From positions 301,196,001 to 301,260,000 of the forward strand of contig OZ024740.1 in the NCBI GenBank assembly GCA_964016885.1: a stretch of 64,000 bases of DNA, written 5' to 3'. A program made the position numbers and the translations under genes. Numbering within the stretch: position 1 is the first letter of the stretch; each line of letters begins with the position of its first letter. Source of the stretch: Eledone cirrhosa (taxonomy: Eukaryota). A model generated the notes under the pieces. The model made no database searches. It was not told the origin of the DNA and saw only the letters and a program-made list of their open reading frames with translations. Of this stretch, positions 1 to 64,000 are shown one piece after another.

Positions 1-3000
1 GGAAAAAAACAAATAAAGAGACACCACAAAACCCTCAACACTCCAATCACCAACACCATCACAAAACCATAGACAAAAACAACAACAAAAACAAGACCAC
101 AGTCAAACATCCCCCTACCAGCAAAACCAACTCCAGCACCACCCCAAACACAAGCACCCACCATAAAAAGAAAGCTCCCCAACGAACAACAAACAAAGAC
201 AAACACAACAAAAACACAAACAAAAATAACACAACAAAAACACAAACAACAATACGCATAGATCAACACAAACAACAAGAGTTTGATGGAGGTCATCTCC
301 AAAAACCCCAAGGTGGAGACGGAGGGCAAAACTTTCGTTAAAGTAGAATCATCTCCATACCTTAAACTTATAAGGGTTTCTATGGAGACCTATAGTGACC
401 TGCAGAATAAATTTTCGCAGGACGTGGGCAACCCCTGGCAGAAACCCATCAACCGCGTCCTGTTAAAATGTTTCCCCACCCCACACTACACCCTTCCAGC
501 ACGCAAATGGAGATTGAACAACCCGATCTCCAGGAAACGAAAAGGTAAGTGCACCTTTTCATCCTCTTTCGCCAACTCTTCTCCACCAACATGGCTAGTT
601 TACGAGTTGGAAGCGTGTATGTGCGTGGTCAAGGGATACCCTGGAAACACGACCAACTTTTAAACGACCTTATGTCACACGGTATGGATGTAATAGCCAT
701 CACCGAGTCCAGGTTCCACAACAGGCAGCAACTAACCCCCATCTTCAATGACTTTGAGATCTACGCATCTCTCTGTCAGCCAGGAGGTGGAGGGTGAGTG
801 GCTGTCATGTTTCGGAAAAATCTTGACGTCAAAGTACAGCAAGTACACTTGGACCGGAGGGTAGACTAGTAGTCCTAGACGTGAACAGTATTGGACGTGG
901 AGCCTTCAGACTGGTGGCCGTTTATGCTTCGACCGGGCAATCGCAATCGCGGCCAGACATCTTTAAGCGTCTAGAGTCTTTTCTGGGAACGTCTCGCTCC
1001 TAACTTTTAATGGGGGACTGGAATTGTATCCTAGATGCACGATGGGACTAGGTGGGAGCTTCTCCTAGTAGAGGAGGCTACAACAGCCTCAACAATTCTA
1101 ATCGGCCAATTCCAACTGGCCGATAGATATCGACTAGCTTTCCCGACTGCACCACAGTGGACTTGGGCAAACCGCAGCGGAACATCTAGATCGTATTTAG
1201 ATAGATTTTCGTTTAGAGAGAAGGACAAGAAGATGTTAAGTTGTCCACAAATGCACATGGTTCCCTATTCAGACCACAAACTAGTCACCTGCATAGTCAA
1301 CTGTGATAGAATGCATAGACAAGGACCCGGATACTGGAAGCCTAACGTGTCACTACAGACAGGTAAAGCCTACAGTGAACTGATAAGTAGATTAGTTAAG
1401 CAACAATTGACGGGAGGAATCGTCAACAACAGATGGTGGTACTCCCTCAAGAAAGCAATTAGAGTAGAGTCGATAGACTTTAGCAGAGAGTTAGCCTTAG
1501 AGAGAAACAAAACAGAAACGGAAGGTAGTAGCCAAGGTAGAGGAGGCGCTTAATAGTGGCAACGTAGCTAGAGTGTTAGCAACGAGAACGGCACTGGACC
1601 AGTTCTTCGATGCGAAACACAAAGGCTGCGTGGTCAGAAATAAATCACGGGCTCTAGGAATCGAGGGAGAGGAAGCTGTTAGTTGGGCCCGAGTGGCAGA
1701 GACGAAAAGTGGCAACAAGTCCACGATTCAGTCTTTGAAACACCAAAACGGACGCGTGTTACTTTACCTCAAGCGGATGTGCGCGGCCTTTCAGCAGCAC
1801 TTTGCGCAACTGTTCGATCAGGGTGGTGGTGTGTCGAACGGGGCAATGGACTTCGGTTCATACCTCGACGGCCTGCCGCGTCACACGACCATGGACGCCG
1901 AGTTCTGCGAAAGACCGATCACAGCCATTGAGATACGGGACGCTCTGAGCCGCTGCGGGAAATGCAAATCCCCCGATCTAGATGGTCTACCCTATGAGTT
2001 TTACATAGGCATGTCGGACTTGTTCTCTGGCATCCTTGAGGCCGTCTACTGCAACTGGCAGCAGAACGGGAGAATTCCCAGTTCTGCAAGCAGGGGCGTA
2101 GTAACGCTGATCTGGAAAGACGAGAACAAGGGGGCCAAACTAAGCACCGTTAGGCCCATAACTCTGCTCAACACAGATTTAAAGATTTGGCCGAGGTGTT
2201 GGCAACGAGTTGGCGCTTGTCGTCGAGAACCTGGTAGGGAAAATGGAAACATGTGCAATCCCGACCAGGTTCATAAACGACAACCTGCACCTCATGCGAA
2301 ACATCATAGAGAGGGTCGGGTGTAACCCGGATTCGTTAGGGCTCTGATCAATCTGGATCAATCTAAGGCGTTCGATAGGGTCGACCATCGATACTTCGAA
2401 GCGGTTCTCGAGGCGGCCAGTTTCGGACACGTCTTCAGAGGCTGAATCACCGCAATTCACACCAATATCTGCTTGATGGTCAAGGTTAACGGCTATCGGA
2501 GCCGTTCGCTATCACGCGTTCCTTTCGACAGAGATGCCCTCTCTCCTCAATTCTGTACGTATTAAGTCTAGAGCTACGGCTGCAAAAGTTGGAGCTGCTG
2601 CAGAGCATTCCGTTGGAACCGGGACTGCGGAAAGCGGCGTCGGTTTATGCCGAAGACGCGACGTGTCGGAAGCCTCCGAAATCGAGGCGATCAGCAAATT
2701 ACTGCAGAAATACGAAAGGCTCACAGAAGAAAAACTGAACCCGGAAAAGTCTGTCGGTTTGCAACTCAGAACGAGGAGACGCAAACCGATGTCGTCCGAC
2801 AGCGTCCTCGGACGCTGGACGGACGGACTTCTGAAATTGCCCGGGGTCTGGTTCGGTCCGGACCTCCAGGTGGAAAAAAACTGGAACGAGGTTATGGCCA
2901 AGTAATTTGCGCTCACTCAGAAGTAGGCAGAGTGCAAACTATCCTTGAAAGGTCGAGCGGAGGTGGCGAACACTTTCATAGCATCCGTCATCTACTACCG

Positions 3001-4231
3001 CTTGACCGTCGTGTCTTGTCGCCGTGAACACCTCACCGAGATGGAACACATGCTCTTCCAGTTCCTTTGGAAGAAGCAGGCTCCACTGGTGAGAAGATCC
3101 GTCTGCTGGCAGCACCTTTCCAACGGAGGGCTGGGAATGCCGTGGCTGATGATGCGCAAGCATGAGCTGAGGCTACGGCATCTACCGGTGTTCCTCACCG
3201 ACCACCAACCGGTGTGAGCAGCGTTTGTGAGACAGGCCTTCCCGAAATTGTCTTACTGACGGAGCTGCAGTCCTGAGTCAAGCGAAGATCGAAGAAGATG
3301 GGTTCCTGGCACATTGAATGCGGTCAGGTACTCACAGTCCTCTGTTAAGTGGGCACAGCAATCAAGTGGAGACAAGGGCGACGACGTGCTCGGAGAGACT
3401 CTAGGCGTCGAAGACGACGAACTCATCAGTCTGTTTGGTACGACTTTCCACGAGGGACCTATGGACAAGTTCCAAAGGTCCCTGGCCTGGCAGTGCTACC
3501 GCGGAGCTCTACCAGTTCGGAACAAGATCTACAGACACGCCCCCCCCCCCACCCCCGAAGGGATCCTTCCAAGAGGACGTATCCAAGATGTGGGCGGGAC
3601 ATTGAAACCGTCCTGCAGGCAATTGTACACTGCCCGGGCGTAACCGACCTCTGGAACTACGCGGAACAACTGGTGTCCCGTATGGGACAAATCCAGTTGA
3701 CTGCCGAAGCCATAGTAAGGATCAAACCACCAACTTCTTTGAAAAACGAAAGAGTGCGGGTTGCCTCTGTATAGTTGCTATGGTGAAATAAGTTATATGG
3801 TGGACGAGATTGACAGGACTGAGGACAGATGGCTTTCTCTCCGGACAACAACTTATTCTCTTCTTTAGATACCACTTTAGAAGTAGTATCAGAGTGGAGG
3901 GAGAAGCACTGCACCCCAGTAAAATTTACTGAAAGGTGGGTAAATGTGGCACAAATGGCCCGAGTTATCGGGCCTTCTCTGTATATAAACCTGTAGGTTG
4001 AAGAAGAGAGCAAAATGAAAAAAAGGAGCACTTGCATAACTCGCTCCTGAAGTTAAGGGTTGTTCTCTCGACGGGGTATTAAACATCCCATTTGTGGTGC
4101 CTCCCCCCTATTGGGGATTTCGAGTGTTATAATTGTTTGTTTTATATATTTTTACACGATTGTATGTAAACTCCCCGGCATGTCTTTGTTTTGTGCTCTT
4201 TTCTTGTGCGCCTTTATGGCTAATAAAGAAA
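1..4231 (+). mobile_element. T0: decayed L1/Tx1-clade non-LTR retrotransposon (ORF1 C-terminus, ORF2, 3'UTR); 5' part lies outside the window
   Basis: Fragmented ORFs are colinear with T3 ORF2 (MASLRVGS, SRSYLDR, SDHK, GPGYWK, SPDLDGLPYEFY, RPITLLNTD, FQRSLAWQCYRGALPVR). The 3'UTR ends AATAAAGAAA (4222-4231), like T2/T3. Confidence 0.93.
591..3996 (+). pseudogene. T0 ORF2 (APE endonuclease-reverse transcriptase-Cys/His domain) with many stops and frameshifts
   Basis: ATG at 591 and TAG at 3994-3996 align with the start and end of intact T3 ORF2. The catalytic YADD reads YAED near 2646. Confidence 0.9.
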
Positions 4232-4336
4232 TATATCTATCTATCATTCTGCCAGTCTGTCTGTCTGACTGCCTGTCTGTTTATGTATCTATATATCTAT
4301 CTATTGATCCACGTATCAATCTATCTACCAATCTAT
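4232..4336. repeat. Degenerate (TATC)n/(TGTC)n microsatellite abutting the T0 3' end
   Basis: tatatctatctatc...gtctgtctgtctg...atctatctattg...ctatctaccaatcta. Confidence 0.75.
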
Positions 4337-4596
4337 AAACCAACTGTAAAATTGAAAACAATATTCACAATCTTTATAATAGCAAAATGGAATTTAAACT
4401 GTAAAGCATATCACTGGGTAGTATGATTTGACTGTTGTATCTAGTTAAAACTTATTTTCCAACTAATGGTAGTGGAAGGAATATAATGTTTTGTTTTGCT
4501 TGTGTCACTTATGTATATTGTATTTTATTTTATGATGATGCAGTTTAAATGATTTATTAATATGAGGTAACTTGCTCGTTCTATCCTTATATTTCA

Positions 4597-4782
4597 AATA
4601 ATTGTTTCTACTTTTGGCACAAGGCCAGCAATTACCCCACTACATTACTGGTACTTTATTTTATCGACCCTGTAGGGATGAAAGGCAAAGTGAACCTCGG
4701 CGGGATGTGAACTCACACCATAAAGGGGCGTAACTCTATTCTGCAAAACATGGCGTCCGACCTTCTACTGATACTGCCAATC
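4597..4782 (-). mobile_element. tRNA-derived SINE (octopod-like)
   Basis: Minus strand: A-box-like TGGCAGTATCAGTAG, B-box-like GAGTTCACATCCCGCC, core TTTGCCTTTCATCCCTACAGGGTCGATAAAATAAAGTACCAGT, tail GCTGGCCTTGTGCC...AGAAACAATTATT. Homologous copies at 62168 and 62369. Confidence 0.85.
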
Positions 4783-4829
4783 CCCCATATAGATGCCGTT
4801 TTATATATGCTTGTATTTTGCTGGTATTA

Positions 4830-5400
4830 CTGAATGTGAGATGTGTGTTGACGTTGTTTGCCCTTGTAATGGCCCAGTTCTCTGCGTTTGGCAGATGGAT
4901 TATAGAATAGTGTTTATGGTGTTGGGTATATTCCTTATGCTGCTTGTTGAATTCTGATGAATATAGCTGAACGATGTAAATATTAGGGTCTAATTTTCGG
5001 GCATCGGTGTACGTTTCGTTATGTATTCGCTAGTCAACTGGAAAGGTTTTGGCATTGTTGTGATATTTTAGTGTTGTTTAATGGGTTGTTTCCCTGTTTG
5101 ATAAATTACCCAACGTAAATATTGGATTTGCATCATGGGATTCTGTTGTTAACATTTGGTTGAGTGTTTATAGTTTACTTCTATATTGCAGCAGGATATA
5201 AGTACCGGTGTCAAGTTAGCTGGTGTAGGTTTATTTAGACATGGTTATGCAGCAGTGTCAGCGAACCTGCTTGTGTGTAGGTATTATGATATTAATATGA
5301 CATACCCGCATGTATCGTTTGTGATGATGGGTGTTTATATGGTATGCCCTGTGTTATTGTTCGTATATCAATTAGGGATTATTTGTTTTGGGTGTCTAGA
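4830..5400 (-). pseudogene. Possible highly decayed LINE APE-endonuclease remnant
   Basis: Minus strand ttagac(c)ctaatatttaca near 4975-4995 reads LDLIFT with one extra base, preceded by an IFTLGN motif (xxGDFN-like). No continuous ORF. Confidence 0.3.
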
Positions 5401-6374
5401 AATAATCATAATAATTAACCGGTTTTCCAACTGTAAATATAATTGAAATCACTATTTCCACCACCTCTAGCCTCATTTCCATCTCGATGTACATGTCTAT
5501 ATGTATGGACCTTGGCCTTCTTAAATGTTTATTTTCTCATATTTATTTTTATCCTCTCTCATTATGTATTTTCGCTTTTGATTTATGTAATAGAATAATA
5601 TATTAACTAATTGTTTGTTAAATTATCACGTTCTATATCCTAAATTTACCTTCCGTTCTTCCGCATGATATTATCTGTAACTTCCTATAATGATCCCCTT
5701 TCATAATTTCTAACTATAACGTACTCATCCTCCTGTTTACTATATTCCTTATTTACTTCAATCTAGGTTTTAACTTTTAATGTCTAATTCTCTATCTGAT
5801 TTCCAGTTTTAATTTCCATTGTGAGACCATAATATTTAGACCCCTGAATTAAGTTCCTTTTCTGTTCGTGGGTGAAGGTCAATTCTATTGTCCATGCATG
5901 CTTTGGGGTAGTATTGAAAGAGATGGAAAATCATAGCCTGCCAGTACCACAGAGTTTCGTCGGCTCCACCAATCTGGCAGTGGACTACAATTTAGTTGGC
6001 TGGCATCTGTGACCGTGTCACCTTGCCGGCCTGGATGGGGTGGGATGGGGATATTTTCCTAGGCTAGTGATCTGTTTTGGGGTAAATAGTTAGTTAGCTG
6101 GGCAGCTTCATACACATTTGCGCCTGTGCAAGTTGTGGAGGTTGATTTAAGCTTAAAAGAGCACGGGCGTTTGCTTCAAGAACACAATCTTTGCCCGTTC
6201 CCTTGTCGCTTCAATTTGGATTGATTCGAGAACGTAACCTTATTATGTAAGATAATGTCAGATGGGATCATGGCACTGGGACGCGAAATCGCGTGACCAC
6301 TGTCGTCATCGAAATATGTTTCAGGGCCTTATTAATAATGTACTTAAACATCTGAAACTACTTTGTATTTCACC

Positions 6375-6423
<49 letters not shown>

Positions 6424-6486
6424 GAAGTAATTCCGTCGGAAAAGTCCAGGAAAAAAGAGTCCTGTATGTAGGTAACAGAGCTTAAT

Positions 6487-6866
6487 AGTTATGTAATAAA
6501 CAACATAAGGCAATTATTCCATTTACCAGTGGTTTCTTAAAAGCAAACAATTTGCTTTCAATCCTCAGAATGAAAAAATCCTGGTCTGTTTATTGAATTT
6601 GGATTTTAAAAACAAAGATGCAATCTATATGAAAGTGAGGCTTCTTTATATATATATTTTCCTATATTTATTTGCGTGTGTGAATGAATATGTAGAGGAG
6701 TGTATATTTTTCTAATGTTGTACATGTATATGTACGTATTTATGTATGTGTATGTATGTACGTGTGTATATAGGTATGATGGTGTGCATGTATGTATGTA
6801 TGTATGTATGTATGTATGTATATGTATGTGTGTATGACTATGTATGTGAATGTGTATGCATGTATC

Positions 6867-6897
<31 letters not shown>

Positions 6898-7051
6898 TAT
6901 ATTTCTCTATATATATATATGTGTATATATGTATGTGTATGTATGGATGTGTTGATATTTATGTGCGTATGTATGTATGTGTATATGTATGTGTATGTGT
7001 GTATTTATATACACATATAAATGTGTATATGTGTGTGTGTATCTATGAGTG

Positions 7052-7112
<61 letters not shown>

Positions 7113-7345
7113 ATGTATGCTTTTGTGTGTGTGTGTGTGTGTGTGTTTGCATGTGTGGTTTTATTTTATTTTTCCTTTCCTTCTTTTTTCTCCAGCCTCA
7201 CTTTCATTTAGATTGCATTTTTGTTTTTAAAATCCAAATTCAATAAACAGACCAGGATTTTTTCATTCTGAGGATTGAAAGCAAAATGTTTTGCTTTTAA
7301 GCAACCACTGGTAAATGGAATAATTGCCTTATGTTGTTTATTACA

Positions 7346-7350
<5 letters not shown>
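6487..7350. mobile_element. Fold-back/MITE-like element with ~140-bp terminal inverted repeats around a (TA)/(TG)/(TATG) microsatellite core
   Basis: 6487-6626 (agttatgtaataaacaac...gatgcaatct) is the near-perfect reverse complement of 7210-7350 (agattgcat...ttattacataact). Confidence 0.8.
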
Positions 7351-7399
<49 letters not shown>

Positions 7400-7459
7400 T
7401 CTTATATATAAAGTGAAGATGGGCATTGTTTGGTATTCCCAACTTGCATGCTACACCGT

Positions 7460-7815
7460 TCATCCAATTTTCATGAAACCTCACACATATATAAAACTCA
7501 ACGCGTAGAGTGGAATAGGCTACTTGAAAATTTCGAAAAATCGATAATCGGGACCCCAGAAGCCAAAAATCGATATTTTCAAAAATCGATGAAACTCGAC
7601 GCAAGTGTGTATTTTGATTCGGGGATAAACGTGCGCTACCTTAAATTTTCGAAACATTGATAATTGGATCACCAGAGGCAAAAATCGATATTTACGAAAT
7701 TTGTCCGATTCCAATGAAATTTGACGTAGGTATGTATTTTGATGCGGGGATTAACGCGGGATACTTGAAATTGTAAAAAGAAAATCGATAATCGGACCCC
7801 CAGAGGCAAAAATCC
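7460..7815. repeat. About 3 copies of a ~120-bp tandem repeat inside the Helitron
   Basis: Recurrent atgaaa...tacttgaaa...gataatcgg(g)acccc(c)agaggcaaaaatc units ending near 7570, 7686 and 7815. Confidence 0.8.
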
Positions 7816-8049
7816 GGCAACCGAAAAACGCTATTCTTCTTGCTTACATTTGTCGCGACTCCCGCCATGCAAAAAATGTTCAATCTATCAGGATTATCCA
7901 CAGTAAGTCTATTTAAATTAAGGCTCACCATATTCAGCAAACCTTTTATGCCGATTCTTCCATTTCTTATATAAGGAATATCAACACTATACCGCCGTGC
8001 ATCATCCTGTATTACACCCAGTCTTCTCAAGCGATCATCGAGTCTCTAT

Positions 8050-9055
8050 GCGCTCCCTTCATTCCCGTGGTCCCACTACCGTAGCATAATGAGGCATCCG
8101 TCAAACTCTGCCCTCTCCCATCCCTGCACGCCGTCGACCTACTGCATCCTTGTGCATCACCATGCGCATCTCTGCATTGTCAGCTGCAATTCATTCCCCG
8201 GCCCTTTCCATTGCCTGCCCTCCGTGGTCCCTAAGGACTGCCACGGCTCAACATGTCGAATCTCTGCCACCGTCCACCCCTGCCCATTTCCATTGCCTAC
8301 ACTCCGGGAGAGCTCAAGACTTCCAGGCCTGACCGAGCCGCATCCCTGCCACCGTCAACCCCTGCCCTCTCCCTTCCCTGCACGCCGTCGTTCCACTGCA
8401 TCGTCATGCCTCACCATGCCGCATTACTGCCCTGTCGGCCACCATCTCCTCCTCAGCCATTTTTTAGGCCTGCCCGCCGTGCTTCTTCAATACTGCCTTG
8501 CCTAACTAAGCCGCATCCCTGCCACCATCAAGTTCTTCCTTCTCCCTTCCCTGCACGCTGTCGTCCCACTGCATCGTCATGCCTCACCATGCCGCATCCA
8601 TGCTCTGTCAGCCACCATGCCCTCCCCTTCCCTCTCCCTTACCCGCACGACTTGGTCCTTCACGAGTGCCATGGTTCACCATGCGGAATCCCTGCAACCG
8701 TCAATCCCGGCCATCTCCCTTCCCTGCACGCCGTCGTCCCACTGCATCGTCATGCATCACCATGCCGCATCAATGCTCTGTCAGCCGCCATCCCCTCCTT
8801 GGACCTTTCTTTTTCCTGCCCGCAGTGATCCTTCAAGACTGCCATGGCTCACCATGCGGCATCCTTGCCACCCTCCACCCATGCCCTCTTCATTGCCTGC
8901 TGGCCGTCGCCCCACTACATCTTCATGCCTCAGGATGCCGCCTCCATGCACTGTCAGCCACCATCCCATCCTCGGCCCTTTCTTTTGCCTGACCGCCGTG
9001 CTCCTTCAAGACTCCCATGGCTATCTATGCCGCATCAATTCCTTGCCACCCGCTT
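8050..9055. repeat. C-rich minisatellite inside the Helitron, ~173-bp period built from ~87-bp halves, 5-6 copies
   Basis: ccctgcacgccgtcg-type anchors near 8121, 8377, 8549, 8722 and 8895. Confidence 0.8.
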
Positions 9056-12000
9056 AAACGTCATCAGTATGGCTTATTGTTGCCTCATTTGATCACCGAT
9101 GTTCGCAGGCTAAACACAATACCAGCGTGTACGATAGTCCATGGTAAATCATTTTAATTACATGTTCTTGAGGCTGTTGCAAAGGGCAATAACCCTAGAC
9201 GCAATTTTGATCAACTTTTTTTCACATATAGCAAATTTACCGGGACAGGTCTTTAGCTACTCAAATCTACTTCAGAGGTCACGCATTCATGTAAAAAATC
9301 AATAAAACTGAAGCGGGGGTTCGACTTTGCAAAAAAAAACAAGGCAAAGTTGCAGATGGGATAATTTTTTACAGGAACGTTCGATTTTCGTGAAAACTGT
9401 CGCAAATGAATCGTCCATTATGCCGCGATTCAGATAAACTCCCTTTCATTTCTTCTTCTGCACATGTGAGCCCCAAAATTGTAAAAAAAAAAAAAAAGAT
9501 TTGAAACAAATCGACTTTTTCAACCTGCTTTAAAAATCAACTGAAAATTCAATTTCAAGTGAATTTGACTTCCATTAGTCTTGCAAAGAACAATTTCAAC
9601 GATACAATCTGAATCTACAATTGATCCATTATTTATGCTCAATTACACACCTGCGTAGACTAACCTCTGTTTTTTTCCTTGAGGTTCGAAGGTTTTTTCA
9701 CCTGTAATGCGCGGGAAGTAACTTTCAAACATTTTAACAACAGACCAAAGGTCGACTTACACCCGGGCAACGCCGCTAGTATATATATATATATAGTAAT
9801 AACAATAAATGTGAAGACTAAAATCCGAAGAGGGCTCGATAAGGATAATAAATATATATATCAAAATATATAAAACAGAGGATCACGTTAAGTGTGAAAG
9901 CAGCGATTATTTGCTTAAACTTGAATCTGTTATTTTAATATATATATATGTATATATATATGTATATATATTTCGTGAAAATTAAGTAGATCCCTATTTA
10001 TAATCCGCTTATGGAGTAAGGTTTCATCTAAGAAGACTTTATATTTAAATGAATGGCGGGGGGGGGGGGTGTAATCCTACCGAAAATAAGCAACGGTTAT
10101 ATATAAATTGTTCAAGTAAGATTAATTTTGCAACCAACAAAATAAATTTTCTCAACGATTGTTTTCAGTTCATATAATAGACACCTGCGGCATTATTTAT
10201 TTAGCATCTTTGTATTTTGGGTAACAAGTTCTTCATATTACATGATGTCAGGTAATATGAGATGCTGCAGTAATTGATGCTGGTGTTGCAATCCTTGAAT
10301 AAGTCAAAATATGTCCATGTTTTTACTACAAAATACATGAATCTGTATGTATCTTCTTGTTTCTTGTTTCTTAGTAAATGCGGTCGATCCTCAGAATTTT
10401 ACGGATAAACCTATTATTACGTTTGTGACATTTATATTTACATTAAAAGTAAGGTGTGTATGTGTTTTCATTTTTTACCTTGCACTTTTATACTGATGAG
10501 AAATGTGCTTATCGACCCTGTCTAATGAGATGTTTCGATGTATTTCCCCTCTGCCTTAATTCCTCCGATATGTTCTTATATATTTCCGCTTACTACATCA
10601 CTACCCTATGTATGACGGCCTTTTTTAAATGTATTTTACTTTTTACTTTTTACCTTATTTATGTATTTTTATTAATGTATTTGTTATATATTTTTTATTT
10701 CTTATCTTTGTATTTCTCTCTCTGTATCCTGCTTTTATTTATTTGGGATTTTCTGCTTATTATTCCTTACTCAGGACAGTATGCACCATTCATAGCTCCC
10801 TACTCACCAAAGAACACACTACTTATAACCCTGAATAACTGGGACTAAAAAATAATTATAGTCTATTGGCACTTTTCATTGGGTTTACCCCGTTCGACTG
10901 ATATGGTGGATTTCCTGGCTGTGCGCCGGGCCCTAGAAGGGTTCTGCCTACCTTGAGTGCTTTGAAAAATAAATTTTCCCCTATTTCGGTAAACGAAACT
11001 ACTCGGAGCGGATCGATTTTCCCCGGAACCCCCGCGCCGCCTGTTTTAACCGCCACTTTATACTCATACCTATAAACTCTAGGCGTAGGCACAACTGTTA
11101 GCTGTATCATGCCTCCCTGTGCTGGCACGTAAATAAACCCCTCATGTGTGAATTAATAGTATTCGTTTGGTATAGACGATGGCCTGTAGAAGCTGGTTGA
11201 CTTCCCGCTAGCACACTCGGGGCCTATCGCAGCTACGTTCCTAGAGTACTCAGAAAAATTAATTTCCATTTATTTCGCTAGACGATACCACTCGAGACTG
11301 GTTGACACGTGGTTGGGAGGTGGTGGCTGGGATTTACAATCGAAGGCTTTTATCTTTACTCTAATCCCACCTTGATAACTTATCGAGATTCCCTATAATA
11401 CACTTACACTTTTTCATATAAGACTCTCTCGGTAATTCTATTAAATAATTCTCGCAACACAAACCTTTAATTCTCTATTAATTTCCTAATAATTTAATTC
11501 CATCCCATAATTCTTTACATAAGTTAACGTTCCAATTTGCTGTTAACACATTAGACTATACAGACACCCATATATATGCCTTTGTTAAAATATCGGTTCT
11601 TTGGAATAATATTTTTCGCGGCGTCTTCCAGCATGACTGTAGTGTGACCCTTGCGCTGACTTTTCTTCATTCTTTCTTTCTTTCTCCTTTTTTTAAAAAA
11701 AATTTCTGGCGGAGTGGTGGTAGTACATTATAAGCCTTCGCGCCCTCACCAGATGGTCATTAGTAGACCGAGTTGCCATCACTTGAGGGCGACTGACCGA
11801 GGTGACAGCAGCTAGTTGATCAGTCGTTCTCTCTGTCTCTGATTTTTCGGACCCATGGATTTTATATATTGCTTTGTTACATTTCAAATACCTGATGATA
11901 TTACCGGATTAATACGGAACCCGGTCATTCAAATGATAGTAGTATAATACACTTTTCAAAGATTTACACCAATCCAGCCTCCTGTTATTTTATTTATAAT

Positions 12001-12138
12001 AATTAGCACCACCAACTACACAGACGAAGACGGGTGAACTACATTACGTTGAGTACTCTCCATAACATTACATCAAGTTTGACCATACGGAATTGCCAAT
12101 TCTATCCAGTGGTGAACCAACAAACCTAAATATATATA

Positions 12139-12580
12139 TAAATGGAATAGAATGAAACGAAATTTCATGTCTCACTCTTAGTACGGCACTTACTTAAATG
12201 TAAGTATGTATGTATGTATACGTACATACATATATGTATACAGACGTACTGTAGTATGTATATATATATACATACAGGCACACATATATATATATATATA
12301 TATATATGCACGTATCGGTTTATCGAACATTTATAATAATGCTCGGTTTGTTTGTTTGTAAACAAACACAGCCCGAATTACTCCGTACAGTGTTTAGGCA
12401 ACCATGTCACCGTTTTGTTCAACACTGAGACAGGAAGGATGTACTAGTTTCAAGCTTATTAGCTATCGTCAGCATTGTATGCCTTCCTGCCAGATGGTTG
12501 AACGTCTGAAAATATGTGTCTCTGTGTTGAACAAAAAGATGACGTGGTAGCCTTATAATAAATGTTCGGTAAACCGATAC

Positions 12581-12619
<39 letters not shown>

Positions 12620-13127
12620 CATGTATGTATATATATATATACATACTACTGTACGTATGTATACATATATGTATATACGTATACATACATACATATTTAC
12701 ATTTAAGTAAGTGCCGTATTAAGAGTGAGAAATGAAATTTCGTTTCATTCTATTCCATTTATCGTTTTCGGTGTGCCCGGCCGACTGAACTCACTCGATA
12801 TGCAAATTAGGCTGTTCAGCCGTTAATATGCATGAGGAAAGTATATACTTTCAGACATTCAACCATCTGACAGGAAGGTATACGATGATGACGATCGGTA
12901 ATAAGCTTGAAACTAGTACATCGTTCTTGTGTCAGTGTTGAGCAAAAAGGTAACGTGGTTGCCTAAACACTGTACGGCATAGTTCGGGCTGTTTGTTTGT
13001 TTACAAACAAACAAACCGAGCATTATAATAAATGTCCGGTAAACCGATACGTGCATATATATATGTGTGCATGTATGTATATATATATATATACTACTGT
13101 ACGTCTGTATACATATATGTATGTACC
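12139..13127. repeat. Compound inverted repeat: one arm with two inverted partners
   Basis: 12139-12338 is inverted at 12556-12761; ~12222-12514 is inverted at ~12845-13127. Confidence 0.85.
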
Positions 13128-13150
13128 TATACATACACATATATATATAT

Positions 13151-13253
<103 letters not shown>

Positions 13254-13441
13254 TATATATGTATAAATAAACTCAGTAAATTTCGTGTCTAAAATTACGA
13301 GGGTATAAGATACGACTAGTGTTTTAAATATGTAATCTTAATCATACAGTATGATATATTAATTTTATACTGACCGTATCAAAAACATTTCATCACTCCG
13401 AGAGGGTACCTATGGGTTAATATCTCTGTATTTATTTTATT

Positions 13442-13519
<78 letters not shown>

Positions 13520-13534
13520 TAAGCATGACATTGG

Positions 13535-14030
13535 TGATCATGTACACATATGCAGTTGATTCCTCTCAAAAATTAAATTAATCTACATATTAAAAGGGCG
13601 TCTGTTTTTCTTTATGAATGGTGCGAAGCCCTCTGAAGACAAATTAGTATTCAACATAATTTGTATTTAATGCACAATATTATGACAAATATCCTGAAGT
13701 TGAATTAATCTGCCCACAAGTATTGGGACGTCTCTGTTAAATATGTCGTATCAAACTGACGCTATAATCTATGAGGTAAATATACGATGATATTCCTTTG
13801 ATGGGGGAAAAGAAACATAAACTCCCTCTAGATACGTTTGAAATTTGAATAGGAATCTATGAAATATAACAGATGCTGGAAGATTGTATAAAGAGGTATA
13901 ACCTAAGTCAACAGAGCTCTGAAATATGGAGTCTGTGGCGCTGATGGTAGTCTAATATTAAATAACATATTTTAACATAACAACTGTATTGATGTTAGGA
14001 ATAAATTATGGAAAACTTGCCCGCACTACC
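13535..14030 (+). pseudogene. Possible decayed CR1/L2-type LINE RT 3' remnant
   Basis: Motifs in the expected order: YAVD (13549, YADD-like), KYWDV (13718, KYLGV-like), LWKT/LP (~14006, WNxLP-like). No ORF. Confidence 0.35.
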
Positions 14031-14610
14031 CAAAAGGCAACATTTACTTCAGGACAACATGCAACAAAACATCCGCAACAATCAATAGCAACTTTTCCAC
14101 GCCAACCTGGTGGTTACTACAAAACCGACGACATTAAAGCAGTTGAGGAAGATCAACTGGATATCTGAGAATTATCCGTGTGGAAAAAAACTACGTTATA
14201 CAAAAACAAAACGACAAATATACTAGAAAACAAATATTTGTTTAACAAGTGTCGCCTATATTAGACCGAAAAGAATAAATAAAAAAAAAATTGTTTAAAG
14301 TGAATCACCACCATTACTAAACAAATCACTGTAAGGATAGACACTTTTCCCAAAGGCTGCAGTTTGATGGCGTATAATCAATCTGCTACAATTAATCGAA
14401 CAATAAAAAAATGCAATGTTGACATGTAAATTAATTTATATATATACATATATATGTTTGTATGTGTGTGTGTGTGTATGTGTACGTGTGCCTGCACCTG
14501 TGTATATGTGCGTTTGTATGTATGTATATATATATGTACATATATGTATGTATATATATATATACATACACACGCAGATACATACATTTATATATCTACA
14601 TATATGTATG

Positions 14611-14661
<51 letters not shown>

Positions 14662-14889
14662 ATGTGAGAAAAACCACAGACCCTCCATCTCACCTCTACT
14701 TTAGAAAAGCAGAAGAACTGCGAAACCGTTAAAGGAACCAAATAAATATATATATATTTTTTAAAATAAGACTCGTTGCATGTTCGAGTATATATATATA
14801 TTTATATATCGTTGTATGGTTACATGAAATGTGCGTCCGTAGGCGTATACCGATTGAGCACTCTATGATCGCGCAGAGCAGAGTATAAT

Positions 14890-15202
14890 ACTATAAGAGT
14901 AAGGAACAAGAATTCAGTGTTGCATCATAATAATACATATGTTTCTCTGTCGACCATCTCGAAGCAATATCTATTATATATCGAACCTGTCTCTGCAATC
15001 GAAAGGTCGTCAGATATGCTTAGCATATGAGTTCGTCTCCAATTCAGAATCGGAGACCAACTCATATATTAAGCCTATCTGACGACCTTTCGATTACAGA
15101 GTCAGGTTCCATCTATAATATATCTTGTCTCGATATGATCGATAGAGAAACATATGCAATATTATGATACAACACTGAATCATTGTTCCTTATCTTTATA
15201 GA
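14890..15202. repeat. ~310-bp imperfect palindrome (MITE-like hairpin)
   Basis: ctataagagtaaggaacaa...gagttcgtctcc aattcagaatc ggagaccaactc...ttgttccttatctttatag; centre near 15046. Confidence 0.85.
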
Positions 15203-15214
15203 ATATATATATAA

Positions 15215-15299
<85 letters not shown>

Positions 15300-15653
15300 C
15301 GTGTGTGTGTGCGTGTGTGGGTGGGTGGTGTATATATTCACAAGCGTTGTACCATCAGAAATTTTGATTCTGATGCGCGAGCCTGCCTTGAATACATGAT
15401 ACTTTCTTTGCCAAGCGAAATCAGTTGGCTAGAAGGAAGCTAAAGATGTGATTACAACGCTATAGTTGTTTTCATTATTTTCCATTCTTCAACGATTTTT
15501 CACTTTTATATTATTCTTAATTCTTCGTGTAAATATTTCTATTCTATCACTCGCATTTCCTCTTTTCTTTCTCTCTCTATATAACTCTCCCATCTCTCCT
15601 CAAATGTTTACTCACTATTCTTGTCATTCATTCTCTCTCTCCCCCAATATGTC

Positions 15654-15698
<45 letters not shown>

Positions 15699-15719
15699 AC
15701 ACTCATGTATATCTATATC

Positions 15720-15750
<31 letters not shown>

Positions 15751-15780
15751 ATATATAATATATATATTATTATTACTATT

Positions 15781-15795
15781 ATCAATAAATAAATA

Positions 15796-15839
<44 letters not shown>

Positions 15840-15851
15840 TAATAATAATAA
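15781..15851 (+). repeat. (TAAA)n-(TAA)n tract, left boundary of the retrotransposon array
   Basis: Directly visible. Confidence 0.95.
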
Positions 15852-17940
15852 ATGGCTGTAAGGATCAGCTTCTAGTTAGCAAAATGATACTGGAAGATTC
15901 TCATAATAGACACAAAAATCTATCGATTGCTTTATATAGATTATAAAAAAGCATTCGATAGTTTGCCACACAGTTGGATTGAAAAATGTTTAGAGATTTT
16001 CAAAATATCCCCCGTTGTCAGGAGGTTTTTGTCATTCAGTATGAAGACATGGAAGACGACATTCCTTTTGAATAGTGAAACAAAATCACTGGAAGCTGGA
16101 GAAGTTAATATTAATTGTGGAATTTTTCAGGGTGACTCTTTATCACCGCTTTTATTCTGCATCGCACTTATACCATTAAGTAAAATGTTCAATGAAACAA
16201 AACATGGATATAAAGTCCATGACAAAACCATTAATCACCTGTTCTACATGGATGATCTGAAACTATTTGCAAAAAATGATGAACGATTGCAAAGGCTATT
16301 ATCCACTGTGGAGCAGTTCAGTGATGACATTAATATTGGAGTTTGGACTAGATAAATGCGCCAAAGCAACGTTCACCAGAGGAAAGGTGCTGAAGAGTTC
16401 AGACATTAATCTTGATCGGGAGGACGTGATAAGAGAACTTGATCAAGAAAAAACTTACAAATATCTAGGTGTTTGTGAAGGAGACGGAATCAAGCACTCG
16501 ACAATGAGGGAAAGGATAAGGAAGGAATGTTACCGCAGAGTAAGAGCAATCTTAAGAACGGAATTGAATGCAAGGAATATGATCGATGCCATAAACACGG
16601 TTGCCATACCAGTAGTAACCTACAGTTACAATGTCATCAACTGGTCAAGCACATGAGATCCGTAGGCTCGATACAAAAATTAAAAAATTCTTAACCATGC
16701 ACAGAATGCATCACCCTAAGGCAGATATAGATAGAATATATCTCCCTAGGAAAGAAGGAGGACGTGGGTTAATCCAGTTAGACATTACGTTGAAAACTGC
16801 AACAATTGGATTATCTACATATCTAAGGGAATCACATGATTGGATGATGAAACTCGTTTTGAAACACGAAAGCATCAAAAGATCATATTCCATTACAAAA
16901 GATGCACAAAGATACAGTAATGGACTACAAATTTCAGAAGTCCCATTTACTGCTGAAATGGAAAACACAGAAAAAGCAAAGCAGGTCAAAGTAACTGCAA
17001 AGAAAGAACTGCTACAGAAACTGGCTAAGAAATGGCAAGAAAAGCCTCTGTATGGGAAATATCCAGAGCGAGCTAACAATCCTGATGTTGACAAAACTTT
17101 AACCCATCAGTGGTTGGATCCTCTGGACTGAAATCGGAAACTGAAGGACTGATTATATCAGCACAAGATCAGTGTCTGCCAACAAAAAATTACCAAGCCA
17201 ACATAATAAAAAATGGATGTAGCCCATTATGCCGTGTATGCAAAAAACAACCAGAGACCATTGACCATATAATTTCAATGTGCAGTCCTATAGCTCCAAC
17301 CGAATACCTAAACAGGCATGACAGAGCTGCACAATACATACATTGGATAATGTGTAAGCATTTTGCCCTGCCCCATCAAAAGAATTGGTGGGAGCATCAA
17401 CCACCTCCCATACTTGAAAAAGATCACATCTCAATCTTGTGGAACTTTAGCATCCAAACAGACCGAAAAATAGATGCAAACAGACCTGATATAATATTGA
17501 AGGACTTTAAAAAGAGGGTATGCCTGCTAATTGATATGTCTGTTCCAATAGACAAGAATGTATCTATAAAAACATTTGAAAAATTGAGCAAGTATAAGGA
17601 CCTGGAGATAGAAATTGGAAAAATGTGGAAATTGAGAACTAAAAGAATACTACTGGTTGTAGGCGCTCTGGGAATGATACCTAAGGGGTCTAATGATTAC
17701 TTATCGCAAATCCCAGGAAACCCGCGTATAGGAGAAATACAAAAGATACTACTAATGGGAACTGCCCATATACTAAGGAAGATTCTGTCAATATAAGTAC
17801 ATCACAAGTCTAAACACTAAAGATGCATGTGTGAGTATGTATGTTCTTTCTTGAACATGGCGGACCTTGTTGTCTCTTGAGGTCACTGGTTGTGACTTGG
17901 TGATAACTCGTAAGAACATAAAGCAAGATAAATGCAACTG
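15852..17940 (+). mobile_element. A1: 5'-truncated R4/Dong-clade element, family A
   Basis: Starts at [45 protein letters not shown] and NRPDII..LLIDMSVP..EKLSKY (RLE) present. 3' end ...AAATGCAACTG followed by (TAA)n. Frameshifted. Confidence 0.95.
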
Positions 17941-17984
17941 TAATAATAATAATAATAACAATAATAATAATAATAATAATAATA

Positions 17985-19925
17985 AGAGATTTTCAAAATA
18001 TCCCCCGTTGTCAGGAGGTTTTTGTCATTCAGTATGAAGACATGGAAAACGACACTCCTTTTGAATAGTGAAACAATATTACTCGAAGTTGGAGAAGTTA
18101 ATATTAATTGTGGAATTTTTCAGGGTGACTCTTTATCACCACTTTTATTCTGCATCGCACTTATACCATTAAGTAAAATGCTCAATGAAACAAAACATGG
18201 ATATAGAATCTATGACAAAACCATTAATCACTTGTTCTACATGGATGACCTGAAACTATTTGCAAAAAATGATGAACAATTGCAAGGGCTATTATCTACT
18301 GTGGAGCAGTTCAGTGATGACATTAAAATGGAGTTTGGACTAGATTAATGCGCCAAATCAACGTTCACCAGAGGAAAGCTGCTGAAGAGTTCAGACATTA
18401 ATCTTGATCGGGGGAACGTGATAAGAGAACTTGATCAAGAAAAAACTTACAAATATCTAGGTGTTTGTGAAGGAGACGGAATCAAGCATTCGACAATGAG
18501 GGAAAGGATAAGGAAGGAATGTTACCGCAGAGTAAGAGCAATCTTAAGTACGGAATTGAAAGCAAGGAATATGATCGATGCCATAAACACGCTTGCCATA
18601 CCAGTAGTAACCTACAGTTACAATGTCATCAACTGGTCAAACACAGAGATCCGTAGGCTCGATACAAAAATTCTAAAATTCTTAACCATGCACAGAATGC
18701 ATCACTCTAAGGCAGATATAGATAGAATATATCTCCCTAGGAAAGAAGGAGGACGTGGGTTAGTCCAGTTAGACATTGCGTTGAAAACAATTGGATTATC
18801 TACATATCTAAGGGAATCACATGATTGGATGATGAAACTCGTTTTGAAACACGAAAGCATCAAAAGATCATATTCCATTACAAAAGATGCACAAAGATAC
18901 AGTAATGGACTACACATTTCAGAAGTCCCATTTACTGCTGAAATGGAAAACACAGAAAAAGCAAAGCAGGTAAAAGTAACTGCAAAGAAAGAACTGCTAC
19001 AGAAACTGGCTAAGAAATGGCAAGAAAAGCCTCTGTATGGAAAATACCCTGAACGAGCTAACGATCCTGATATTGACAAAACTTTAACCCATCAGTGGTT
19101 GGATCCTCTGGACTGAAATCGGAAACTGAAGGACTGATTATATCAGCACAAGATCAGTGTCTGCCAACAAAAAATTACCAAGCGAACATAATAAAAAATG
19201 GATGCAGCCCATTATGCCGTGTGTGCAAAAAACAACCAGAGACCATTGACCATATAATTTCAATGTGCAGTCCTATAGCTCCAACCGAATACCTAAACAG
19301 GCATGACAGAGCTGCACAATACATACATTGGATAATGTGTAAGCATTTTGCCCTGCCCCATCAAAAGAATTGGTGGGAGCATCAACCACCTCCCATACTT
19401 GAAAAAGATCACATCTCAATCTTGTGGAACTTTAGCATCCAAACAGACCGAAAAATAGATGCAAACAGACCTGATATAATATTGAAGGACTTTAAAAATA
19501 GGGTATGCCTGCTAATTGATATGTCTGTTCCAATAGACAAGAATGTATCTATAAAATCATTTGAAAAATTGAGCAAGTATAAGGACCTGGAGATAGAAAT
19601 TGGAAAAATGTGGAAATTGAGAACTAAAAGAATACTACTGGTTGTAGGCGCTCTGGGAATGATACCTAAGGGGTCTAATGATTACTTATCGCAAATCCCA
19701 GGAAACCCGCGTATAGGAGAAATACAAAAGATACTACTAATGGGAACTGCCCATATACTAAGGAAGATTCTGTCAATATAAGTACATCACAAGTCTAAAC
19801 ACTAAAGATGCATGTGTGAGTATGTATGTTCTTTCTTGAACATGGCGGACCTTGTTGTCTCTTGAGGTCACTGGTTGTGACTTGGTGATAACTCGTAAGA
19901 ACATAAAGCAAGATAAATGCAACTG
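17985..19925 (+). mobile_element. A2: 5'-truncated Dong family A copy
   Basis: Same motifs as A1; flanked by (TAA)n; internal stop and frameshift. Confidence 0.95.
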
Positions 19926-19969
19926 TAATAATAATAATAATAACAATAATAATAATAATAATAATAATA

Positions 19970-21899
19970 AGAGATTTTCAAAATATCCCCCGTTGTCAGG
20001 AGGTTTTTGTCATTCAGTATGAAGACATGGAAAACGACACTCCTTTTGAATAGTGAAACAATATTACTCGAAGTTGGAGAAGTTAATATTAATTGTGGAA
20101 TTTTTCAGGGTGACTCTTTATCACCACTTTTATTCTGCATCGCACTTATACCATTAAGTAAAATGCTCAATGAAACAAAACATGGATATAGAATCTATGA
20201 CAAAACCATTAATCACTTGTTCTACATGGATGACCTGAAACTATTTGCAAAAAATGATGAACAATTGCAAGGGCTATTATCTACTGTGGAGCAGTTCAGT
20301 GATGACATTAAAATGGAGTTTGGACTAGATTAATGCGCCAAATCAACGTTCACCAGAGGAAAGCTGCTGAAGAGTTCAGACATTAATCTTGATCGGGGGA
20401 ACGTGATAAGAGAACTTGATCAAGAAAAAACTTACAAATATCTAGGTGTTTGTGAAGGAGACGGAATCAAGCATTCGACAATGAGGGAAAGGATAAGGAA
20501 GGAATGTTACCGCAGAGTAAGAGCAATCTTAAGTACGGAATTGAAAGCAAGGAATATGATCGATGCCATAAACACGCTTGCCATACCAGTAGTAACCTAC
20601 AGTTACAATGTCATCAACTGGTCAAACACAGAGATCCGTAGGCTCGATACAAAAATTCTAAAATTCTTAACCATGCACAGAATGCATCACTCTAAGGCAG
20701 ATATAGATAGAATATATCTCCCTAGGAAAGAAGGAGGACGTGGGTTAGTCCAGTTAGACATTGCGTTGAAAACAATTGGATTATCTACATATCTAAGGGA
20801 ATCACATGATTGGATGATGAAACTCGTTTTGAAACACGAAAGCATCAAAAGATCATATTCCATTACAAAAGATGCACAAAGATACAGTAATGGACTACAC
20901 ATTTCAGAAGTCCCATTTACTGCTGAAATGGAAAACACAGAAAAAGCAAAGCAGGTAAAAGTAACTGCAAAGAAAGAACTGCTACAGAAACTGGCTAAGA
21001 AATGGCAAGAAAAGCCTCTGTATGGAAAATACCCTGAACGAGCTAACGATCCTGATATTGACAAAACTTTAACCCATCAGTGGTTGGATCCTCTGGACTG
21101 AAATCGGAGACAGAAGGACTGATTATATCAGCACAAGATCAGTGTCTGCCAACAAAAAATTACCAAGCGAACATAATAAAAAATGGATGCAGCCCATTAT
21201 GCCGTGTGTGCAAAAAACAACCAGAGACCATTGACCATATAATTTCAATGTGCAGTCCTATAGCTCCAACCGAATACCTAAACAGGCATGACAGAGCTGC
21301 ACAATGGATAATGTGTAAGCATTTTGCCCTGCCCCATCAAAAGAATTGGTGGGAGCATCAACCACCTCCCATACTTGAAAAAGATCACATCTCAATCTTG
21401 TAGAACTTTAGCATCCAAACAGACCGAAAAATAGATGCACATAGACCTGATATAATATTGAAGGACTTTAAAAAGAGGGTATGCCTGCTAATTGATATGT
21501 CCGTTCCAATAGAAAAGAATGTATCTATAAAAACATTTGAAAAATTGAGCAAGTATAAGGACCTGGAGATAAAAATTGGAAAAATGTGGAAATTGAGAAC
21601 TAAAAGAATACCAGCGGTTGTGGGCGCTCTGGGAATGATACCTAAGGGGTCTGATGATTACTTATCGCAAATCCCAGGAAACCCGCGTATAGGAGAAATA
21701 CAAAAGATAGTACCAATGGGAACTGCTCATATACTAAGGAAGATTCTGTCAATATAAGTACATCACAAGTCTAAACACTAAAGGTGCATGTTTGAGTATG
21801 TATGATCTTACTTGACATGGCGGACCTTGTTGTCTCTTGAGGTCAATGGTTGTGACTTGGTGATAACTCGTATGAACATAAAGCAAGATAAATGCAACT

Positions 21900-21900
<1 letters not shown>
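19970..21900 (+). mobile_element. A3: 5'-truncated Dong family A copy
   Basis: Same truncation point as A2, offset by 1985 bp; flanked by (TAA)n. Confidence 0.95.
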
Positions 21901-21935
<35 letters not shown>

Positions 21936-21936
<1 letters not shown>

Positions 21937-24900
21937 AGGAACCTGACTGTCAACCAAATACTGCTGATGTTGGAGGAAGGAGAAGAAGGAAAGGGGCCAG
22001 AACCAACTGGACGAAAGAATTGAATAGAACTGTTATGCAATGTTACCTGAAAAGTAACCCCAAGGAGAGGGGCTACAGGAGACGGATGCATAACATCTGG
22101 AACGAGATTGGTTTATTTAAATTAGATGAACAAAAATTGGCCGGGCAGGCTCGGGTAATAAGAACTAATGGATGGATAAGCGAGCTGGAACTGGAGGAAC
22201 TGAGCAGAGAGAATGGCTTGGAGATGGCGGGTGGAGTATGCCAGACAAGCGAGCCAGTGGGAAATGAAGGTGAAGAGGTCCTGAGAACGGAGGAACCACC
22301 CGAAGCAGACAATGATCTGAATACTGAGATAAATAATACCTGGAACAGAGATACGGCCACTGAGGAGATGAATGCTGACGGGCTAGGACAAGATTCGGTT
22401 GACATCCTAAATTTAGTGGTAGATGAATTGAACAATGATAGTGGGAGACCTATGAACCTAAGATTTGTAGACAGGAAAAAGTTAAAAGAAACAACAGCTA
22501 AGGTAAACAAAGTCATCCCATACCTTGAGGCGAGGAGCCTTCACCAGTGCACCAATATCCTCAAAGCAACAGCAAATACGGTGAGGAAACTACTTGGTAT
22601 AAAAGCGAGAGGAAACAACAGACAAGAAAGAGCAGAGCCATGGTGGAAGAAACGACTGTGTGGGCAAATCGGGGAAATGAGAAATGACATAGGAAAGCTT
22701 GAGTCACTACTGAATGGGACACTAAAAAACATAGACACTAAAAATAGACTGGAAATAAAATACAAAACTAGGAGGAAAAAGCTAAATATTATCATAGAGG
22801 AACTGAAGCAACGCATTGTAGCAAAGAGTGCAAAAATCAGGCGATACGAGAACAGAGTCAGTCAGTATAAACAGAACCGCATGTTCGACAACAACCAGAA
22901 GATGCTGTTTGGACAGCTTGAGGGGAAAGAAAGAGGCAACGACTTGATCCCTGGGGCGGAGCAAACTAAAACATTCTGGAGAGGAATATGGGAGCAGGAT
23001 GTTAGACACAATGCCCAGGCAGGGTGGATTGAGACAGTACAGAGGGAGATCGGTGAGCAGGCACAACAACAAACTGATTTGAGTATCACAGTTGAAACTC
23101 TTAAGGGGCAGGCCAAAAAAAAACCAACTGGAAATCACCAGGCCCAGATGGTGTGCAGGGGTATTGGATTAAACATTTAACATCCCTCCACCCGTAGCTG
23201 ACGGCCATGTTCAATGACTGCTTGGTGTCGGGTGAGGTGCCAGAGTGGTTGACAAAAGGTACCACAGTTCTGATAATGAAAAACCGAATCAAGGGTAATG
23301 ATGTTACCAACTATAGACCTATCACATGTCTGTCCGTAATGTGGAAACTGTTGACGAGCATTGTGTCTGAGGAAATCTACCATCACCTCCACACAAACAA
23401 CTTGTTACCGGACGAACAGAAAGGATGCCGAAAGAAGTCACGTGGTACAAAGGACCAGTTGCTTATTGATAAGATGGTAATGGGGAATTGCAGGAGGAGA
23501 CACACTGATCTTGCCATGGGATGGATAGACTACAGAAAGGCATTTGACATGGTGCCTCATTCCTGGATCACCAAAAGCCTGGAGATCTTCAGTGTGGCAG
23601 ATAACATCAGACAGTTGCTAGGCAGGAGTATGGGGTCCTGGGAGACAGAGTTGACATCAACTGCAGTATCCTTGGGAAGCGTGAAGATCAAGAGAGGTAT
23701 CTTCCAGGGAGATAGCCTGTCCCCTCTGTTGTTTGTCCTTGCCCTGATGCCCTTGACCATTATGCTGCGAAAAGTGAGAGCAGGATACAAGTTGGGAAGG
23801 GGAGAGCTTACCATCAATCACCTCCTCTTCATGGACGATCTTAAGCTCTTCGGGAAAAGTGAGAAGGAGTTGGATGTGCTTGTTGACACTGTTCGTATTT
23901 TCAGCAATGATATATGTATGCAGTTTGGTATTAGTAAATGTGGAGTCATTGTGATGAGGAGGGGTAGGTTGAGCAGAAGTGACGGGATCCAGATACCAAC
24001 AGGTGAGATGATAAATGAAATTGACTCTGAGGAAGGATACAAGTATTTGGGCGTTCTGGAGGCTGATGGCATAAAGAACAAAAAAATGAAGGAATTGTTA
24101 AGAACTGAATACATTCGGAGAGTAAGGAGCGTATTGAAGTCACATCTGAACAGCAGAAATGCCATAAGCGCAGTAAATTCCCGAGCTGTGTCTATTATTA
24201 GGTACAGTGCGGGAATTCTGAGATGGAATGTTGCTGAACAAAAAGAAATGGATAGGAAGACTAGGAAGCTATTGACTATCTACAACATGTTCCACAAGAG
24301 GAGTGATGTCGATAGACTCTACCTAAGGAGATCTGAGGGTGGAAGAGGTCTTATCAGCATAGAGGACTGTGTTCAGATGGAGAAAAACAACCTATACAAA
24401 TACGTGACCTATAGTAAGGAGCCAATGCTCAGAACTGTACTGAAGGAGGGGACAGTAGGCCAGGGGATGTCCAAGGAGGAAATAACATCAAGGAGGAAGA
24501 GCAGCCTTAAGGGAAAATCCCTTCATAGTACCTTCTTTGAGAAAACTGAATTTAGAGATCCACAGACATGGAACTGGTTGAGAAGAGGAGACCTCAAAAA
24601 GGCTACAGAAGGAATGCTAATGGCTGCGCAGGAGCAGGCCCTCAAAACGAAGTGGTTGAAGCACCATATCTACAAGGAGGAGGCTAGCCCACTGTGCAGG
24701 ATCTGTGGAGAGAGAGAGGAGACTGTGGCTCACATTGTGTCCGAGTGTAAACACCTAGCCCAAACCCACTATAAGGGCTGGAGACACGATGTGATGGGCA
24801 GGGTGATCCACTGGCACCTGTGCAAAGTAAACAATTTACCACATTCTGAGAAATGGTATGAGCATAGGCCAGAGGCGGTGATGGAGAACAATCAGGTGAA

Positions 24901-25350
24901 GGTGCTGTGGGATTTTAGGATACAGACGGACAAAAAACTGGAACACAATAGACCTGACCTGGTGGTTGTGGACAAAGAAAAAAGATCGTGTCTGATTGTG
25001 GATGTGGCCTGCCCGTTCGACACGAGAGTGCAAGAGAAGGAGAAGGAGAAAATTAACCGATACCAGGACCTAAAATGGGAGGTGAAAAGGATTTGGAACT
25101 GCCATGAAGTCAAAGTGATCCCGATTGTCATAGGCGCACTGGGGACTAACTCCAAAATTTTCCAGGGATGGTTAAAGAAAATCAGCCCCTTCACGCTTTT
25201 TGGAACGCTTCAAAAGGCATGCTTGCTTGGAACAGCAAGAACCCTCCGATACGTCCTGAATATCTGAGGCTGCAGGTAGTGGCTTGATATTCAATCCAAC
25301 GGACTTTCCAGTTAACCAACATCAATGACTGAGATTCAAGGAATAACAAC
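21936..25350 (+). mobile_element. B1: 5'-truncated R4/Dong-clade element, family B
   Basis: ORFs 22020-23180 and 23207-25267 with [66 protein letters not shown]. One frameshift (~23120) and one stop (~23195). Confidence 0.95.
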
Positions 25351-25384
25351 AATAATAATAATAATTATTATTATTATTATTATT
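25351..25384. repeat. (AAT)n|(TTA)n head-on junction, centre of the B1/B2 palindrome
   Basis: gaataacaac aataataataataa|ttattattattattattatt gttgttattc. Confidence 0.95.
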
Positions 25385-28300
25385 GTTGTTATTCCTTGAA
25401 TCTCAGTCATTGATGTTGGTTAACTGGAAAGTCCGTTGGATTGAATATCAAGCCACTACCTGCAGCCTCAGATATTCAGGACGTATCGGAGGGTTCTTGC
25501 TGTTCCAAGCAAGCATGCCTTTTGTAGCGTTCCAAAAAGCGTGAAGGGGCTGATTTTCTTTAACCATCCCTGGAAACTTTTGGAGATAGTCCCCAGTGCG
25601 CCTATGACAATCGGGATCACTTTGACTTCATGGCAGTTCCAAATCCTTTTCACCTCCCACTTTAGGTCCTGGTATCGGTTAATTTTCTCCCTCTCCTTCT
25701 CTTGCACTCTCGTGTCGAAAGGGCAGGCCACATCCACAATCAGGCACGATCTTTTTTCTTTGTCCACAACCACCAGGTCAGGTCTATTGTGTTCCAGTTG
25801 TTTGTCCGTCTGTATCCTAAAATCCCACAGCACCTTCACCTGATTGTTCTCCATCACCGCCTCTGGCCTATGCTCATACCATTTCTCAGAATGTGGTAAA
25901 TTGTTTACTTTGCACAGGTGCCAGTGGATCACCCTGCCCATCACATCGTGTCTCCAGCCCTTATAGTGGGTCTGGGCTAGGTGTTTACACTCGGACACAA
26001 TGTGAGCCACAGTCTCCTCTCTCTCTCTCCACAGATCCTGCACAGTGGGCTAGCCTCCTCCTTGTAGATATGGTGCTTCAACCACTTCGTTTTGAGGGCC
26101 TGCTCCTCCGCAGCCATTAGCATTCCTTCTGTAGCCTTTTTGAGGTCTCCTCTTTTTAACCAGTTCCATGTCTGTGGATCTCTAAATTCAGTTTTCTCAA
26201 AGAAGGTACTATGAAGGGATTTTCCCTTAAGGCTGCTCTTCCTCCTTGATGTTATTTCCTCCTTGGACATCCCCTGGCCTACTGTCCCCTCCTTCAGTAC
26301 AGTTCTGAGCATTGGCTCCTTACTATAGGTCACGTATTTGTATAGGTTGTTTTTCTCCATCTGAACACAGTCCTCTATGCTGATAAGACCTCTTCCACCC
26401 TCAGATCTCCTTAGGTAGAGTCTATCGACATCACTCCTCTTGTGGAACATGTTGTAGATAGTCAATAGCTTCCTAGTCTTCCTATCCATTTCTTTTTGTT
26501 CAGCAACATTCCATCTCAGAATTCCCGCACTGTACCTAATAATAGACACAGCTCGGGAATTTACTGCGCTTATGGCATTTCTGCTGTTCAGATGTGACTT
26601 CAATACGCTCCTTACTCTCCGAATGTATTCAGTTCTTAACAATTCCTTCATTTTTTTGTTCTTTATGCCATCGGCCTCCAGAACGCCCAAATACTTGTAT
26701 CCTTCCTCAGAGTCAATTTCCTTTATCATCTCACCTGTTGGTATCTGGATCCCGTCACCTCTGCTCAATCTACCCCTCTTCATCACAATGACTCCACATT
26801 TACCAATACCAAAACTGCATACATATATCACTGCTGAAAATACGGACAGTGTCAACAAGCACATCCAACTCCTTCTCACTTTTCCCGAAGAGCTTAAGAT
26901 CGTCCATGAAGAGGAGGTGATTGATGGCAAGCTCTCCCCTTCCCAACTTGTATCCTGCTCTCACTTTTCGCAGCATAATGGTCAAGGGCATCAGGGCAAG
27001 GACAAACAACAGAGGGGACAGGCTATCTCCCTGGAAGATACCTCTCTTGATCTTCACGTTTCCCAAGGATACTCCAGTTGATGTCAACTCTGTCTCCCAG
27101 GACCCCATACTCCTGCCTAGCAACTGTCTGATGTTATCCGCCACCCTGAAGATCTCCAGGCTTTTGGTGATCCAGGAATGAGGCACCATGTCAAATGCCT
27201 TTCTGTAGTCTATCCATCCCATGGCAAGATCAGTGTGTCTCCTCCTGCAATTCCCCATTACCATCTTATCAATAAGTAACTGGTCCTTTGTACCACGTGA
27301 CTTCTTTCGGCATCCTTTCTGTTCGTCCGGTAACACGTTGTTTGTGTGGTGGTGATGGTAGATTTCCTCAGACACAATGCATTACGGACAGACATGTGAT
27401 AGGTCTATAGTTGGTAACATCATTACCCTTGATTCGGTCTTTCATTATCAGAACTGTGGTACCTTTGTCAACCACTCTGGCACCTCACTGACACCAAGCA
27501 GTCATTGAACATGGCCGTCAGCTTCGGGTGGAGGGATGTTAAATGTTTAATCCAATACCCCTGCACACCATCTGGGCCTGGTGATTTCCAGTTGGTTAGT
27601 TTTTTGGCCTGCCCCTTAAGAGTTTCAACTGTGATACTCAAATCAGTTTGTTGTTGTGCCTGCTCACCGATCTCCCTCTGTACTGTCTCAATCCACCCTG
27701 CCTGGGCATTGTGTCTAACATCCTGCTCCCATATTCCTCTCCAGAATGTTTTAGTTTGCTCCGCTCCAGGGATCAAGTCGTTGCCTCTTTCTTTCCCCTC
27801 AAGCTGTCCAAACAGCATCTTCTGGTTGTTGTCGAACATGCGGTTCTGTTTATACTGACTGACTCTGTTCTCGTATCGCCTGATTTTTGCACTCTTTGCT
27901 ACAATGCGTTGCTTCAGTTCCTCTATGATAATATTTAGCTTTTTCCTCCTAGTTTTATATTTTATTTCCAGTCTATTTTTAGTGCCTATGTTTTTTAGTG
28001 TCCCATTCAGTAGTGATTCAAGCTTTCCTATGTTATTTCTCATTTCCCCGATTTGCCCACACAGTCGTTTCTTCCACCATGGCTCTGCTCTTTCTTGTCT
28101 GTTGTTTCCTCTCGCTTTTATACCAAGTAGTTTCCTCACCGTATTTGCTGTTGCTTTGAGGATATTGTTGCACTGGTGAAGGCTCCTCGCCTCAAGGTAT
28201 GGGATGACTTTGTTTACCTTAGCTGTTGTTTCTTTTAACTTTTTCCTGTCTACAAATCTTAGGTTCATAGTTCTCCCACTATCATTGTTCAATTCATCTA

Positions 28301-29894
28301 CCACTAAATTTAGGATGTCAACCGAATCTTATCCTAGCCCGTCAGCATTCATCTCCTCAGTGGCGTATCTCTGTTCCAGGTATTATTTATCTCAGTATTC
28401 AGATCATTGTCTGCTTCGGGTGGTTTCTCCGTTCTCAGGACCTCTTCACCTTCATTTCCCACTGGCTCGCTTGTCTGGCATACTACACCCGGCATCTCCA
28501 AGCCATTCTCTCTGCTCAGTTCCTCCAGTTCCAGCTCGCTTATCCATCCATTAGTTCTTATTACCCGGGCCTGCCCGGCCAATTTTTGTTCATCTAATTT
28601 AAATAAACCAATCTCGTTCCAGATGTTATGCATCCGTCTCCTGTAGCCCCTCTCCTTGGGGTTACTTTTCAGGTAACATTGCATAACAGTTCTATTGAAT
28701 TCTTTCGTCCAGTTGGTTCTGGCCCCTTTCCTTCTTCTCCTTCCTCCAACATCAGCAGTATTTGGTTGACAGTCAGGTTCCTGCTGCTGAGCCAGGGGGC
28801 ACCTGTTGGGTGAGAGTCTGTCACATGACGTTCTAGTCTCCATTTCACCGTTATTCGAACTGTTTATGTTCGATATTTAAACACTCTTATCGAGGATTGG
28901 CGAATGTATGGTTACATATCCATCTGTGGATCCGCCATTCCACTTGGCCCTTGTGTGGCATTATCACCACGCTGTATACGAACACACATAAACAAACAAA
29001 AACACAGGCAGAAAGGGCCCCAAAAATGAATAAGCATAAGTTTCATTGTAATGTAGTGTTCGAATGTCTGACTTAGTTTTTGTTTTTTAAGTTTTAGTTT
29101 TTCCCCCCTCTTCTCTGTCCGTCCGCCTGCTTCTCTCTTCATTCTTATTTTCTTTACGTTTTTTTTTGTTTTTTTTTTTGTTTTTGTTTTTGTTTTTCTC
29201 TGTTTGTTTTTCTCGTTTTTTGCTGTTGTTGCTGTGCTGCTTTGGTTTTGTTGTTTGTTTTTTCTTTTTTCTTTTGAGTCTATCTATATATTTTGATGCC
29301 TTCCTCTTTTTTAGCAGTAGGGATTCTATAATGTGGTGGTAGCAGCCAGCTGGAAGATGTGGGAGACTTGCGGCGGTAGCGATACTGAGACAGTGGTGGT
29401 GGTGATGTCGATACCGAGGCAGTGGTGGCGGTGATGTGACCGTATTACTGTAGTGATGGTGCTGTAGCGGTGGTAGCAGTGAAGGAGTGAAGGGGTGGTG
29501 GCGGCGGTGATGGGATAATGGTTGTAATGATGGCCGTAGTGAGCGGTGGTGGTTTAGTGTACACAGGTGATGGGGTGGGTGGTGTATCTAGTTTCTGGTG
29601 TTGGTGAGTTTGGCTGTTCTATATAGTGTAGGCAGAGGAGGAGGGGCGGGTTCTTCTTCCATTTATAGCCATTTTCTTTTTTGGATATACAGTGTACAAT
29701 ACAAAGTTGAATATTTGAATATTTGAGCCTTATAACAATATATTTTGGGTCCGAATTTTTTGGGGCTCAAGCCGGGTGCTTTACGTAGCATTTGTACTAA
29801 GAGTTGTTATTTCACAAATGATTTAAATATGTTAAAAATTCAAAACTTACGGGAGCGATTTCATGACCTCCGTCACCTCGTGCGTCTTCTTCCC
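25385..29894 (-). mobile_element. B2: apparently full-length Dong family B element with ~1.05-kb 5' leader; ORF 28843->25468 is frameshifted
   Basis: Reverse complement of B1 over 25385-28783. The ORF starts METRTSCDR at 28843 and the leader runs to the (TTA)n at 29895. Confidence 0.9.
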
Positions 29895-29968
<74 letters not shown>

Positions 29969-31429
29969 GTTCTTTGAGTCTCTATCATTGATGGTATTTA
30001 ACTGTAAAGTTTGTTCAAATTAATATCAAGCCGCTAGCTGCAGCCTCAGATATTCAGGACGTATCGGAGAGTTCTTGCTGTTCCCAGTAAGCATGCCTTC
30101 TGAAGTGTACCAAACAGTGGGGCTGGACTAACTTTCTTTAACCATCCTTGGAAACCCTTTGAGATAGTACCTAGTGCGCCTATGACAATCGGGACGACTC
30201 TGACTTCATGGCAGTTCCAAATCCTTTTTACCTCCCACTTTAAATCCTGGTATCGGTTAATTTTTTCCCTCTCCTTTTCTTGCACTCTCGTGTCAAATGG
30301 GCAGGCTACATCTACGATCAGTCACGATTTTCTTCCTTGTCCAAAACCACCAGGTCAGGTCTATTGTGTTCCAGTTTCTTGTTCGTCTGTATCCTAAAAT
30401 CCCACAGCACCTTCACCTGATCGTTTTCTATCACCGACTCTGGTTTATGCTTATACCACTTCTCAGAATGTGGTAAATTGTTTACCTTGCATAGGTGCCA
30501 GTGGATCACGCTGCCCATCACATCATGTCTCCAGCCTGTATAGTGAGTTTGAGCTAGGTGTTTACACACGGATACAATATGAACCACAGTCTCGTCTCTC
30601 TCTCCACAGATCCTACACAGTGGGCTAGCTTCCTCCCTGTAAATATGGTGTTTCACCCACTTCGTTTTGAGTGCCTGCTCTCGCGCAGCCATTAGCATTC
30701 CTTCTGTAGCCTTTTTAAAGTCTCCTCTTTTTAACCAGTTCCATGTCTGTGGAACTCTAAATTCAGTTTTCTCAAAGAAGGTATATGAAGGGATTTTTCA
30801 TGAAGGTTGCTCTTCCTCATTGTTGTTATTTCCTCCTTGGACATCCCCTGGTCTATTGTTCTCTCCTTCAGTACAATTCTGAGCATTGGCTCCCTAGTGT
30901 CGGTCACGTATTTGTGCCTGGTTGTTTTTCAGCATCTGAACACAGTCATCTATGCTGATAAGACCTCTTCCACCTTCATATCTCTTTAAGTAGAGTCTAT
31001 CGACATCACTCCTCTTGTGGAACATGTTGTAGATAGTCAATAGCTTCCTAGTCTTCCTATCCATTTCTTTTTGTTCAGAAACATTCCATTTCAGAATTCC
31101 CGCACTGTACCTAATAATAAACACTGCTCGGGAATTCTCTGCACTTATGACTTTCCTACTATTTAGATGAGATTTTAATACGCTCCTTACTCTACTAATA
31201 TACTCAGATGTTATGAATTCCTTCATCTTTTTGTTCTTGATGTCATCTGCCTCCAGAATACCTAAATATTTGTATCCTTCTTCAGTGTCAATTTCCTTTA
31301 TCACCTACCTGTTGGTACATGGATTCCGTTGCTTCTGCTCACTTTACCCCTCTTCATTACTAGGACGCCACACTTATTAATACCAAATGATATACATATA
31401 TCACTGCTGAAAATACGGACAGTGTCAAC

Positions 31430-31432
<3 letters not shown>
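29969..31432 (-). mobile_element. B3: 5'-truncated, diverged family B subfamily copy
   Basis: [39 protein letters not shown], ...RTLRYVLNI. (TTA)n on both sides (29895-29968 and 31433-31460). Confidence 0.93.
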
Positions 31433-31460
<28 letters not shown>

Positions 31461-34400
31461 GGCGACCTACGTAGTAAATCGTATCATCGTGAGCTCCGCA
31501 AAGGTTTGTTATTTCCATTTGTTAAAAATTGTCATTTATGGAAAATTTTATTGTTAACTGTTTATAAGCGCACATACATTGTTTTCCGAAAAGGACACCC
31601 AAAAAGATTGGGGCCTTGTGCCCAAAATTTATACTTTTATTATTATCAAAAAAATTTCTTTGAAAAAAATGGCTAATTCACCTCTGCACCAAACAGCTGA
31701 AAGCCTTCCTCACAAATTAACACCTCACACCGACACCACCATTGTAAATGTTACTTCGTTTGCCAACACAAAAAAAAAAATATAAGCAGTAGCAATATTT
31801 TAAATTTGTCTCAGGCAGACATTCATTTCCCGCCATTGCCAAAGACTGCAGGTGTTAAAGCCTCCACCACCACCACCACCGCGACAACCACCACCCCACC
31901 ACCACCGCGACAACAGAAACAAAAGAAGAAAAAATAAATTAACTCGTGATGTCGAAATGAAATCAAACAAAATGGACTCTTCCCCACCAAAGACGACTGA
32001 CGTCACCACCACCACAACTGAAACTAAAATTAATATTAATACAAATAACGATAGCAACAACAGCAACAATGACATTATAAAACCGACCCTCAGTTTCGCC
32101 AGAGTAGCAAAACAATTCGAAGTATTTACGGTAACCCAAGAAGATTTAGAAAATGCCAAACAAATGGTAAAGAAAGATGGGTACAGGGTCAGCCTCACCC
32201 CTCACCTAATAAAATGGAGCATCGGCGCCTATGCACCGTGTCGTATAGAACAATAAATGTAAAATCGCGCCGAGTGGAACGGGCATCCGAGTCCCAAATC
32301 CAAAAAGCTTTGGGACATGTGTGGGCAAGAAAAACCCACATCAGACGTGGGAAAAAGTATGGAACCGTGGATGTGTTCTTTGAAACACCAGAGGAGGCTA
32401 GAGAACACTCCATGGCCCCATTAAAAAGTGACGACTTCACACTCGTCCCAAGCTATTGTGGCCAGAGACTCGTGAAAATTAGTGTGATCCACGTTCCACC
32501 GGCCATCGAAATTCCCTCGCTAATGGCTGCCGTCCTCGCTGGCATCGAGGCCAACACCAAGATAATCAAAATAGCGAAAGAAAAGCAGGAGAACTGGTCC
32601 GGATCTGGGATGGAGCTCCTGATCCAAGCGGACCAAAAAAGCATTGAGGAGATCGCAGAGGTAATAGATCTCACTGACGGCAGCCACCTCACCGTAATCG
32701 TCGAGGGCAGAAGGCCTAGGTGTGTCGTTTGTGGTGAAGGAATCCACCTAAGAGCTTTCTGCCCTGAAGCTAAAAGGTTGAGGCCACCTCTCTTACCCAC
32801 CCCAGTAACCCAGCCATCAACACCACTAGCAGCAGAAATGGCTGCAACAACTGTAGCAGCAACAACAGAAGCAACTGGAACAGCAACAACCCCAGCAACA
32901 GTAGCAAAACCAACACCACCACCACCCAACGCGCCAGAACTAGCCCAGCGCCTACACCATCCACCACCCGAAAACCAACACCAAAGCCTGTGGAGGATTT
33001 TCCACTCCCCGACCTATCGCAACTGGAGACAAGGTGTGACAACGAGAAGTGTGAAACGGTACAAGTAAAAAAGAAAAAGGGAAAGAGAAGCCAAAACAAT
33101 CTCCTTCCTTCCCCCTCCAAAAACAAAATAGAGAGGGAAACAAATAAACTATCAAACAAAAAAGTTAGGACAGCTGTGCCACCATCCACACCAGCATCAC
33201 CAACCCCATCACCACAAACACCAACACCATCACCATCATTAACCCCAACACCACAAAAGTCACCAAAAAGCGAAACAGAAACAAACCCACAACAAACGCT
33301 AACAAAACATAACAACCAAAATGATACTCACTACACAACATTAAATTTGAACAACAACCAATTATTACACTACATCCAACACAACACCAGCATAACAGAA
33401 AAAGACTACACAACACCCCAAATGTCCACACCACCTCCACACATACAAATCACTCGCATCAGACAGAAAACGTACATGACACTAAAACAAAAATTCCGCA
33501 AAGACATCGGATACTTCCAACAAACACTCTACAGGAGGATTTATAAGAACATCTTTCCGGAGGAGGTCACAAGCAGTGAAAAGGATGGAGAAACCATCCT
33601 TCCTCTACGAGAAGTAACGTAAGTGGTCTTTCCCATCTTTTCCACTCCATTTCAACACGGCCTCACTCAGAATAGGAAGCATAAATGCGCGTGGCTTGGG
33701 GTCGCCATGGGAGAATGGCCACCTGCTCAACGACCTCAGGTCACTAAACATAGATGTAGTGGCCATCAGCGAGACCAGAATCTCCGAAGCACGGACCTTC
33801 GCACCGATCTTCGGCGGCTGCGATGTGTACGCATCTCCCAGCCGTCCGGGATCGGGGGGAGGAGTTGCTGTGCTTTTACGGAGAGGTTTGGATCTCGCCA
33901 TACGGCCCATCTTCCTGGACCCAGAAGGTAAGTTGGTGGGGCTGGACGTGAACAGCGGAGACGGGCAAGATTTGAGGCTGGTGGCCGTCTATGCCCCGAC
34001 AGGAGCAGGGCGGCCTGATTTCTTCCGGCGTCTGGAGACGTTTCTTAGAACGTCCCCCTCTTTAATGTTAGTGGACGACTGGAACAGGATCTTAGATGCA
34101 CACTGGGACTGTGTGGGGTTAGCGGATAAGGGAGGAAGGTGCAATACCCTCACCAACCTGCTCAGGCGTTTTGAACTGTCTGACAGTTACCGATTGGATT
34201 TCCCGAATGTGCCAATGTCGACTTATACAAACCGCATAGGGACATCCAGATCATATCTAGATAGAGTATGTTGTAGGGAAATAGATAGGTCTAGCCTAGG
34301 CTGTCCACAATTCAAGATAGTCAGCTACACAGACCACACATTCGTGATCTGTGTGCTTGATTTAGATAGGCTTCAAAGACGAGGGCCCGGCTACTGGAGG

Positions 34401-37005
34401 CTAAACGCGTTCTTACCAGCGCGCAAGGCCTACATATACCGTATTAGCGAACTAGTTAAGCGGGCGTTCGGGGGGACATCGTCAACAACAGGTGATGGTT
34501 TGCTCTGAAAAGAGCGTTTAGAATAGAGTCCATTATGTTTAGTAAGGCTTTAGCAATAGAGAAAAATAGAGCAGAGGGAGAACTAGTTAGAAGATTAGAC
34601 GAGGCGCTTAGCAAAGGCATCGCGACCGACGTGCTTTCTGCGAAATTGGTCCTTGACCAATTCTTCAATGCAAAGCACGAAGGCTGCGTTCTCAATGCTA
34701 GGATGCGTGCTCTCAGACACGAGGGGACGAAAGCCGTTCAATGAGCCCGAGTGGCGGAGGCGCGTCGTGGCAACAAAGCTACGATCCGGTCTTTGGTGGA
34801 CCACGACGGGGGCATGCTACTCAATCCGGGGCAAATGTGTGAAGCTTTTTAGCGACGCTTCGCACAGCTGTTCGGGGGCTGCGGCGGGCCGGATCGAGGG
34901 ATGGACTTTAGTGTCTACCTCGAAGGACTGCCACGGCCCTCGGCCACTGAGGCGGAGTGTTGCGAAAAGCCGATAACAGCCGCTGAAGTACGGGAGGCAA
35001 TGACTGGCTGCACAAGGGGTAAATCGCCCTATGAACTTTACGTACAGATACCAGACTTGTTCGGAGGCCTCTTGGCGGGCATCTACTGCAACTGGCAACA
35101 GAACGGGAGAATTCCCAGCTCTGTGAGCCGAGGAGCTGTGGCGATGCTGAGAAAGGATCCGAACAAGGGGGATAATATAGATAACTCTGCTAAACACAGT
35201 TCAAGATTTTGGCCAAGGTGCTAGCAAAGAGTGGGCGCTTGCCGTTGGTGATCTGGTGGGAGAGGCGCAGACATGCGCCATTCCCGAGAGATCCATCCAC
35301 GACAACCTCCACCTCATGCGATACATCGTAGAGAGGGTAGCTAGGGAACCTGGCACGGGTGGGTCCTTGATCAATTTAGATCAGTCGAAAGATTTCGATA
35401 GGGTCGACCATCGTTACCTAACGGCAGTCCTGAGTGCGGCTGGCTTTGGCTCGTCTTCAGAGGCTGGATCACTGCCATGCACAGCAACATCTGCTCTGTG
35501 GTGAGAGTGAACGGTCACCTTTCGGAACCGTTCAACATCATGTGCTCGGTCCGCCAAGTATGTCCCCTATCGTCCCTCTTGTACGTATTGACTCTCGAGT
35601 CATTACTGCACAAACTGGAGATGTTGAGGGGGGTCCCGCGCGAACTAGGATGCGGAAGATCCGAGTCAGCATATGCGGACGTTGTCACCGTAGTGGTGTC
35701 GAACGCCAAACACATCAAGGCGATCGGCACTACATTAAGAGAATACGAAGCGGTGACAGGAGCAATGATCAACCAGGAAAAGTAAGTGGGCCGACAGGTC
35801 GGCACCTGGAGAGGCAGTCCATGCCTTCCAACAACATCGTCGGGCGCTGGACGGACGGACCAGTTAAATTGCTTGGGGCCTGCTTCGGTCCGGATCTCCA
35901 GACGGACAAAACTGGGACGAGGTGACGAGCAGGGTGGCTTCTCTTACCCAGAAATGGGCCGAGAGGTAGCTATCCCTGAAAGGTTGAGTGGAGATAGCTA
36001 ACGCGTATATCGCGTCCGTCATCTACTACCCCCTGACTGTCGTACCTTGTCCTAAGCCCCGCCTGATTGCGCTGGAGCGTTTTCTCTTTCACATTTTGTG
36101 GAAGGGACGCGCTCGGATGGTCAGGCGGTCCATCTGCTGTCAACACATTTACGTGGAGGGCTGGCAATGCCGTGGCTGATGATGCGCAGACATGCGCTCA
36201 GGCTACGACAGCTCCACCTCTTCCTCGACGGTGATCAGGTGTGGTCTCCGTTTGCTAGACGCGTCTTTCCCTCACTCGTCTCCTTGACGGAGCTGCAGTC
36301 CTGGGTCAAGCGAAGACCGAGATGTAGCGCTTGGAGACTGGAATGTCTTCAGGCGCTCACAGCCCTCGACCAATCGGGCAATGTGATCGGTGGAAACTCC
36401 ACCTTGGCGTTCAATAGAGGATTAGTGGAGGGGATAGCGACGACGTACTTGGGGAAACTCTAGGCGTCGACGAAAATCAACTAGCCAATCTCTTCGGAAG
36501 AACTTTCGGGCCGGGGCCTATGGACAACTTCCAGAAATACCTGGCCTGGCAGTGCTGCCGAGGAGCTTTGCCAGTTCGGGATAAACTCTACAGGCATGGA
36601 GGTGCCGTCAGCCGGGCATGTCCGAGATGCGCGCAGGGCGACGAAACCGTCCTGCACGCACTCGTCCAGTGTCCGAGCATTGCTGACTTGTGGGTTTATG
36701 TCGAACACCTGCTGTCGCGTGTAGGACGGATCCGGCTATCAGCTGAGTCGATCGTGAGGAATGCCCTGCCCTCTTCCTTTAGCCGGGAAGGGCAGGAAGA
36801 TTTTACCTGTCTGGTGGCCATGGCGAAAGAGATAGTATGGTGGACACGTTTGAAAGGGCTGAAGACGAGCACTTACCGCTTCGGTGATGCCCTGATTAAC
36901 TTTTTCAAATTTCATTTGAAAAGGAAAATCAGATTAGAAAGGGAAGTGCTCTCTTCCCAGCATTTTGTTGAAAGATGGGTGAGAGAGGCAAGAATGGCCC
37001 GAGTC
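31461..37005 (+). mobile_element. T1: decayed L1/Tx1-clade element with intact 5' end and deleted 3' end
   Basis: 5'UTR and ORF1 (31669-33622, zinc knuckle CVVCGEGIHLRAFC) match T3. ORF2 runs from 33657 (ATG mutated to ACG) with many lesions and is fused directly to A4. Confidence 0.95.
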
Positions 37006-39951
37006 AATGCTTTTTTATAATCTATCCAAGCAATCGATAGATTTTTGTGTCTATTATGACAATCTTCCAGTATCATTTTGTTAACCAGAAGCTGATCCTT
37101 ACAGCCATATGAGCCTCGTTTACACCCTTTCTGCTCAATGGGAAATAGGTCATTTGTTATCAGGTGGTCATATGTGTATTCAGTTAGGACTGATGTTAAC
37201 ATTTTATAAGCAAGTTATCGGTCTGTAATTTTTGGGATTGTTTGTCTCATCATTCTTCGGAAGCAGGAATGTAATGCCGTTAACTAGCCATGATGGTATC
37301 TTTTCTGGCTCCTTAACAATTTCATTGTAAAGTTGTCTAACAGCTCATGAGACTCTGTGAAGCCATTTATCCAAAAGTTTTTTATTTTGTCTTTTCCTGG
37401 GGATTTCCATTTGCTGGTTTTTCTTAGAGCCAAGCTCAACTGTTCAACTGTTATATTTTCCCATATTTGTTCCTCAAGGTGAGCTGTATCTTTCATTTGT
37501 CTGTCTATCCATGGGGCATGTATGTTATGAACTTTTTCTTCGGCCCAGATCTTTTCCCAGAATGCTTGCATTTCCTCCTTGGTTGGTATTGATTTAGCAG
37601 TTATTGTTGACTTACCAATTTTTCTGTAGAAGTTTCTTTGGTTGTTTTTGAACATATTATTGTCCTTATAGAATCTAGATCGTTTTTCAAAGCGCCTTAT
37701 ACGAGCAGCTTTGGCCGACACTTTTTGCTTGATTATTTCTATCAACATGTCTATGTCACATGTTGATTTTATACTGTACTTTTTTTTAAAATTTTCTAAG
37801 TTTAGTTTGTTTAAGATGTTCATCTACTTTATAGTTTGTTAAAATTTCTATGTCAGATCGGAGAAGGTTTATTTGGCGATTGATGTTCTCTTGCCAAGTA
37901 GATTTCTTGTGGGAATTCCTTTGTTTTTTCATCTTCACTCCACATAAGTGAGTGGTGACTTTAGCCGATGCATAATAGAGATGATTTAAATCAGTAATGT
38001 TTATTTTGTTTGTGATGATAATGTTTTTAAGAATTATGTTAGTCTTGTGTATTATCTTTTGGTTCTGTCTGGAGTTCTGGATCTTAGGGATGGTGTCTCG
38101 TTGCCCCATGTCAGATTCTTTCATTTTCATCCATTCGATCATAATTTCATCCTTCAAGTTGGCAAGTTCATTCTCATTCATTTCTTTATCATTTACGATC
38201 TCATTATTTTCATTTGGAGTTTCATCTTGAGCATGCACTCCCTCCACTTTTTCGATCCTTTCTTTAATTTGTTCTGTTGCCAGTGACTCCGCCCCAACCC
38301 AGGGATTCGAAGTGTTACAATTTACCTCGTTTTCACTGACACATCTTTTATTTTCCCTTCTCTGACTTTGTGCTGATAGCTTGATCTGATCAATTTCTAT
38401 ATCAGTTAGTAACTTTTTTCTTACAATATTTCTTCGTATATTGGCTAGTTTGTTGCTGTCAATATAGCCTCTGTTTTCGGGATGTTTCTTTTTCCAGTTG
38501 ATATATGTCTGTTCTGTATTCGATGTATTTGATGAGTAGTACATGGCAGTGTAGAAAGCCTCAAGGACTTCTTTATTATCTTCTCTTGAACATTTTACTC
38601 TCTTTTTCTTTGGATTTCTTGGTGGTGAGCATGGAGGGCCAACAGTATGAGTATTCCGGTTATGGGAGGTCTCCAGCTCCGAAGTGATGGGAAGGTTTGA
38701 ACCATTAACTGATTTTTAGACCCCAGTCTGGTTCCTCTCTGAGGGACGCGGCCCTCTTTTACCCGTGATACGGCCGATCCGGTATGAGATTTTATCATTA
38801 GACATTTACTTTATTTTGTCTCGTTTTATCCTTATCCGCCAAGGGGTAACCATTTCGTCTTACCGCTTCTAGAACGAGTGTCAACCAAGACTAGAGGGGT
38901 CGTTCTCCCCTAGAGACACGGCTATTTCCCGCCGGCCGCCATCCCGGTATTTCTTGGTCACGGGGTTTTCTTTTTGTTGTTTTTTTTAAATTGTTATTAT
39001 CATGAGTGGTTCCTTAATGTGAGCATTGCGTGGTTTAAGAATGAAATTATTAATAATTGTCTCCACTCCAGGCACAAGGTCAGCAATCACCCAGTACATT
39101 ACAATAATATAATATACTTTTCTGCTGAAGTTGCCTGTTATTGTTGTTGGCTATGTCGGTGGTGGTGCTGGGGATTTTTATATTGTTGGCGAGGAAGGGG
39201 TGAGCCAGCAGTGCCATAGTTGTTGATGTTGACGTTTGGCCGGTGGCCAGGTCACTAAGTCAATCTATTCATATCTTTTGCTAGCCCCTCCCTTGTCTAG
39301 TGATACCGCCACCTTCCCCTTTCTCTCTCAAGTTAACAGGGGAATAGTGATGGTAGTAATGAAGGAGTGGTGGCGGTGGTGATGGGATAGTGGTAGCAAT
39401 GATGGATGGAGTGGTGTCGGCGGTGGCGTTGTCGTTACTGGGTTTTTTCGATATGTAATATCTATGAGTGTGTGTCGGGTATGTTTAATATATATTGTGT
39501 TGACATATTCCCGTAAAATTGGAATTAAACATTTTGTTAAAAATTGAGACAATAATAATAGTAATTATTATTATGATGCTGGGATTGGTGGTGTTGGTGG
39601 TGAAATTGCCGTTATCTGGCTGTTATATTTAGTGTGATGGGGTAGGTGGTGTATCAAGTTTCTGGTGTTGGTGAAATTGCTGTTATTTGGCTGTTCTATA
39701 TAGTGTAGACAGAGGGTGTTTTCTTCCATTTATAACCATTTTCTTTTTTGAATACAAAATATATAATACAAAATTGAATATTTGAGCGATGTAACAATAT
39801 AATATGGATCCGAAATTTTATGGGACTTGATTCGGTGGTTTATCCAACATTTGTATTAAGAATTGTTATTTCACAATTAATTTAAATATGTTAAAAATCA
39901 AAAACTCACGGGGCGATTTCATGACCACCCCGTGCGTCTTCTTCCCTTCCC
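37006..39951 (-). mobile_element. A4: 5' half of a Dong family A element including its ~1.15-kb leader
   Basis: Colinear with A6 from the leader to AWIDYKKA; ends at the (TTA)n tract 39952-39983. Confidence 0.93.
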
Positions 39952-40196
39952 TTATTTTTATTATTATTATTATTATTATTATTGAATGCCATGGTTGACG
40001 GAGGCTCGGCTCTGTAAGGTATAGTAATTTTTAACCGTTAAAACAATTGTAAATTGTTTAAAACTTGAACCAAATTGTTGATAAAGACACCCTCCTCCTC
40101 GTGAGAGGGGTCTTTCTGTCCGTTATTTGGCCCTTCGGGGTTAAATAACCAGTTATTGGGGTTTTGTACCCAAAATTTCATTTTAAACAAAAAAAC

Positions 40197-42268
40197 ATGG
40201 CTACCAAAAAGAAATTTCATACGTCACTCCCACTCATTCCGTCTTCTTCTTCCTCAATCATCACTACAGCAGAGAGAAGATTGTCTCTCTCCCTCCCTTC
40301 TTTAAATGTGTCTCTCTCCCTCCCTTCTCTTTCGCAAGCGACGAAAGAAAAGAAAAGTCTCGTGCAAAGCGTGCAAGGTTTCTCCACGACGACGACGACA
40401 GCGACGAAACAGGTGTGCGGGAAATACGAAAACCCAGTTCATTCGTCTGACGTCAGGAATAATAGCAGTAGCAGCCGTAATAACAACAGCAACAGTGACA
40501 ATGAAAACAACAGTAGCAGCCGCAACAGCATCACCAGCAGCATAAACAACAACAGCATTAGCAGCAGCAACACCAACAACAACCACAGCAACAGCGGCGG
40601 AGGCAGTAGTCGTAGTACCTGCAGCAACAAAAGTACCAGCAGCTCTGACGACAACAACAACAGCAGAGAAAAACCAATCTCATTTGCAGGTATTGCGAAA
40701 AACTTGGAAACAATCCTCATAACAAATGAGGAATTAGAGGAAGCGAAGAAGATGGTGACAAAGAAAGGACACCGAGCAATCTGCAAGGCAGCGAAAAATT
40801 TTTTCGAAACCCAAGAGCACTGTACGGTCACGTACCGTACAGTAAGTACAAAATCCCGTAGGGTGGAAAGAGCCACAGAGGCCCAAATACAAAAAGCCTT
40901 GGGGTCTGTGTGGCAGAGGAAAACGCACATCACCCGAGGCAAAAAATACGCCACCGTAGACGTACTTTTTGCCACACCCCAGGAGGCAAAGGCCCAATCA
41001 GTAGTGACCCTAAGGAGCGAGGAAATGGTGTTGGTGCCCTCCTACTGCGGGCAAAAAATTGTGAGGGTCAAACTGACCCACGTCCCCCCCGGAATGACCC
41101 CTTCTTGGCTGGCCGCGTCTGTCCTCGTCGGAATCGAGGACAAAACAACTGTACTGCAAGTACAGAAAAAAGTAAGAGAAGATTGGGTCGGCTCCTCCAT
41201 TGAGATGCTAATCCAAACCAACCAGGAGTGCATCGAAGCTATCCCGGATGTGATAGACTTCGATAACGGCACTCAACTGCCCATAAGTGTTGAGGGCAAA
41301 CGCCCGAAATGCTTTCGCTGTGGATCGAAGACTCACCTCAGGGCCTTCTGCAACGAGAAGACCCTGAGAAAGGAGAAAACCCCCCTCCTTCCGAATCCGG
41401 CTCCACGGCTACCAGGAACGATAGGTCCGTGGCACCCATACCCACTCCACGGAAATCAAAGACAGCAGCAGCAGTGGAAATATTAACAACAACAACAGCA
41501 ATACCAAATGCAGCTGCAACAGAGACTCCAGTGCAAACATCACCAACAACAACAAGTGAAAGAGTGGAGCTGGTACCCCTCCCCGACCTTACAGAATCAG
41601 ACATGGAGTGTGAGGTGGGAGAGGGATGGCAAAAGGTCGCAAGAAGGCACAAACGCAGAAGCAGCGCATCGTCGCCTTTGAAAAGGGAGGAAAGAAATGA
41701 GAAAAGGGTAAAGTCTACTGCAAAGAGACCCACAGCAGCAACACCACCAACACCATCACCACCCACACCAGCACCACCATCACCACCGGCGACAACCCCA
41801 CCGCCAACAACACCTTCAACACCACCACCACAAGCACCAACATCGCAAACACAACAACAAAACACACACACCCAGCAACAACGACAAGAAAATAGCAGAA
41901 CCACACCCCACCCCCAGAAAAACAAATGCACGGCAATAAACACACACAACAAGAAACTAATGACTTACATAATTGAACACACAGACATTTCACAACAGGA
42001 CTACATAATACCAGCACCAATCAAAACGCCAACTAACATAAGACTGCTAAAAATAGCACAGAAACAATACACAAACATTAAAACGAAATTCCCCAACGCA
42101 GTTGGTGATTTCAGGGACCTAGGAGGAACCATCAATCGAAGAGTATATTCAGACATTCTCTTAGAAGAGCCGACGACCAGCCGAAGGGACGATTCAACGG
42201 TCCCTTCACCAGACGATCAAGTGAAAAGGGATGTAAAAACCATCCCTCCTCTACCAAAAGTACGGTAA
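40197..42268 (+). pseudogene. T2 ORF1 (gag-like nucleic-acid-binding protein), one frameshift near 41400-41460
   Basis: MATKKK start, S/N-rich low-complexity region, RRM-like core (KYATVDVLF), CCHC knuckle CFRCGSKTHLRAFC, P/T-rich region, stop at 42266-42268. Confidence 0.85.
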
Positions 42269-42302
42269 GTGGTCTTTCCCATCTTTTCCACTCTATTTAA
42301 AC

Positions 42303-45300
42303 ATGACCTCACTCAGAATAGGCAGCATAAATGCGCGTGGCTTGGGGTCGTCATGGAAGCAGGGTCACCTGCTCAACGACCTCAGGTCACTAAACATAGA
42401 TGTAGTGGCCATCAGCGAGACCAGAATCTCCGAAGCACGGGCCTTCGCACCGATCTTCGGTGGCTACGATGTGTACGCATCTCCCAGCCGTCCTGGATCG
42501 GGTGGAGGAGTTGCTGTGCTTTTTCGGAGAGGTTTGGATCTCGCCATACGGGCCATCTTCCTGGACCCAGAGGGTAAGCTGGTGGTGCTGGACGTGACCA
42601 GCGGAGACGGGCAAGCTTTCAGGCTAGTGGCCGTCTATGCCCCGACAGGAGCAGGGCGGCCTGATTTCTTCCGGCGTCTGGAGACCTTTCTTGGAACGTC
42701 CCGCTCTTTAGTGTTAGTGGGCGACTGGAACGGGATCTTAGATGCACGCTGGGACTGTGTGGGATTAGCGGATAGGGGTGGAGGGTGCAAGAGCCTCACC
42801 AACCTGCTCAGGCGTTTTGAACTGTCTGACAGGTACCGATTGGATTTCCCGAATGTGCCAATGTGGACTTGGACAAACCGCATAGAGTCATCCAGATCAT
42901 ATCTAGATAGAGTATTTTGTAAGGAAATAGATAGGTCTAGCATAGGCTGTCCACAATTCAAGATAGTCAGCTACACGGACCACAAATTCGTGACCTGTGT
43001 GCTTGACTTAGATAGGCTTCATAGACGAGGACCCGGCTACTGGAAGCTAAACGCGTCCTTACCAGCGCGCAAGGCCTACAGAGACCGGATTAGCGAACTA
43101 GTTAAGCGGGCGTTGACGGGGGCCATCGTCAACAACAAGTGGTGGTTTGCTCTGAAAAGAGCGATTAGAATAGAATCGATTAGGTTTAGTAAGGCTTTAG
43201 CAATAGAGAAAAATAGAGCAGAGGGAGAACTAGTTAGAAAATTAGACGAGGCGCTTAGCAAAGGCATTGCGACCGACGTGCTTGCGGCGAAATTGGCCCT
43301 TGACCAATTCTTCAATGCAAAGCACGAAGGCTGCGTTGTCAGAGCTAGGGTGCGTGCTCTCAGACACGAGGGGACGAAAGCCGTTCAATGGGCCCGAGTG
43401 GCGGAGGCGCGTCGTGGCAACAAAGCCACGATCCGGTCTTTGGTGGACCACGACGGGCGCATGCTACTCGATCCCGGGCAAATGTGTGAAGCTTTTCAGC
43501 GACACTTCGCTCAGCTGTTCGGGGGCAGCGGGGGGCCGGGTAGAGGGATGGACTTTAGTGTCTACCTCGACGGACTGCCGCGGCTCTCGGCCACTGAGGC
43601 GAGGTGTGGCGAAAAGCCGATAACAGCCGCTGAAGTACGGGAGGCAATGACTGGCTGCACAAGGGGTAAATCGCCTGGTTTGGATGGTCTGCCCTATGAA
43701 CTTTACGTACAGATGCCAGACTTGTTCGGAGGCCTTTTGGCGGACGTCTACTGCAACTGGCAACAGAACGGGAGAATTCCCAGTTCTGTGAGCCGAGGAG
43801 CGGTGGCACTGCTGAGAAAGGATCCGAACAAGGGGGATAACATAGACAATTTCCGGCCCATAACTCTGCTAAACACAGAGTTTAAGATTTTGGCCAAGGT
43901 GCTAGCAAAGAGGTTGGCGCTTGCCGTTGGTGGTCTGGTGGGAGAGGCGCAGACATGCGCCATTCCCGACAGATCCATCCACGACAACCTCCACCTCATG
44001 CGATACATCGTAGAGAGGGTAGCTAGGGAACCTGGCACGGGTGGGCCCTTGATCAATTTAGATCAGTCGAAAGCTTTCGATAGGGTCGACCATCGTTACC
44101 TAGCGGCAGTCCTGAGGGCGGCTGGCTTTGGGCCCGTCTTCAGAGGCTGGATCGCTGCCATGCACAGCGACATCTGCTCTGTGGTGAGAGTGAACGGTCA
44201 CCTGTCGGAACCGTTCAACATCATGCGCTCGGTCCGCCAAGGATGTCCCCTCTCGTCCCTCTTGTACGTATTGACTCTCGAGCCATTACTGCACAAACTG
44301 GAGACGTTGAGGGGAGTCCCGCGCGAACTAGGATGCGGAAGATCCGTGTCAGCATATGCGGACGATGTCACCGTAGTGGTGTCGAACGCCAAACACATCG
44401 AGGCGATCGGCACTACACTAAGAGAATACGAAGCGGTGACAGGAGCAATGATCAACTAGGAAAAGTCAGTGGGCCTGCAGCTCGGCACCTGGAGAGGCAG
44501 GTCCATGCCGTCCAACAGCGTCGTCGGGCGCTGGACGGACGGACCGGTTAAATTGCTAGAGGTCTGGTTCGGTCCGGACCTCCAGACGGACAAAAACTGG
44601 GACGAGGTGACGAGCAGGGTGGCTTCTCTCACCCAGAAATGGGCGGAGAGGAAGCTATCCCTGAAAGGTCGAGCGGAGGTGGCTAACGCGTACATCGCGT
44701 CTGTCATCTGCTACCGCCTAACCGTCGTACCTTGTCCTAAGCCTCGCCTGACTGCGCTGGAGCGTTTGCTCTTTCGCTTTTTGTGGAAGGGACGTGCTCC
44801 GATGGTCAGGCGGTCCATCTGTTGTCAACACCCGCTACGTGGAGGGCTGGGCATGCCGTGGCTGATGATGCGCAGGCACGCGCTCAGGCTACGACATCTC
44901 CACCTCTTCCTCGACGGTGATCAGGTGTGGTCGCCGTTTGCTAGACGCGTTTTTCCCCAGCTCGTTTCCTTGACGGAGCTGCAGTCCTGGGTCAAGCGAA
45001 GACCGAGAGGGAGCGCCTGGAGACTGGAATGTCTTCAGGCGCTCACAGCCCTCGACCAATCGGGCAATGTGATCGGTGGAAACTCCACCTCGGCGTTCTA
45101 TAGAGGATTAGTTGAGGGGAAGAGCGACGACGTACTTGGGGAAACTCTAGGCGTCGACGAAAATCAACTAGCCAATCTCTTCGGAAGAACTTTCGGGCCA
45201 GGGCCTATGGACAACTTCCAGAAATCTCTGGCCTGGCAGTGCTACCGAGGAGCCTTGCCAGTTCGGGATAAACTCTACAGGCATGGAGGTGCCGTCAGCC

Positions 45301-45722
45301 GGGCATGTCCGAGATGCGCGCAGGGCGACGAAACCGTCCTGCACGCACTCGTCCAGTGTCCGAAAATTGCCGACTTGTGGGTTTATGTCGAACACCTGCT
45401 GTCGCGTTTAGGACGGATCCAGCTATCATCTGAGTCTATCGTGAGGATTGCCCCGCCCTCCTCCTTTAGCCGGGAAGGGCAGGCAGTTTTTATCTGTCTG
45501 GTGGCCATGGCGAAAGAGATAGTATGGTGGACACGTTTGAAAGGGCTGAAGACGAGCACTTACCTCTTCGGTGATGCTCTGATTGACTTTTTCAAATTTC
45601 ATTTGAAAAGGAAAATCAGAGTAGAGAAGGAAGTGCTCTCTTCCCAGCATTTTGTTGAAAGATGGGTGAGAGAAGCAAGAATGGCCCGAGTGAATGGGCC
45701 GACTCTGAGTATATATCTGTAA
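42303..45722 (+). pseudogene. T2 ORF2 (APE-RT) with a single premature stop
   Basis: Near-identical to T3 ORF2 except CAG>TAG at 44457-44459. Confidence 0.93.
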
Positions 45723-45984
45723 ACTAAAGGTGGAAAACTGGGAGAGGGCACTTGCCTTGGTGGTCAGGGTCATTGTGGCTTTTTACTGGGCTTTCTCCAC
45801 AAATGTCCCTCCGAAGTCTCCCCCCTATTGGGGAATTTTTTTCATTGTTATTTTCATTGTTATTTTTGTTACATCCTCTGTTTTTGTTTTTTTACACGCA
45901 GAAATGCCCATTTGTACCGTCCTGCATTGTCCTGCACTGTCCTAAATGTCTACTTTATGTAAACCCTTGTGGTTAATAAAGAAA

Positions 45985-46053
<69 letters not shown>

Positions 46054-46055
<2 letters not shown>

Positions 46056-47584
46056 GTTGCATTAACTTGCTTTATGTTCATACGAGTTATCACCAAGTCA
46101 CAACCAGTGACCTCAAGAGACAACAAGGTCCGCCATGTTGAAGAAAGAACATACATACTCACACATGCATCTTTAGTGTTTAGACTTGTAATGTACTTAT
46201 ATTGACAGAATCTTCCTTAGTATATGGGCAGATCCCATTAGTACTATCTTTTGTATTTCTCCTATACGCGGGTTTCCTGGGATTTGCGATAAGTAATCAT
46301 TAGACCCCTTAGGTATCATTCCCAGAGCGCCTACAACCACTGGTATTGTTTTAGTTCTCAATTTCCACATTTTCCCAATGTCTATCTCCAGGTTCTTATA
46401 CTTGCTCAATTTTTCAAATGTTTTTATAGATACATTCTTGTCTATTGGAACAGACATATCAATTAGCAGGCATACCCTCTTTTGAAAGTTCTTCAATATT
46501 ATATCAGGTCTATTTGCATCTATTTTTCGGTCTGTTTGGATTCTAAAGTTCCACAAGATTGAGATGTGATCTTTTTCAAGTATGGGAGGTGGTTGATGCT
46601 CCCACCAATTCTTTTGATGGGGCTGGTCAAAATGCTTACACATTATCCAATGTATGTATTGTGCAGCTCTGTCATGCCTGTTTAGGTATTCGGTTGGAGC
46701 TATAGAACTGCACATTGAAATTCAATGTGCAGTCCTATAGCTCCAACCGAATGGTCAATGGTCTCTGGTTTTTTGCATACACGGCATAATGGGCTGCACC
46801 CATTTTTTATTATGTTGGCTTGGTAATTTTTTGTTGGCAGACACTGATCTTGTGCTGATATAACCAGTCCTTCAGTCTCCGATTTCAGTCCAGAGGATGC
46901 CAACCACTGATGGGTTAAAGTTTTGTCAACATCAGGATTGTTAGCTCGCTCTGGGTATTTTCCATACAGAGTCATTTCTTGCCATTTCTTAGCCAGTTTC
47001 TCTAGCAGTTCTTTCTTGGCAGTTACTTTTACCTGCTTTGCTTTTTCTGTGTTTTCCATTTCAGCAGTAAATGGGACTTCTGAAATTTGTAGTCCATTAC
47101 TGTATCTTTGTGCATCTTTTGTAATGGAATATGATCTTTTGATGCTTTCGTGTTTCAAAACGAGTTTCATCATCCAATCATGTGATTCCCTTAGATATGT
47201 AGATAATCCAATTGTTGCAGTTTTCAACGCAATGTCTAACTGGATTAACCCACGTCCTCCTTCTTTCCTAGGGAGATATATTCTATCTATATCTGCCTTA
47301 GGGTGATGCATTCTGTGCATGGTTAAGAATTTTCGAAATTTTGTATCGAGCCTACGGATCTCTGTGCTTGACCAGTTGATGACATTGTAACTGTATGTTA
47401 CTACTGGTATGGCAAGCGTGTTTATGGCATCGATCCTATTCCTTGCATTCAATTCCGTTCTTAAGATTGCTCTTACTCTCCGGTAACATTCCTTCCTTAT
47501 CCTTTCCCTCATTGTCGAGTGCTTGATTCCGTCTCCTTCACAAACACCTAGATATTTGTAAGTTTTTTCTTGATCAAGTTCTCT
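46054..47584 (-). mobile_element. A5: 5'-truncated Dong family A copy
   Basis: RELDQEKTYKYLG to ...RKILSI plus the family A 3'UTR; (TTA)n on both sides. Confidence 0.95.
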
Positions 47585-47602
47585 TATTATTATTATTATT
47601 AT

Positions 47603-50600
47603 TTGCATTTATCTTGCTTTATGTTTATACGAGTTATCACCAAGTCACAACCAGTGACCTCAAGAGACAACAAGGTCCGCCATGTTCAAGAAAGAACACA
47701 CATATTCACACATGCATCCTTAGTGTTTAGACTTGTGATGTACTTATATTGACAGGATCTTCCTTAGTATACGGGCAGTTCCCATTAGTACTATCTTTTG
47801 TATTTCTCCTATACGCGGGTTTCCTGGGATTTGCGATAAGTAGTCGTTAGACCCCTTAGGTATCATTCCCAGAGCGCCTACAACCACTGGTATTGTTTTA
47901 GTTCTCAATTTCCACATTTTTCCAATTTCTATCTCCAGGTTCTTATACTTGCTCAATTTTTCAAATGTTTTTATAGATACATTCTTGTCTATTGGAATAG
48001 ACATATCAATTAGCAGGCATACCCTCCTTTGAAAGTCCTTCAATATTATATCAGGTCTATTTGCATCTATTTTTCGGTCTGTTTGGATGCTAAAGTTCCA
48101 CAAGTTTGAGATGTGATCTTTTTCAAGTATGGGAGGTGGTTGATGCTCCCACCAATTCTTTTGATGGGGCAGGTCAAAATGCTTACACATTATCCAATGT
48201 ATGTATTGTGCAGCTCTGTCATGCCTGTTTAGGTATTCGGTTGGAGCTATAGGACTGCACATTGAAATTATATGGTCAATGGTCTCTGGTTGTTTTTTGC
48301 ATACACGGCATAATGGGCTGCAACCATTTTTTATTATGTTGGCTTGGTAATTTTTTGTTGGCAAACACTGATCTTGTGCGGATATAATCAGTCCTTCAGT
48401 CTCCGATTTCAGTCCAGAGGATGCCAACCACTGATGGGTTAAAGTTTTGTCAACATCAGGATTGTTAGCTCGCTCTGGGTATTTTCCATACAGAGGCTTT
48501 TCTTGCCATTTCTTAGCCAGTTTCTGTAGCAGTTCATTCTTTGCAGTTACTTTTACCTGCTTTGCTTTTTCTGTGTTTTCCATTTCAGCAGTAAATGGGA
48601 CTTCTGAAATTTGTAGTCCATTACTGTATCTTTGTGCATCTTTTGTAATGGAATATGATCTTTTGGTGCTTTCGTGTTTCAAAACGAGTTTGATCATCCA
48701 ATCATGTGATTCCCTTAGATATGTGGATAATCCAATTGTTGCAGTTTTCAACGCAATGTCTAACTGGATTAACCCACGTCCTCCTTCTTTCCTAGGGAGA
48801 TATATTCTATCTATGTCTGCCTTAGGGTGATGCATTCTGTGCATGGTTAAGAATTTTCGGATTTTTGTATCGAGCCTACGGATCTCTGTGCTTGACCAGT
48901 TGATGACATTGTAACTATAGGTTACTACTGGTATGGCAAGCGTGTTTATGGCATCGATCCTATTCCTTGCATTCAATTCCGTTCTTAAGATTGCTCTGAC
49001 TCTGCGGTAACATTCCTTCCTTATCCTTTCCCTCATTGTCGAGTGCTTGATTCCGTCTCCTTCACAAACACCTAGATATTTGTAAGTTTGTTCTTGATCA
49101 AGCTCTCTTATCACGTTCCCCCGATCAAGATTAATGTCTGAACTCTTCAGCAGCTTTCCTCTGGTGAACGTTGCTTTGGCGCATTTATCCAGTCCAAACT
49201 CCATTTTAATGTCATCACTGAACTGCTTCACAGTGGATAATAGCCCTTGCAATTGTTCATCATTTTTTGCGAATAGTTTCAGGTCATCCATGTAGAACAG
49301 GCAATTAATGGTTTTGTCATAGACTCTATATCCATGTTTTGTTTCATTGAGCATTTTACTTAATGGTATAAGTGCGATGCAGAATAAAAGCGGTGATAAA
49401 GAGTCACCCTGAAAAATTCCACAATTAATGTTAACTTCTCCAGCTTCCAGTGATTTTGTTTCACTATTCAAAAGGAGTGTCGTTCTCCATGTCCTCATAC
49501 TGAATGACAGGAACCTCCTGACAACGGGGGATATTTTGAAAATCTCTAAACATTTTTCAATCCAACTGTGTGGCAAACTATCAAATGCTTTTTTATAATC
49601 TATCCAAGCAATCGATAGATTTTTGTGTCTATTATGACAATCTTCCAGTATCATTTTGTTAACCAGAAGCTGATCCTTACAGCCATATGAGCCTCGTTTA
49701 CACCCTTTCTGCTCAATGGGAAATAGGTCATTTGTTTTCAGGTGGTCATATGTGTATTCAGTTAGGACTGATGTTAAAATTTTATACATTGTGGTCAAGC
49801 AGGTTATCGGTCTGTAATTTTTGGGATTGTTTGTCTCATCATTCTTCGGTAGCAGGAATGTAATGCCGTTAACTAGCCATGATGGTATCTTTTCTGGCTC
49901 CTTAACTACTTCATTGTAAAGTTGGGCTAACAGCTCATGAGACTCTGTGAAGGCATTTATCCAAAAGTATTGTATTTTGTCTTTTCCTGGGGATTTCCAT
50001 TTGCTGGTTTTTCTTAGAGCCAAGCGCAGCTGTTCAACTGTTATATTTTCCCATGTTTGTTCTTCAAGGTGAGCTGTTTCTTTCATTTGTCTGTCTATCC
50101 ATGGGGCATGTATGTTATGAACTTTTTCTTCGGCCCAGATCTTTTCCCAGAATTCTTGCACTTCCTCCTTGGGTGGTATTGATTTAGCAGTTATTGTTGA
50201 CTTACCAATTTTTCTGTAGAAGTTTCTTTGGTTGTTTTTGAACATATTATTGTCCTTATAGAATCTAGATCGTTTTTCAAAGCGCCTTATACGAGCAGCT
50301 TTGGCCGACACTTTTTGCTTGATTGTTTCTATCAGCATGTCTATGTCACATGTTGATCTTATACTGTACTTTTTTTTCAATTTTCTAAGTTTAGTTTGTT
50401 TAACATGTTCACCTACTTTATAGTTTGTTAAAATTTCTATGTCAGATCGGAGAAGGTTTATTTGGCGATTGATGTTATCTTGCCAAGTAGATTTCTTGTG
50501 GGAATTCCTTTGTTTTTTCATCTTCACTCCACATAAGTGAGTGGTGACTTTAGCCGATGCATAATAGAGATGATTTAAGTCAGTAATGTTTATTTTGTTT

Positions 50601-52467
50601 GTGATGATAATGTTTTTGAGAATTATGTTAGTCTTGTGTATTATCTTTTGGTTCTGTTTGGAGTTCTGGATCTTAGGGAGGGTGTCTCGTTCCCCCATGT
50701 CAGATTCTTTCATTTTCATCCATTCGATCATAATTTCATCCTTCAAGTTGGCAAGTTATTCATTTCTTTATCATTTACGATCTCATTATTTTCATTTGGA
50801 GTTTCATCCTGAGCATGCACTCCCTCCACTTTTTCGCTCCTTTCTTTAATTTGTTCTGTTGCCAGTGATTCCGCCCCAACTCTGGGATTCGAAGTGTTAC
50901 AGTTTACCTCGTTTTCACTGACACATGCTTCATTTTCCCTTCGCTGACTTTGTGCTACTAGCTTGATCTGATCAATTTCTATATCAGTTAGTAATTTTTT
51001 TCTTACAATATTTCTTCGTTCATTGGCTAGTTTGTTACTGTCAATATAGCCTCTGTTTTCGGGATGTTTCTTTTTCCAGTTGATATATGTTTGCTCTGTA
51101 TTCGATGTATTTGACGGGTAGTACATGGCAGTGTAGAAAGCCTCAAGGACTTCTTTATTATCTTCCCTTGACCATTTTTCTCTCTTTTTCTTTGGATTTC
51201 TTGGTGGTGAGCATGGAGGGCCAACAGTAGGAGTATTCCGGTTATGGGAGGTCTCCAGCTCCGAAGTGATGGGAAGGTTTGAACCATTAGCTGATTTTTC
51301 GACCCCAGTCTGGTTCCTCTCTGAGGGACGCGGCCCTTTTTTACCCGGGTGACGGCCGATCCGGTATGAGATTTCATCATTAGACATCCACTTTATTTTG
51401 TCGCGTTTTATCCTTATCCGCCAAGGGGTAATCTTTTCGTGTTACCACTTCTAGAACGAGTGTCAACCAAGACTAGAGGGGTCGTTCTACCCTAGAGACA
51501 TGGCTATTCCCCGCCGGCCGCCATCCCGGTATTTCTTGGTCACGGGGTTTTCTTTTTGTTGTTTTTTTTTAAATTGTTATTATCATGAGTGGTTCCTTAA
51601 TGTGAGCATTGCGTGGCTTAAGAATGAAATTATTAATAATTGTCTCCACTCCAGGGACAAGGCCAGCAATCACCCAGTGCATTACAATAATATAATATAC
51701 TTTTTGTTGTAGTTGGCTGTTATTGCTGCTGGCTATGTCGGTGGTGGTGCCGGGGCTTTTTATATTGTTGGTGAGGAAGGGGTGAGCCAGCAGTCCCATA
51801 ATTGTTGATGTAGACGTTTGTCCGTGGCAAGGTCACCAAGTCAATCTATTTATATCTTTTGCTAGCCTCTCTCTTGTCTAGTGCTACCACCACCTTCCCT
51901 TTTCTCTCTCAAGTTAACAGGGGAATAGTGTCAGTAGCATTGAATGAGTGGTGGCGGCGATGATGGATGTGGTGGGGTGGTGGCAGCGGTGGTGTTGTGG
52001 TTACTGATATAGTATCTATGAGTTTGTGTTCGTATGTTTAATATATATTTTCATTATATTTTGTGTTGACATATTCCCGTAAAATTTGAATTAAACATTT
52101 TTTAAAATTTGAGACAATAATAATAGTAATTATTATTATGATGCCGGTGAAGTTGCCGTTGTATTTAGTGTGATGGGATAGGTAGTGTATCAAGTTTCTG
52201 GTGTTGGTGAAATTGAAATTGCCGCTGTTCTATATAGTGTAGACAGAGGGTGTTTTGTTCCATTTATAACCATTTTCTTTTTTTGAATACAAAATATATA
52301 ATACAAAATTGAATATTTGAGCGATATAACAATATAATATGGATCCGAAACTTTATGGGACCTCATTCGGTGCCTTTATGCAACATTTGTGCTAAGAATT
52401 GTTCTTTCACAATTGATTTAAATATGTTAAAAATCAAAAAACTTACGGGAGCAATTTCGTGACGTTC
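47603..52467 (-). mobile_element. A6: essentially full-length Dong family A element
   Basis: ~1.08-kb leader, long ORF and 3'UTR; (TTA)n on both sides. Confidence 0.96.
47744..51387 (-). pseudogene. A6 ORF: myb-like N-terminus, RT (YMDD), CCHC, PD-(D/E)xK restriction-like endonuclease; ~1216 aa once one 7-bp deletion is repaired
   Basis: A 214-aa ORF (51387-50743, KKREKWSREDNKEVLEAFY) and a 1000-aa ORF (50746-47744). Comparison with A4 shows cattctc missing near 50757. Confidence 0.92.
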
Positions 52468-52701
52468 TATTATTATTATTATTATTATTATTGGCGACCT
52501 ACGTAGGAAATCGTATTATCGTGAGCTCCGCAAAGGTTTGTTATTTCCGTTTGTTTAAAAATTGCCATTTATGGAAAATTTTATTGTAAACTGTTTATAA
52601 GCACACATACATTGTTTTCCGAAAAGGACACCCAAAAAGATTGGGGCCTTGTGCCCAAAATTTTAACTTTTATTATTATCCAAAAATTTCTTTGAAAAAA
52701 A

Positions 52702-54699
52702 ATGGCTAATTCCCCTCTGCACGAAGCAGCTGAAAGCCTTCCTCACAAAATAACACCTCACACCGACACCACCATTGTAAATGTTACTACGTTTGCCAAC
52801 ACAAAAAAAAAAATATAAGCAGTAGCAATATTTTAAATTTGTCTCAGGCAGACATTCATTTCCCGCCATTACCAATGACTGCAGGTGTTAAACCCTCCAC
52901 CACCACCACCGCCGCGACAACCACCACCAGCACCACCACCACCACCGCGACAACAGAAACAAAAGAAGAAAAAAATAAATTAACTCGTGACGTCGAAATG
53001 AAATCAAGCAAAATGGACTCTTCCCCACCAAAGACGACTGACGTCACAACCACCACAACTGAAAATAAAATTAATATTAACGATAGCAACAACAACAACA
53101 ATGACATTATAAAACCGACCCTCAGTTTCGCCATCGTAGCAAAACAATTCGAAGCGTTCACGGTAACCCAAGAAGATTTAGAAAATGCCAAACAAATGGT
53201 AAAGAAAGATGGGTACAGGGTCAGCCACCCCCCCCCCCCACACCTAATAAAATGGAGCATCGGCGCCTGTGCACCGTGTCGTATAGAACAATAAATGTAA
53301 CTTCGCGCCGAGTGGAACGGGCATCCGAGTCCCAAATCCAAAAAGCTTTGGGACATGTGTGGGCAAGAAAAACCCATATCCGACGTGGGCAAAAGTATGG
53401 AACCGTGGATGTGCTCTTTGAAACACCAGAGGAGGCTAGAGAACACTCCATGGCCCCATTAAAAAGTGACGACCTCACACTCGTCCCAAGCTATTGTGTC
53501 AGAGACTCGTAAAGATCAGGGTGACCCACGTTCCACCGGCCATCGAAATTCCCTGGCTAATAGCGGCTGTCCTCACCGGCATCGAAGCCAACACGAAAAT
53601 AATAGCAGTAGCAAAAGAAAAGCAGGAAAACTGGTCCGGATCTGGGATGGAGCTCCTGATCCAAGCGGACCAAAAAAGCATTGAGGAGATCCCAGAGGTA
53701 ATATACCTCACTGACGGCAGCCACCTCACGGTAATTGTCGAGGGCAGAAGACCTAGGTGTGTCGTTTGTGGTGAAGGGACCCACCTAAGGGCTTTCTGCC
53801 CTCAGGCTAAAAGGTTGAGGCCACCTCTCCTACCCACCCCAGTGACAAAACCATCAACACCACCAGTAGCAGAGATGGCAGCAACAACTGTAGCAGCAAC
53901 AACAGAAGCAACTATAACAGCAACAACCCCAGCAACAGTAGCAAAACCAACACCACTACCACCACCAGCAAAACCAACACCACCACCACCCAACGCTTCA
54001 GAACTAGCACCAGCGCCTACACCATCCACCACACCACAACCAAAACTAACGGCTGTGGAGGATTTTCCACTCCCCGGCCTATCACAACTGGAGACAGATT
54101 GTGATGACGAGGAGTGGGAAACGATATCCGGAAAAAAAAAAAGAAACCAAAAAAGAAAAAATTCTCTTCCTTCCCCCTCCAAAAACAAAATACAGAGGGA
54201 AACAAATAAACTAAGAAACAAAAAAGTTAGGACAGATATGCCACCATCCACACCAGCATCACCAACCCCATCAACCCAAACACCAACACCATCACCATCA
54301 TCATCCCCAGCACCACCATCACCTACACCACAAAAGTCACCAAAAAGCGAAACAGAAACAAACCCACAACAAACGCAAACAAAACAAAACAACCAAAACG
54401 ATACACACTACACAGCATTAAATTTGAACAACAAGCAATTATTACACTACATCCAACACAACACCAGCATCACAGAAAAAGACTACACAACAACCCCAAA
54501 ATTCACACCACCTCCACACATACAAATCACTCGCATCACACAGAAAACGTACATGACACTAAAACAAAAATTCCCCAAAGACATCGGAGACTTCCGACAA
54601 GCACTCTCCAGGAGGATTTATAAGGACATCCTTCCTGAGTAGGCCACAAGCAGTGAAAAGGATGGAAAAGCCGTCCTTCCCCTACGAGAAGTAAGGTAA
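52702..54699 (+). pseudogene. T3 ORF1, broken by frameshifts and a late TAG (54640-54642)
   Basis: MANSPL..., KYGTVDVLFETPEEA and CVVCGEGTHLRAFC lie in different frames. Confidence 0.85.
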
Positions 54700-54733
54700 G
54701 TGGTCTTTCCCATCTTTTCCACTCCTTTTCAAC

Positions 54734-57700
54734 ATGACCTCACTCAGAATAGGCAGCATAAATGCGCGTGGCTTGGGGTCGTCATGGAAGCAGGGCCACC
54801 TGCTCAACGACCTCAGGTCACTAAACATAGATGTAGTGGCCATCAGCGAGACCAGAATCTCCGAAGCACAGGCTTTCGCACCGATCTTCGGCGGCTACGA
54901 TGTGTACGCATCTCCCAGCCGTCCGGGATCGGGGGGAGGAGTTGCTGTGCTTTATCGGAGAGGTTTGGATCTTGCCATACGGGCCATCTTCCTGGACCCA
55001 GAAGGTAAGTTGGTGGTGCTGGACGTGACCAGCGGAGACGGGCAAGCTTTCAGGTTAGTGGCCGTCTATGCCCCGACAGGAGCAGGGCGGCCTGATTTCT
55101 TCCGGCGTCTGGAGACCTTTCTTGGAACGTCCCGCTCTTTAGTGTTAGTGGGCGACTGGAACGGGATCTTAGATGCACGCTGGGATTGTGTGGGATTAGT
55201 GGATAGGGAAGGAGGGTGCAAGAGTCTCACCAACCTGCTCAGACGTTTTGAACTGTCTGACAGGTACCGAATGGATTTCCCGAATGTACCAATGTGGACT
55301 TGGACAAATCGCATAGGGTCATCCAGATCATATCTAGATAGAGTATTTTGTAGGGAAATAGATAGGTCTAGCATAGGCTGTCCACAATTCAAGATAGTCA
55401 GCTACACGGACCACAAATTCGTGATCTGTGTGCTTGACTTAGATAGGCTTCATAGACGAGGACCCGGCTACTGGAAGCTAAACGCGTCCTTACCAGCGCG
55501 CAAGGCCTACAGAGACCGGATTAGCGAACTAGTTAAGCGGGCGTTGACGGGGGCCATCGTCAACAACAAGTGGTGGTTTGCTCTGAAAAGAGCAATTAGA
55601 ATAGAGTCCATTAGGTTTAGTAAGACTTTAGCAATAGAGAAAAATAGAGCAGAGGGAGAATTAGTTAGAAAATTAGATGAGGCGCTTAGCAAAGGCATCG
55701 CGACCGACGTACTTGCGGCGAAATTGGCCCTTGACCAATTCTTCAATGCAAAGCACGAAGGCTGCGTTGTCAGAGCTAGGGTGCGTGCTCTCAGACACGA
55801 GGGGACGAAAGCCGTTGAATGGGCCCGAGTGGCGGAGGCGCGTCGTGGCAACAAGGCCACGATCGGGTCTTTGGTGGACCACGACGGGCGCATGCTACTC
55901 GATCCCGGGCAAATGTGTGAAGCTTTTCAGCGACACTTCGCTCAACTGTTCGGGGGCAGTGGCGGGCCGGATCGAGGGATGGACTTTAGTGTCTACCTCG
56001 ACGGACTGCCGCGGCTTTCGGCCACTGAGGCGGAGTGTTGCGAAAAGCCGATAACAACCGCTGAAGTACGGGATGCAATGACTAGTTGCACAAGGGGTAA
56101 ATCGCCTGGTTTGGATGGTCTGCCCTATGAACTTTACGTACAAATGCCAAACTTGTTCGGAGGCCTCTTGGCGGACGTCTACTGCAACTGGCAACAGAAC
56201 GGGAGAATTCCCAGCTCTGTGAGCCGAGGAGCGGTGGCGCTGCTGAGAAAGGATCCGAACAAGGGGGATAACATAGATAATTTTAGGCCCATAACTCTGC
56301 TAAACACAGAGTTCAAGATTTTGGCCAAGGTGCTAGCAAAGAGGTTGGCGCTTGTCGTTGGTGGTCTGGTGGGAGAGGCACAGACATGCGCCATTCCCGA
56401 CAGATCCATCCACGACAACCTCCACCTCATGCGATACATCGTAGAGAGGGTAGCTAGGGAACCTGGCACGGGTGGGTCTTTGATCAATTTAGATCAGTCG
56501 AAAGCCTTCGATAGGGTCGACCATCGTTACCTAGCGGCAGTCCTGAGGGCGGCTAGCTTTGGGCCCGTCTTCAGAGGCTGGATCGCTGCCATGCACAGCG
56601 ACATCTGCTCTGTAGTGAGAGTGAACGGTCACCTTTCGGAACCGTTCAACATCATGCGCTCGGTCCGCCAAGGATGTCCCCTCTCGTCCCTATTGTACGT
56701 ATTGACTCTCGAGCCATTACTGCACAAGCTGGAGACGTTGAGGGGGGTCCCGCGCGAACTAGGATGCGGAAGATCCGTGTCAGCATATGCCGACGATGTC
56801 ACCGTAGTGGTGTCGAACGCCAAACACATCGAGGCGATCGGCACTACACTAAGAGAATACGAAGCGGTGACAGGAGCAATGATCAACCAGGAAAAGTCAG
56901 TGGGCCTGCAGCTCGGCACCTGGAGAGGCAGGTCCATGCCGTCCAACAGCGTCGTCGGGCGCTGGACGGACGGACCGGTTAAATTGCTAGGGGTCTGGTT
57001 CGGTCCAGACCTCCAGACGGACAAAAACTGGGACGAGGTGACGAGCAGGGTGGCTTCTCTCACCCAGAAATGGGCCGAGAGGAAGCTATCCCTAAAAGGT
57101 CGAGCGGAGGTGGCGAATGCGTACATCGCATCCATCATCTACTACCGCCTGACCGTCGTACCTTGTCCTAAGCCCCGCCTGACTGCGCTGGAGCGTTTGC
57201 TCTTTCGCTTCTTGTGGAAGGGACGCGCTCCGATGGTCAGGCGGTCCATCTGCTGTCAACACCCGCTACGTGGATGGCTGGGCATGCCGTGGCTGATGAT
57301 GCACAGACACGCGCTCAGGCTACGACATCTCCACCTCTTCCTCGACGGTGATCAGGTGTGGTCGCCGTTTGCAAGACACGTTTTTCCCCAGCTCGTCTCC
57401 TTGACGGAGCTGCAGTCCTGGGTCAAGCGAAGACCGAGAGGGAGCGCTTGGAGACTGGAATGTCTTCAGGCGCTCACAGCCCTCGACCAATCGGGCAATG
57501 TGATCGGTGGAAACTCCACCTTGGCGTTCTATAGGGGATTAGTGGAGGGGAAGAGCGACGACGTACTTGGAGAAACTCTAGGCGTCGACGAAAATCAACT
57601 AGCCAATCTCTTCGGAAGGACTTTCGGGCCGGGGCCTATGGACAACTTCCAGAAATCCCTGGCCTGGCAGTGCTACCGAGGAGCTTTGCCAGTTCGGGAT

Positions 57701-58153
57701 AAACTCTACAGGCATGGAGGTGCCGTCAGCCGGGCATGTCCGAGATGCGCGCAGGGCGACGAAACCGTCCTGCACGCACTCGTCCAGTGTCCGAGCATTG
57801 CTGACTTGTGGGTTTATGTCGAACACCTGCTGTCACGTGTAGGACGGATCCGGCTATCAGCTGAGTCCATCGTGAGGATTGCCCCACCCCCTTCCTTTAG
57901 CCTGGAAGGGCAGGCAGTTTTTATCTGTCTGGTGGCCATGGCGAAAGAGATAGTATGGTGGACACGTTTGAAAGGGCTGAAGACGAGCACTTACCTCTTC
58001 GGTGATGCCCTGATTAACTTTTTCAAATTTCATTTGAAAAGGAAAATCAGGGTAGAGAGGGAAGTGCTCTCTTCCCAGCATTTTGTTGAAAGATGGGTGA
58101 GAGAAGCAAGTATGGCCCGAATGAATGGGCCTTCTCTGAGTATGTGTCTGTAA
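54734..58153 (+). CDS. T3 ORF2: intact 1139-aa APE endonuclease-reverse transcriptase (L1/Tx1 clade)
   Basis: SINARG, AISET, VYAP, GDWN, SYLDR, TDH (APE); KSPGLDG, RPITLLN, KAFDRV, RQGCPLS, YADD (RT); CPRC..ETVLHALVQC. Confidence 0.96.
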   Translation: MTSLRIGSINARGLGSSWKQGHLLNDLRSLNIDVVAISETRISEAQAFAPIFGGYDVYASPSRPGSGGGVAVLYRRGLDLAIRAIFLDPEGKLVVLDVTSGDGQAFRLVAVYAPTGAGRPDFFRRLETFLGTSRSLVLVGDWNGILDARWDCVGLVDREGGCKSLTNLLRRFELSDRYRMDFPNVPMWTWTNRIGSSRSYLDRVFCREIDRSSIGCPQFKIVSYTDHKFVICVLDLDRLHRRGPGYWKLNASLPARKAYRDRISELVKRALTGAIVNNKWWFALKRAIRIESIRFSKTLAIEKNRAEGELVRKLDEALSKGIATDVLAAKLALDQFFNAKHEGCVVRARVRALRHEGTKAVEWARVAEARRGNKATIGSLVDHDGRMLLDPGQMCEAFQRHFAQLFGGSGGPDRGMDFSVYLDGLPRLSATEAECCEKPITTAEVRDAMTSCTRGKSPGLDGLPYELYVQMPNLFGGLLADVYCNWQQNGRIPSSVSRGAVALLRKDPNKGDNIDNFRPITLLNTEFKILAKVLAKRLALVVGGLVGEAQTCAIPDRSIHDNLHLMRYIVERVAREPGTGGSLINLDQSKAFDRVDHRYLAAVLRAASFGPVFRGWIAAMHSDICSVVRVNGHLSEPFNIMRSVRQGCPLSSLLYVLTLEPLLHKLETLRGVPRELGCGRSVSAYADDVTVVVSNAKHIEAIGTTLREYEAVTGAMINQEKSVGLQLGTWRGRSMPSNSVVGRWTDGPVKLLGVWFGPDLQTDKNWDEVTSRVASLTQKWAERKLSLKGRAEVANAYIASIIYYRLTVVPCPKPRLTALERLLFRFLWKGRAPMVRRSICCQHPLRGWLGMPWLMMHRHALRLRHLHLFLDGDQVWSPFARHVFPQLVSLTELQSWVKRRPRGSAWRLECLQALTALDQSGNVIGGNSTLAFYRGLVEGKSDDVLGETLGVDENQLANLFGRTFGPGPMDNFQKSLAWQCYRGALPVRDKLYRHGGAVSRACPRCAQGDETVLHALVQCPSIADLWVYVEHLLSRVGRIRLSAESIVRIAPPPSFSLEGQAVFICLVAMAKEIVWWTRLKGLKTSTYLFGDALINFFKFHLKRKIRVEREVLSSQHFVERWVREASMARMNGPSLSMCL

Positions 58154-58395
58154 ATTAAAGGTGGAAAACTGGGAGAGGGCACTTGCCCTGGTGGTCAGGG
58201 CCACTGTGGTCTTTTAATGGGCTTTCTCCACAAATGTCCCTTGGAAGTCTCCCCCCTATTGGGGAATTTTTCTTTGTTATTTTATTTCAACCTCTGTTTT
58301 TTTACACGCAGAAATGCCCATTTATACCGTCCTGTATTGTCCTGTACTGTCCTTAATGTCTACTTTATGTGAACCCTTGTGGTTAATAAAGAAAA

Positions 58396-58463
<68 letters not shown>

Positions 58464-58568
58464 TACATTCAAAGAAAGCATGTCATGAATGATACAAAAT
58501 CAAACATATGACTTGTCTCTAAAAACAACTCAAGATAATAAAATGAAGCCTTAATCAATTATCAGAAA

Positions 58569-59156
58569 TTAATGAAATAAATTGATACACACTTAAGCGT
58601 GTACTAAGATATATCAAATCTTAAAAACTAGAGATAATATGTACTGAATGCAAGATTACTTAATTCGTAGCGTATCTTATTAAAATTAACAAAAATTAAA
58701 ACAATATAGCTGATAATGATCAGTATATATCCCTCATATGTATTCTCCCTATTTGGTGAGCTGTTTAATATGTTCAGAAGTTGGACTACTATTTCTAGTG
58801 GACGAGAATATTTTCATGTTGTTGCGTATGCTTCATTCATATATTGACACCATGTGATTTTTAGTCACTTTCAACCCTGTATCGATCGACATTGGTTATT
58901 TTGGAATTCCCTCACTGACAATCCGTTTCAAAATACCCAATTTCGTCTTTACTTGGTGAAATCTATTCTAATGTTATGGAGAATACATATGAGGGAAATA
59001 TATTGATCATTATCACTATTTTGTTTTAATTTTTATTAATTTTAATTTTAACTCTACGAATTAAGTAATCTTGCTTTCAGTAACAGATTGTCTCTAGTCT
59101 TTAAGCTTTGATATATCTTAGTACATGCTTAAGTGTGTATGAATACATTTCATTAA
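58569..59156. mobile_element. Fold-back/MITE-like element with ~180-bp diverged inverted arms
   Basis: 58569-58748 versus the reverse complement of 58978-59156 (e.g. ccctcatatgtattctcc / ggagaatacatatgaggg). Confidence 0.8.
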
Positions 59157-59162
59157 CTATCT

Positions 59163-59198
<36 letters not shown>

Positions 59199-59199
59199 G

Positions 59200-59277
<78 letters not shown>

Positions 59278-59307
59278 AGATCTAAAGATGGTTAAAAGAG
59301 TTCCAAG

Positions 59308-59378
59308 TATTTTATTATGCGCATTTCAAAAACAAATATCATCATGGGATGATATCTGCGTGCTCATCAGATAAGTTA
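59308..59378 (-). ncRNA. Second minimal hammerhead ribozyme with a weaker stem I
   Basis: Minus strand: uaacuuau CUGAUGA gcacgcagauaucaucccaugaugauauuuguuuuu GAAA ugcgca UA auaaaa. Confidence 0.65.
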
Positions 59379-59787
59379 GGGAGACATGATATGAAGCTTA
59401 AAAAACACTTGTGAATAGTGAAGTTTTAAATCAATATATGAAAAATAAATTTAGATTGATGTATAAGATTTGGAAAAAGTGAGGGGGGTCGGAAAAGGTA
59501 AGGAAGAGGAAGAGATGAGAGTAAAGAATGGTGGGGGGAGGAGTATAAGAAGAAAGGATGAGAGGAGGAGAGATGGGTGGGAGAGAGAGTAAAGGTTATC
59601 TCTCTCTCTCTCCCACCCATCTCTCCTCCTCTCTCATCCTTCCTTCTTATACTCCACCCCCATCATTCTTTACTCTCATCTCTTCCTCTTCCTTACCTTT
59701 TCCGACCCCCCCTCACTTTTTCCCAATCTCATACATCAATCTTAATTTATTTTTCATATGGTTTTTAAGCTTCATATCATGTCTCCC

Positions 59788-59858
59788 TATTTTATCTGAT
59801 GAGAACGCAGATATCATCCTATGATGATATTTGTTTTTGAAATGCGCATAATAAAATA
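59788..59858 (+). ncRNA. Minimal type I hammerhead ribozyme
   Basis: Stem I UAUUUUAU/AUAAAAUA (8 bp); CUGAUGA at 59796-59802; long stem II (GCAGAUAUCAUC/GAUGAUAUUUGU); GAAA at 59839-59842; palindromic UGCGCA; UA cleavage site after 59850. Confidence 0.8.
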
Positions 59859-59978
59859 CTTTGAACTCTTTTAACCATCTTTTGATCTTATATTATTTAT
59901 ACTCCAGTCCTACAAATTGTAGAGTGCTACTTATCCGATATTTGCATTGCTTTATTGTGCTACAATAAAACACACCTC

Positions 59979-60026
<48 letters not shown>

Positions 60027-60716
60027 AAACAGAGGGGGCCAAGATGAATAAGGTCCCCATCCTATTTATTTTGTATCAGTCCTCAATATTTGAACAAAGC
60101 AAGATTTACATATTAATAAATGCTTTCAGTATGTATAACTAGCTATATCATAGACTTGGTTTAGAAAGGTACATATTCTCCAGAAATCTGAATATCTCTC
60201 TTATGACATATCCTTTTATAAACTGTATGACAAAATACTTTCGGAATGGTGTTTACTTCACTTCTCTTTAATATTTTAACGTCACCAGAGATACGAAATG
60301 TATTACTTATAAAAGTTACGCTGCATATTAATATAGATATGTAAAGCACATACATATAGAGTCCTTAATCAAATATTAAATCCACAAAACAAATAAATGA
60401 AAAAGAATAAGCACATATAATGTTGAAAAAAATTAAAATCAAATTATATTGAAATTATATTGAATTTTTTGTATGTTAGTTTTTTAATAAATATATGAGC
60501 TTGTTATAAAATATGTGTAGATTTATCGATTCTCCAGTGTCGTATTTATTGCTTTCCATTGAGAATTAATTTTGATTCACAAAGACTGTCATTAATAATA
60601 AAAAATAGAATTGTTGATGGCCTTTACATCCATTTCATTGCATGAAGCATTGTTTATTGTATTTGGCCCTATGTGAATTATATTGCGACATCTGTGAACG
60701 CAACTGAGATGATATG

Positions 60717-61050
<334 letters not shown>

Positions 61051-61966
61051 TGAGAAGAACCAGGAAATAAACTGTTATTTCATTTAATTTTTCTTCCATT
61101 TTCTAATAACGAAACAATATTTCTGTAATGGTTTATTTGTATATAATCACAGCATATATCTAAATTTTGTTTTACTATATTGAGGATCATATTTCTACGA
61201 AGACACTTCTGCTGTTGCCACGTGTGGATCAGTGTTCTATGTTCTTTATGGCTCTGATTTGGAAATAATCATATATAATGGAAAATAATAATTGCTGTTT
61301 TTAGACATTCTTCATAATAACTTCTAGAGAAAAAGCACATACTGAATAATACGCCTGTTGCAACATAATATCACATATGAAATAAATTCGCTTACAATAA
61401 TTTTTGTATATGACAATTGTCATTTATTCAGATCCAATTTTTTAATATACCATGTATGTCTCTCAACTGAATTGATGCACTATAAATTTTACAGCCCGAA
61501 TTACGTTATTCGAGTTTATTGTCGCTAGGCAGCATATATGTATGTGAAAGACAAATAGATTGCTACGTTCAGATATATATATAATGGAAAATAATCAATT
61601 ACTAAATATTGCCCGAGTACAACCAACAAGACAAAGTCAAATTGAATCCATTTGGATTAACCATTGTGCCTTCTCTTGAAATTGTAATATATTTTTCTCT
61701 CAGAAATATATATATATGCTTATATACATGTTGTATTACTTAATTGTAAACAATATTTCTGCATAAAGAGCCTCTACTTCCCTGTTTACTTTCAAATTTC
61801 AGACATATAATTTCAGTAGAAAATGTGTAGTATTTCATGTAAATGTGGTATATATTTTATGCATACGTTTTCCAGCATGGTCTCATAAAGTGTATAGCTA
61901 TATCTCTATTCTCCTCTTTAAACATACATACATGCTTTCACACACATATATATATAAATAAGTATA

Positions 61967-62039
<73 letters not shown>

Positions 62040-62167
62040 TGCAGATAATTAGTGTATTTGTATGTTTTATATGTGTCTCGCGTATATGTGTGTGAATAAT
62101 CGGTTGATGTACGAAAGATTCCGAAAATCTGAAATTGGAAATAGTCTTCCCATCGCAGGTGAATTTT

Positions 62168-62350
62168 AATAATTGTTTCTACGTTAGGCACAAGGCCAGC
62201 AATAACCCAGTGCATTACTGGTACTTCATTTTATCGACCCCGTAAGGATGAAAGGCAAAGTTAACCTTGGCGGGATTTGAACTCAGAAAGGCAAGGGCCG
62301 TAACTCTATACGTCAATGCATGGCGTCCGACCCTCTACCAATACTGCCAA
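62168..62350 (-). mobile_element. tRNA-derived SINE, same family as 4597-4782
   Basis: B-box GAGTTCAAATCCCGCC and A-box TGGCAGTATTGG on the minus strand; same core and tail. Confidence 0.87.
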
Positions 62351-62368
62351 TAATGCTTCATTACTATA

Positions 62369-62527
62369 AATAATAGTTTCTACATTTGCCACAGCGCCAG
62401 CTATTACATCAGTGCATTGCTGGAAACTTTATTTTATTCGACTACGGCGGGATTTGAAATCAGAATGTAAAGGGCTATAACTGTATAATGCATTGCATGG
62501 CGTTTGATGCTCTACCGATACTGCTAA
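62369..62527 (-). mobile_element. Second, internally deleted tandem SINE copy
   Basis: Colinear with 62168-62350 but lacks the ggatgaaaggcaaag block. Confidence 0.75.
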
Positions 62528-62599
62528 ACCATAATATATGAACAATGAATCTCGAAGACTCTTTTTACTGCTGTATCACTTTCCTTATGTATGTTCAAT

Positions 62600-63600
62600 A
62601 CATACTGATTCTCCAGGAACACCTTTTTTCTAGGTTACTACTTGCTTATACTTATTTTCTCTGAGGTATCTAGTCAAAATTGCTGCCATATCGGAGACGT
62701 ATATTATCCATCCAATATTTAGAATTGGTATTGTTCTGAATACATAATATCATTGGAATTATTCTCTTTTCAAATGTACTCTCCATAAGCTCTTATCGTT
62801 TCTGCTAGTGCTTCCTTTTCAAATATTTGTATAGATATTCTTAGAATTCCCTCCTAATTGATATTACCTTATTTTAATATGCAGTGTCTTTTCAGTCTCG
62901 TCTATCCATAAAGATTTGAATGAGTGATTATGGTGTACACTCTTAAATCACTGTCTATATCTAGTGTTATAAATCCATTTCTGGTTATTTTGATTCTTAG
63001 TATTGCAGCTTTTGCATATGTATCTAATCTCTTAATCATTCTTGTGTATTGGTTGAATTGATTAACAATTCTCTAATTTAAGGTTTATGAATTTTTATAG
63101 ATCATCTATATAGAAAATAACATTAAACATTGGATATATATTAAACAAAACAAATTAAAAGTGATATACATTTTAAATTATACCTACCTTGATGCATAGT
63201 GCTAGTTTCAATTGCATGTTCTTTAATTTCTAGTCATATAATAGTTTTAAATTTTGCAATGGTACGTATTAAGAAATTCATTAATGTGGAGTTAGACTTG
63301 ATTAGGTGGACTGATTTCAGTATCAAGTGTTGGGAAATACTGATAAATTTCTGTTCGTAGTAAATTCGAGCCATCTGAGTTCTTTCTCTTCCATAATTTC
63401 CCGAATCACCAACAGTCACTCATTTTCTACGGAAAGTCTCTTTTTTAAATAGAATGTTGATTACAGAGTGTGTAATCAACATGCTGTACAGTATGGGTCT
63501 GCTCCAATTGCGTACCCTACTTCGCAATGTTCTGGTCTCTCAAGCTGAGATAATTTTAGGTAAACTTTGCTAAATATCCGACCAAAAAGAATATTCTAAA
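62600..63600 (-). pseudogene. Ancient R4/Dong-like RT remnant
   Basis: Minus strand FYIDDL (63115-63098) followed ~270 nt later by YKYL (~62832-62820), roughly the arrangement seen in families A and B. Confidence 0.45.
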
Positions 63601-63754
63601 TGTACATAAATTAATCGTTCAATTATATAGATCAAGCACCAAGATCAAATTTGCCTCCCATTATTCCGGGCACGATAAAACAAAGTATCAATCAAGCAGA
63701 GATATGATATCGATATGTTCGACATTTCCTTCCCAACAAATTGTAGAAATCATT

Positions 63755-63811
63755 GTCACCATCATCAACATATCATCATCATCATCATCATAATCACCAT
63801 CAATATCATCC

Positions 63812-63866
<55 letters not shown>

Positions 63867-63895
63867 TACTAATATCAATATCATTTTCATATCGT
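63755..63895. repeat. (CAT)n microsatellite
   Basis: Directly visible. Confidence 0.95.
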
Positions 63896-64000
63896 ATATG
63901 GTGCTTCATTTGTCATTTAGTGTTTCTGTTTATCGCTTATATTCTATTACCCTTCCCTTCGTCATATGTATTATTTGAGTTCACTGCTTTCTTATTTTTA

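What the first reader, a model, noticed from the sequence alone, without database searches (positions are those of the whole stretch)
15781..58460. 42.7-kb retrotransposon array: two endonuclease chemistries converge on (TAA)n with opposite orientation rules
Seen: 12 copies (A1-3, B1-3, T1, A4, T2, A5, A6, T3) lie end to end with only TAA/TTA tracts between them, apart from one deletion junction; none interrupts another's body. Every intact Dong junction has (TAA)n on the element's sense strand and every intact Tx1 junction has (TTA)n on its sense strand, at 5' as well as 3' ends. Known: Dong targets (TAA)n, and some Tx1-clade families are microsatellite-specific. Inference: T1-T3 are a (TTA)n-specific APE family. 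Each insertion leaves target sequence on both sides, so the array is self-perpetuating and shared by at least three families.
Basis: partly seen in the sequence, partly recalled or inferred. Interest (0 to 1): 0.75.

Follow-up and report, generated by a model that had tools for sequence, protein, structure and literature searches.

The report
Two retrotransposon classes sharing one microsatellite
Twelve copies of two unrelated kinds of jumping gene sit end to end in runs of the repeat TAA/TTA, each kind always facing its own way, likely because their different cutting enzymes nick opposite strands of the same repeat; repeat-seeking is a known habit, but this pairing, and a front end that one kind appears to have borrowed from the other, were not found in the papers searched.

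Summary
Observation confirmed, with corrections. Twelve LINE copies fill 42,135 of 42,680 bp; 12 of 13 boundaries are TAA/TTA tracts and one is a microhomology deletion. All 17 intact Dong-like ends carry (TAA)n on the sense strand; all 5 intact Tx1-like ends carry (ATT)n. Three tracts lie head-to-head and cannot be tails, so the Tx1-like family targets the repeat at this locus.

Corrections:
- A2 is an unequal-crossover hybrid of A3 and A1, not an insertion.
- Tract polarity flips at the B1/B2 palindrome.
- T2 carries a different 5' half from T1/T3.

New here: full-length Dong-like copies of two families (41% protein identity) share a 5' leader that weakly resembles the Tx1-like leaders, suggesting promoter capture.

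Genome-wide flanks, the empty site, spanning reads and enzyme specificity remain untested. Dong on (TAA)n, microsatellite-targeting Tx1, and opposite-direction sharing of one repeat (SART/TRAS) are known. An (ATT)n Tx1, and sharing between RLE and APE enzymes, were not found in my searches. This scan already noted three similar arrays on other DNA of the same genome. New variant of a known kind; interest 0.45.

The parts
15767..15851 (+). Left compound tract: degenerate TTA units, AATAAATAAATAAA, then (TAA)13 CAA (TAA)4
15852..17940 (+). A1, 5'-truncated Dong-like copy of family A
   Evidence: RVT_1 hit
17986..19925 (+). A2, hybrid of A3 (5' part) and A1 (3' part and tail); product of unequal crossover, not an insertion
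   Evidence: 51 columns like A3, 32 like A1, 2 private, of 85 variable
19971..21900 (+). A3, 5'-truncated family A copy
21936..25343 (+). B1, 5'-truncated Dong-like copy of family B (ORF part P0003 with CCHC and RLE motifs)
25344..25389 (.). Tail-to-tail tract with the polarity switch (TAA)4|(TTA)6 at 25364/25365; centre of the B1/B2 palindrome
25390..29894 (-). B2, full-length family B copy, ORF broken; 98% identical to B1
29560..29894 (-). B2 leader shared with A4/A6 (77-78% over about 330 bp); weakly collinear with T leaders
29970..31434 (-). B3, 5'-truncated family B copy, 88% identical to B1/B2
31435..31460 (+). Head-to-head tract (TTA)8TT between B3 and T1
31461..37008 (+). T1, Tx1-like copy with intact 5' end; 3' end lost in a deletion
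37005..37009 (.). Deletion junction T1|A4 with AATG microhomology
37009..39957 (-). A4, family A copy with full 5' front end; 3' 2 kb lost
39958..39983 (+). Head-to-head tract (TTA)8TT between A4 and T2
39985..45986 (+). T2, full-length Tx1-like copy; ORF2 and 3' UTR 95.5% identical to T3, 5' UTR and ORF1 from a different lineage
45987..46054 (+). Tail-to-tail (ATT)22 tract shared by T2 and A5
46055..47583 (-). A5, 5'-truncated family A copy; 4-nt microhomology to the tract at its 5' break
47604..52469 (-). A6, near full-length family A copy: 1-kb front end, N-terminal helical domain, one frame break, then a 1003-aa RT-CCHC-RLE frame (P0001)
52470..52492 (+). Head-to-head tract (TTA)7TT between A6 and T3
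52493..58396 (+). T3, full-length Tx1-like copy; ORF1 frameshifted, ORF2 open (54695-58153) with APE, RT, zf-RVT; AATAAA 6 nt before the tract
58397..58465 (+). T3 3' tract (ATT)n joining host DNA

Best explanation
The array is a pile-up of Dong-like (RLE) and Tx1-like (APE) LINE copies in one compound (TAA)n/(TTA)n microsatellite, each class in a fixed orientation, likely because the Dong-like enzymes start by nicking the T-rich strand and the Tx1-like enzyme the A-rich strand. Shown: anatomy, orientation rule, three separate T insertions into tracts, domain content. Inferred from target-primed reverse transcription: the first nick is on the strand opposite the element's sense strand. The T junction register, (ATT)n|element|(ATT)n in 3 of 3 heads and 2 of 2 tails, would put both T nicks at TpA steps. 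The AATAAA 6 nt before the tract would leave a few AUU units on the T RNA, able to pair with the nicked primer. Every insertion leaves tract on both sides, so new landing sites appear for both classes. The array was then remodelled by unequal crossover (A2, shown) and a microhomology deletion (T1|A4, shown). The polarity flip at B1/B2 most likely reflects a pre-existing (TAA)n(TTA)n site or a local inversion (unresolved).
For: 17 of 17 and 5 of 5 intact ends follow the rule. Three head-to-head tracts cannot be tails. Tracts are 1.3% of the array and absent from 21,290 flanking bp; two further T copies landing in tracts by chance is about 0.013 squared (my arithmetic). T1, T2 and T3 have different left neighbours and junctions. 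Catalytic motifs are present; best PDB matches are R2 for A6 and L1 ORF2 for T3. A relative of family A from another animal has (AAT)12 on its sense strand at the 5' junction (L081). Literature (passages): Dong targets (TAA)n in insects, molluscs and cnidarians (PMC7998251); Tx1-clade Kibi, Koshi and crocodilian families target microsatellites (PMC4494074); the endonuclease is the main determinant for SART1/TRAS1 (PMC7265360).
Against: One locus and three T copies only. No whole genome was held, and laying reads on T3 gave no usable junction data because the tool skips repeat tracts. None of 80 distant Tx1-like relatives in metagenomes had a TAA/TTA tract of 4 or more units, though most are under 35% identical and many lack their ends. 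Of three near-complete Dong relatives in one contaminated assembly, L083 has no TAA tract at its 3' end. The polarity switch needs an extra assumption. No biochemistry.
Confidence: 0.7

Rival explanations
1. The T endonuclease is not repeat-specific. T lands in the tracts because AUU units at its RNA 3' end anneal to any free (AAT)n 3' end, including the second-strand nick made by a Dong-like enzyme.
For: AATAAA lies 6 nt before the tract in T2 and T3, so the RNA would end in AUU units. All three T heads abut a Dong head. RNA-target annealing helps SART1 priming (PMC7265360, passages).
Against: Under the orientation rule, three of three Dong neighbours is expected about 18% of the time by chance (my arithmetic, 10 of 56 orders). 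A 23-26 bp tract lies between the heads, where joint priming would leave none. The T 5' register is the same in 3 of 3.
Confidence: 0.15
2. T carries (ATT)n at both ends of its own RNA and creates the tracts; Dong-like copies colonise them, and recombination, not targeting, brought three T copies together.
For: The three head-to-head tracts are nearly equal in length (26, 26, 23 bp). Recombination has acted in this array (A2).
Against: T1, T2 and T3 are 92-96% identical, have different neighbours, and T2 has a different 5' half, so they are not segmental duplicates. No host DNA lies between them.
Confidence: 0.07
3. The array, or its left arm (A1-B1), is a mis-assembly that joins separate loci through repeats.
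For: A perfect 6.8-kb palindrome and two identical A junctions are typical trouble spots; no spanning read was seen (no listed piece spans even T3).
Against: B1 and B2 differ by 45 substitutions and 7 indels including a 17-bp deletion, unlike copies of one molecule. A2 has a patchy crossover zone and 2 private changes. Other windows of this genome were noted to hold similar arrays (unchecked notes). A mis-join would not undo the junction rule in the right arm.
Confidence: 0.08

Closest known systems
Dong (R4 clade; Bombyx Dong, DongAg, DongBg, Darwinula Dong)
   Same: One ORF with RT and C-terminal CCHC plus RLE; (TAA)n target, with TAA on the sense strand upstream of the 5' end (primer in PMC3774820; target in PMC3812793 and PMC7998251; passages seen).
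   Different: Families A and B carry about 1 kb of extra front end with a shared leader; no HDV-like ribozyme was found at the 5' junction by my uncalibrated search; they share the tract with an APE element.
Microsatellite-targeting Tx1 families: Kibi (TC)n, Koshi (TTC)n, crocodilian (TTCC)n/(TTTC)n
   Same: Two-ORF APE-RT-zinc-finger LINE inserted in a microsatellite (PMC4494074, passages; its supplements and figure 3 could not be seen).
   Different: Target is (ATT)n, not listed in the passages read; host is apparently an invertebrate; it shares the target with an RLE element.
SART1Bm and TRAS1Bm in (TTAGG)n
   Same: Two LINE families insert into one repeat in opposite directions (PMC7265360, passages).
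   Different: Both of those are R1-clade APE elements (clade assignment recalled) and telomeric; here the partners use unrelated nucleases (RLE and APE) on an interstitial trinucleotide repeat.
Dong-R4 and L1-Tx1 LINEs of Octopus vulgaris
   Same: Both classes are reported recently active: 5 families with 1129 insertions and 13 families with 421 insertions (PMC13282606, passages).
   Different: The word 'target' does not occur in that paper's main text; whether this window is from an octopus was not tested here.

Membership tests
Dong / R4 clade (families A, B) | RT followed by CCHC and a PD..D..K restriction-like endonuclease, no APE | tested here: met
   RVT_1 and no Exo_endo_phos in A/B frames; motifs in P0001 and P0003; all 5 PDB matches are R2 proteins
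Dong / R4 clade (families A, B) | (TAA)n on the sense strand at both ends | tested here: met
   17 of 17 intact ends
Dong / R4 clade (families A, B) | N-terminal diverged SANT/Myb-like domain (PMC7998251) | tested here: inconclusive
   Confident four-helix model of A6 residues (pLDDT 89.5); best Z 6.1; Zeste Z 5.2 (rmsd 3.0, 67 aligned), NgTRF 4.9, ISWI SANT 4.7, R2 4.7, all below the tool's trust level
Dong / R4 clade (families A, B) | HDV-like ribozyme at the 5' junction (PMC3774820) | tested here: inconclusive
   0 hits in A4, A6 and B2 5' regions with my own pattern, which had no positive control; no ribozyme among 125 Rfam matches
Dong / R4 clade (families A, B) | RT phylogeny with named Dong/R4 elements | not testable with these tools
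   No named Dong or R4 sequence among the 120 listed of 1596 homologues
Tx1 clade (T1-T3) | Two ORFs; ORF2 with APE, RT and C-terminal zinc finger | tested here: met
   Exo_endo_phos, RVT_1 and zf-RVT on T3 ORF2; motifs; L1 ORF2 best PDB match; the only TE-named hit of 10 is a 'Transposon TX1' protein at 31%
Tx1 clade (T1-T3) | RT phylogeny with Tx1L, Kibi, Koshi | not testable with these tools
   No such reference sequences were returned
Microsatellite-specific Tx1 family | Target in more than 20% of genomic flanks (criterion in PMC4494074) | tested here: inconclusive
   3 of 3 copies in this window; other genomic copies not seen
SART/TRAS pair | Same repeat, opposite directions | tested here: met
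SART/TRAS pair | Both partners APE-type and on telomeric repeats | tested here: not met
   A/B carry RLE motifs; the repeat is (TAA)n with host DNA on both sides

The most novel reading that the evidence does not exclude
Shared-target arrays are swap-meets for unrelated LINEs: two Dong-like families captured a Tx1-type promoter and leader from their array neighbours, so an RLE and an APE machinery share a target, its two strands and a transcription module, and the Tx1-like enzyme is a new A-strand-specific (AAT)n nickase.
Probability: 0.3. Interest if true: 0.65.

Novelty: new variant of a known kind. Interest (0 to 1): 0.45.

Why it matters
It offers a natural side-by-side test of how two unrelated nuclease folds read opposite strands of one three-base repeat, with an in-frame APE (T3) and RLE (A6) to assay. 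It shows a way in which tens of kilobases of mixed LINE arrays can grow without hitting genes, and then recombine. If the leader capture holds, co-residence in such arrays is a route for module exchange between distant LINE clades. The principle of repeat targeting is not new, which caps the score.

Tried and rejected
1. Whole genome: none held, so other copies and the empty site could not be read.
2. Sequencing runs: 20 of 24 listed runs hold T3 words, none on record as RNA (no RNA holder listed). Four runs were laid on T3 and each covered 30 of 30 bins. The tool skips tracts, so junctions were not visible. The largest loose end in the RAD run (55737) and the read ends at 52411 fall on AATT sites, with reads starting at GCATGC sites; I read these as library ligation products and dropped them. 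A closer read-based look at the T 5' junction was not obtained.
3. Relatives with flanks: none from P0002 in metagenomes, none in viral contigs; 80 distant loci without TAA/TTA tracts.
4. RNA: no match reached an Rfam cut-off and no ribozyme family was listed; no tRNA; HDV-like pattern 0 hits.
5. RNA-editing scars: A>G excess not significant in 9 of 10 copies; B3 p=0.049 uncorrected. Rejected.
6. Segmental duplication of a Dong-T unit: rejected, because neighbours and 5' halves differ.
7. B1/B2 as a same-molecule fold-back artefact: disfavoured by the difference spectrum.
8. Front end as a decayed Tx1 ORF1: only low-complexity matches; not shown.
9. Fold search of the A6 N-terminal domain: no clear match.
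10. Earlier notes by sequence or relatives: nothing returned.
11. Literature: nine searches returned no (ATT)n-targeting Tx1 and no RLE/APE pair on one microsatellite. Repbase and Kojima and Fujiwara 2004 were not available; the latter is known to me only through citing papers.

Full report
Observation. Self-comparison and junction print-outs recover the twelve copies in the order given: A1, A2, A3, B1 on the + strand; B2, B3 on -; T1 +; A4 -; T2 +; A5, A6 -; T3 +. Elements cover 42,135 of 42,680 bp; the other 545 bp are tracts. Twelve of 13 boundaries are TAA/TTA tracts. The thirteenth (T1|A4) is a deletion joined at AATG, which both parents carry at that point. All 17 intact A/B ends have (TAA)n on their sense strand and all 5 intact T ends have (ATT)n. 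No such tract of four or more units occurs in the 21,290 bp outside the array.

What the elements are. A and B are single-ORF RLE LINEs: RVT_1 without an APE domain, CCHC, RHD and PD..D..K motifs, and R2 proteins as the only five PDB matches. They are only 41% identical in protein. The A6 N-terminal segment folds confidently into four helices; its fold matches include several Myb/SANT domains but at Z 4-6, which is inconclusive. T copies have two ORFs; T3 ORF2 is open and has APE, RT and zf-RVT, with L1 ORF2 the best PDB match and a 'Transposon TX1' protein the only TE-named homologue among 10. No named Dong, Kibi or Koshi sequence was available, so clade membership rests on architecture and target, not on a tree. 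The organism was not tested. Earlier scan notes call it octopus-like, and Dong-R4 and L1-Tx1 are reported recently active in Octopus vulgaris (PMC13282606, passages).

Does T target the tract? Three tracts lie between two 5' ends (B3|T1, A4|T2, A6|T3), so they are not 3' tails. T1 abuts a truncated B, T3 abuts A6, and T2 has a different 5' UTR and ORF1 lineage, so these are separate insertions. Tracts are 1.3% of the array; if one T founded it, two more landing in tracts by chance is about 0.013 squared (my arithmetic). The register is constant...ATT|G at 3 of 3 heads and C|ATT at 2 of 2 tails. At this locus, targeting is therefore well supported. Genome-wide it is untested. No genome was held; four runs cover T3 in 30 of 30 bins but the tool skips tracts; 80 distant relatives had no TAA/TTA tract, most being under 35% identical. 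For the Dong side, a relative from another animal (L081, found in a prokaryote assembly) has (AAT)12 on the sense strand at its 5' junction and short TAA runs at 3' ends; L082 is similar, and L083 lacks a 3' tract.

Mechanism. By established target-primed reverse transcription, the first nick is on the strand opposite the element's sense strand. Dong-like copies would therefore start on the T-rich strand and T on the A-rich strand (inference). The T register would place both nicks at TpA. A generic L1-type preference, nicking the T-rich strand (recalled), would give the opposite orientation, so T's polarity needs its own explanation: an adapted endonuclease, AUU pairing, or both. AATAAA sits 6 nt before the tract in T2 and T3, so a few AUU units would be on the RNA (inference). 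For SART1/TRAS1 the endonuclease is the main determinant and short RNA-target pairing assists (PMC7265360, passages). Each insertion leaves tract on both sides, which keeps the site open to both classes.

A2 is not an insertion. Of 85 variable columns among A1-A3, A2 equals A3 at 51 and A1 at 32 and has 2 private changes; the first 48 are all A3-like, the last 30 informative ones all A1-like, with a patchy zone between. It has A3's 5' break and A1's (TAA)6CAA(TAA)8 tail. This is unequal crossover between A1 and A3, so there are at most 11 insertions. The tract also changes polarity at 25364/25365, the centre of a tail-to-tail B1/B2 palindrome. B1 and B2 differ by 27 transitions, 18 transversions and 7 indels, which argues against a same-molecule artefact. 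A pre-existing (TAA)n(TTA)n site, an inversion of the left arm, or a fold-back duplication all remain possible.

An unreported feature. A4, A6 and B2 begin with about 1 kb that precedes the long ORF. The first 300-330 bp are 77-78% identical between A and B although their proteins share 41%, so the leader was exchanged recently (inference). All six full-length 5' ends (three Dong-like, three T) have a 196-222 nt AT-rich leader ending in an A-run and ATGG(C/T)TA. With that anchor and the 20 nt before it removed, Dong leaders still align to T leaders at z 2.9-5.2 (0-4 of 1000 shuffles reach the score, six pairs), at least as well as T3 to T2 (z 2.4). The relative L081, which has a tRNA-like head by eye, does not (z -1.5 and 0.5). 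With the A-run kept, none of 264-318 composition-matched window pieces reached the score. The signal is weak and in AT-rich DNA, and no ORF1 core was found behind it. Capture of a Tx1-type promoter is my preferred reading; a separate short element or convergent promoters are alternatives.

Comparison with what is known. Dong on (TAA)n is established (PMC3812793, PMC7998251, PMC3774820; passages). Tx1-clade families on (TC)n, (TTC)n, (TTCC)n and (TTTC)n are described (PMC4494074, passages; supplements not readable). Opposite-direction use of one repeat is known for SART1/TRAS1 (PMC7265360). PMC4640811, PMC5035012, PMC9115989 and PMC8967140 (passages) gave background only. Nine searches showed no (ATT)n Tx1 and no RLE/APE pair on one microsatellite. 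Repbase was not searchable and may hold such a family. Three earlier notes of this scan describe 18-, 18.5- and 32-kb arrays of this kind elsewhere in the same genome; I could not check them, and they are not independent support.

Verdict. A real, clean and large example of a shared-target LINE array: a new variant of known habits. Confidence in the best explanation 0.70; interest 0.45.

Noticed in passing
window 1-4345 (+): A fourth Tx1-like copy outside the array, 66-69% identical to T1-T3, ends in AATAAA followed by a degenerate (TATC)n/(TGTC)n run instead of (ATT)n: same group, apparently a different microsatellite.
   Followed up: partly
window 31435-31460, 39958-39983, 52470-52492: The three head-to-head tracts are nearly the same length (26, 26, 23 bp) while tail-bearing tracts run from about 18 to 74 bp; may reflect a fixed duplication length or footprint.
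   Followed up: no
window 15798-15851 and 17941-17985: Both tracts flanking A1 carry one CAA interruption, which could be a target-site duplication of 15 bp or more.
   Followed up: no
window 38860-38965 (-), A4 and A6, and L081:905-960: Just upstream of the Dong ORF, family A and the distant relative L081 share, by eye, a CCCG..CCGGG..TGG..GGGG..AA.GACCCC pattern: a candidate conserved RNA element marking the true Dong core.
   Followed up: no
L081:551-650: The Dong relative begins with a tRNA-like head (judged by eye), suggesting that Dong 5' modules are exchangeable.
   Followed up: partly
window 39549-39578 and 52114-52143: A short TAA/TTA quasi-palindrome starts a roughly 130-bp AT-rich block present in the A front end and not alignable in B2's.
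   Followed up: no
window 59265-59901: A 640-bp inverted repeat (85%) with a CTGATGA...GAAA hammerhead-like core on each arm, next to (TA)n.
   Followed up: no
window 8094-9051: GC-rich tandem array with a 173-bp period, about 4 copies.
   Followed up: no
L081-L083, L087, L088: Animal-type Dong relatives lie in contigs of a bacterial assembly, pointing to host contamination of that record.
   Followed up: no

Follow-up and report, generated by a model that had tools for sequence, protein, structure and literature searches.

Two families of putative Dong-like retrotransposons, A and B, begin with the same stretch of DNA in the 64,000-nucleotide segment of the Eledone cirrhosa genome analysed here (the window). 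The lateral origin of this shared block is near certain from the comparisons below. With a probability of about one half, we propose that both lineages carry a captured L1-type module, putatively a promoter, of which the block is the visible front.

A preliminary description of this DNA had reported a 5' terminus of ~330 bp common to A and B, and blastn bears this out: the block of B2 matches that of A4 at 77.9% over 339 columns (E = 6e-73) and that of A6 at 77.1% over 314 columns (E = 5e-61; Table 1). The match does not run base-for-base as first described, since 264 of 302 aligned columns are identical between B2 and A4 with 8 gaps (K2P 0.139) and 243 of 280 between B2 and A6 with 10 gaps (K2P 0.146), or 87% in both comparisons; the two A copies agree at 270 of 288 (K2P 0.066). 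Three of the motifs on which that description relied occur exactly three times, one per copy, and a fourth, a 16-mer, exactly twice (29879-29894 and 39931-39946); none of 100 shuffles equalled these counts. Read on the sense (minus) strand, each of the three copies opens with the block, directly next to a (TAA)n tract. In B2 it consists of an AT-rich, UTR-like part of ~225 nt, an A-run with an ATG at 29672, a second ATG at 29662, and then C/A-rich sequence. Two other identities were considered and rejected: the 3' end of a plus-strand element (no L 3' end matches, and the block is colinear with further leader sequence) and a segmental duplication of A4 and A6 (their 5' junctions differ and their neighbours cannot be aligned).

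Table 1. Features of the retrotransposon array and of the shared 5' sequence; positions refer to the window
Feature	Position	Strand	Remarks
Shared block 1, B2	29567-29894	minus	5' end of element
Shared block 1, A4	39634-39946	minus	5 further nt up to 39951
Shared block 1, A6	52170-52463	minus	first ~27 nt missing
Shared block 2, B2	29465-29549	minus	colinear with A4 39426-39345
Possible shared block 3 (weak), B2	29279-29314	minus	against A6 51881-51845
A-only stretch between blocks 1 and 2, A4	39427-39633	minus	~207 nt
A-rich low-complexity tract, B2 leader	29080-29280	minus	63-66% A; no TAA repeats
3' fragment of SINE-like repeat, A leader	39045-39102, also 51628-51685	minus	58 nt; matches 62162-62218
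(TAA)n target tract at B2 5' junction	29895-29968	n/a	
Family A copy	15852-17940	plus	5'-truncated
A2, family A	17986-19925	plus	5'-truncated
A3, family A	19971-21900	plus	5'-truncated
A4, family A	37006-39951	minus	5' end intact; 3' part deleted, joined to L2
Family A copy	46055-47587	minus	
A6, family A	47603-52467	minus	near full-length; ORF from ~51387, one frameshift
B1, family B	21936-25345	plus	5'-truncated; 98.7% identical to B2, tail to tail with B2
B2, family B	25390-29894	minus	ORF start ~28843; frameshifts break ORF
B3, family B	29969-31432	minus	5'-truncated; 88% identical to B1 and B2
Older L copy	1-4230	plus	
L2, family L	31461-37009	plus	
L3, family L	39984-45986	plus	
L4, family L	52493-58396	plus	same type as L2
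L2 5'UTR	31461-31676	plus	
L3 5'UTR	39984-40204	plus	closest look-alike of shared block
L4 5'UTR	52493-52708	plus	weaker look-alike

Families A and B have a single ORF with a reverse transcriptase (RT), followed by a CCHC finger and a PD-(D/E)xK-type endonuclease; the CCHC and PD motifs were found by regular expressions. The ORF of A6 has 1003 aa in its RT, CCHC and restriction-like endonuclease (RLE) part. Pfam detects RVT_1 alone in A, with no Exo_endo_phos domain, and all five PDB matches of the A protein are R2 proteins. The elements insert into (TAA)n and end in TAA repeats at the 3' end. We label both families Dong-like from this architecture and target, their relatives bearing no clade names. 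The third family of the array, L, has two ORFs, the second with an APE domain, an RT and a C-terminal zinc finger (Pfam); its best PDB matches are LINE-1 ORF2p (E = 2e-51) versus R2 (E = 3e-21). We take the L elements to be L1-group and, provisionally, Tx1-like; none of 34 matches is itself named Tx1. Of seven relatives of L ORF1, five carry names, all of them octopods, at 25-36% identity. The L elements are flanked by microsatellites, as are Kibi and Koshi (PMC4494074). The microsatellite targets given for Tx1 elements in the relevant text of that source are TC, TTC, TTCC and TTTC, with no TAA-type target among them. Members of the L family sit in (TTA)n with a polarity opposite to that of the Dong-like elements (31461, 39984, 52493, 45987, 58397), an arrangement that gives head-to-head and tail-to-tail pairs. 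Within this family, ORF2 of L3 is 96% identical to that of L4 and the first 2.2 kb are different, ORF1 of L3 having 46-63% amino acid identity to those of L2 and L4 (39984-42220 versus 52493-54652 and 31461-33575). On this sequence pattern we read L3 as a swap of 5' modules within the L1-group family, with the joint near the ORF1/ORF2 boundary.

The proteins of A and B are 41-44% identical (299 of 684 aligned residues), their third codon positions are 31% identical, and their four-fold sites agree at 24 of 87 (28%), silent sites being saturated. Outside the leader, blastn finds only a match of ~52 nt in the RT, and the 3'UTRs (141 and 76 nt) share only a local match of 12 nt; the view that the proteins and 3'UTRs belong to clearly different families is upheld. 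A FastTree phylogeny of A6, B1 and 118 of 120 relatives (two with fewer than 600 aligned columns were dropped, and the relatives had been picked by likeness to A) ranks B 117th of 119 by nearness to A, 2.15 substitutions per site away. In a consensus fold of the block, none of 58 predicted pairs is compensatory and the covariation term is unfavourable. An AT-rich, non-coding block with no sign of conserved structure would not stay 87% identical over such a distance, and we conclude that it was transferred; to this extent the earlier suggestion that the 5' end was gained non-vertically stands.

Homology between the leaders extends beyond block 1. The leaders had first been described as different outside the ~330 bp, with a breakpoint to be mapped near 29565, but 29565 is an indel. 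Beyond block 1, homology restarts after 17 nt of B2 sequence and ~207 nt of A4 sequence, as a second, colinear block whose score was reached by 0 of 200 shuffles (85% over 54 nt, E = 6e-10 by blastn). Because homology resumes beyond the A-only stretch, the recombination point must lie at or beyond 29465. The intervening sequence, which B2 lacks, is partly a local duplication of block 1 (39635-39578). A third block is possible (1 of 200 shuffles, among 46 tile tests), flagged against A6 and not against A4. The module probably meets the B core in the A-rich tract of the B2 leader, and TAA repeats, the mark of ordinary insertion junctions in the array, are absent between the two. In all, the leaders of A and B measure ~1.05-1.15 kb and contain 12-14 upstream ATGs (1051 nt and 12 in B2), which would be an obstacle to translation by scanning. 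The SINE-like fragment in the A leader indicates that this leader has gathered insertions since the capture or before it.

The replacement had also been called recent, which holds relative to the A/B split and fails relative to the present copies. The divergence of the block from B2 to the A copies is four times that of the A ORFs (0.035) and ten times that between B1 and B2 (0.013), and is close to that between B subfamilies (0.127-0.134). The B2 block lies ~0.11 from the A4/A6 ancestor and B2 is only 1.3% from B1; barring homogenisation of B1 and B2 as an inverted pair, the B2 block was thus not copied from the present-day A master, and B2 also lacks the ~207-nt A-only stretch. The 5' end of B1 is an ordinary truncation onto TAA repeats, and the differences between B1 and B2 are spread evenly. 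A4 and A6 differ in their neighbours and in their 5' junctions on TAA tracts, which means that leader and body have travelled as a unit at least twice and that the module is mobilised along with family A. The copies B2 and A4 open with one and the same 16-mer, which is what RNA templates sharing a start site would produce. Polarising the differences between A and B with the L outgroups indicated no direction (6 v 9, 10 v 6 and 9 v 7). Among the A copies, divergence is higher in the leader than in the ORF (0.066-0.086 versus 0.035), and no clear clustering appears among the conserved columns of the block (271 of 5000 shuffles); neither result speaks for selection on the block.

A candidate source for the block lies in the same array. 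The L copies start with an AT-rich 5'UTR of ~215 nt, an A-run and the ATG of ORF1; the ~225 nt of the block are likewise followed by an A-run and an ATG in the same local context, and the sequence further downstream is C-rich and then A-rich, like the last third of L ORF1. In a six-way alignment the block is 53-54% identical to L3 and 44-47% to L2 and L4, which are themselves 49-50% identical to L3. Block and L3 5'UTR align end to end. Of 600 shuffles confined to 25-nt windows, 0, 4 and 0 equalled or exceeded the global scores; two other scorings gave 0-5 of 600, and removal of the last 22 nt, with the ATG end, gave 3, 14 and 1 of 600. Against L2 and L4, 9-91 of 600 strict shuffles reach the score. 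Among 6110 background windows, the top window for B2 is the start of L2, with L starts in four of the top seven, and the top window for A6 is the L3 5'UTR; the top windows for A4 are not L starts. Neither A4 and A6 nor L2 and L4 are independent, so these tests amount to about two.

Other searches were less favourable. The link to the L 5'UTRs has nhmmer E-values of 0.21-0.51, a profile of the 330 nt misses the L UTRs at E = 10, and unrelated AT-rich windows reach local scores of 50-59 versus 33-53 for the L UTRs. No trace of an ORF1 protein was detected on the sense strand, tblastn with 150 ORF1 relatives giving one antisense match (E = 0.007); the ORF1 core domain and CCHC knuckle are absent from the leaders after the block, where the likeness is one of low complexity only. 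A search with the whole L3 ORF1 gave no match among 8000 candidates, and the leader matched none of 120 Dong relatives. A likeness seen by eye between the leader peptide and one ORF1 N-terminus was discarded when 109 of 300 shuffles proved as good. Taken together, the UTR alignments point weakly to an L1-group origin of the block, and we lean towards that origin. A replacement between families in the sense of a direct swap between A and B, as first put forward, fits less well, for the likeness to an L1-group 5'UTR of the same array points to a third donor.

L1-type LINEs carry an internal promoter at their 5' ends, and the scenario that we favour builds on this. In B2 the borrowed 5' module would measure 430 nt or more, perhaps 620 nt, with the shared block as its front part. 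Its donor would most likely be an L1-group, Tx1-like 5' end comprising an internal Pol II promoter, the 5'UTR and the start of ORF1, from an element whose full form is absent from the window. Two distant Dong-like RLE lineages would have acquired the module, each on its own or one from the other, through a jump of the Dong RT from the 5' end of its own RNA to the donor RNA; the R2 enzyme jumps onto other RNAs in vivo (PMC3414825). Alternatively, the joining may have been a deletion or inversion within a nested (TAA)n array such as this one, which shows events of both kinds (a deletion joint at 37006 and a polarity flip at 25364/25365). Since the microsatellite of all four L copies with a visible end either runs opposite to that of Dong or is absent, joining by simple head-to-tail deletion would require an inversion or another donor family. 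The chimera would then be transcribed from the new +1 and become a master, with the module travelling within Dong RNA, and the second Dong lineage would gain it from the donor or from the first lineage, while the ORF1 remnant would decay into the long leader. In this way the module would supply the transcription start that a ribozyme-type Dong obtains by read-through and self-cleavage. Both the joining mechanism and the status of the module as a feature of family B are putative, B2 being the only full-length B copy in the window.

Two alternatives deserve serious attention, each of them unlikely in our assessment. In the first, 5' ends were exchanged directly between A and B, the module being native to one Dong lineage or captured from the host and its likeness to L compositional. 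A and B do co-occur with the same polarity in one array, the similarity to L is not significant by nhmmer and comes without protein support, and for mouse L1 a passage of 5' ends among co-active families has been described (PMC3600994). The similarity to L3 nonetheless survives shuffling of local composition under three scorings, and also without the ATG end, and a direct swap would have to be older than the present A master.

In the second, B2 is a one-off chimera, made when, during its insertion, the B RT jumped to RNA of the donor or of an older A subfamily absent from the window, and family B as such has no module. This fits a 5' end seen in only one of the three B copies, the in vivo template jumps of the related R2 enzyme (PMC3414825), and a frame from 29662 with 2 stops in 200 codons, which may mean little decay, although stops are scarce in T-poor sequence in any case. 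Present-day A cannot have been the template (0.11 versus 0.013), nor can an intact L-type ORF1 mRNA, because the core domain is missing, and the full-length B2 has no other recognisable 5' structure. Should it hold, our case would shrink to the capture of a leader by family A plus one chimeric copy.

That the module is a separate small mobile element which prefers TAA tracts and landed beside Dong 5' ends is improbable. Both leaders do have A-rich tracts near its end, and a degenerate TAA-like run (39000/51583) stands just before the A core; against this, no solo copy is found in 64 kb with many TAA tracts, all three strong matches are Dong 5' ends, the B junction has no TAA repeat, and A4 and A6 have a common internal junction with different outer ones. 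Inheritance of an old functional 5' RNA element by both families from before they split can claim the stretches of 15-22 invariant columns, and is nearly ruled out by the saturated silent sites, the protein distance, the lack of compensatory pairs or an Rfam match, and the fact that the A copies conserve the block no better than the ORF. An assembly error, or gene conversion in which A4 or A6 overwrote B2 locally, would suit a nested repeat array with an inversion point and a deletion joint, and is just as hard to credit when B2 differs from both A copies equally (13% plus 8-10 gaps).

Our preferred reading of a captured L1-type module bears on how such elements are expressed. The Dong element of Bombyx mori (R4 clade) resembles A and B in its one ORF, with RT, CCHC finger and restriction-like endonuclease motif, and in the TAA repeats at its two ends (PMC3774820, PMC5786205). 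Its 5' HDV-like ribozyme cleaves itself from a longer transcript (PMC3774820), and elements of the R4 clade are thought to rely on read-through (PMC5786205). Here, by contrast, no HDV-like ribozyme was detected at or behind the 5' end with a descriptor run without a positive control, and a leader of over 1 kb, its front resembling an L1-group 5'UTR, is common to two distant families. That descriptor gave no hit in B2 or A6 and one non-canonical hit in A4, with matches in 7 of 60 shuffles, and a scan for P3-L3 hairpins found nothing canonical. Rfam returned no match in the whole window at gathering score, and 1 and 4 chance-level matches on the leaders at E = 10. Sliding folding z-scores over 49 windows had lowest values of -3.0 and -2.9, with none below -0.7 in B2. 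A G+C-rich long-range helix spans the start of the A ORF (51338-51532, minus strand; z = -2.05, 9 of 200 shuffles) and is predicted in A4 too; this region was chosen by eye, as was that of the B core helix (z = -0.56). The former may be a mark of the original 5' domain of family A.

Internal promoters are characteristic of L1-type 5' ends (PMC5786205), and we infer a putative promoter function for the module by analogy. A TATA-like heptamer lies between both ATGs in all three copies (29667, 39734 and 52268, minus strand), 200-228 nt inside the element. Each leader also has one splice-donor-like GTRAG(T/G) site at the same position near the 5' end (29850, 39909 and 52446, minus strand), where a single substitution preserves the consensus, and a T/G-rich stretch ending in AG near 28973, below the threshold used, could be the acceptor in B2. 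Splicing of the leader would take out most upstream ATGs.

Comparable hybrids are known. In the R2/R1 SIDEs of Drosophila, the 5' end of one non-LTR clade likewise stands on the body of another in a shared target array; these have repeated origins, for which template jumps or non-homologous recombination are proposed (PMC3414825). SIDEs join the ribozyme of an RLE clade to the 3' end of an APE clade and are, as described in that source, non-autonomous and internally deleted (PMC3414825), whereas the present case is their mirror image, in which RLE elements with a full ORF bear what looks like the 5' end of an APE clade. We rejected A6 and B2 as SIDEs of the R2/R1 type, both of them spanning the whole ORF with no ribozyme detected. 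Recruitment of 5'UTRs by mammalian L1 shares with our case the replacement of the 5' terminus, the transfer between co-active families and strand switching as a candidate mechanism, and is presented as exchange among close relatives of one clade (PMC3600994). The recipients here are far more distant in protein sequence and the probable donor is of another endonuclease class; L3 versus L2 and L4 is a plain case of an L1-type 5' exchange. The 5' extensions of SINEU-2 and the MAST2-driven SVA also turn foreign or flanking sequence into a heritable 5' end that may supply transcription; in the account of that source they are non-autonomous, and the captured sequence is not common to two distant autonomous families (PMC4494074). 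We found no report of an L1-group 5' end on a Dong/R4 element, or of one common to two Dong families, in the mostly open-access literature that was searched; the Octopus vulgaris consensus library (PMC13282606) may already contain such families.

The transcription of microsatellite-targeting RLE elements outside rDNA is poorly explained, the known route being read-through followed by ribozyme cleavage (PMC3774820, PMC5786205). A captured Pol II promoter, if real, would free Dong-like elements from their neighbourhood, and would carry 5'-end recruitment, known within mammalian L1, over to protein-coding elements of different endonuclease classes. Among the LINE classes of O. vulgaris, Dong-R4 has the most recently active insertions (1129 of 2533; PMC13282606, Table 1). 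The module is a testable candidate for Dong-R4 expression in octopus if our reading is correct. More tentatively still, and with the odds somewhat against it, an L1/Tx1-type promoter module may have replaced ribozyme and read-through in two deeply separated, autonomous RLE lineages, with (TAA)n arrays serving as sites where LINE clades of different endonucleases exchange 5' control modules; this could underlie the large recent activity of Dong-R4 in octopus.

Further observations concern the surroundings. From ~15.8 to 58.5 kb the window is a single nested array of non-LTR retrotransposons with (TAA)n tracts between elements. A2 (17986) and A3 (19971) have the same 5' truncation point and are 98.8% identical, which suggests a duplication in tandem inside the array. 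The microsatellite changes polarity between B1 and B2 (25344-25391, at 25364/25365), where these two copies form an inverted repeat of 3.4 kb, and all Dong-like copies are on the plus strand left of the flip and on the minus strand right of it. The deletion joint at 37006 has no TAA spacer; L2 lacks its last ~270 nt there and A4 its last ~2 kb. A SINE-like repeat of ~190 nt occurs at 62162-62351, 4597-4781 and 62368-62538; it has a tRNA-type head on the minus strand, with a likeness to A and B boxes judged by eye. ARAGORN found no genes. A tandem repeat at 8094-9051 consists of 4.2 copies of ~173-nt units with open frames. Finally, inverted arms of 60-190 nt, 88-97% identical, surround (TA)n tracts at 6485-7352, 12138-13038 and 58560-59166, and are possibly MITE-like or foldback elements.

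Follow-up and report, generated by a model that had tools for sequence, protein, structure and literature searches.

Retrotransposon copies and their leaders in the window

In the window (the whole 64,000-nt stretch of DNA that was analysed), a Tx1-type and a Dong-type retrotransposon lie head-to-head around a 32-bp (TTA)n target repeat (39952-39983). On the plus strand, the leader of the Tx1 copy T2 (39984-40199) ends in the ORF1 start codon (40197-40199); on the minus strand, the leader of the Dong-A copy A4 (39737-39951) ends in a vestigial start codon (39739-39737) opening 18 codons. Further leaders belong to the Dong-B copy B2 (29670-29894, minus strand; vestigial start codon 29672-29670, 17 codons), the Dong-A copy A6 (52271-52467, minus strand; about 23 nt missing at the 5′ end) and the Tx1 copies T1 (31461-31671, plus strand) and T3 (52493-52704, plus strand), the last being of the T1 family and head-to-head with A6. 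The 5′ ends given in the initial annotation (T2 from 39984 and, on the minus strand, A4 from 39951, B2 from 29894 and A6 from 52467) were all retained.

The T2 body (40197-45722, plus strand) consists of a frameshifted ORF1 and an ORF2 with APE, RT and zf-RVT domains and one stop. The A6 Dong-A ORF (47744-51441, minus strand) contains the RT, a CCHC finger and a restriction-like endonuclease, with one in-frame stop (50743-50745), and the B2 Dong-B ORF (25468-28876, minus strand) is frameshifted. About 100 nt before the latter, a pyrimidine tract with AG (28972-29010, minus strand) is acceptor-like and is kept in the B and C copies.

Dong A and B matched RVT_1 without Exo_endo_phos, CCHC and PD-(D/E)xK restriction-like endonuclease motifs were visible after the RT, and only R2 proteins were matched in PDB. 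Judged by domain order and (TAA)n target, A and B fall in R4/Dong, a placement that does not formally set them apart from Hero or NeSL; RT, restriction-like endonuclease and (TAA)n target are likewise described for that clade (PMC7998251). A Myb/SANT-like domain at the N-terminus is also described for R4/Dong elements (PMC7998251); here a Trp-containing stretch is visible in Dong, with no match in Pfam. T1-T8 have an ORF1 and an ORF2 with APE, RT and zf-RVT, and the RT of this group is nearest to L1 (L1 ORF2p, E 2e-51, vs R2, 3e-21). We provisionally take them to be Tx1 rather than L1 clade, on the basis of the initial annotation and target specificity.

An A-rich flank was present at 64/64 Dong heads, with TAA runs, sometimes GAA, seen directly. 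Adjacent Dong and Tx1 pieces were in opposite orientation in 37 of 40 cases. The A4/T2 inverted repeat around the (TTA)n was found laid out as annotated and is considered incidental, because such head-to-head pairs are common and arise from the opposite strand preference of Dong and Tx1; a function for it was rejected, since this layout needs none.

The A-rich start codon reported for the leaders was recovered at +209 (T1), +214 (T2), +210 (T3), +213 (A4) and +223 (B2), and, as reported, it is the ORF1 start in T2 but opens only 17 codons in B2. In the 64 Dong copies compared, the reading frame that it opens varies from 17 to 59 codons, with no fixed length. A hairpin is predicted before the ORF1 start in T2 (40122-40149, plus strand; -16.3 kcal/mol) and is weak or lost in the Dong leaders, the predicted values ranging from -9.9 to -24.5 in nine Tx1 heads vs -2.5 to -7.8 in eight Dong heads. 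Both the ORF1 start and the predicted hairpin preceding it are decayed in Dong.

Homology of the Dong and Tx1 leaders

The front end of about 220 nt that is common to Dong (R4, RLE) and Tx1 (APE) was confirmed, by sequence comparison, as homologous across both clades. Within the window, the likeness of the T2 leader to the Dong leaders B2, A4 and A6, on which the initial annotation was built, exceeds chance (z 4.1-6.2). Precisely, the score was 41 against B2 (z 4.1; 0/1000 dinucleotide shuffles reaching it), 45 against A4 (z 4.5; 1/1000) and 53 against A6 (z 6.2; 0/1000). In a scan of the T2 head against tiles covering the entire window, A6 and A4 ranked highest after T2 itself; a tile outside the elements (about 61050, score 43) equalled T1 and exceeded B2, so the T2-B2 pairwise match alone is modest. 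By dinucleotide shuffles, T1 and T3 were only weakly similar to the Dong heads (z 0.2-3.0), and the T2 match lies mainly within the first 100 nt.

Other Tx1 leaders are nearer. Whole-leader identity to the Dong leaders is only 44-48% for T2, against 51-58% for T7 and, in the old Tx1 head L252, 55-60%, and the Dong-C and T4b leaders match with z 11.7-12.8, equal to T1 vs T4. The closest Tx1 relatives of the Dong leaders are thus family T7 and older Tx1 leaders, T2 not being the closest. Homologous positions run collinearly for about 190 nt, beginning at about +30 and reaching the former Tx1 ORF1 start codon. Beyond the start codon the nucleotide test gave z up to 5.3, yet a control stretch gave 4.6, and tblastn found no match to Tx1 ORF1 remnants in the Dong UTRs. 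An antisense copy of the module within the A leader region was apparent only, as the profile gave it no support. No significant match to the Dong leaders was obtained for T0 and T0b, Tx1 families that target another repeat, nor for T5, which shares the target repeat of Dong.

A Tx1-only profile whose alignment contained no Dong rows recovered 60 of 68 Dong heads (not mutually independent) at E<0.01, among them B2 (E 5.4e-10); the diverged copy A4 gave E 0.19 and 3.8, and A6 gave 0.027. With T7, T2, T8 and L245 removed, 56/68 were still recovered. T7 and the old Tx1 heads had entered the profile through their likeness to Dong, and a profile of four Tx1 heads not picked in this way recovered only 3/68. 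The best E in the reversed database was 0.52-2.0, and 40 CR1/RTE-type loci, among which there was no clear full-length CR1/RTE head, gave no match. In the converse searches, 31 of the 32 T7 heads were found by a Dong-only profile at E<0.01 (best 4.4e-9). With a T7-only profile all five Dong-C heads were found (best 2.3e-7), and E<0.01 was reached on only 1/51 A/B heads. Dong-E (30 loci) has a different leader that does not match the Tx1-only profile and carries stacked inner modules of similar layout, and in the 33 loci fetched for the older Dong families F and G there were no clear 5′ ends.

A pattern of the shared leader had 3092 matches genome-wide and its control 0; a plain DNA search with the T2 head, in which common words are passed over, gave no candidates and carries no weight. 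All of the 30 matches fetched were element 5′ ends (9 T2, 21 Dong), in agreement with the annotated position of the module at the 5′ ends of Dong and Tx1 copies, and the 100 matches listed were all T2- or Dong-type. Moreover, 30/30 B-leader loci run on into the B body, and T2 family copies are 95-99% identical over 1.5 kb. These results support the view that the leader is part of the transposed unit in both clades.

Probable direction of transfer

The Dong heads are 66-93% identical and form a single clade (UFBoot 100), and the Tx1 heads are 40-85% identical. In the unrooted head tree, which omits T0, T0b, T5, T5b, Dong-E, L073 and 27/30 T7 loci as unalignable or redundant, the Dong clade has a long stem (0.33 substitutions per site) and its placement among Tx1 heads has support <=58, so that nesting of Dong within Tx1 is not proven. 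The Dong bodies are deeply split: A and B, B2 included, share 39-41% protein identity, the ORF2s of (ATT)n-type Tx1 share 57-73%, and in the RT tree 28 of the 29 foreign proteins sampled (out of 120) group with A, apart from B. Dong-E is also nearer to A than B is in that tree. Heads and bodies are found in new combinations, with a B head on an A body in two copies (L047, L053) and an A-like head on a B-like body in two others (L050, L052); T4 and T7 have a 90% identical body and different heads.

Taken together, the Tx1-Dong homology, the young Dong leader clade on split bodies, the mosaics and the decayed start codon and hairpin make it likely that a Tx1 leader was captured and then spread between Dong lineages, movement from Tx1 to Dong being the most likely direction. 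The capture of a Tx1-type leader by Dong, as initially annotated, is therefore upheld in part, as regards homology, membership of the transposed unit and, as the most likely course, direction; T2 is not the donor. The true donor was not found, identity to the Dong heads being at most 60% in every Tx1 head sampled.

The reading that we favour, and consider probable, is that Dong took a T7/T4-like Tx1 leader and kept it as a transcription start, heads then being swapped among Dong lineages. In a first step, the Dong RT, or recombination at the insertion site, would have placed the first 220 or more nt of a T7/T4-like Tx1 in front of a Dong body, with the break within the low-complexity start of the Tx1 ORF1. 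In our judgement template switch or heteroduplex would be the leading route, though short of an even chance, followed by insertion into Tx1 with 5′ transduction and, less plausibly, by DNA recombination. Read-through from one array neighbour into the next is, in its simple form, not an obvious route, since neighbours are almost always in opposite orientation, and the loci examined included no Dong copy inserted in sense within a Tx1 ORF1. In a second step, the leader would have supplied Dong with its own transcription start in untranscribed microsatellites and hence been kept, while the ORF1 start and hairpin decayed; in a third, the A and B/C lineages would have exchanged heads by the route of the first.

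That the shared microsatellite aided the transfer, as had been proposed, is only suggestive: the lack of a match in T0 and T0b, with another target, speaks for it, and that in T5, with the same target, against it. More tentatively, and with considerable doubt, microsatellite RLE elements, to which the use of rRNA transcription made by R2 is closed, may persist by serial promoter uptake from target-sharing APE elements, the shared repeat serving 5′-module exchange over the deepest LINE split and the inner modules of Dong-E being older captures.

It is rather unlikely that the leader reached both clades from outside (from the first exon of a host gene or from another element), or that these Tx1 families inherited it from an ancestor which had received it from Dong. 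The long Dong stem and its poorly supported placement in an unrooted tree would allow this, L1 is described as able to acquire host-gene first exons (10.1101/2025.02.02.635956), and the inner modules of Dong-E have a similar layout. Against it, the leader is in its 3′ half fitted to Tx1, with a working ORF1 start and hairpin that are decayed in Dong; the Tx1 heads are more diverse, old copies included; Dong-E lacks the Tx1-only profile match in spite of being nearer to A than B is; and the listed pattern matches are confined to T2 and Dong types.

Role of the leader and comparison with known systems

The shared leader is likely to be a promoter, although a putative one. A DPE-like four-letter core (PMC4748587) was seen by eye at +28 to +31 in T1 and T7 and, in looser form by a wider consensus, in B2. 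By eye, it is absent at this position in T2, T4 and T5. In contigs of four runs on 38600-41400, which cannot show starts, none of the 15 joints listed, out of 29, fell at the leader.

We considered it quite unlikely that the leader was instead shared by descent and kept for an RNA role, as a retained intron-like segment of about 70 nt or a U1 site protecting or regulating the transcript, rather than as a promoter. The T2 leader includes a candidate intron-like GT..AG segment of 73 nt (40014-40086, plus strand), and B2 a homologous one of 73 nt (29778-29850, minus strand); a donor-like GT is present in 16/26 heads (7/7 in Dong) and an AG about 70 nt after the donor position in 23/26 (by eye), at near-constant spacing, to which the acceptor-like site before the B/C ORF may be added. 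Moreover, in one copy (L079) the head meets an A body exactly at the donor position, but the far end lies 10 nt beyond the AG, and a similar deletion in L223 is off the donor. T5 has no donor motif. Exactly spliced copies were not found: the pattern covering both B-type products had six matches (five unrelated, one ambiguous), vs 1618 B-leader candidates, and the long A-type product had none, the search comprising these B-type and long A-type products. Rfam gave five weak matches over 28500-53200, all far below the gathering score, and an SL-RNA, snRNA or ribozyme origin of the leader was rejected on this basis. An RNA role of the leader is compatible with a promoter role.

Convergence, by which unrelated AT-rich leaders separately gained host core-promoter words, is largely refuted and very improbable: DPE is common to unrelated insect LINE clades (PMC4748587), and the same short motifs occur in T0, T0b and Dong-E, in AT-rich sequence that does not align significantly, but the match spans about 190 collinear positions (E to 1e-9) with conserved spacing and includes a Tx1-specific hairpin arm and start context unused by Dong, and reversed decoys and CR1/RTE loci gave no matches, though no full-length CR1 head was clearly recovered.

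Capture of a Tx1 leader by Dong resembles events described for mouse L1, where 5′ UTRs carrying a promoter pass from body to body (11 replacements) and DNA recombination, a heteroduplex at the site of insertion and strand switching by the RT have been proposed as routes (PMC3600994). There the donors are other L1 families or unknown (PMC3600994), whereas here the donor would be APE and the recipient RLE, with the donor ORF1 start carried along as a relic. In L1 chimeras with host first exons or promoters, a LINE body likewise gains a foreign 5′ regulatory piece, but these are single copies with host donors (10.1101/2025.02.02.635956), whereas here the leader of another LINE clade is found on whole young families with copy numbers in the hundreds to thousands. 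DPE is an internal Pol II promoter word common to jockey, Doc, G, I, F, SART1, TRAS1 and L1Tc Pr77, but it comprises four letters (PMC4748587), against about 190 nt of collinear homology here. Active Dong-R4 and L1-Tx1 families are described in Octopus vulgaris (PMC13282606), and the available text of the Dong/R4 descriptions makes no mention of a Tx1-derived leader (PMC7998251, PMC13282606). In the open literature, subscription papers and Repbase notes aside, we found no report of cross-clade leader transfer, the swaps that we found described being within-clade only.

LINE 5′ UTRs turn over fast, and where they come from is often unknown (PMC3600994); in the present case a source can be named, on the other side of the RLE/APE divide. 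R2 is cut from an rRNA co-transcript by its ribozyme (PMC3774820), a mode that a (TAA)n element cannot use, and the leader suggests how Dong may be transcribed instead. Clade labels based on RT only miss such leader exchange, and, as the families are young and abundant and include natural head/body mosaics, both the source and the mode of transcription can be put to the test.

SpIREs of human L1 also involve a splice-donor-like site within a LINE 5′ UTR, but splicing affects about 2% of the full-length L1 in human (PMC5860796), against the absence of an exactly spliced copy in our searches. Kibi, Koshi and crocodilian Tx1 are likewise APE elements with microsatellite targets, namely (TC)n, (TTC)n, (TTCC)n and (TTTC)n (PMC4494074), whereas the target here is (ATT)n, which is the Dong target read on the other strand.

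Cluster composition and leader comparison

In the window, young non-LTR retrotransposons are clustered and stacked within a TAA/ATT microsatellite; the genome is 3.0 Gb in size. The R4/Dong copies A6, A4 (Dong-A) and B2 (Dong-B) code for an RT together with a CCHC finger and a restriction-like endonuclease; the PDB matches of their proteins are R2 proteins only. The Tx1 copies T1, T2 and T3 encode ORF1 and ORF2 (APE-RT-zf-RVT), the latter being nearest to L1 ORF2p. The RLE elements are described as branching more deeply than the APE elements (PMC4640811), and Dong elements usually target (TAA)n (PMC7998251).

Trains of 5'-truncated Dong-A copies lie in tandem with TAA runs between them (window 15852-21900 and 46055-47603). 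At 37006-37009 the T1 tail is joined to the A4 body without an intervening repeat, and the 3' ends of both are missing, probably through deletion. The Dong-A UTR contains an antisense piece of an abundant SINE-like repeat (39045-39102 and 51628-51685), present also at 4597 and 62162; some Dong-A subfamilies (L051, L066) are without most of this UTR fragment. In run X4, a single contig (depth 67) from a diverged copy has a 249-nt GT..AG skip in Tx1 ORF1 (40955-41205), absent among the joints listed for the other three runs. The Tx1 families T0 and T0b (window 1-4235; L031 7533-9600; L132) sit in another microsatellite target, (CTAT)n. Just upstream of the window, L031 1036-4629 carries two mutually inverted RT/GIY-YIG-type ORFs, which we take to be Penelope-like. 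A CR1-type family (L211, L212) adjoins a long short-period tandem repeat.

The initial annotation had described a leader, or head, common to the Dong and Tx1 copies, and its blocks, coordinates, start codons and 32-bp repeat were all borne out on re-reading the window. The T2 leader scored above shuffled controls against those of B2, A4 and A6 (0, 1 and 0 of 1000 shuffles reached the score; z 4.1, 4.5 and 6.2, respectively); T1 and T3 gave z values of only 0.2-3.0 against the Dong leaders. We considered single leader pairs as suggestive only, since one unrelated tile of the window scored 43 against the T2 head, more than B2 (41).

Leader homology in the wider families

Further families were obtained through RT motifs and neighbours. 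The heads of T4, T4b, T6, T7, T8 and ten old Tx1 elements were alignable to the T1, T2 and Dong heads over the stretch between roughly +30 and the start of ORF1, and no significant alignment to Dong heads was obtained for T0, T0b and T5. Dong-C against T4b (z 11.7-12.8) scored as high as T1 against T4. At E < 0.01 a Dong-only profile recovered 31 of the 32 T7 heads but none of 16 T2 hits; with a T7-only profile all 5 Dong-C heads were recovered, but only 1 of 51 A/B hits had an E below 0.01. When 19 Tx1 heads were aligned separately from Dong and made into a profile, it found 60 of the 68 Dong heads present in 1.38 Mb, with a median E of 1.4e-9, and 56 when T7, T2, T8 and L245 were removed; a profile of four Tx1 heads not picked by Dong likeness found 3. 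These counts show consistency rather than independent trials, since the 68 heads are copies of few families, with some loci repeated. The lowest E of reversed decoys against Tx1-only profiles was 0.52, and 40 CR1/RTE-type loci gave no match to the Tx1-only profile. We consider the sharing real; with a match that is collinear over about 190 positions, homology of the Dong and Tx1 leaders is hard to avoid. A 300-nt element with a Tx1-like hairpin lies in a TAA array at L033 4514-4820; Tx1 profile matches have E of 6e-5 to 7e-4, and it is possibly a short non-autonomous derivative.

The module is fixed to the 5' ends of Dong and Tx1 elements, as first annotated, and is not free-standing: all 30 B-leader loci continue into the B body, and all 30 fetched loci of a pattern shared by the T2 and Dong leaders (9 T2, 21 Dong) lie at an element 5' end right after the microsatellite. 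This pattern occurred 3092 times in the genome against 0 for the reversed pattern, with 37 T2-type and 63 Dong-type among the 100 matches listed (our own count). The B2 leader had 1618 candidates genome-wide, of which the 40 scored were 97-100% identical.

Likely direction and proposed routes of transfer

Identity among the Dong heads is 66-93%, and they form a single clade (UFBoot 100); among the Tx1 heads it is 40-85%. Between Dong and Tx1 heads it is 42-60%, T7 and L252 being nearest and T2 reaching 44-48%. For the bodies the picture is the opposite: residue identity between Dong A and B is 39-41%, and the (ATT)n-type Tx1 ORF2s have 57-73% identity with T3. In the RT tree, A, E and F are accompanied by 28 of 29 foreign proteins, while B, C, D and G stand separately (support 0.90 and 1.0). 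Since the heads are alike but the bodies far apart, with the foreign proteins beside A/E/F, the A/B split is far older than the head that the Dong lineages have in common. Mosaic copies show exchange of heads between Dong lineages: a B head sits on an A body in L047 and L053, and an A-like head on a body 91.5% like B in L050 and L052. T4 and T7 likewise have one body (90%) and two different heads.

In Tx1 the start codon in the 3' half of the leader opens ORF1, downstream of a predicted hairpin (-9.9 to -24.5 kcal/mol in 9 heads), whereas in Dong the hairpin is predicted to be weak (-2.5 to -7.8 kcal/mol in 8 heads) and the start codon opens 17-59 codons (n = 64 copies). Because this half serves Tx1, with a weak hairpin and a short reading frame in Dong, Tx1 is the likely donor and Dong the recipient. 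For the capture of a Tx1-type leader proposed at first, the sharing is thus real and the direction no more than likely, since the head tree is unrooted and its placement support is 58 or less. No donor head more than 60% identical to a Dong head was found among the sampled Tx1 heads.

The flanks are A-rich in 64/64 Dong heads and T-rich in 33 of 35 T1/T2/T4 heads; for T7 the automatic count gave 18/32 T-rich and 7 A-rich, although its flanks, on reading, are mostly ATT runs. The microsatellite proposed to have helped the capture is indeed a target common to Dong and Tx1, but it is not sufficient, because T5 has the same target without a matching head. Adjacent Dong-Tx1 pieces are oppositely oriented in 37 of 40 cases (the 3 exceptions represent 2 loci), hence the head-to-head pairs A4/T2 and A6/T3; the layout of the A4/T2 inverted repeat was confirmed, and it requires no function. 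Since read-through between array neighbours would yield antisense fusions, capture through a template switch or heteroduplex, or through insertion at the low-complexity beginning of ORF1 in a Tx1 copy, would be more likely; these routes are partly those proposed for L1 (PMC3600994) and partly our own.

Promoter replacement within L1 (PMC3600994), host exon uptake by L1 (10.1101/2025.02.02.635956) and a four-letter DPE common across insect clades (PMC4748587) are already described. In the open-access literature we found no published description of a leader common to an RLE and an APE clade; as far as that literature shows, the sharing extends a known process, 5' end replacement, to such a pair.

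Putative function of the leader

We infer for the leader a putative internal Pol II promoter, suggested by its +1 position on mobile units, by a DPE-like core and by its having been kept in both clades; T runs near its beginning speak against Pol III. The core lies, by eye, at +28 to +31 in T1 and T7, the DPE of PMC4748587 being used for comparison. A ribozyme or small-RNA head was rejected, as Rfam finds none.

In Dong and Tx1 leaders alike, a GT..AG segment of 70 nt varies little in length; GT is present in 16 of 26 heads and AG, by eye, in 23 of 26. An acceptor-like site ahead of the ORF is kept in B and C copies. About 2% of full-length human L1 copies are reported as spliced (PMC5860796). 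Patterns for B-type and long A-type products found no exactly spliced genomic copies. The breaks in L079 and L223 may be plain deletions, because the former, starting exactly at the donor, ends 10 nt beyond an AG, and the latter starts 12 nt beyond the donor.

The Dong-E leader (L142 460-1950, minus strand of the locus; L150, L168) gave no match to the Tx1 profile. It is 1.5 kb long and comprises an outer head plus two inner modules in tandem, possibly stacked older promoters; each module has a donor-like motif, and the last closes with an A-rich start codon, beyond which lies a low-complexity tract.
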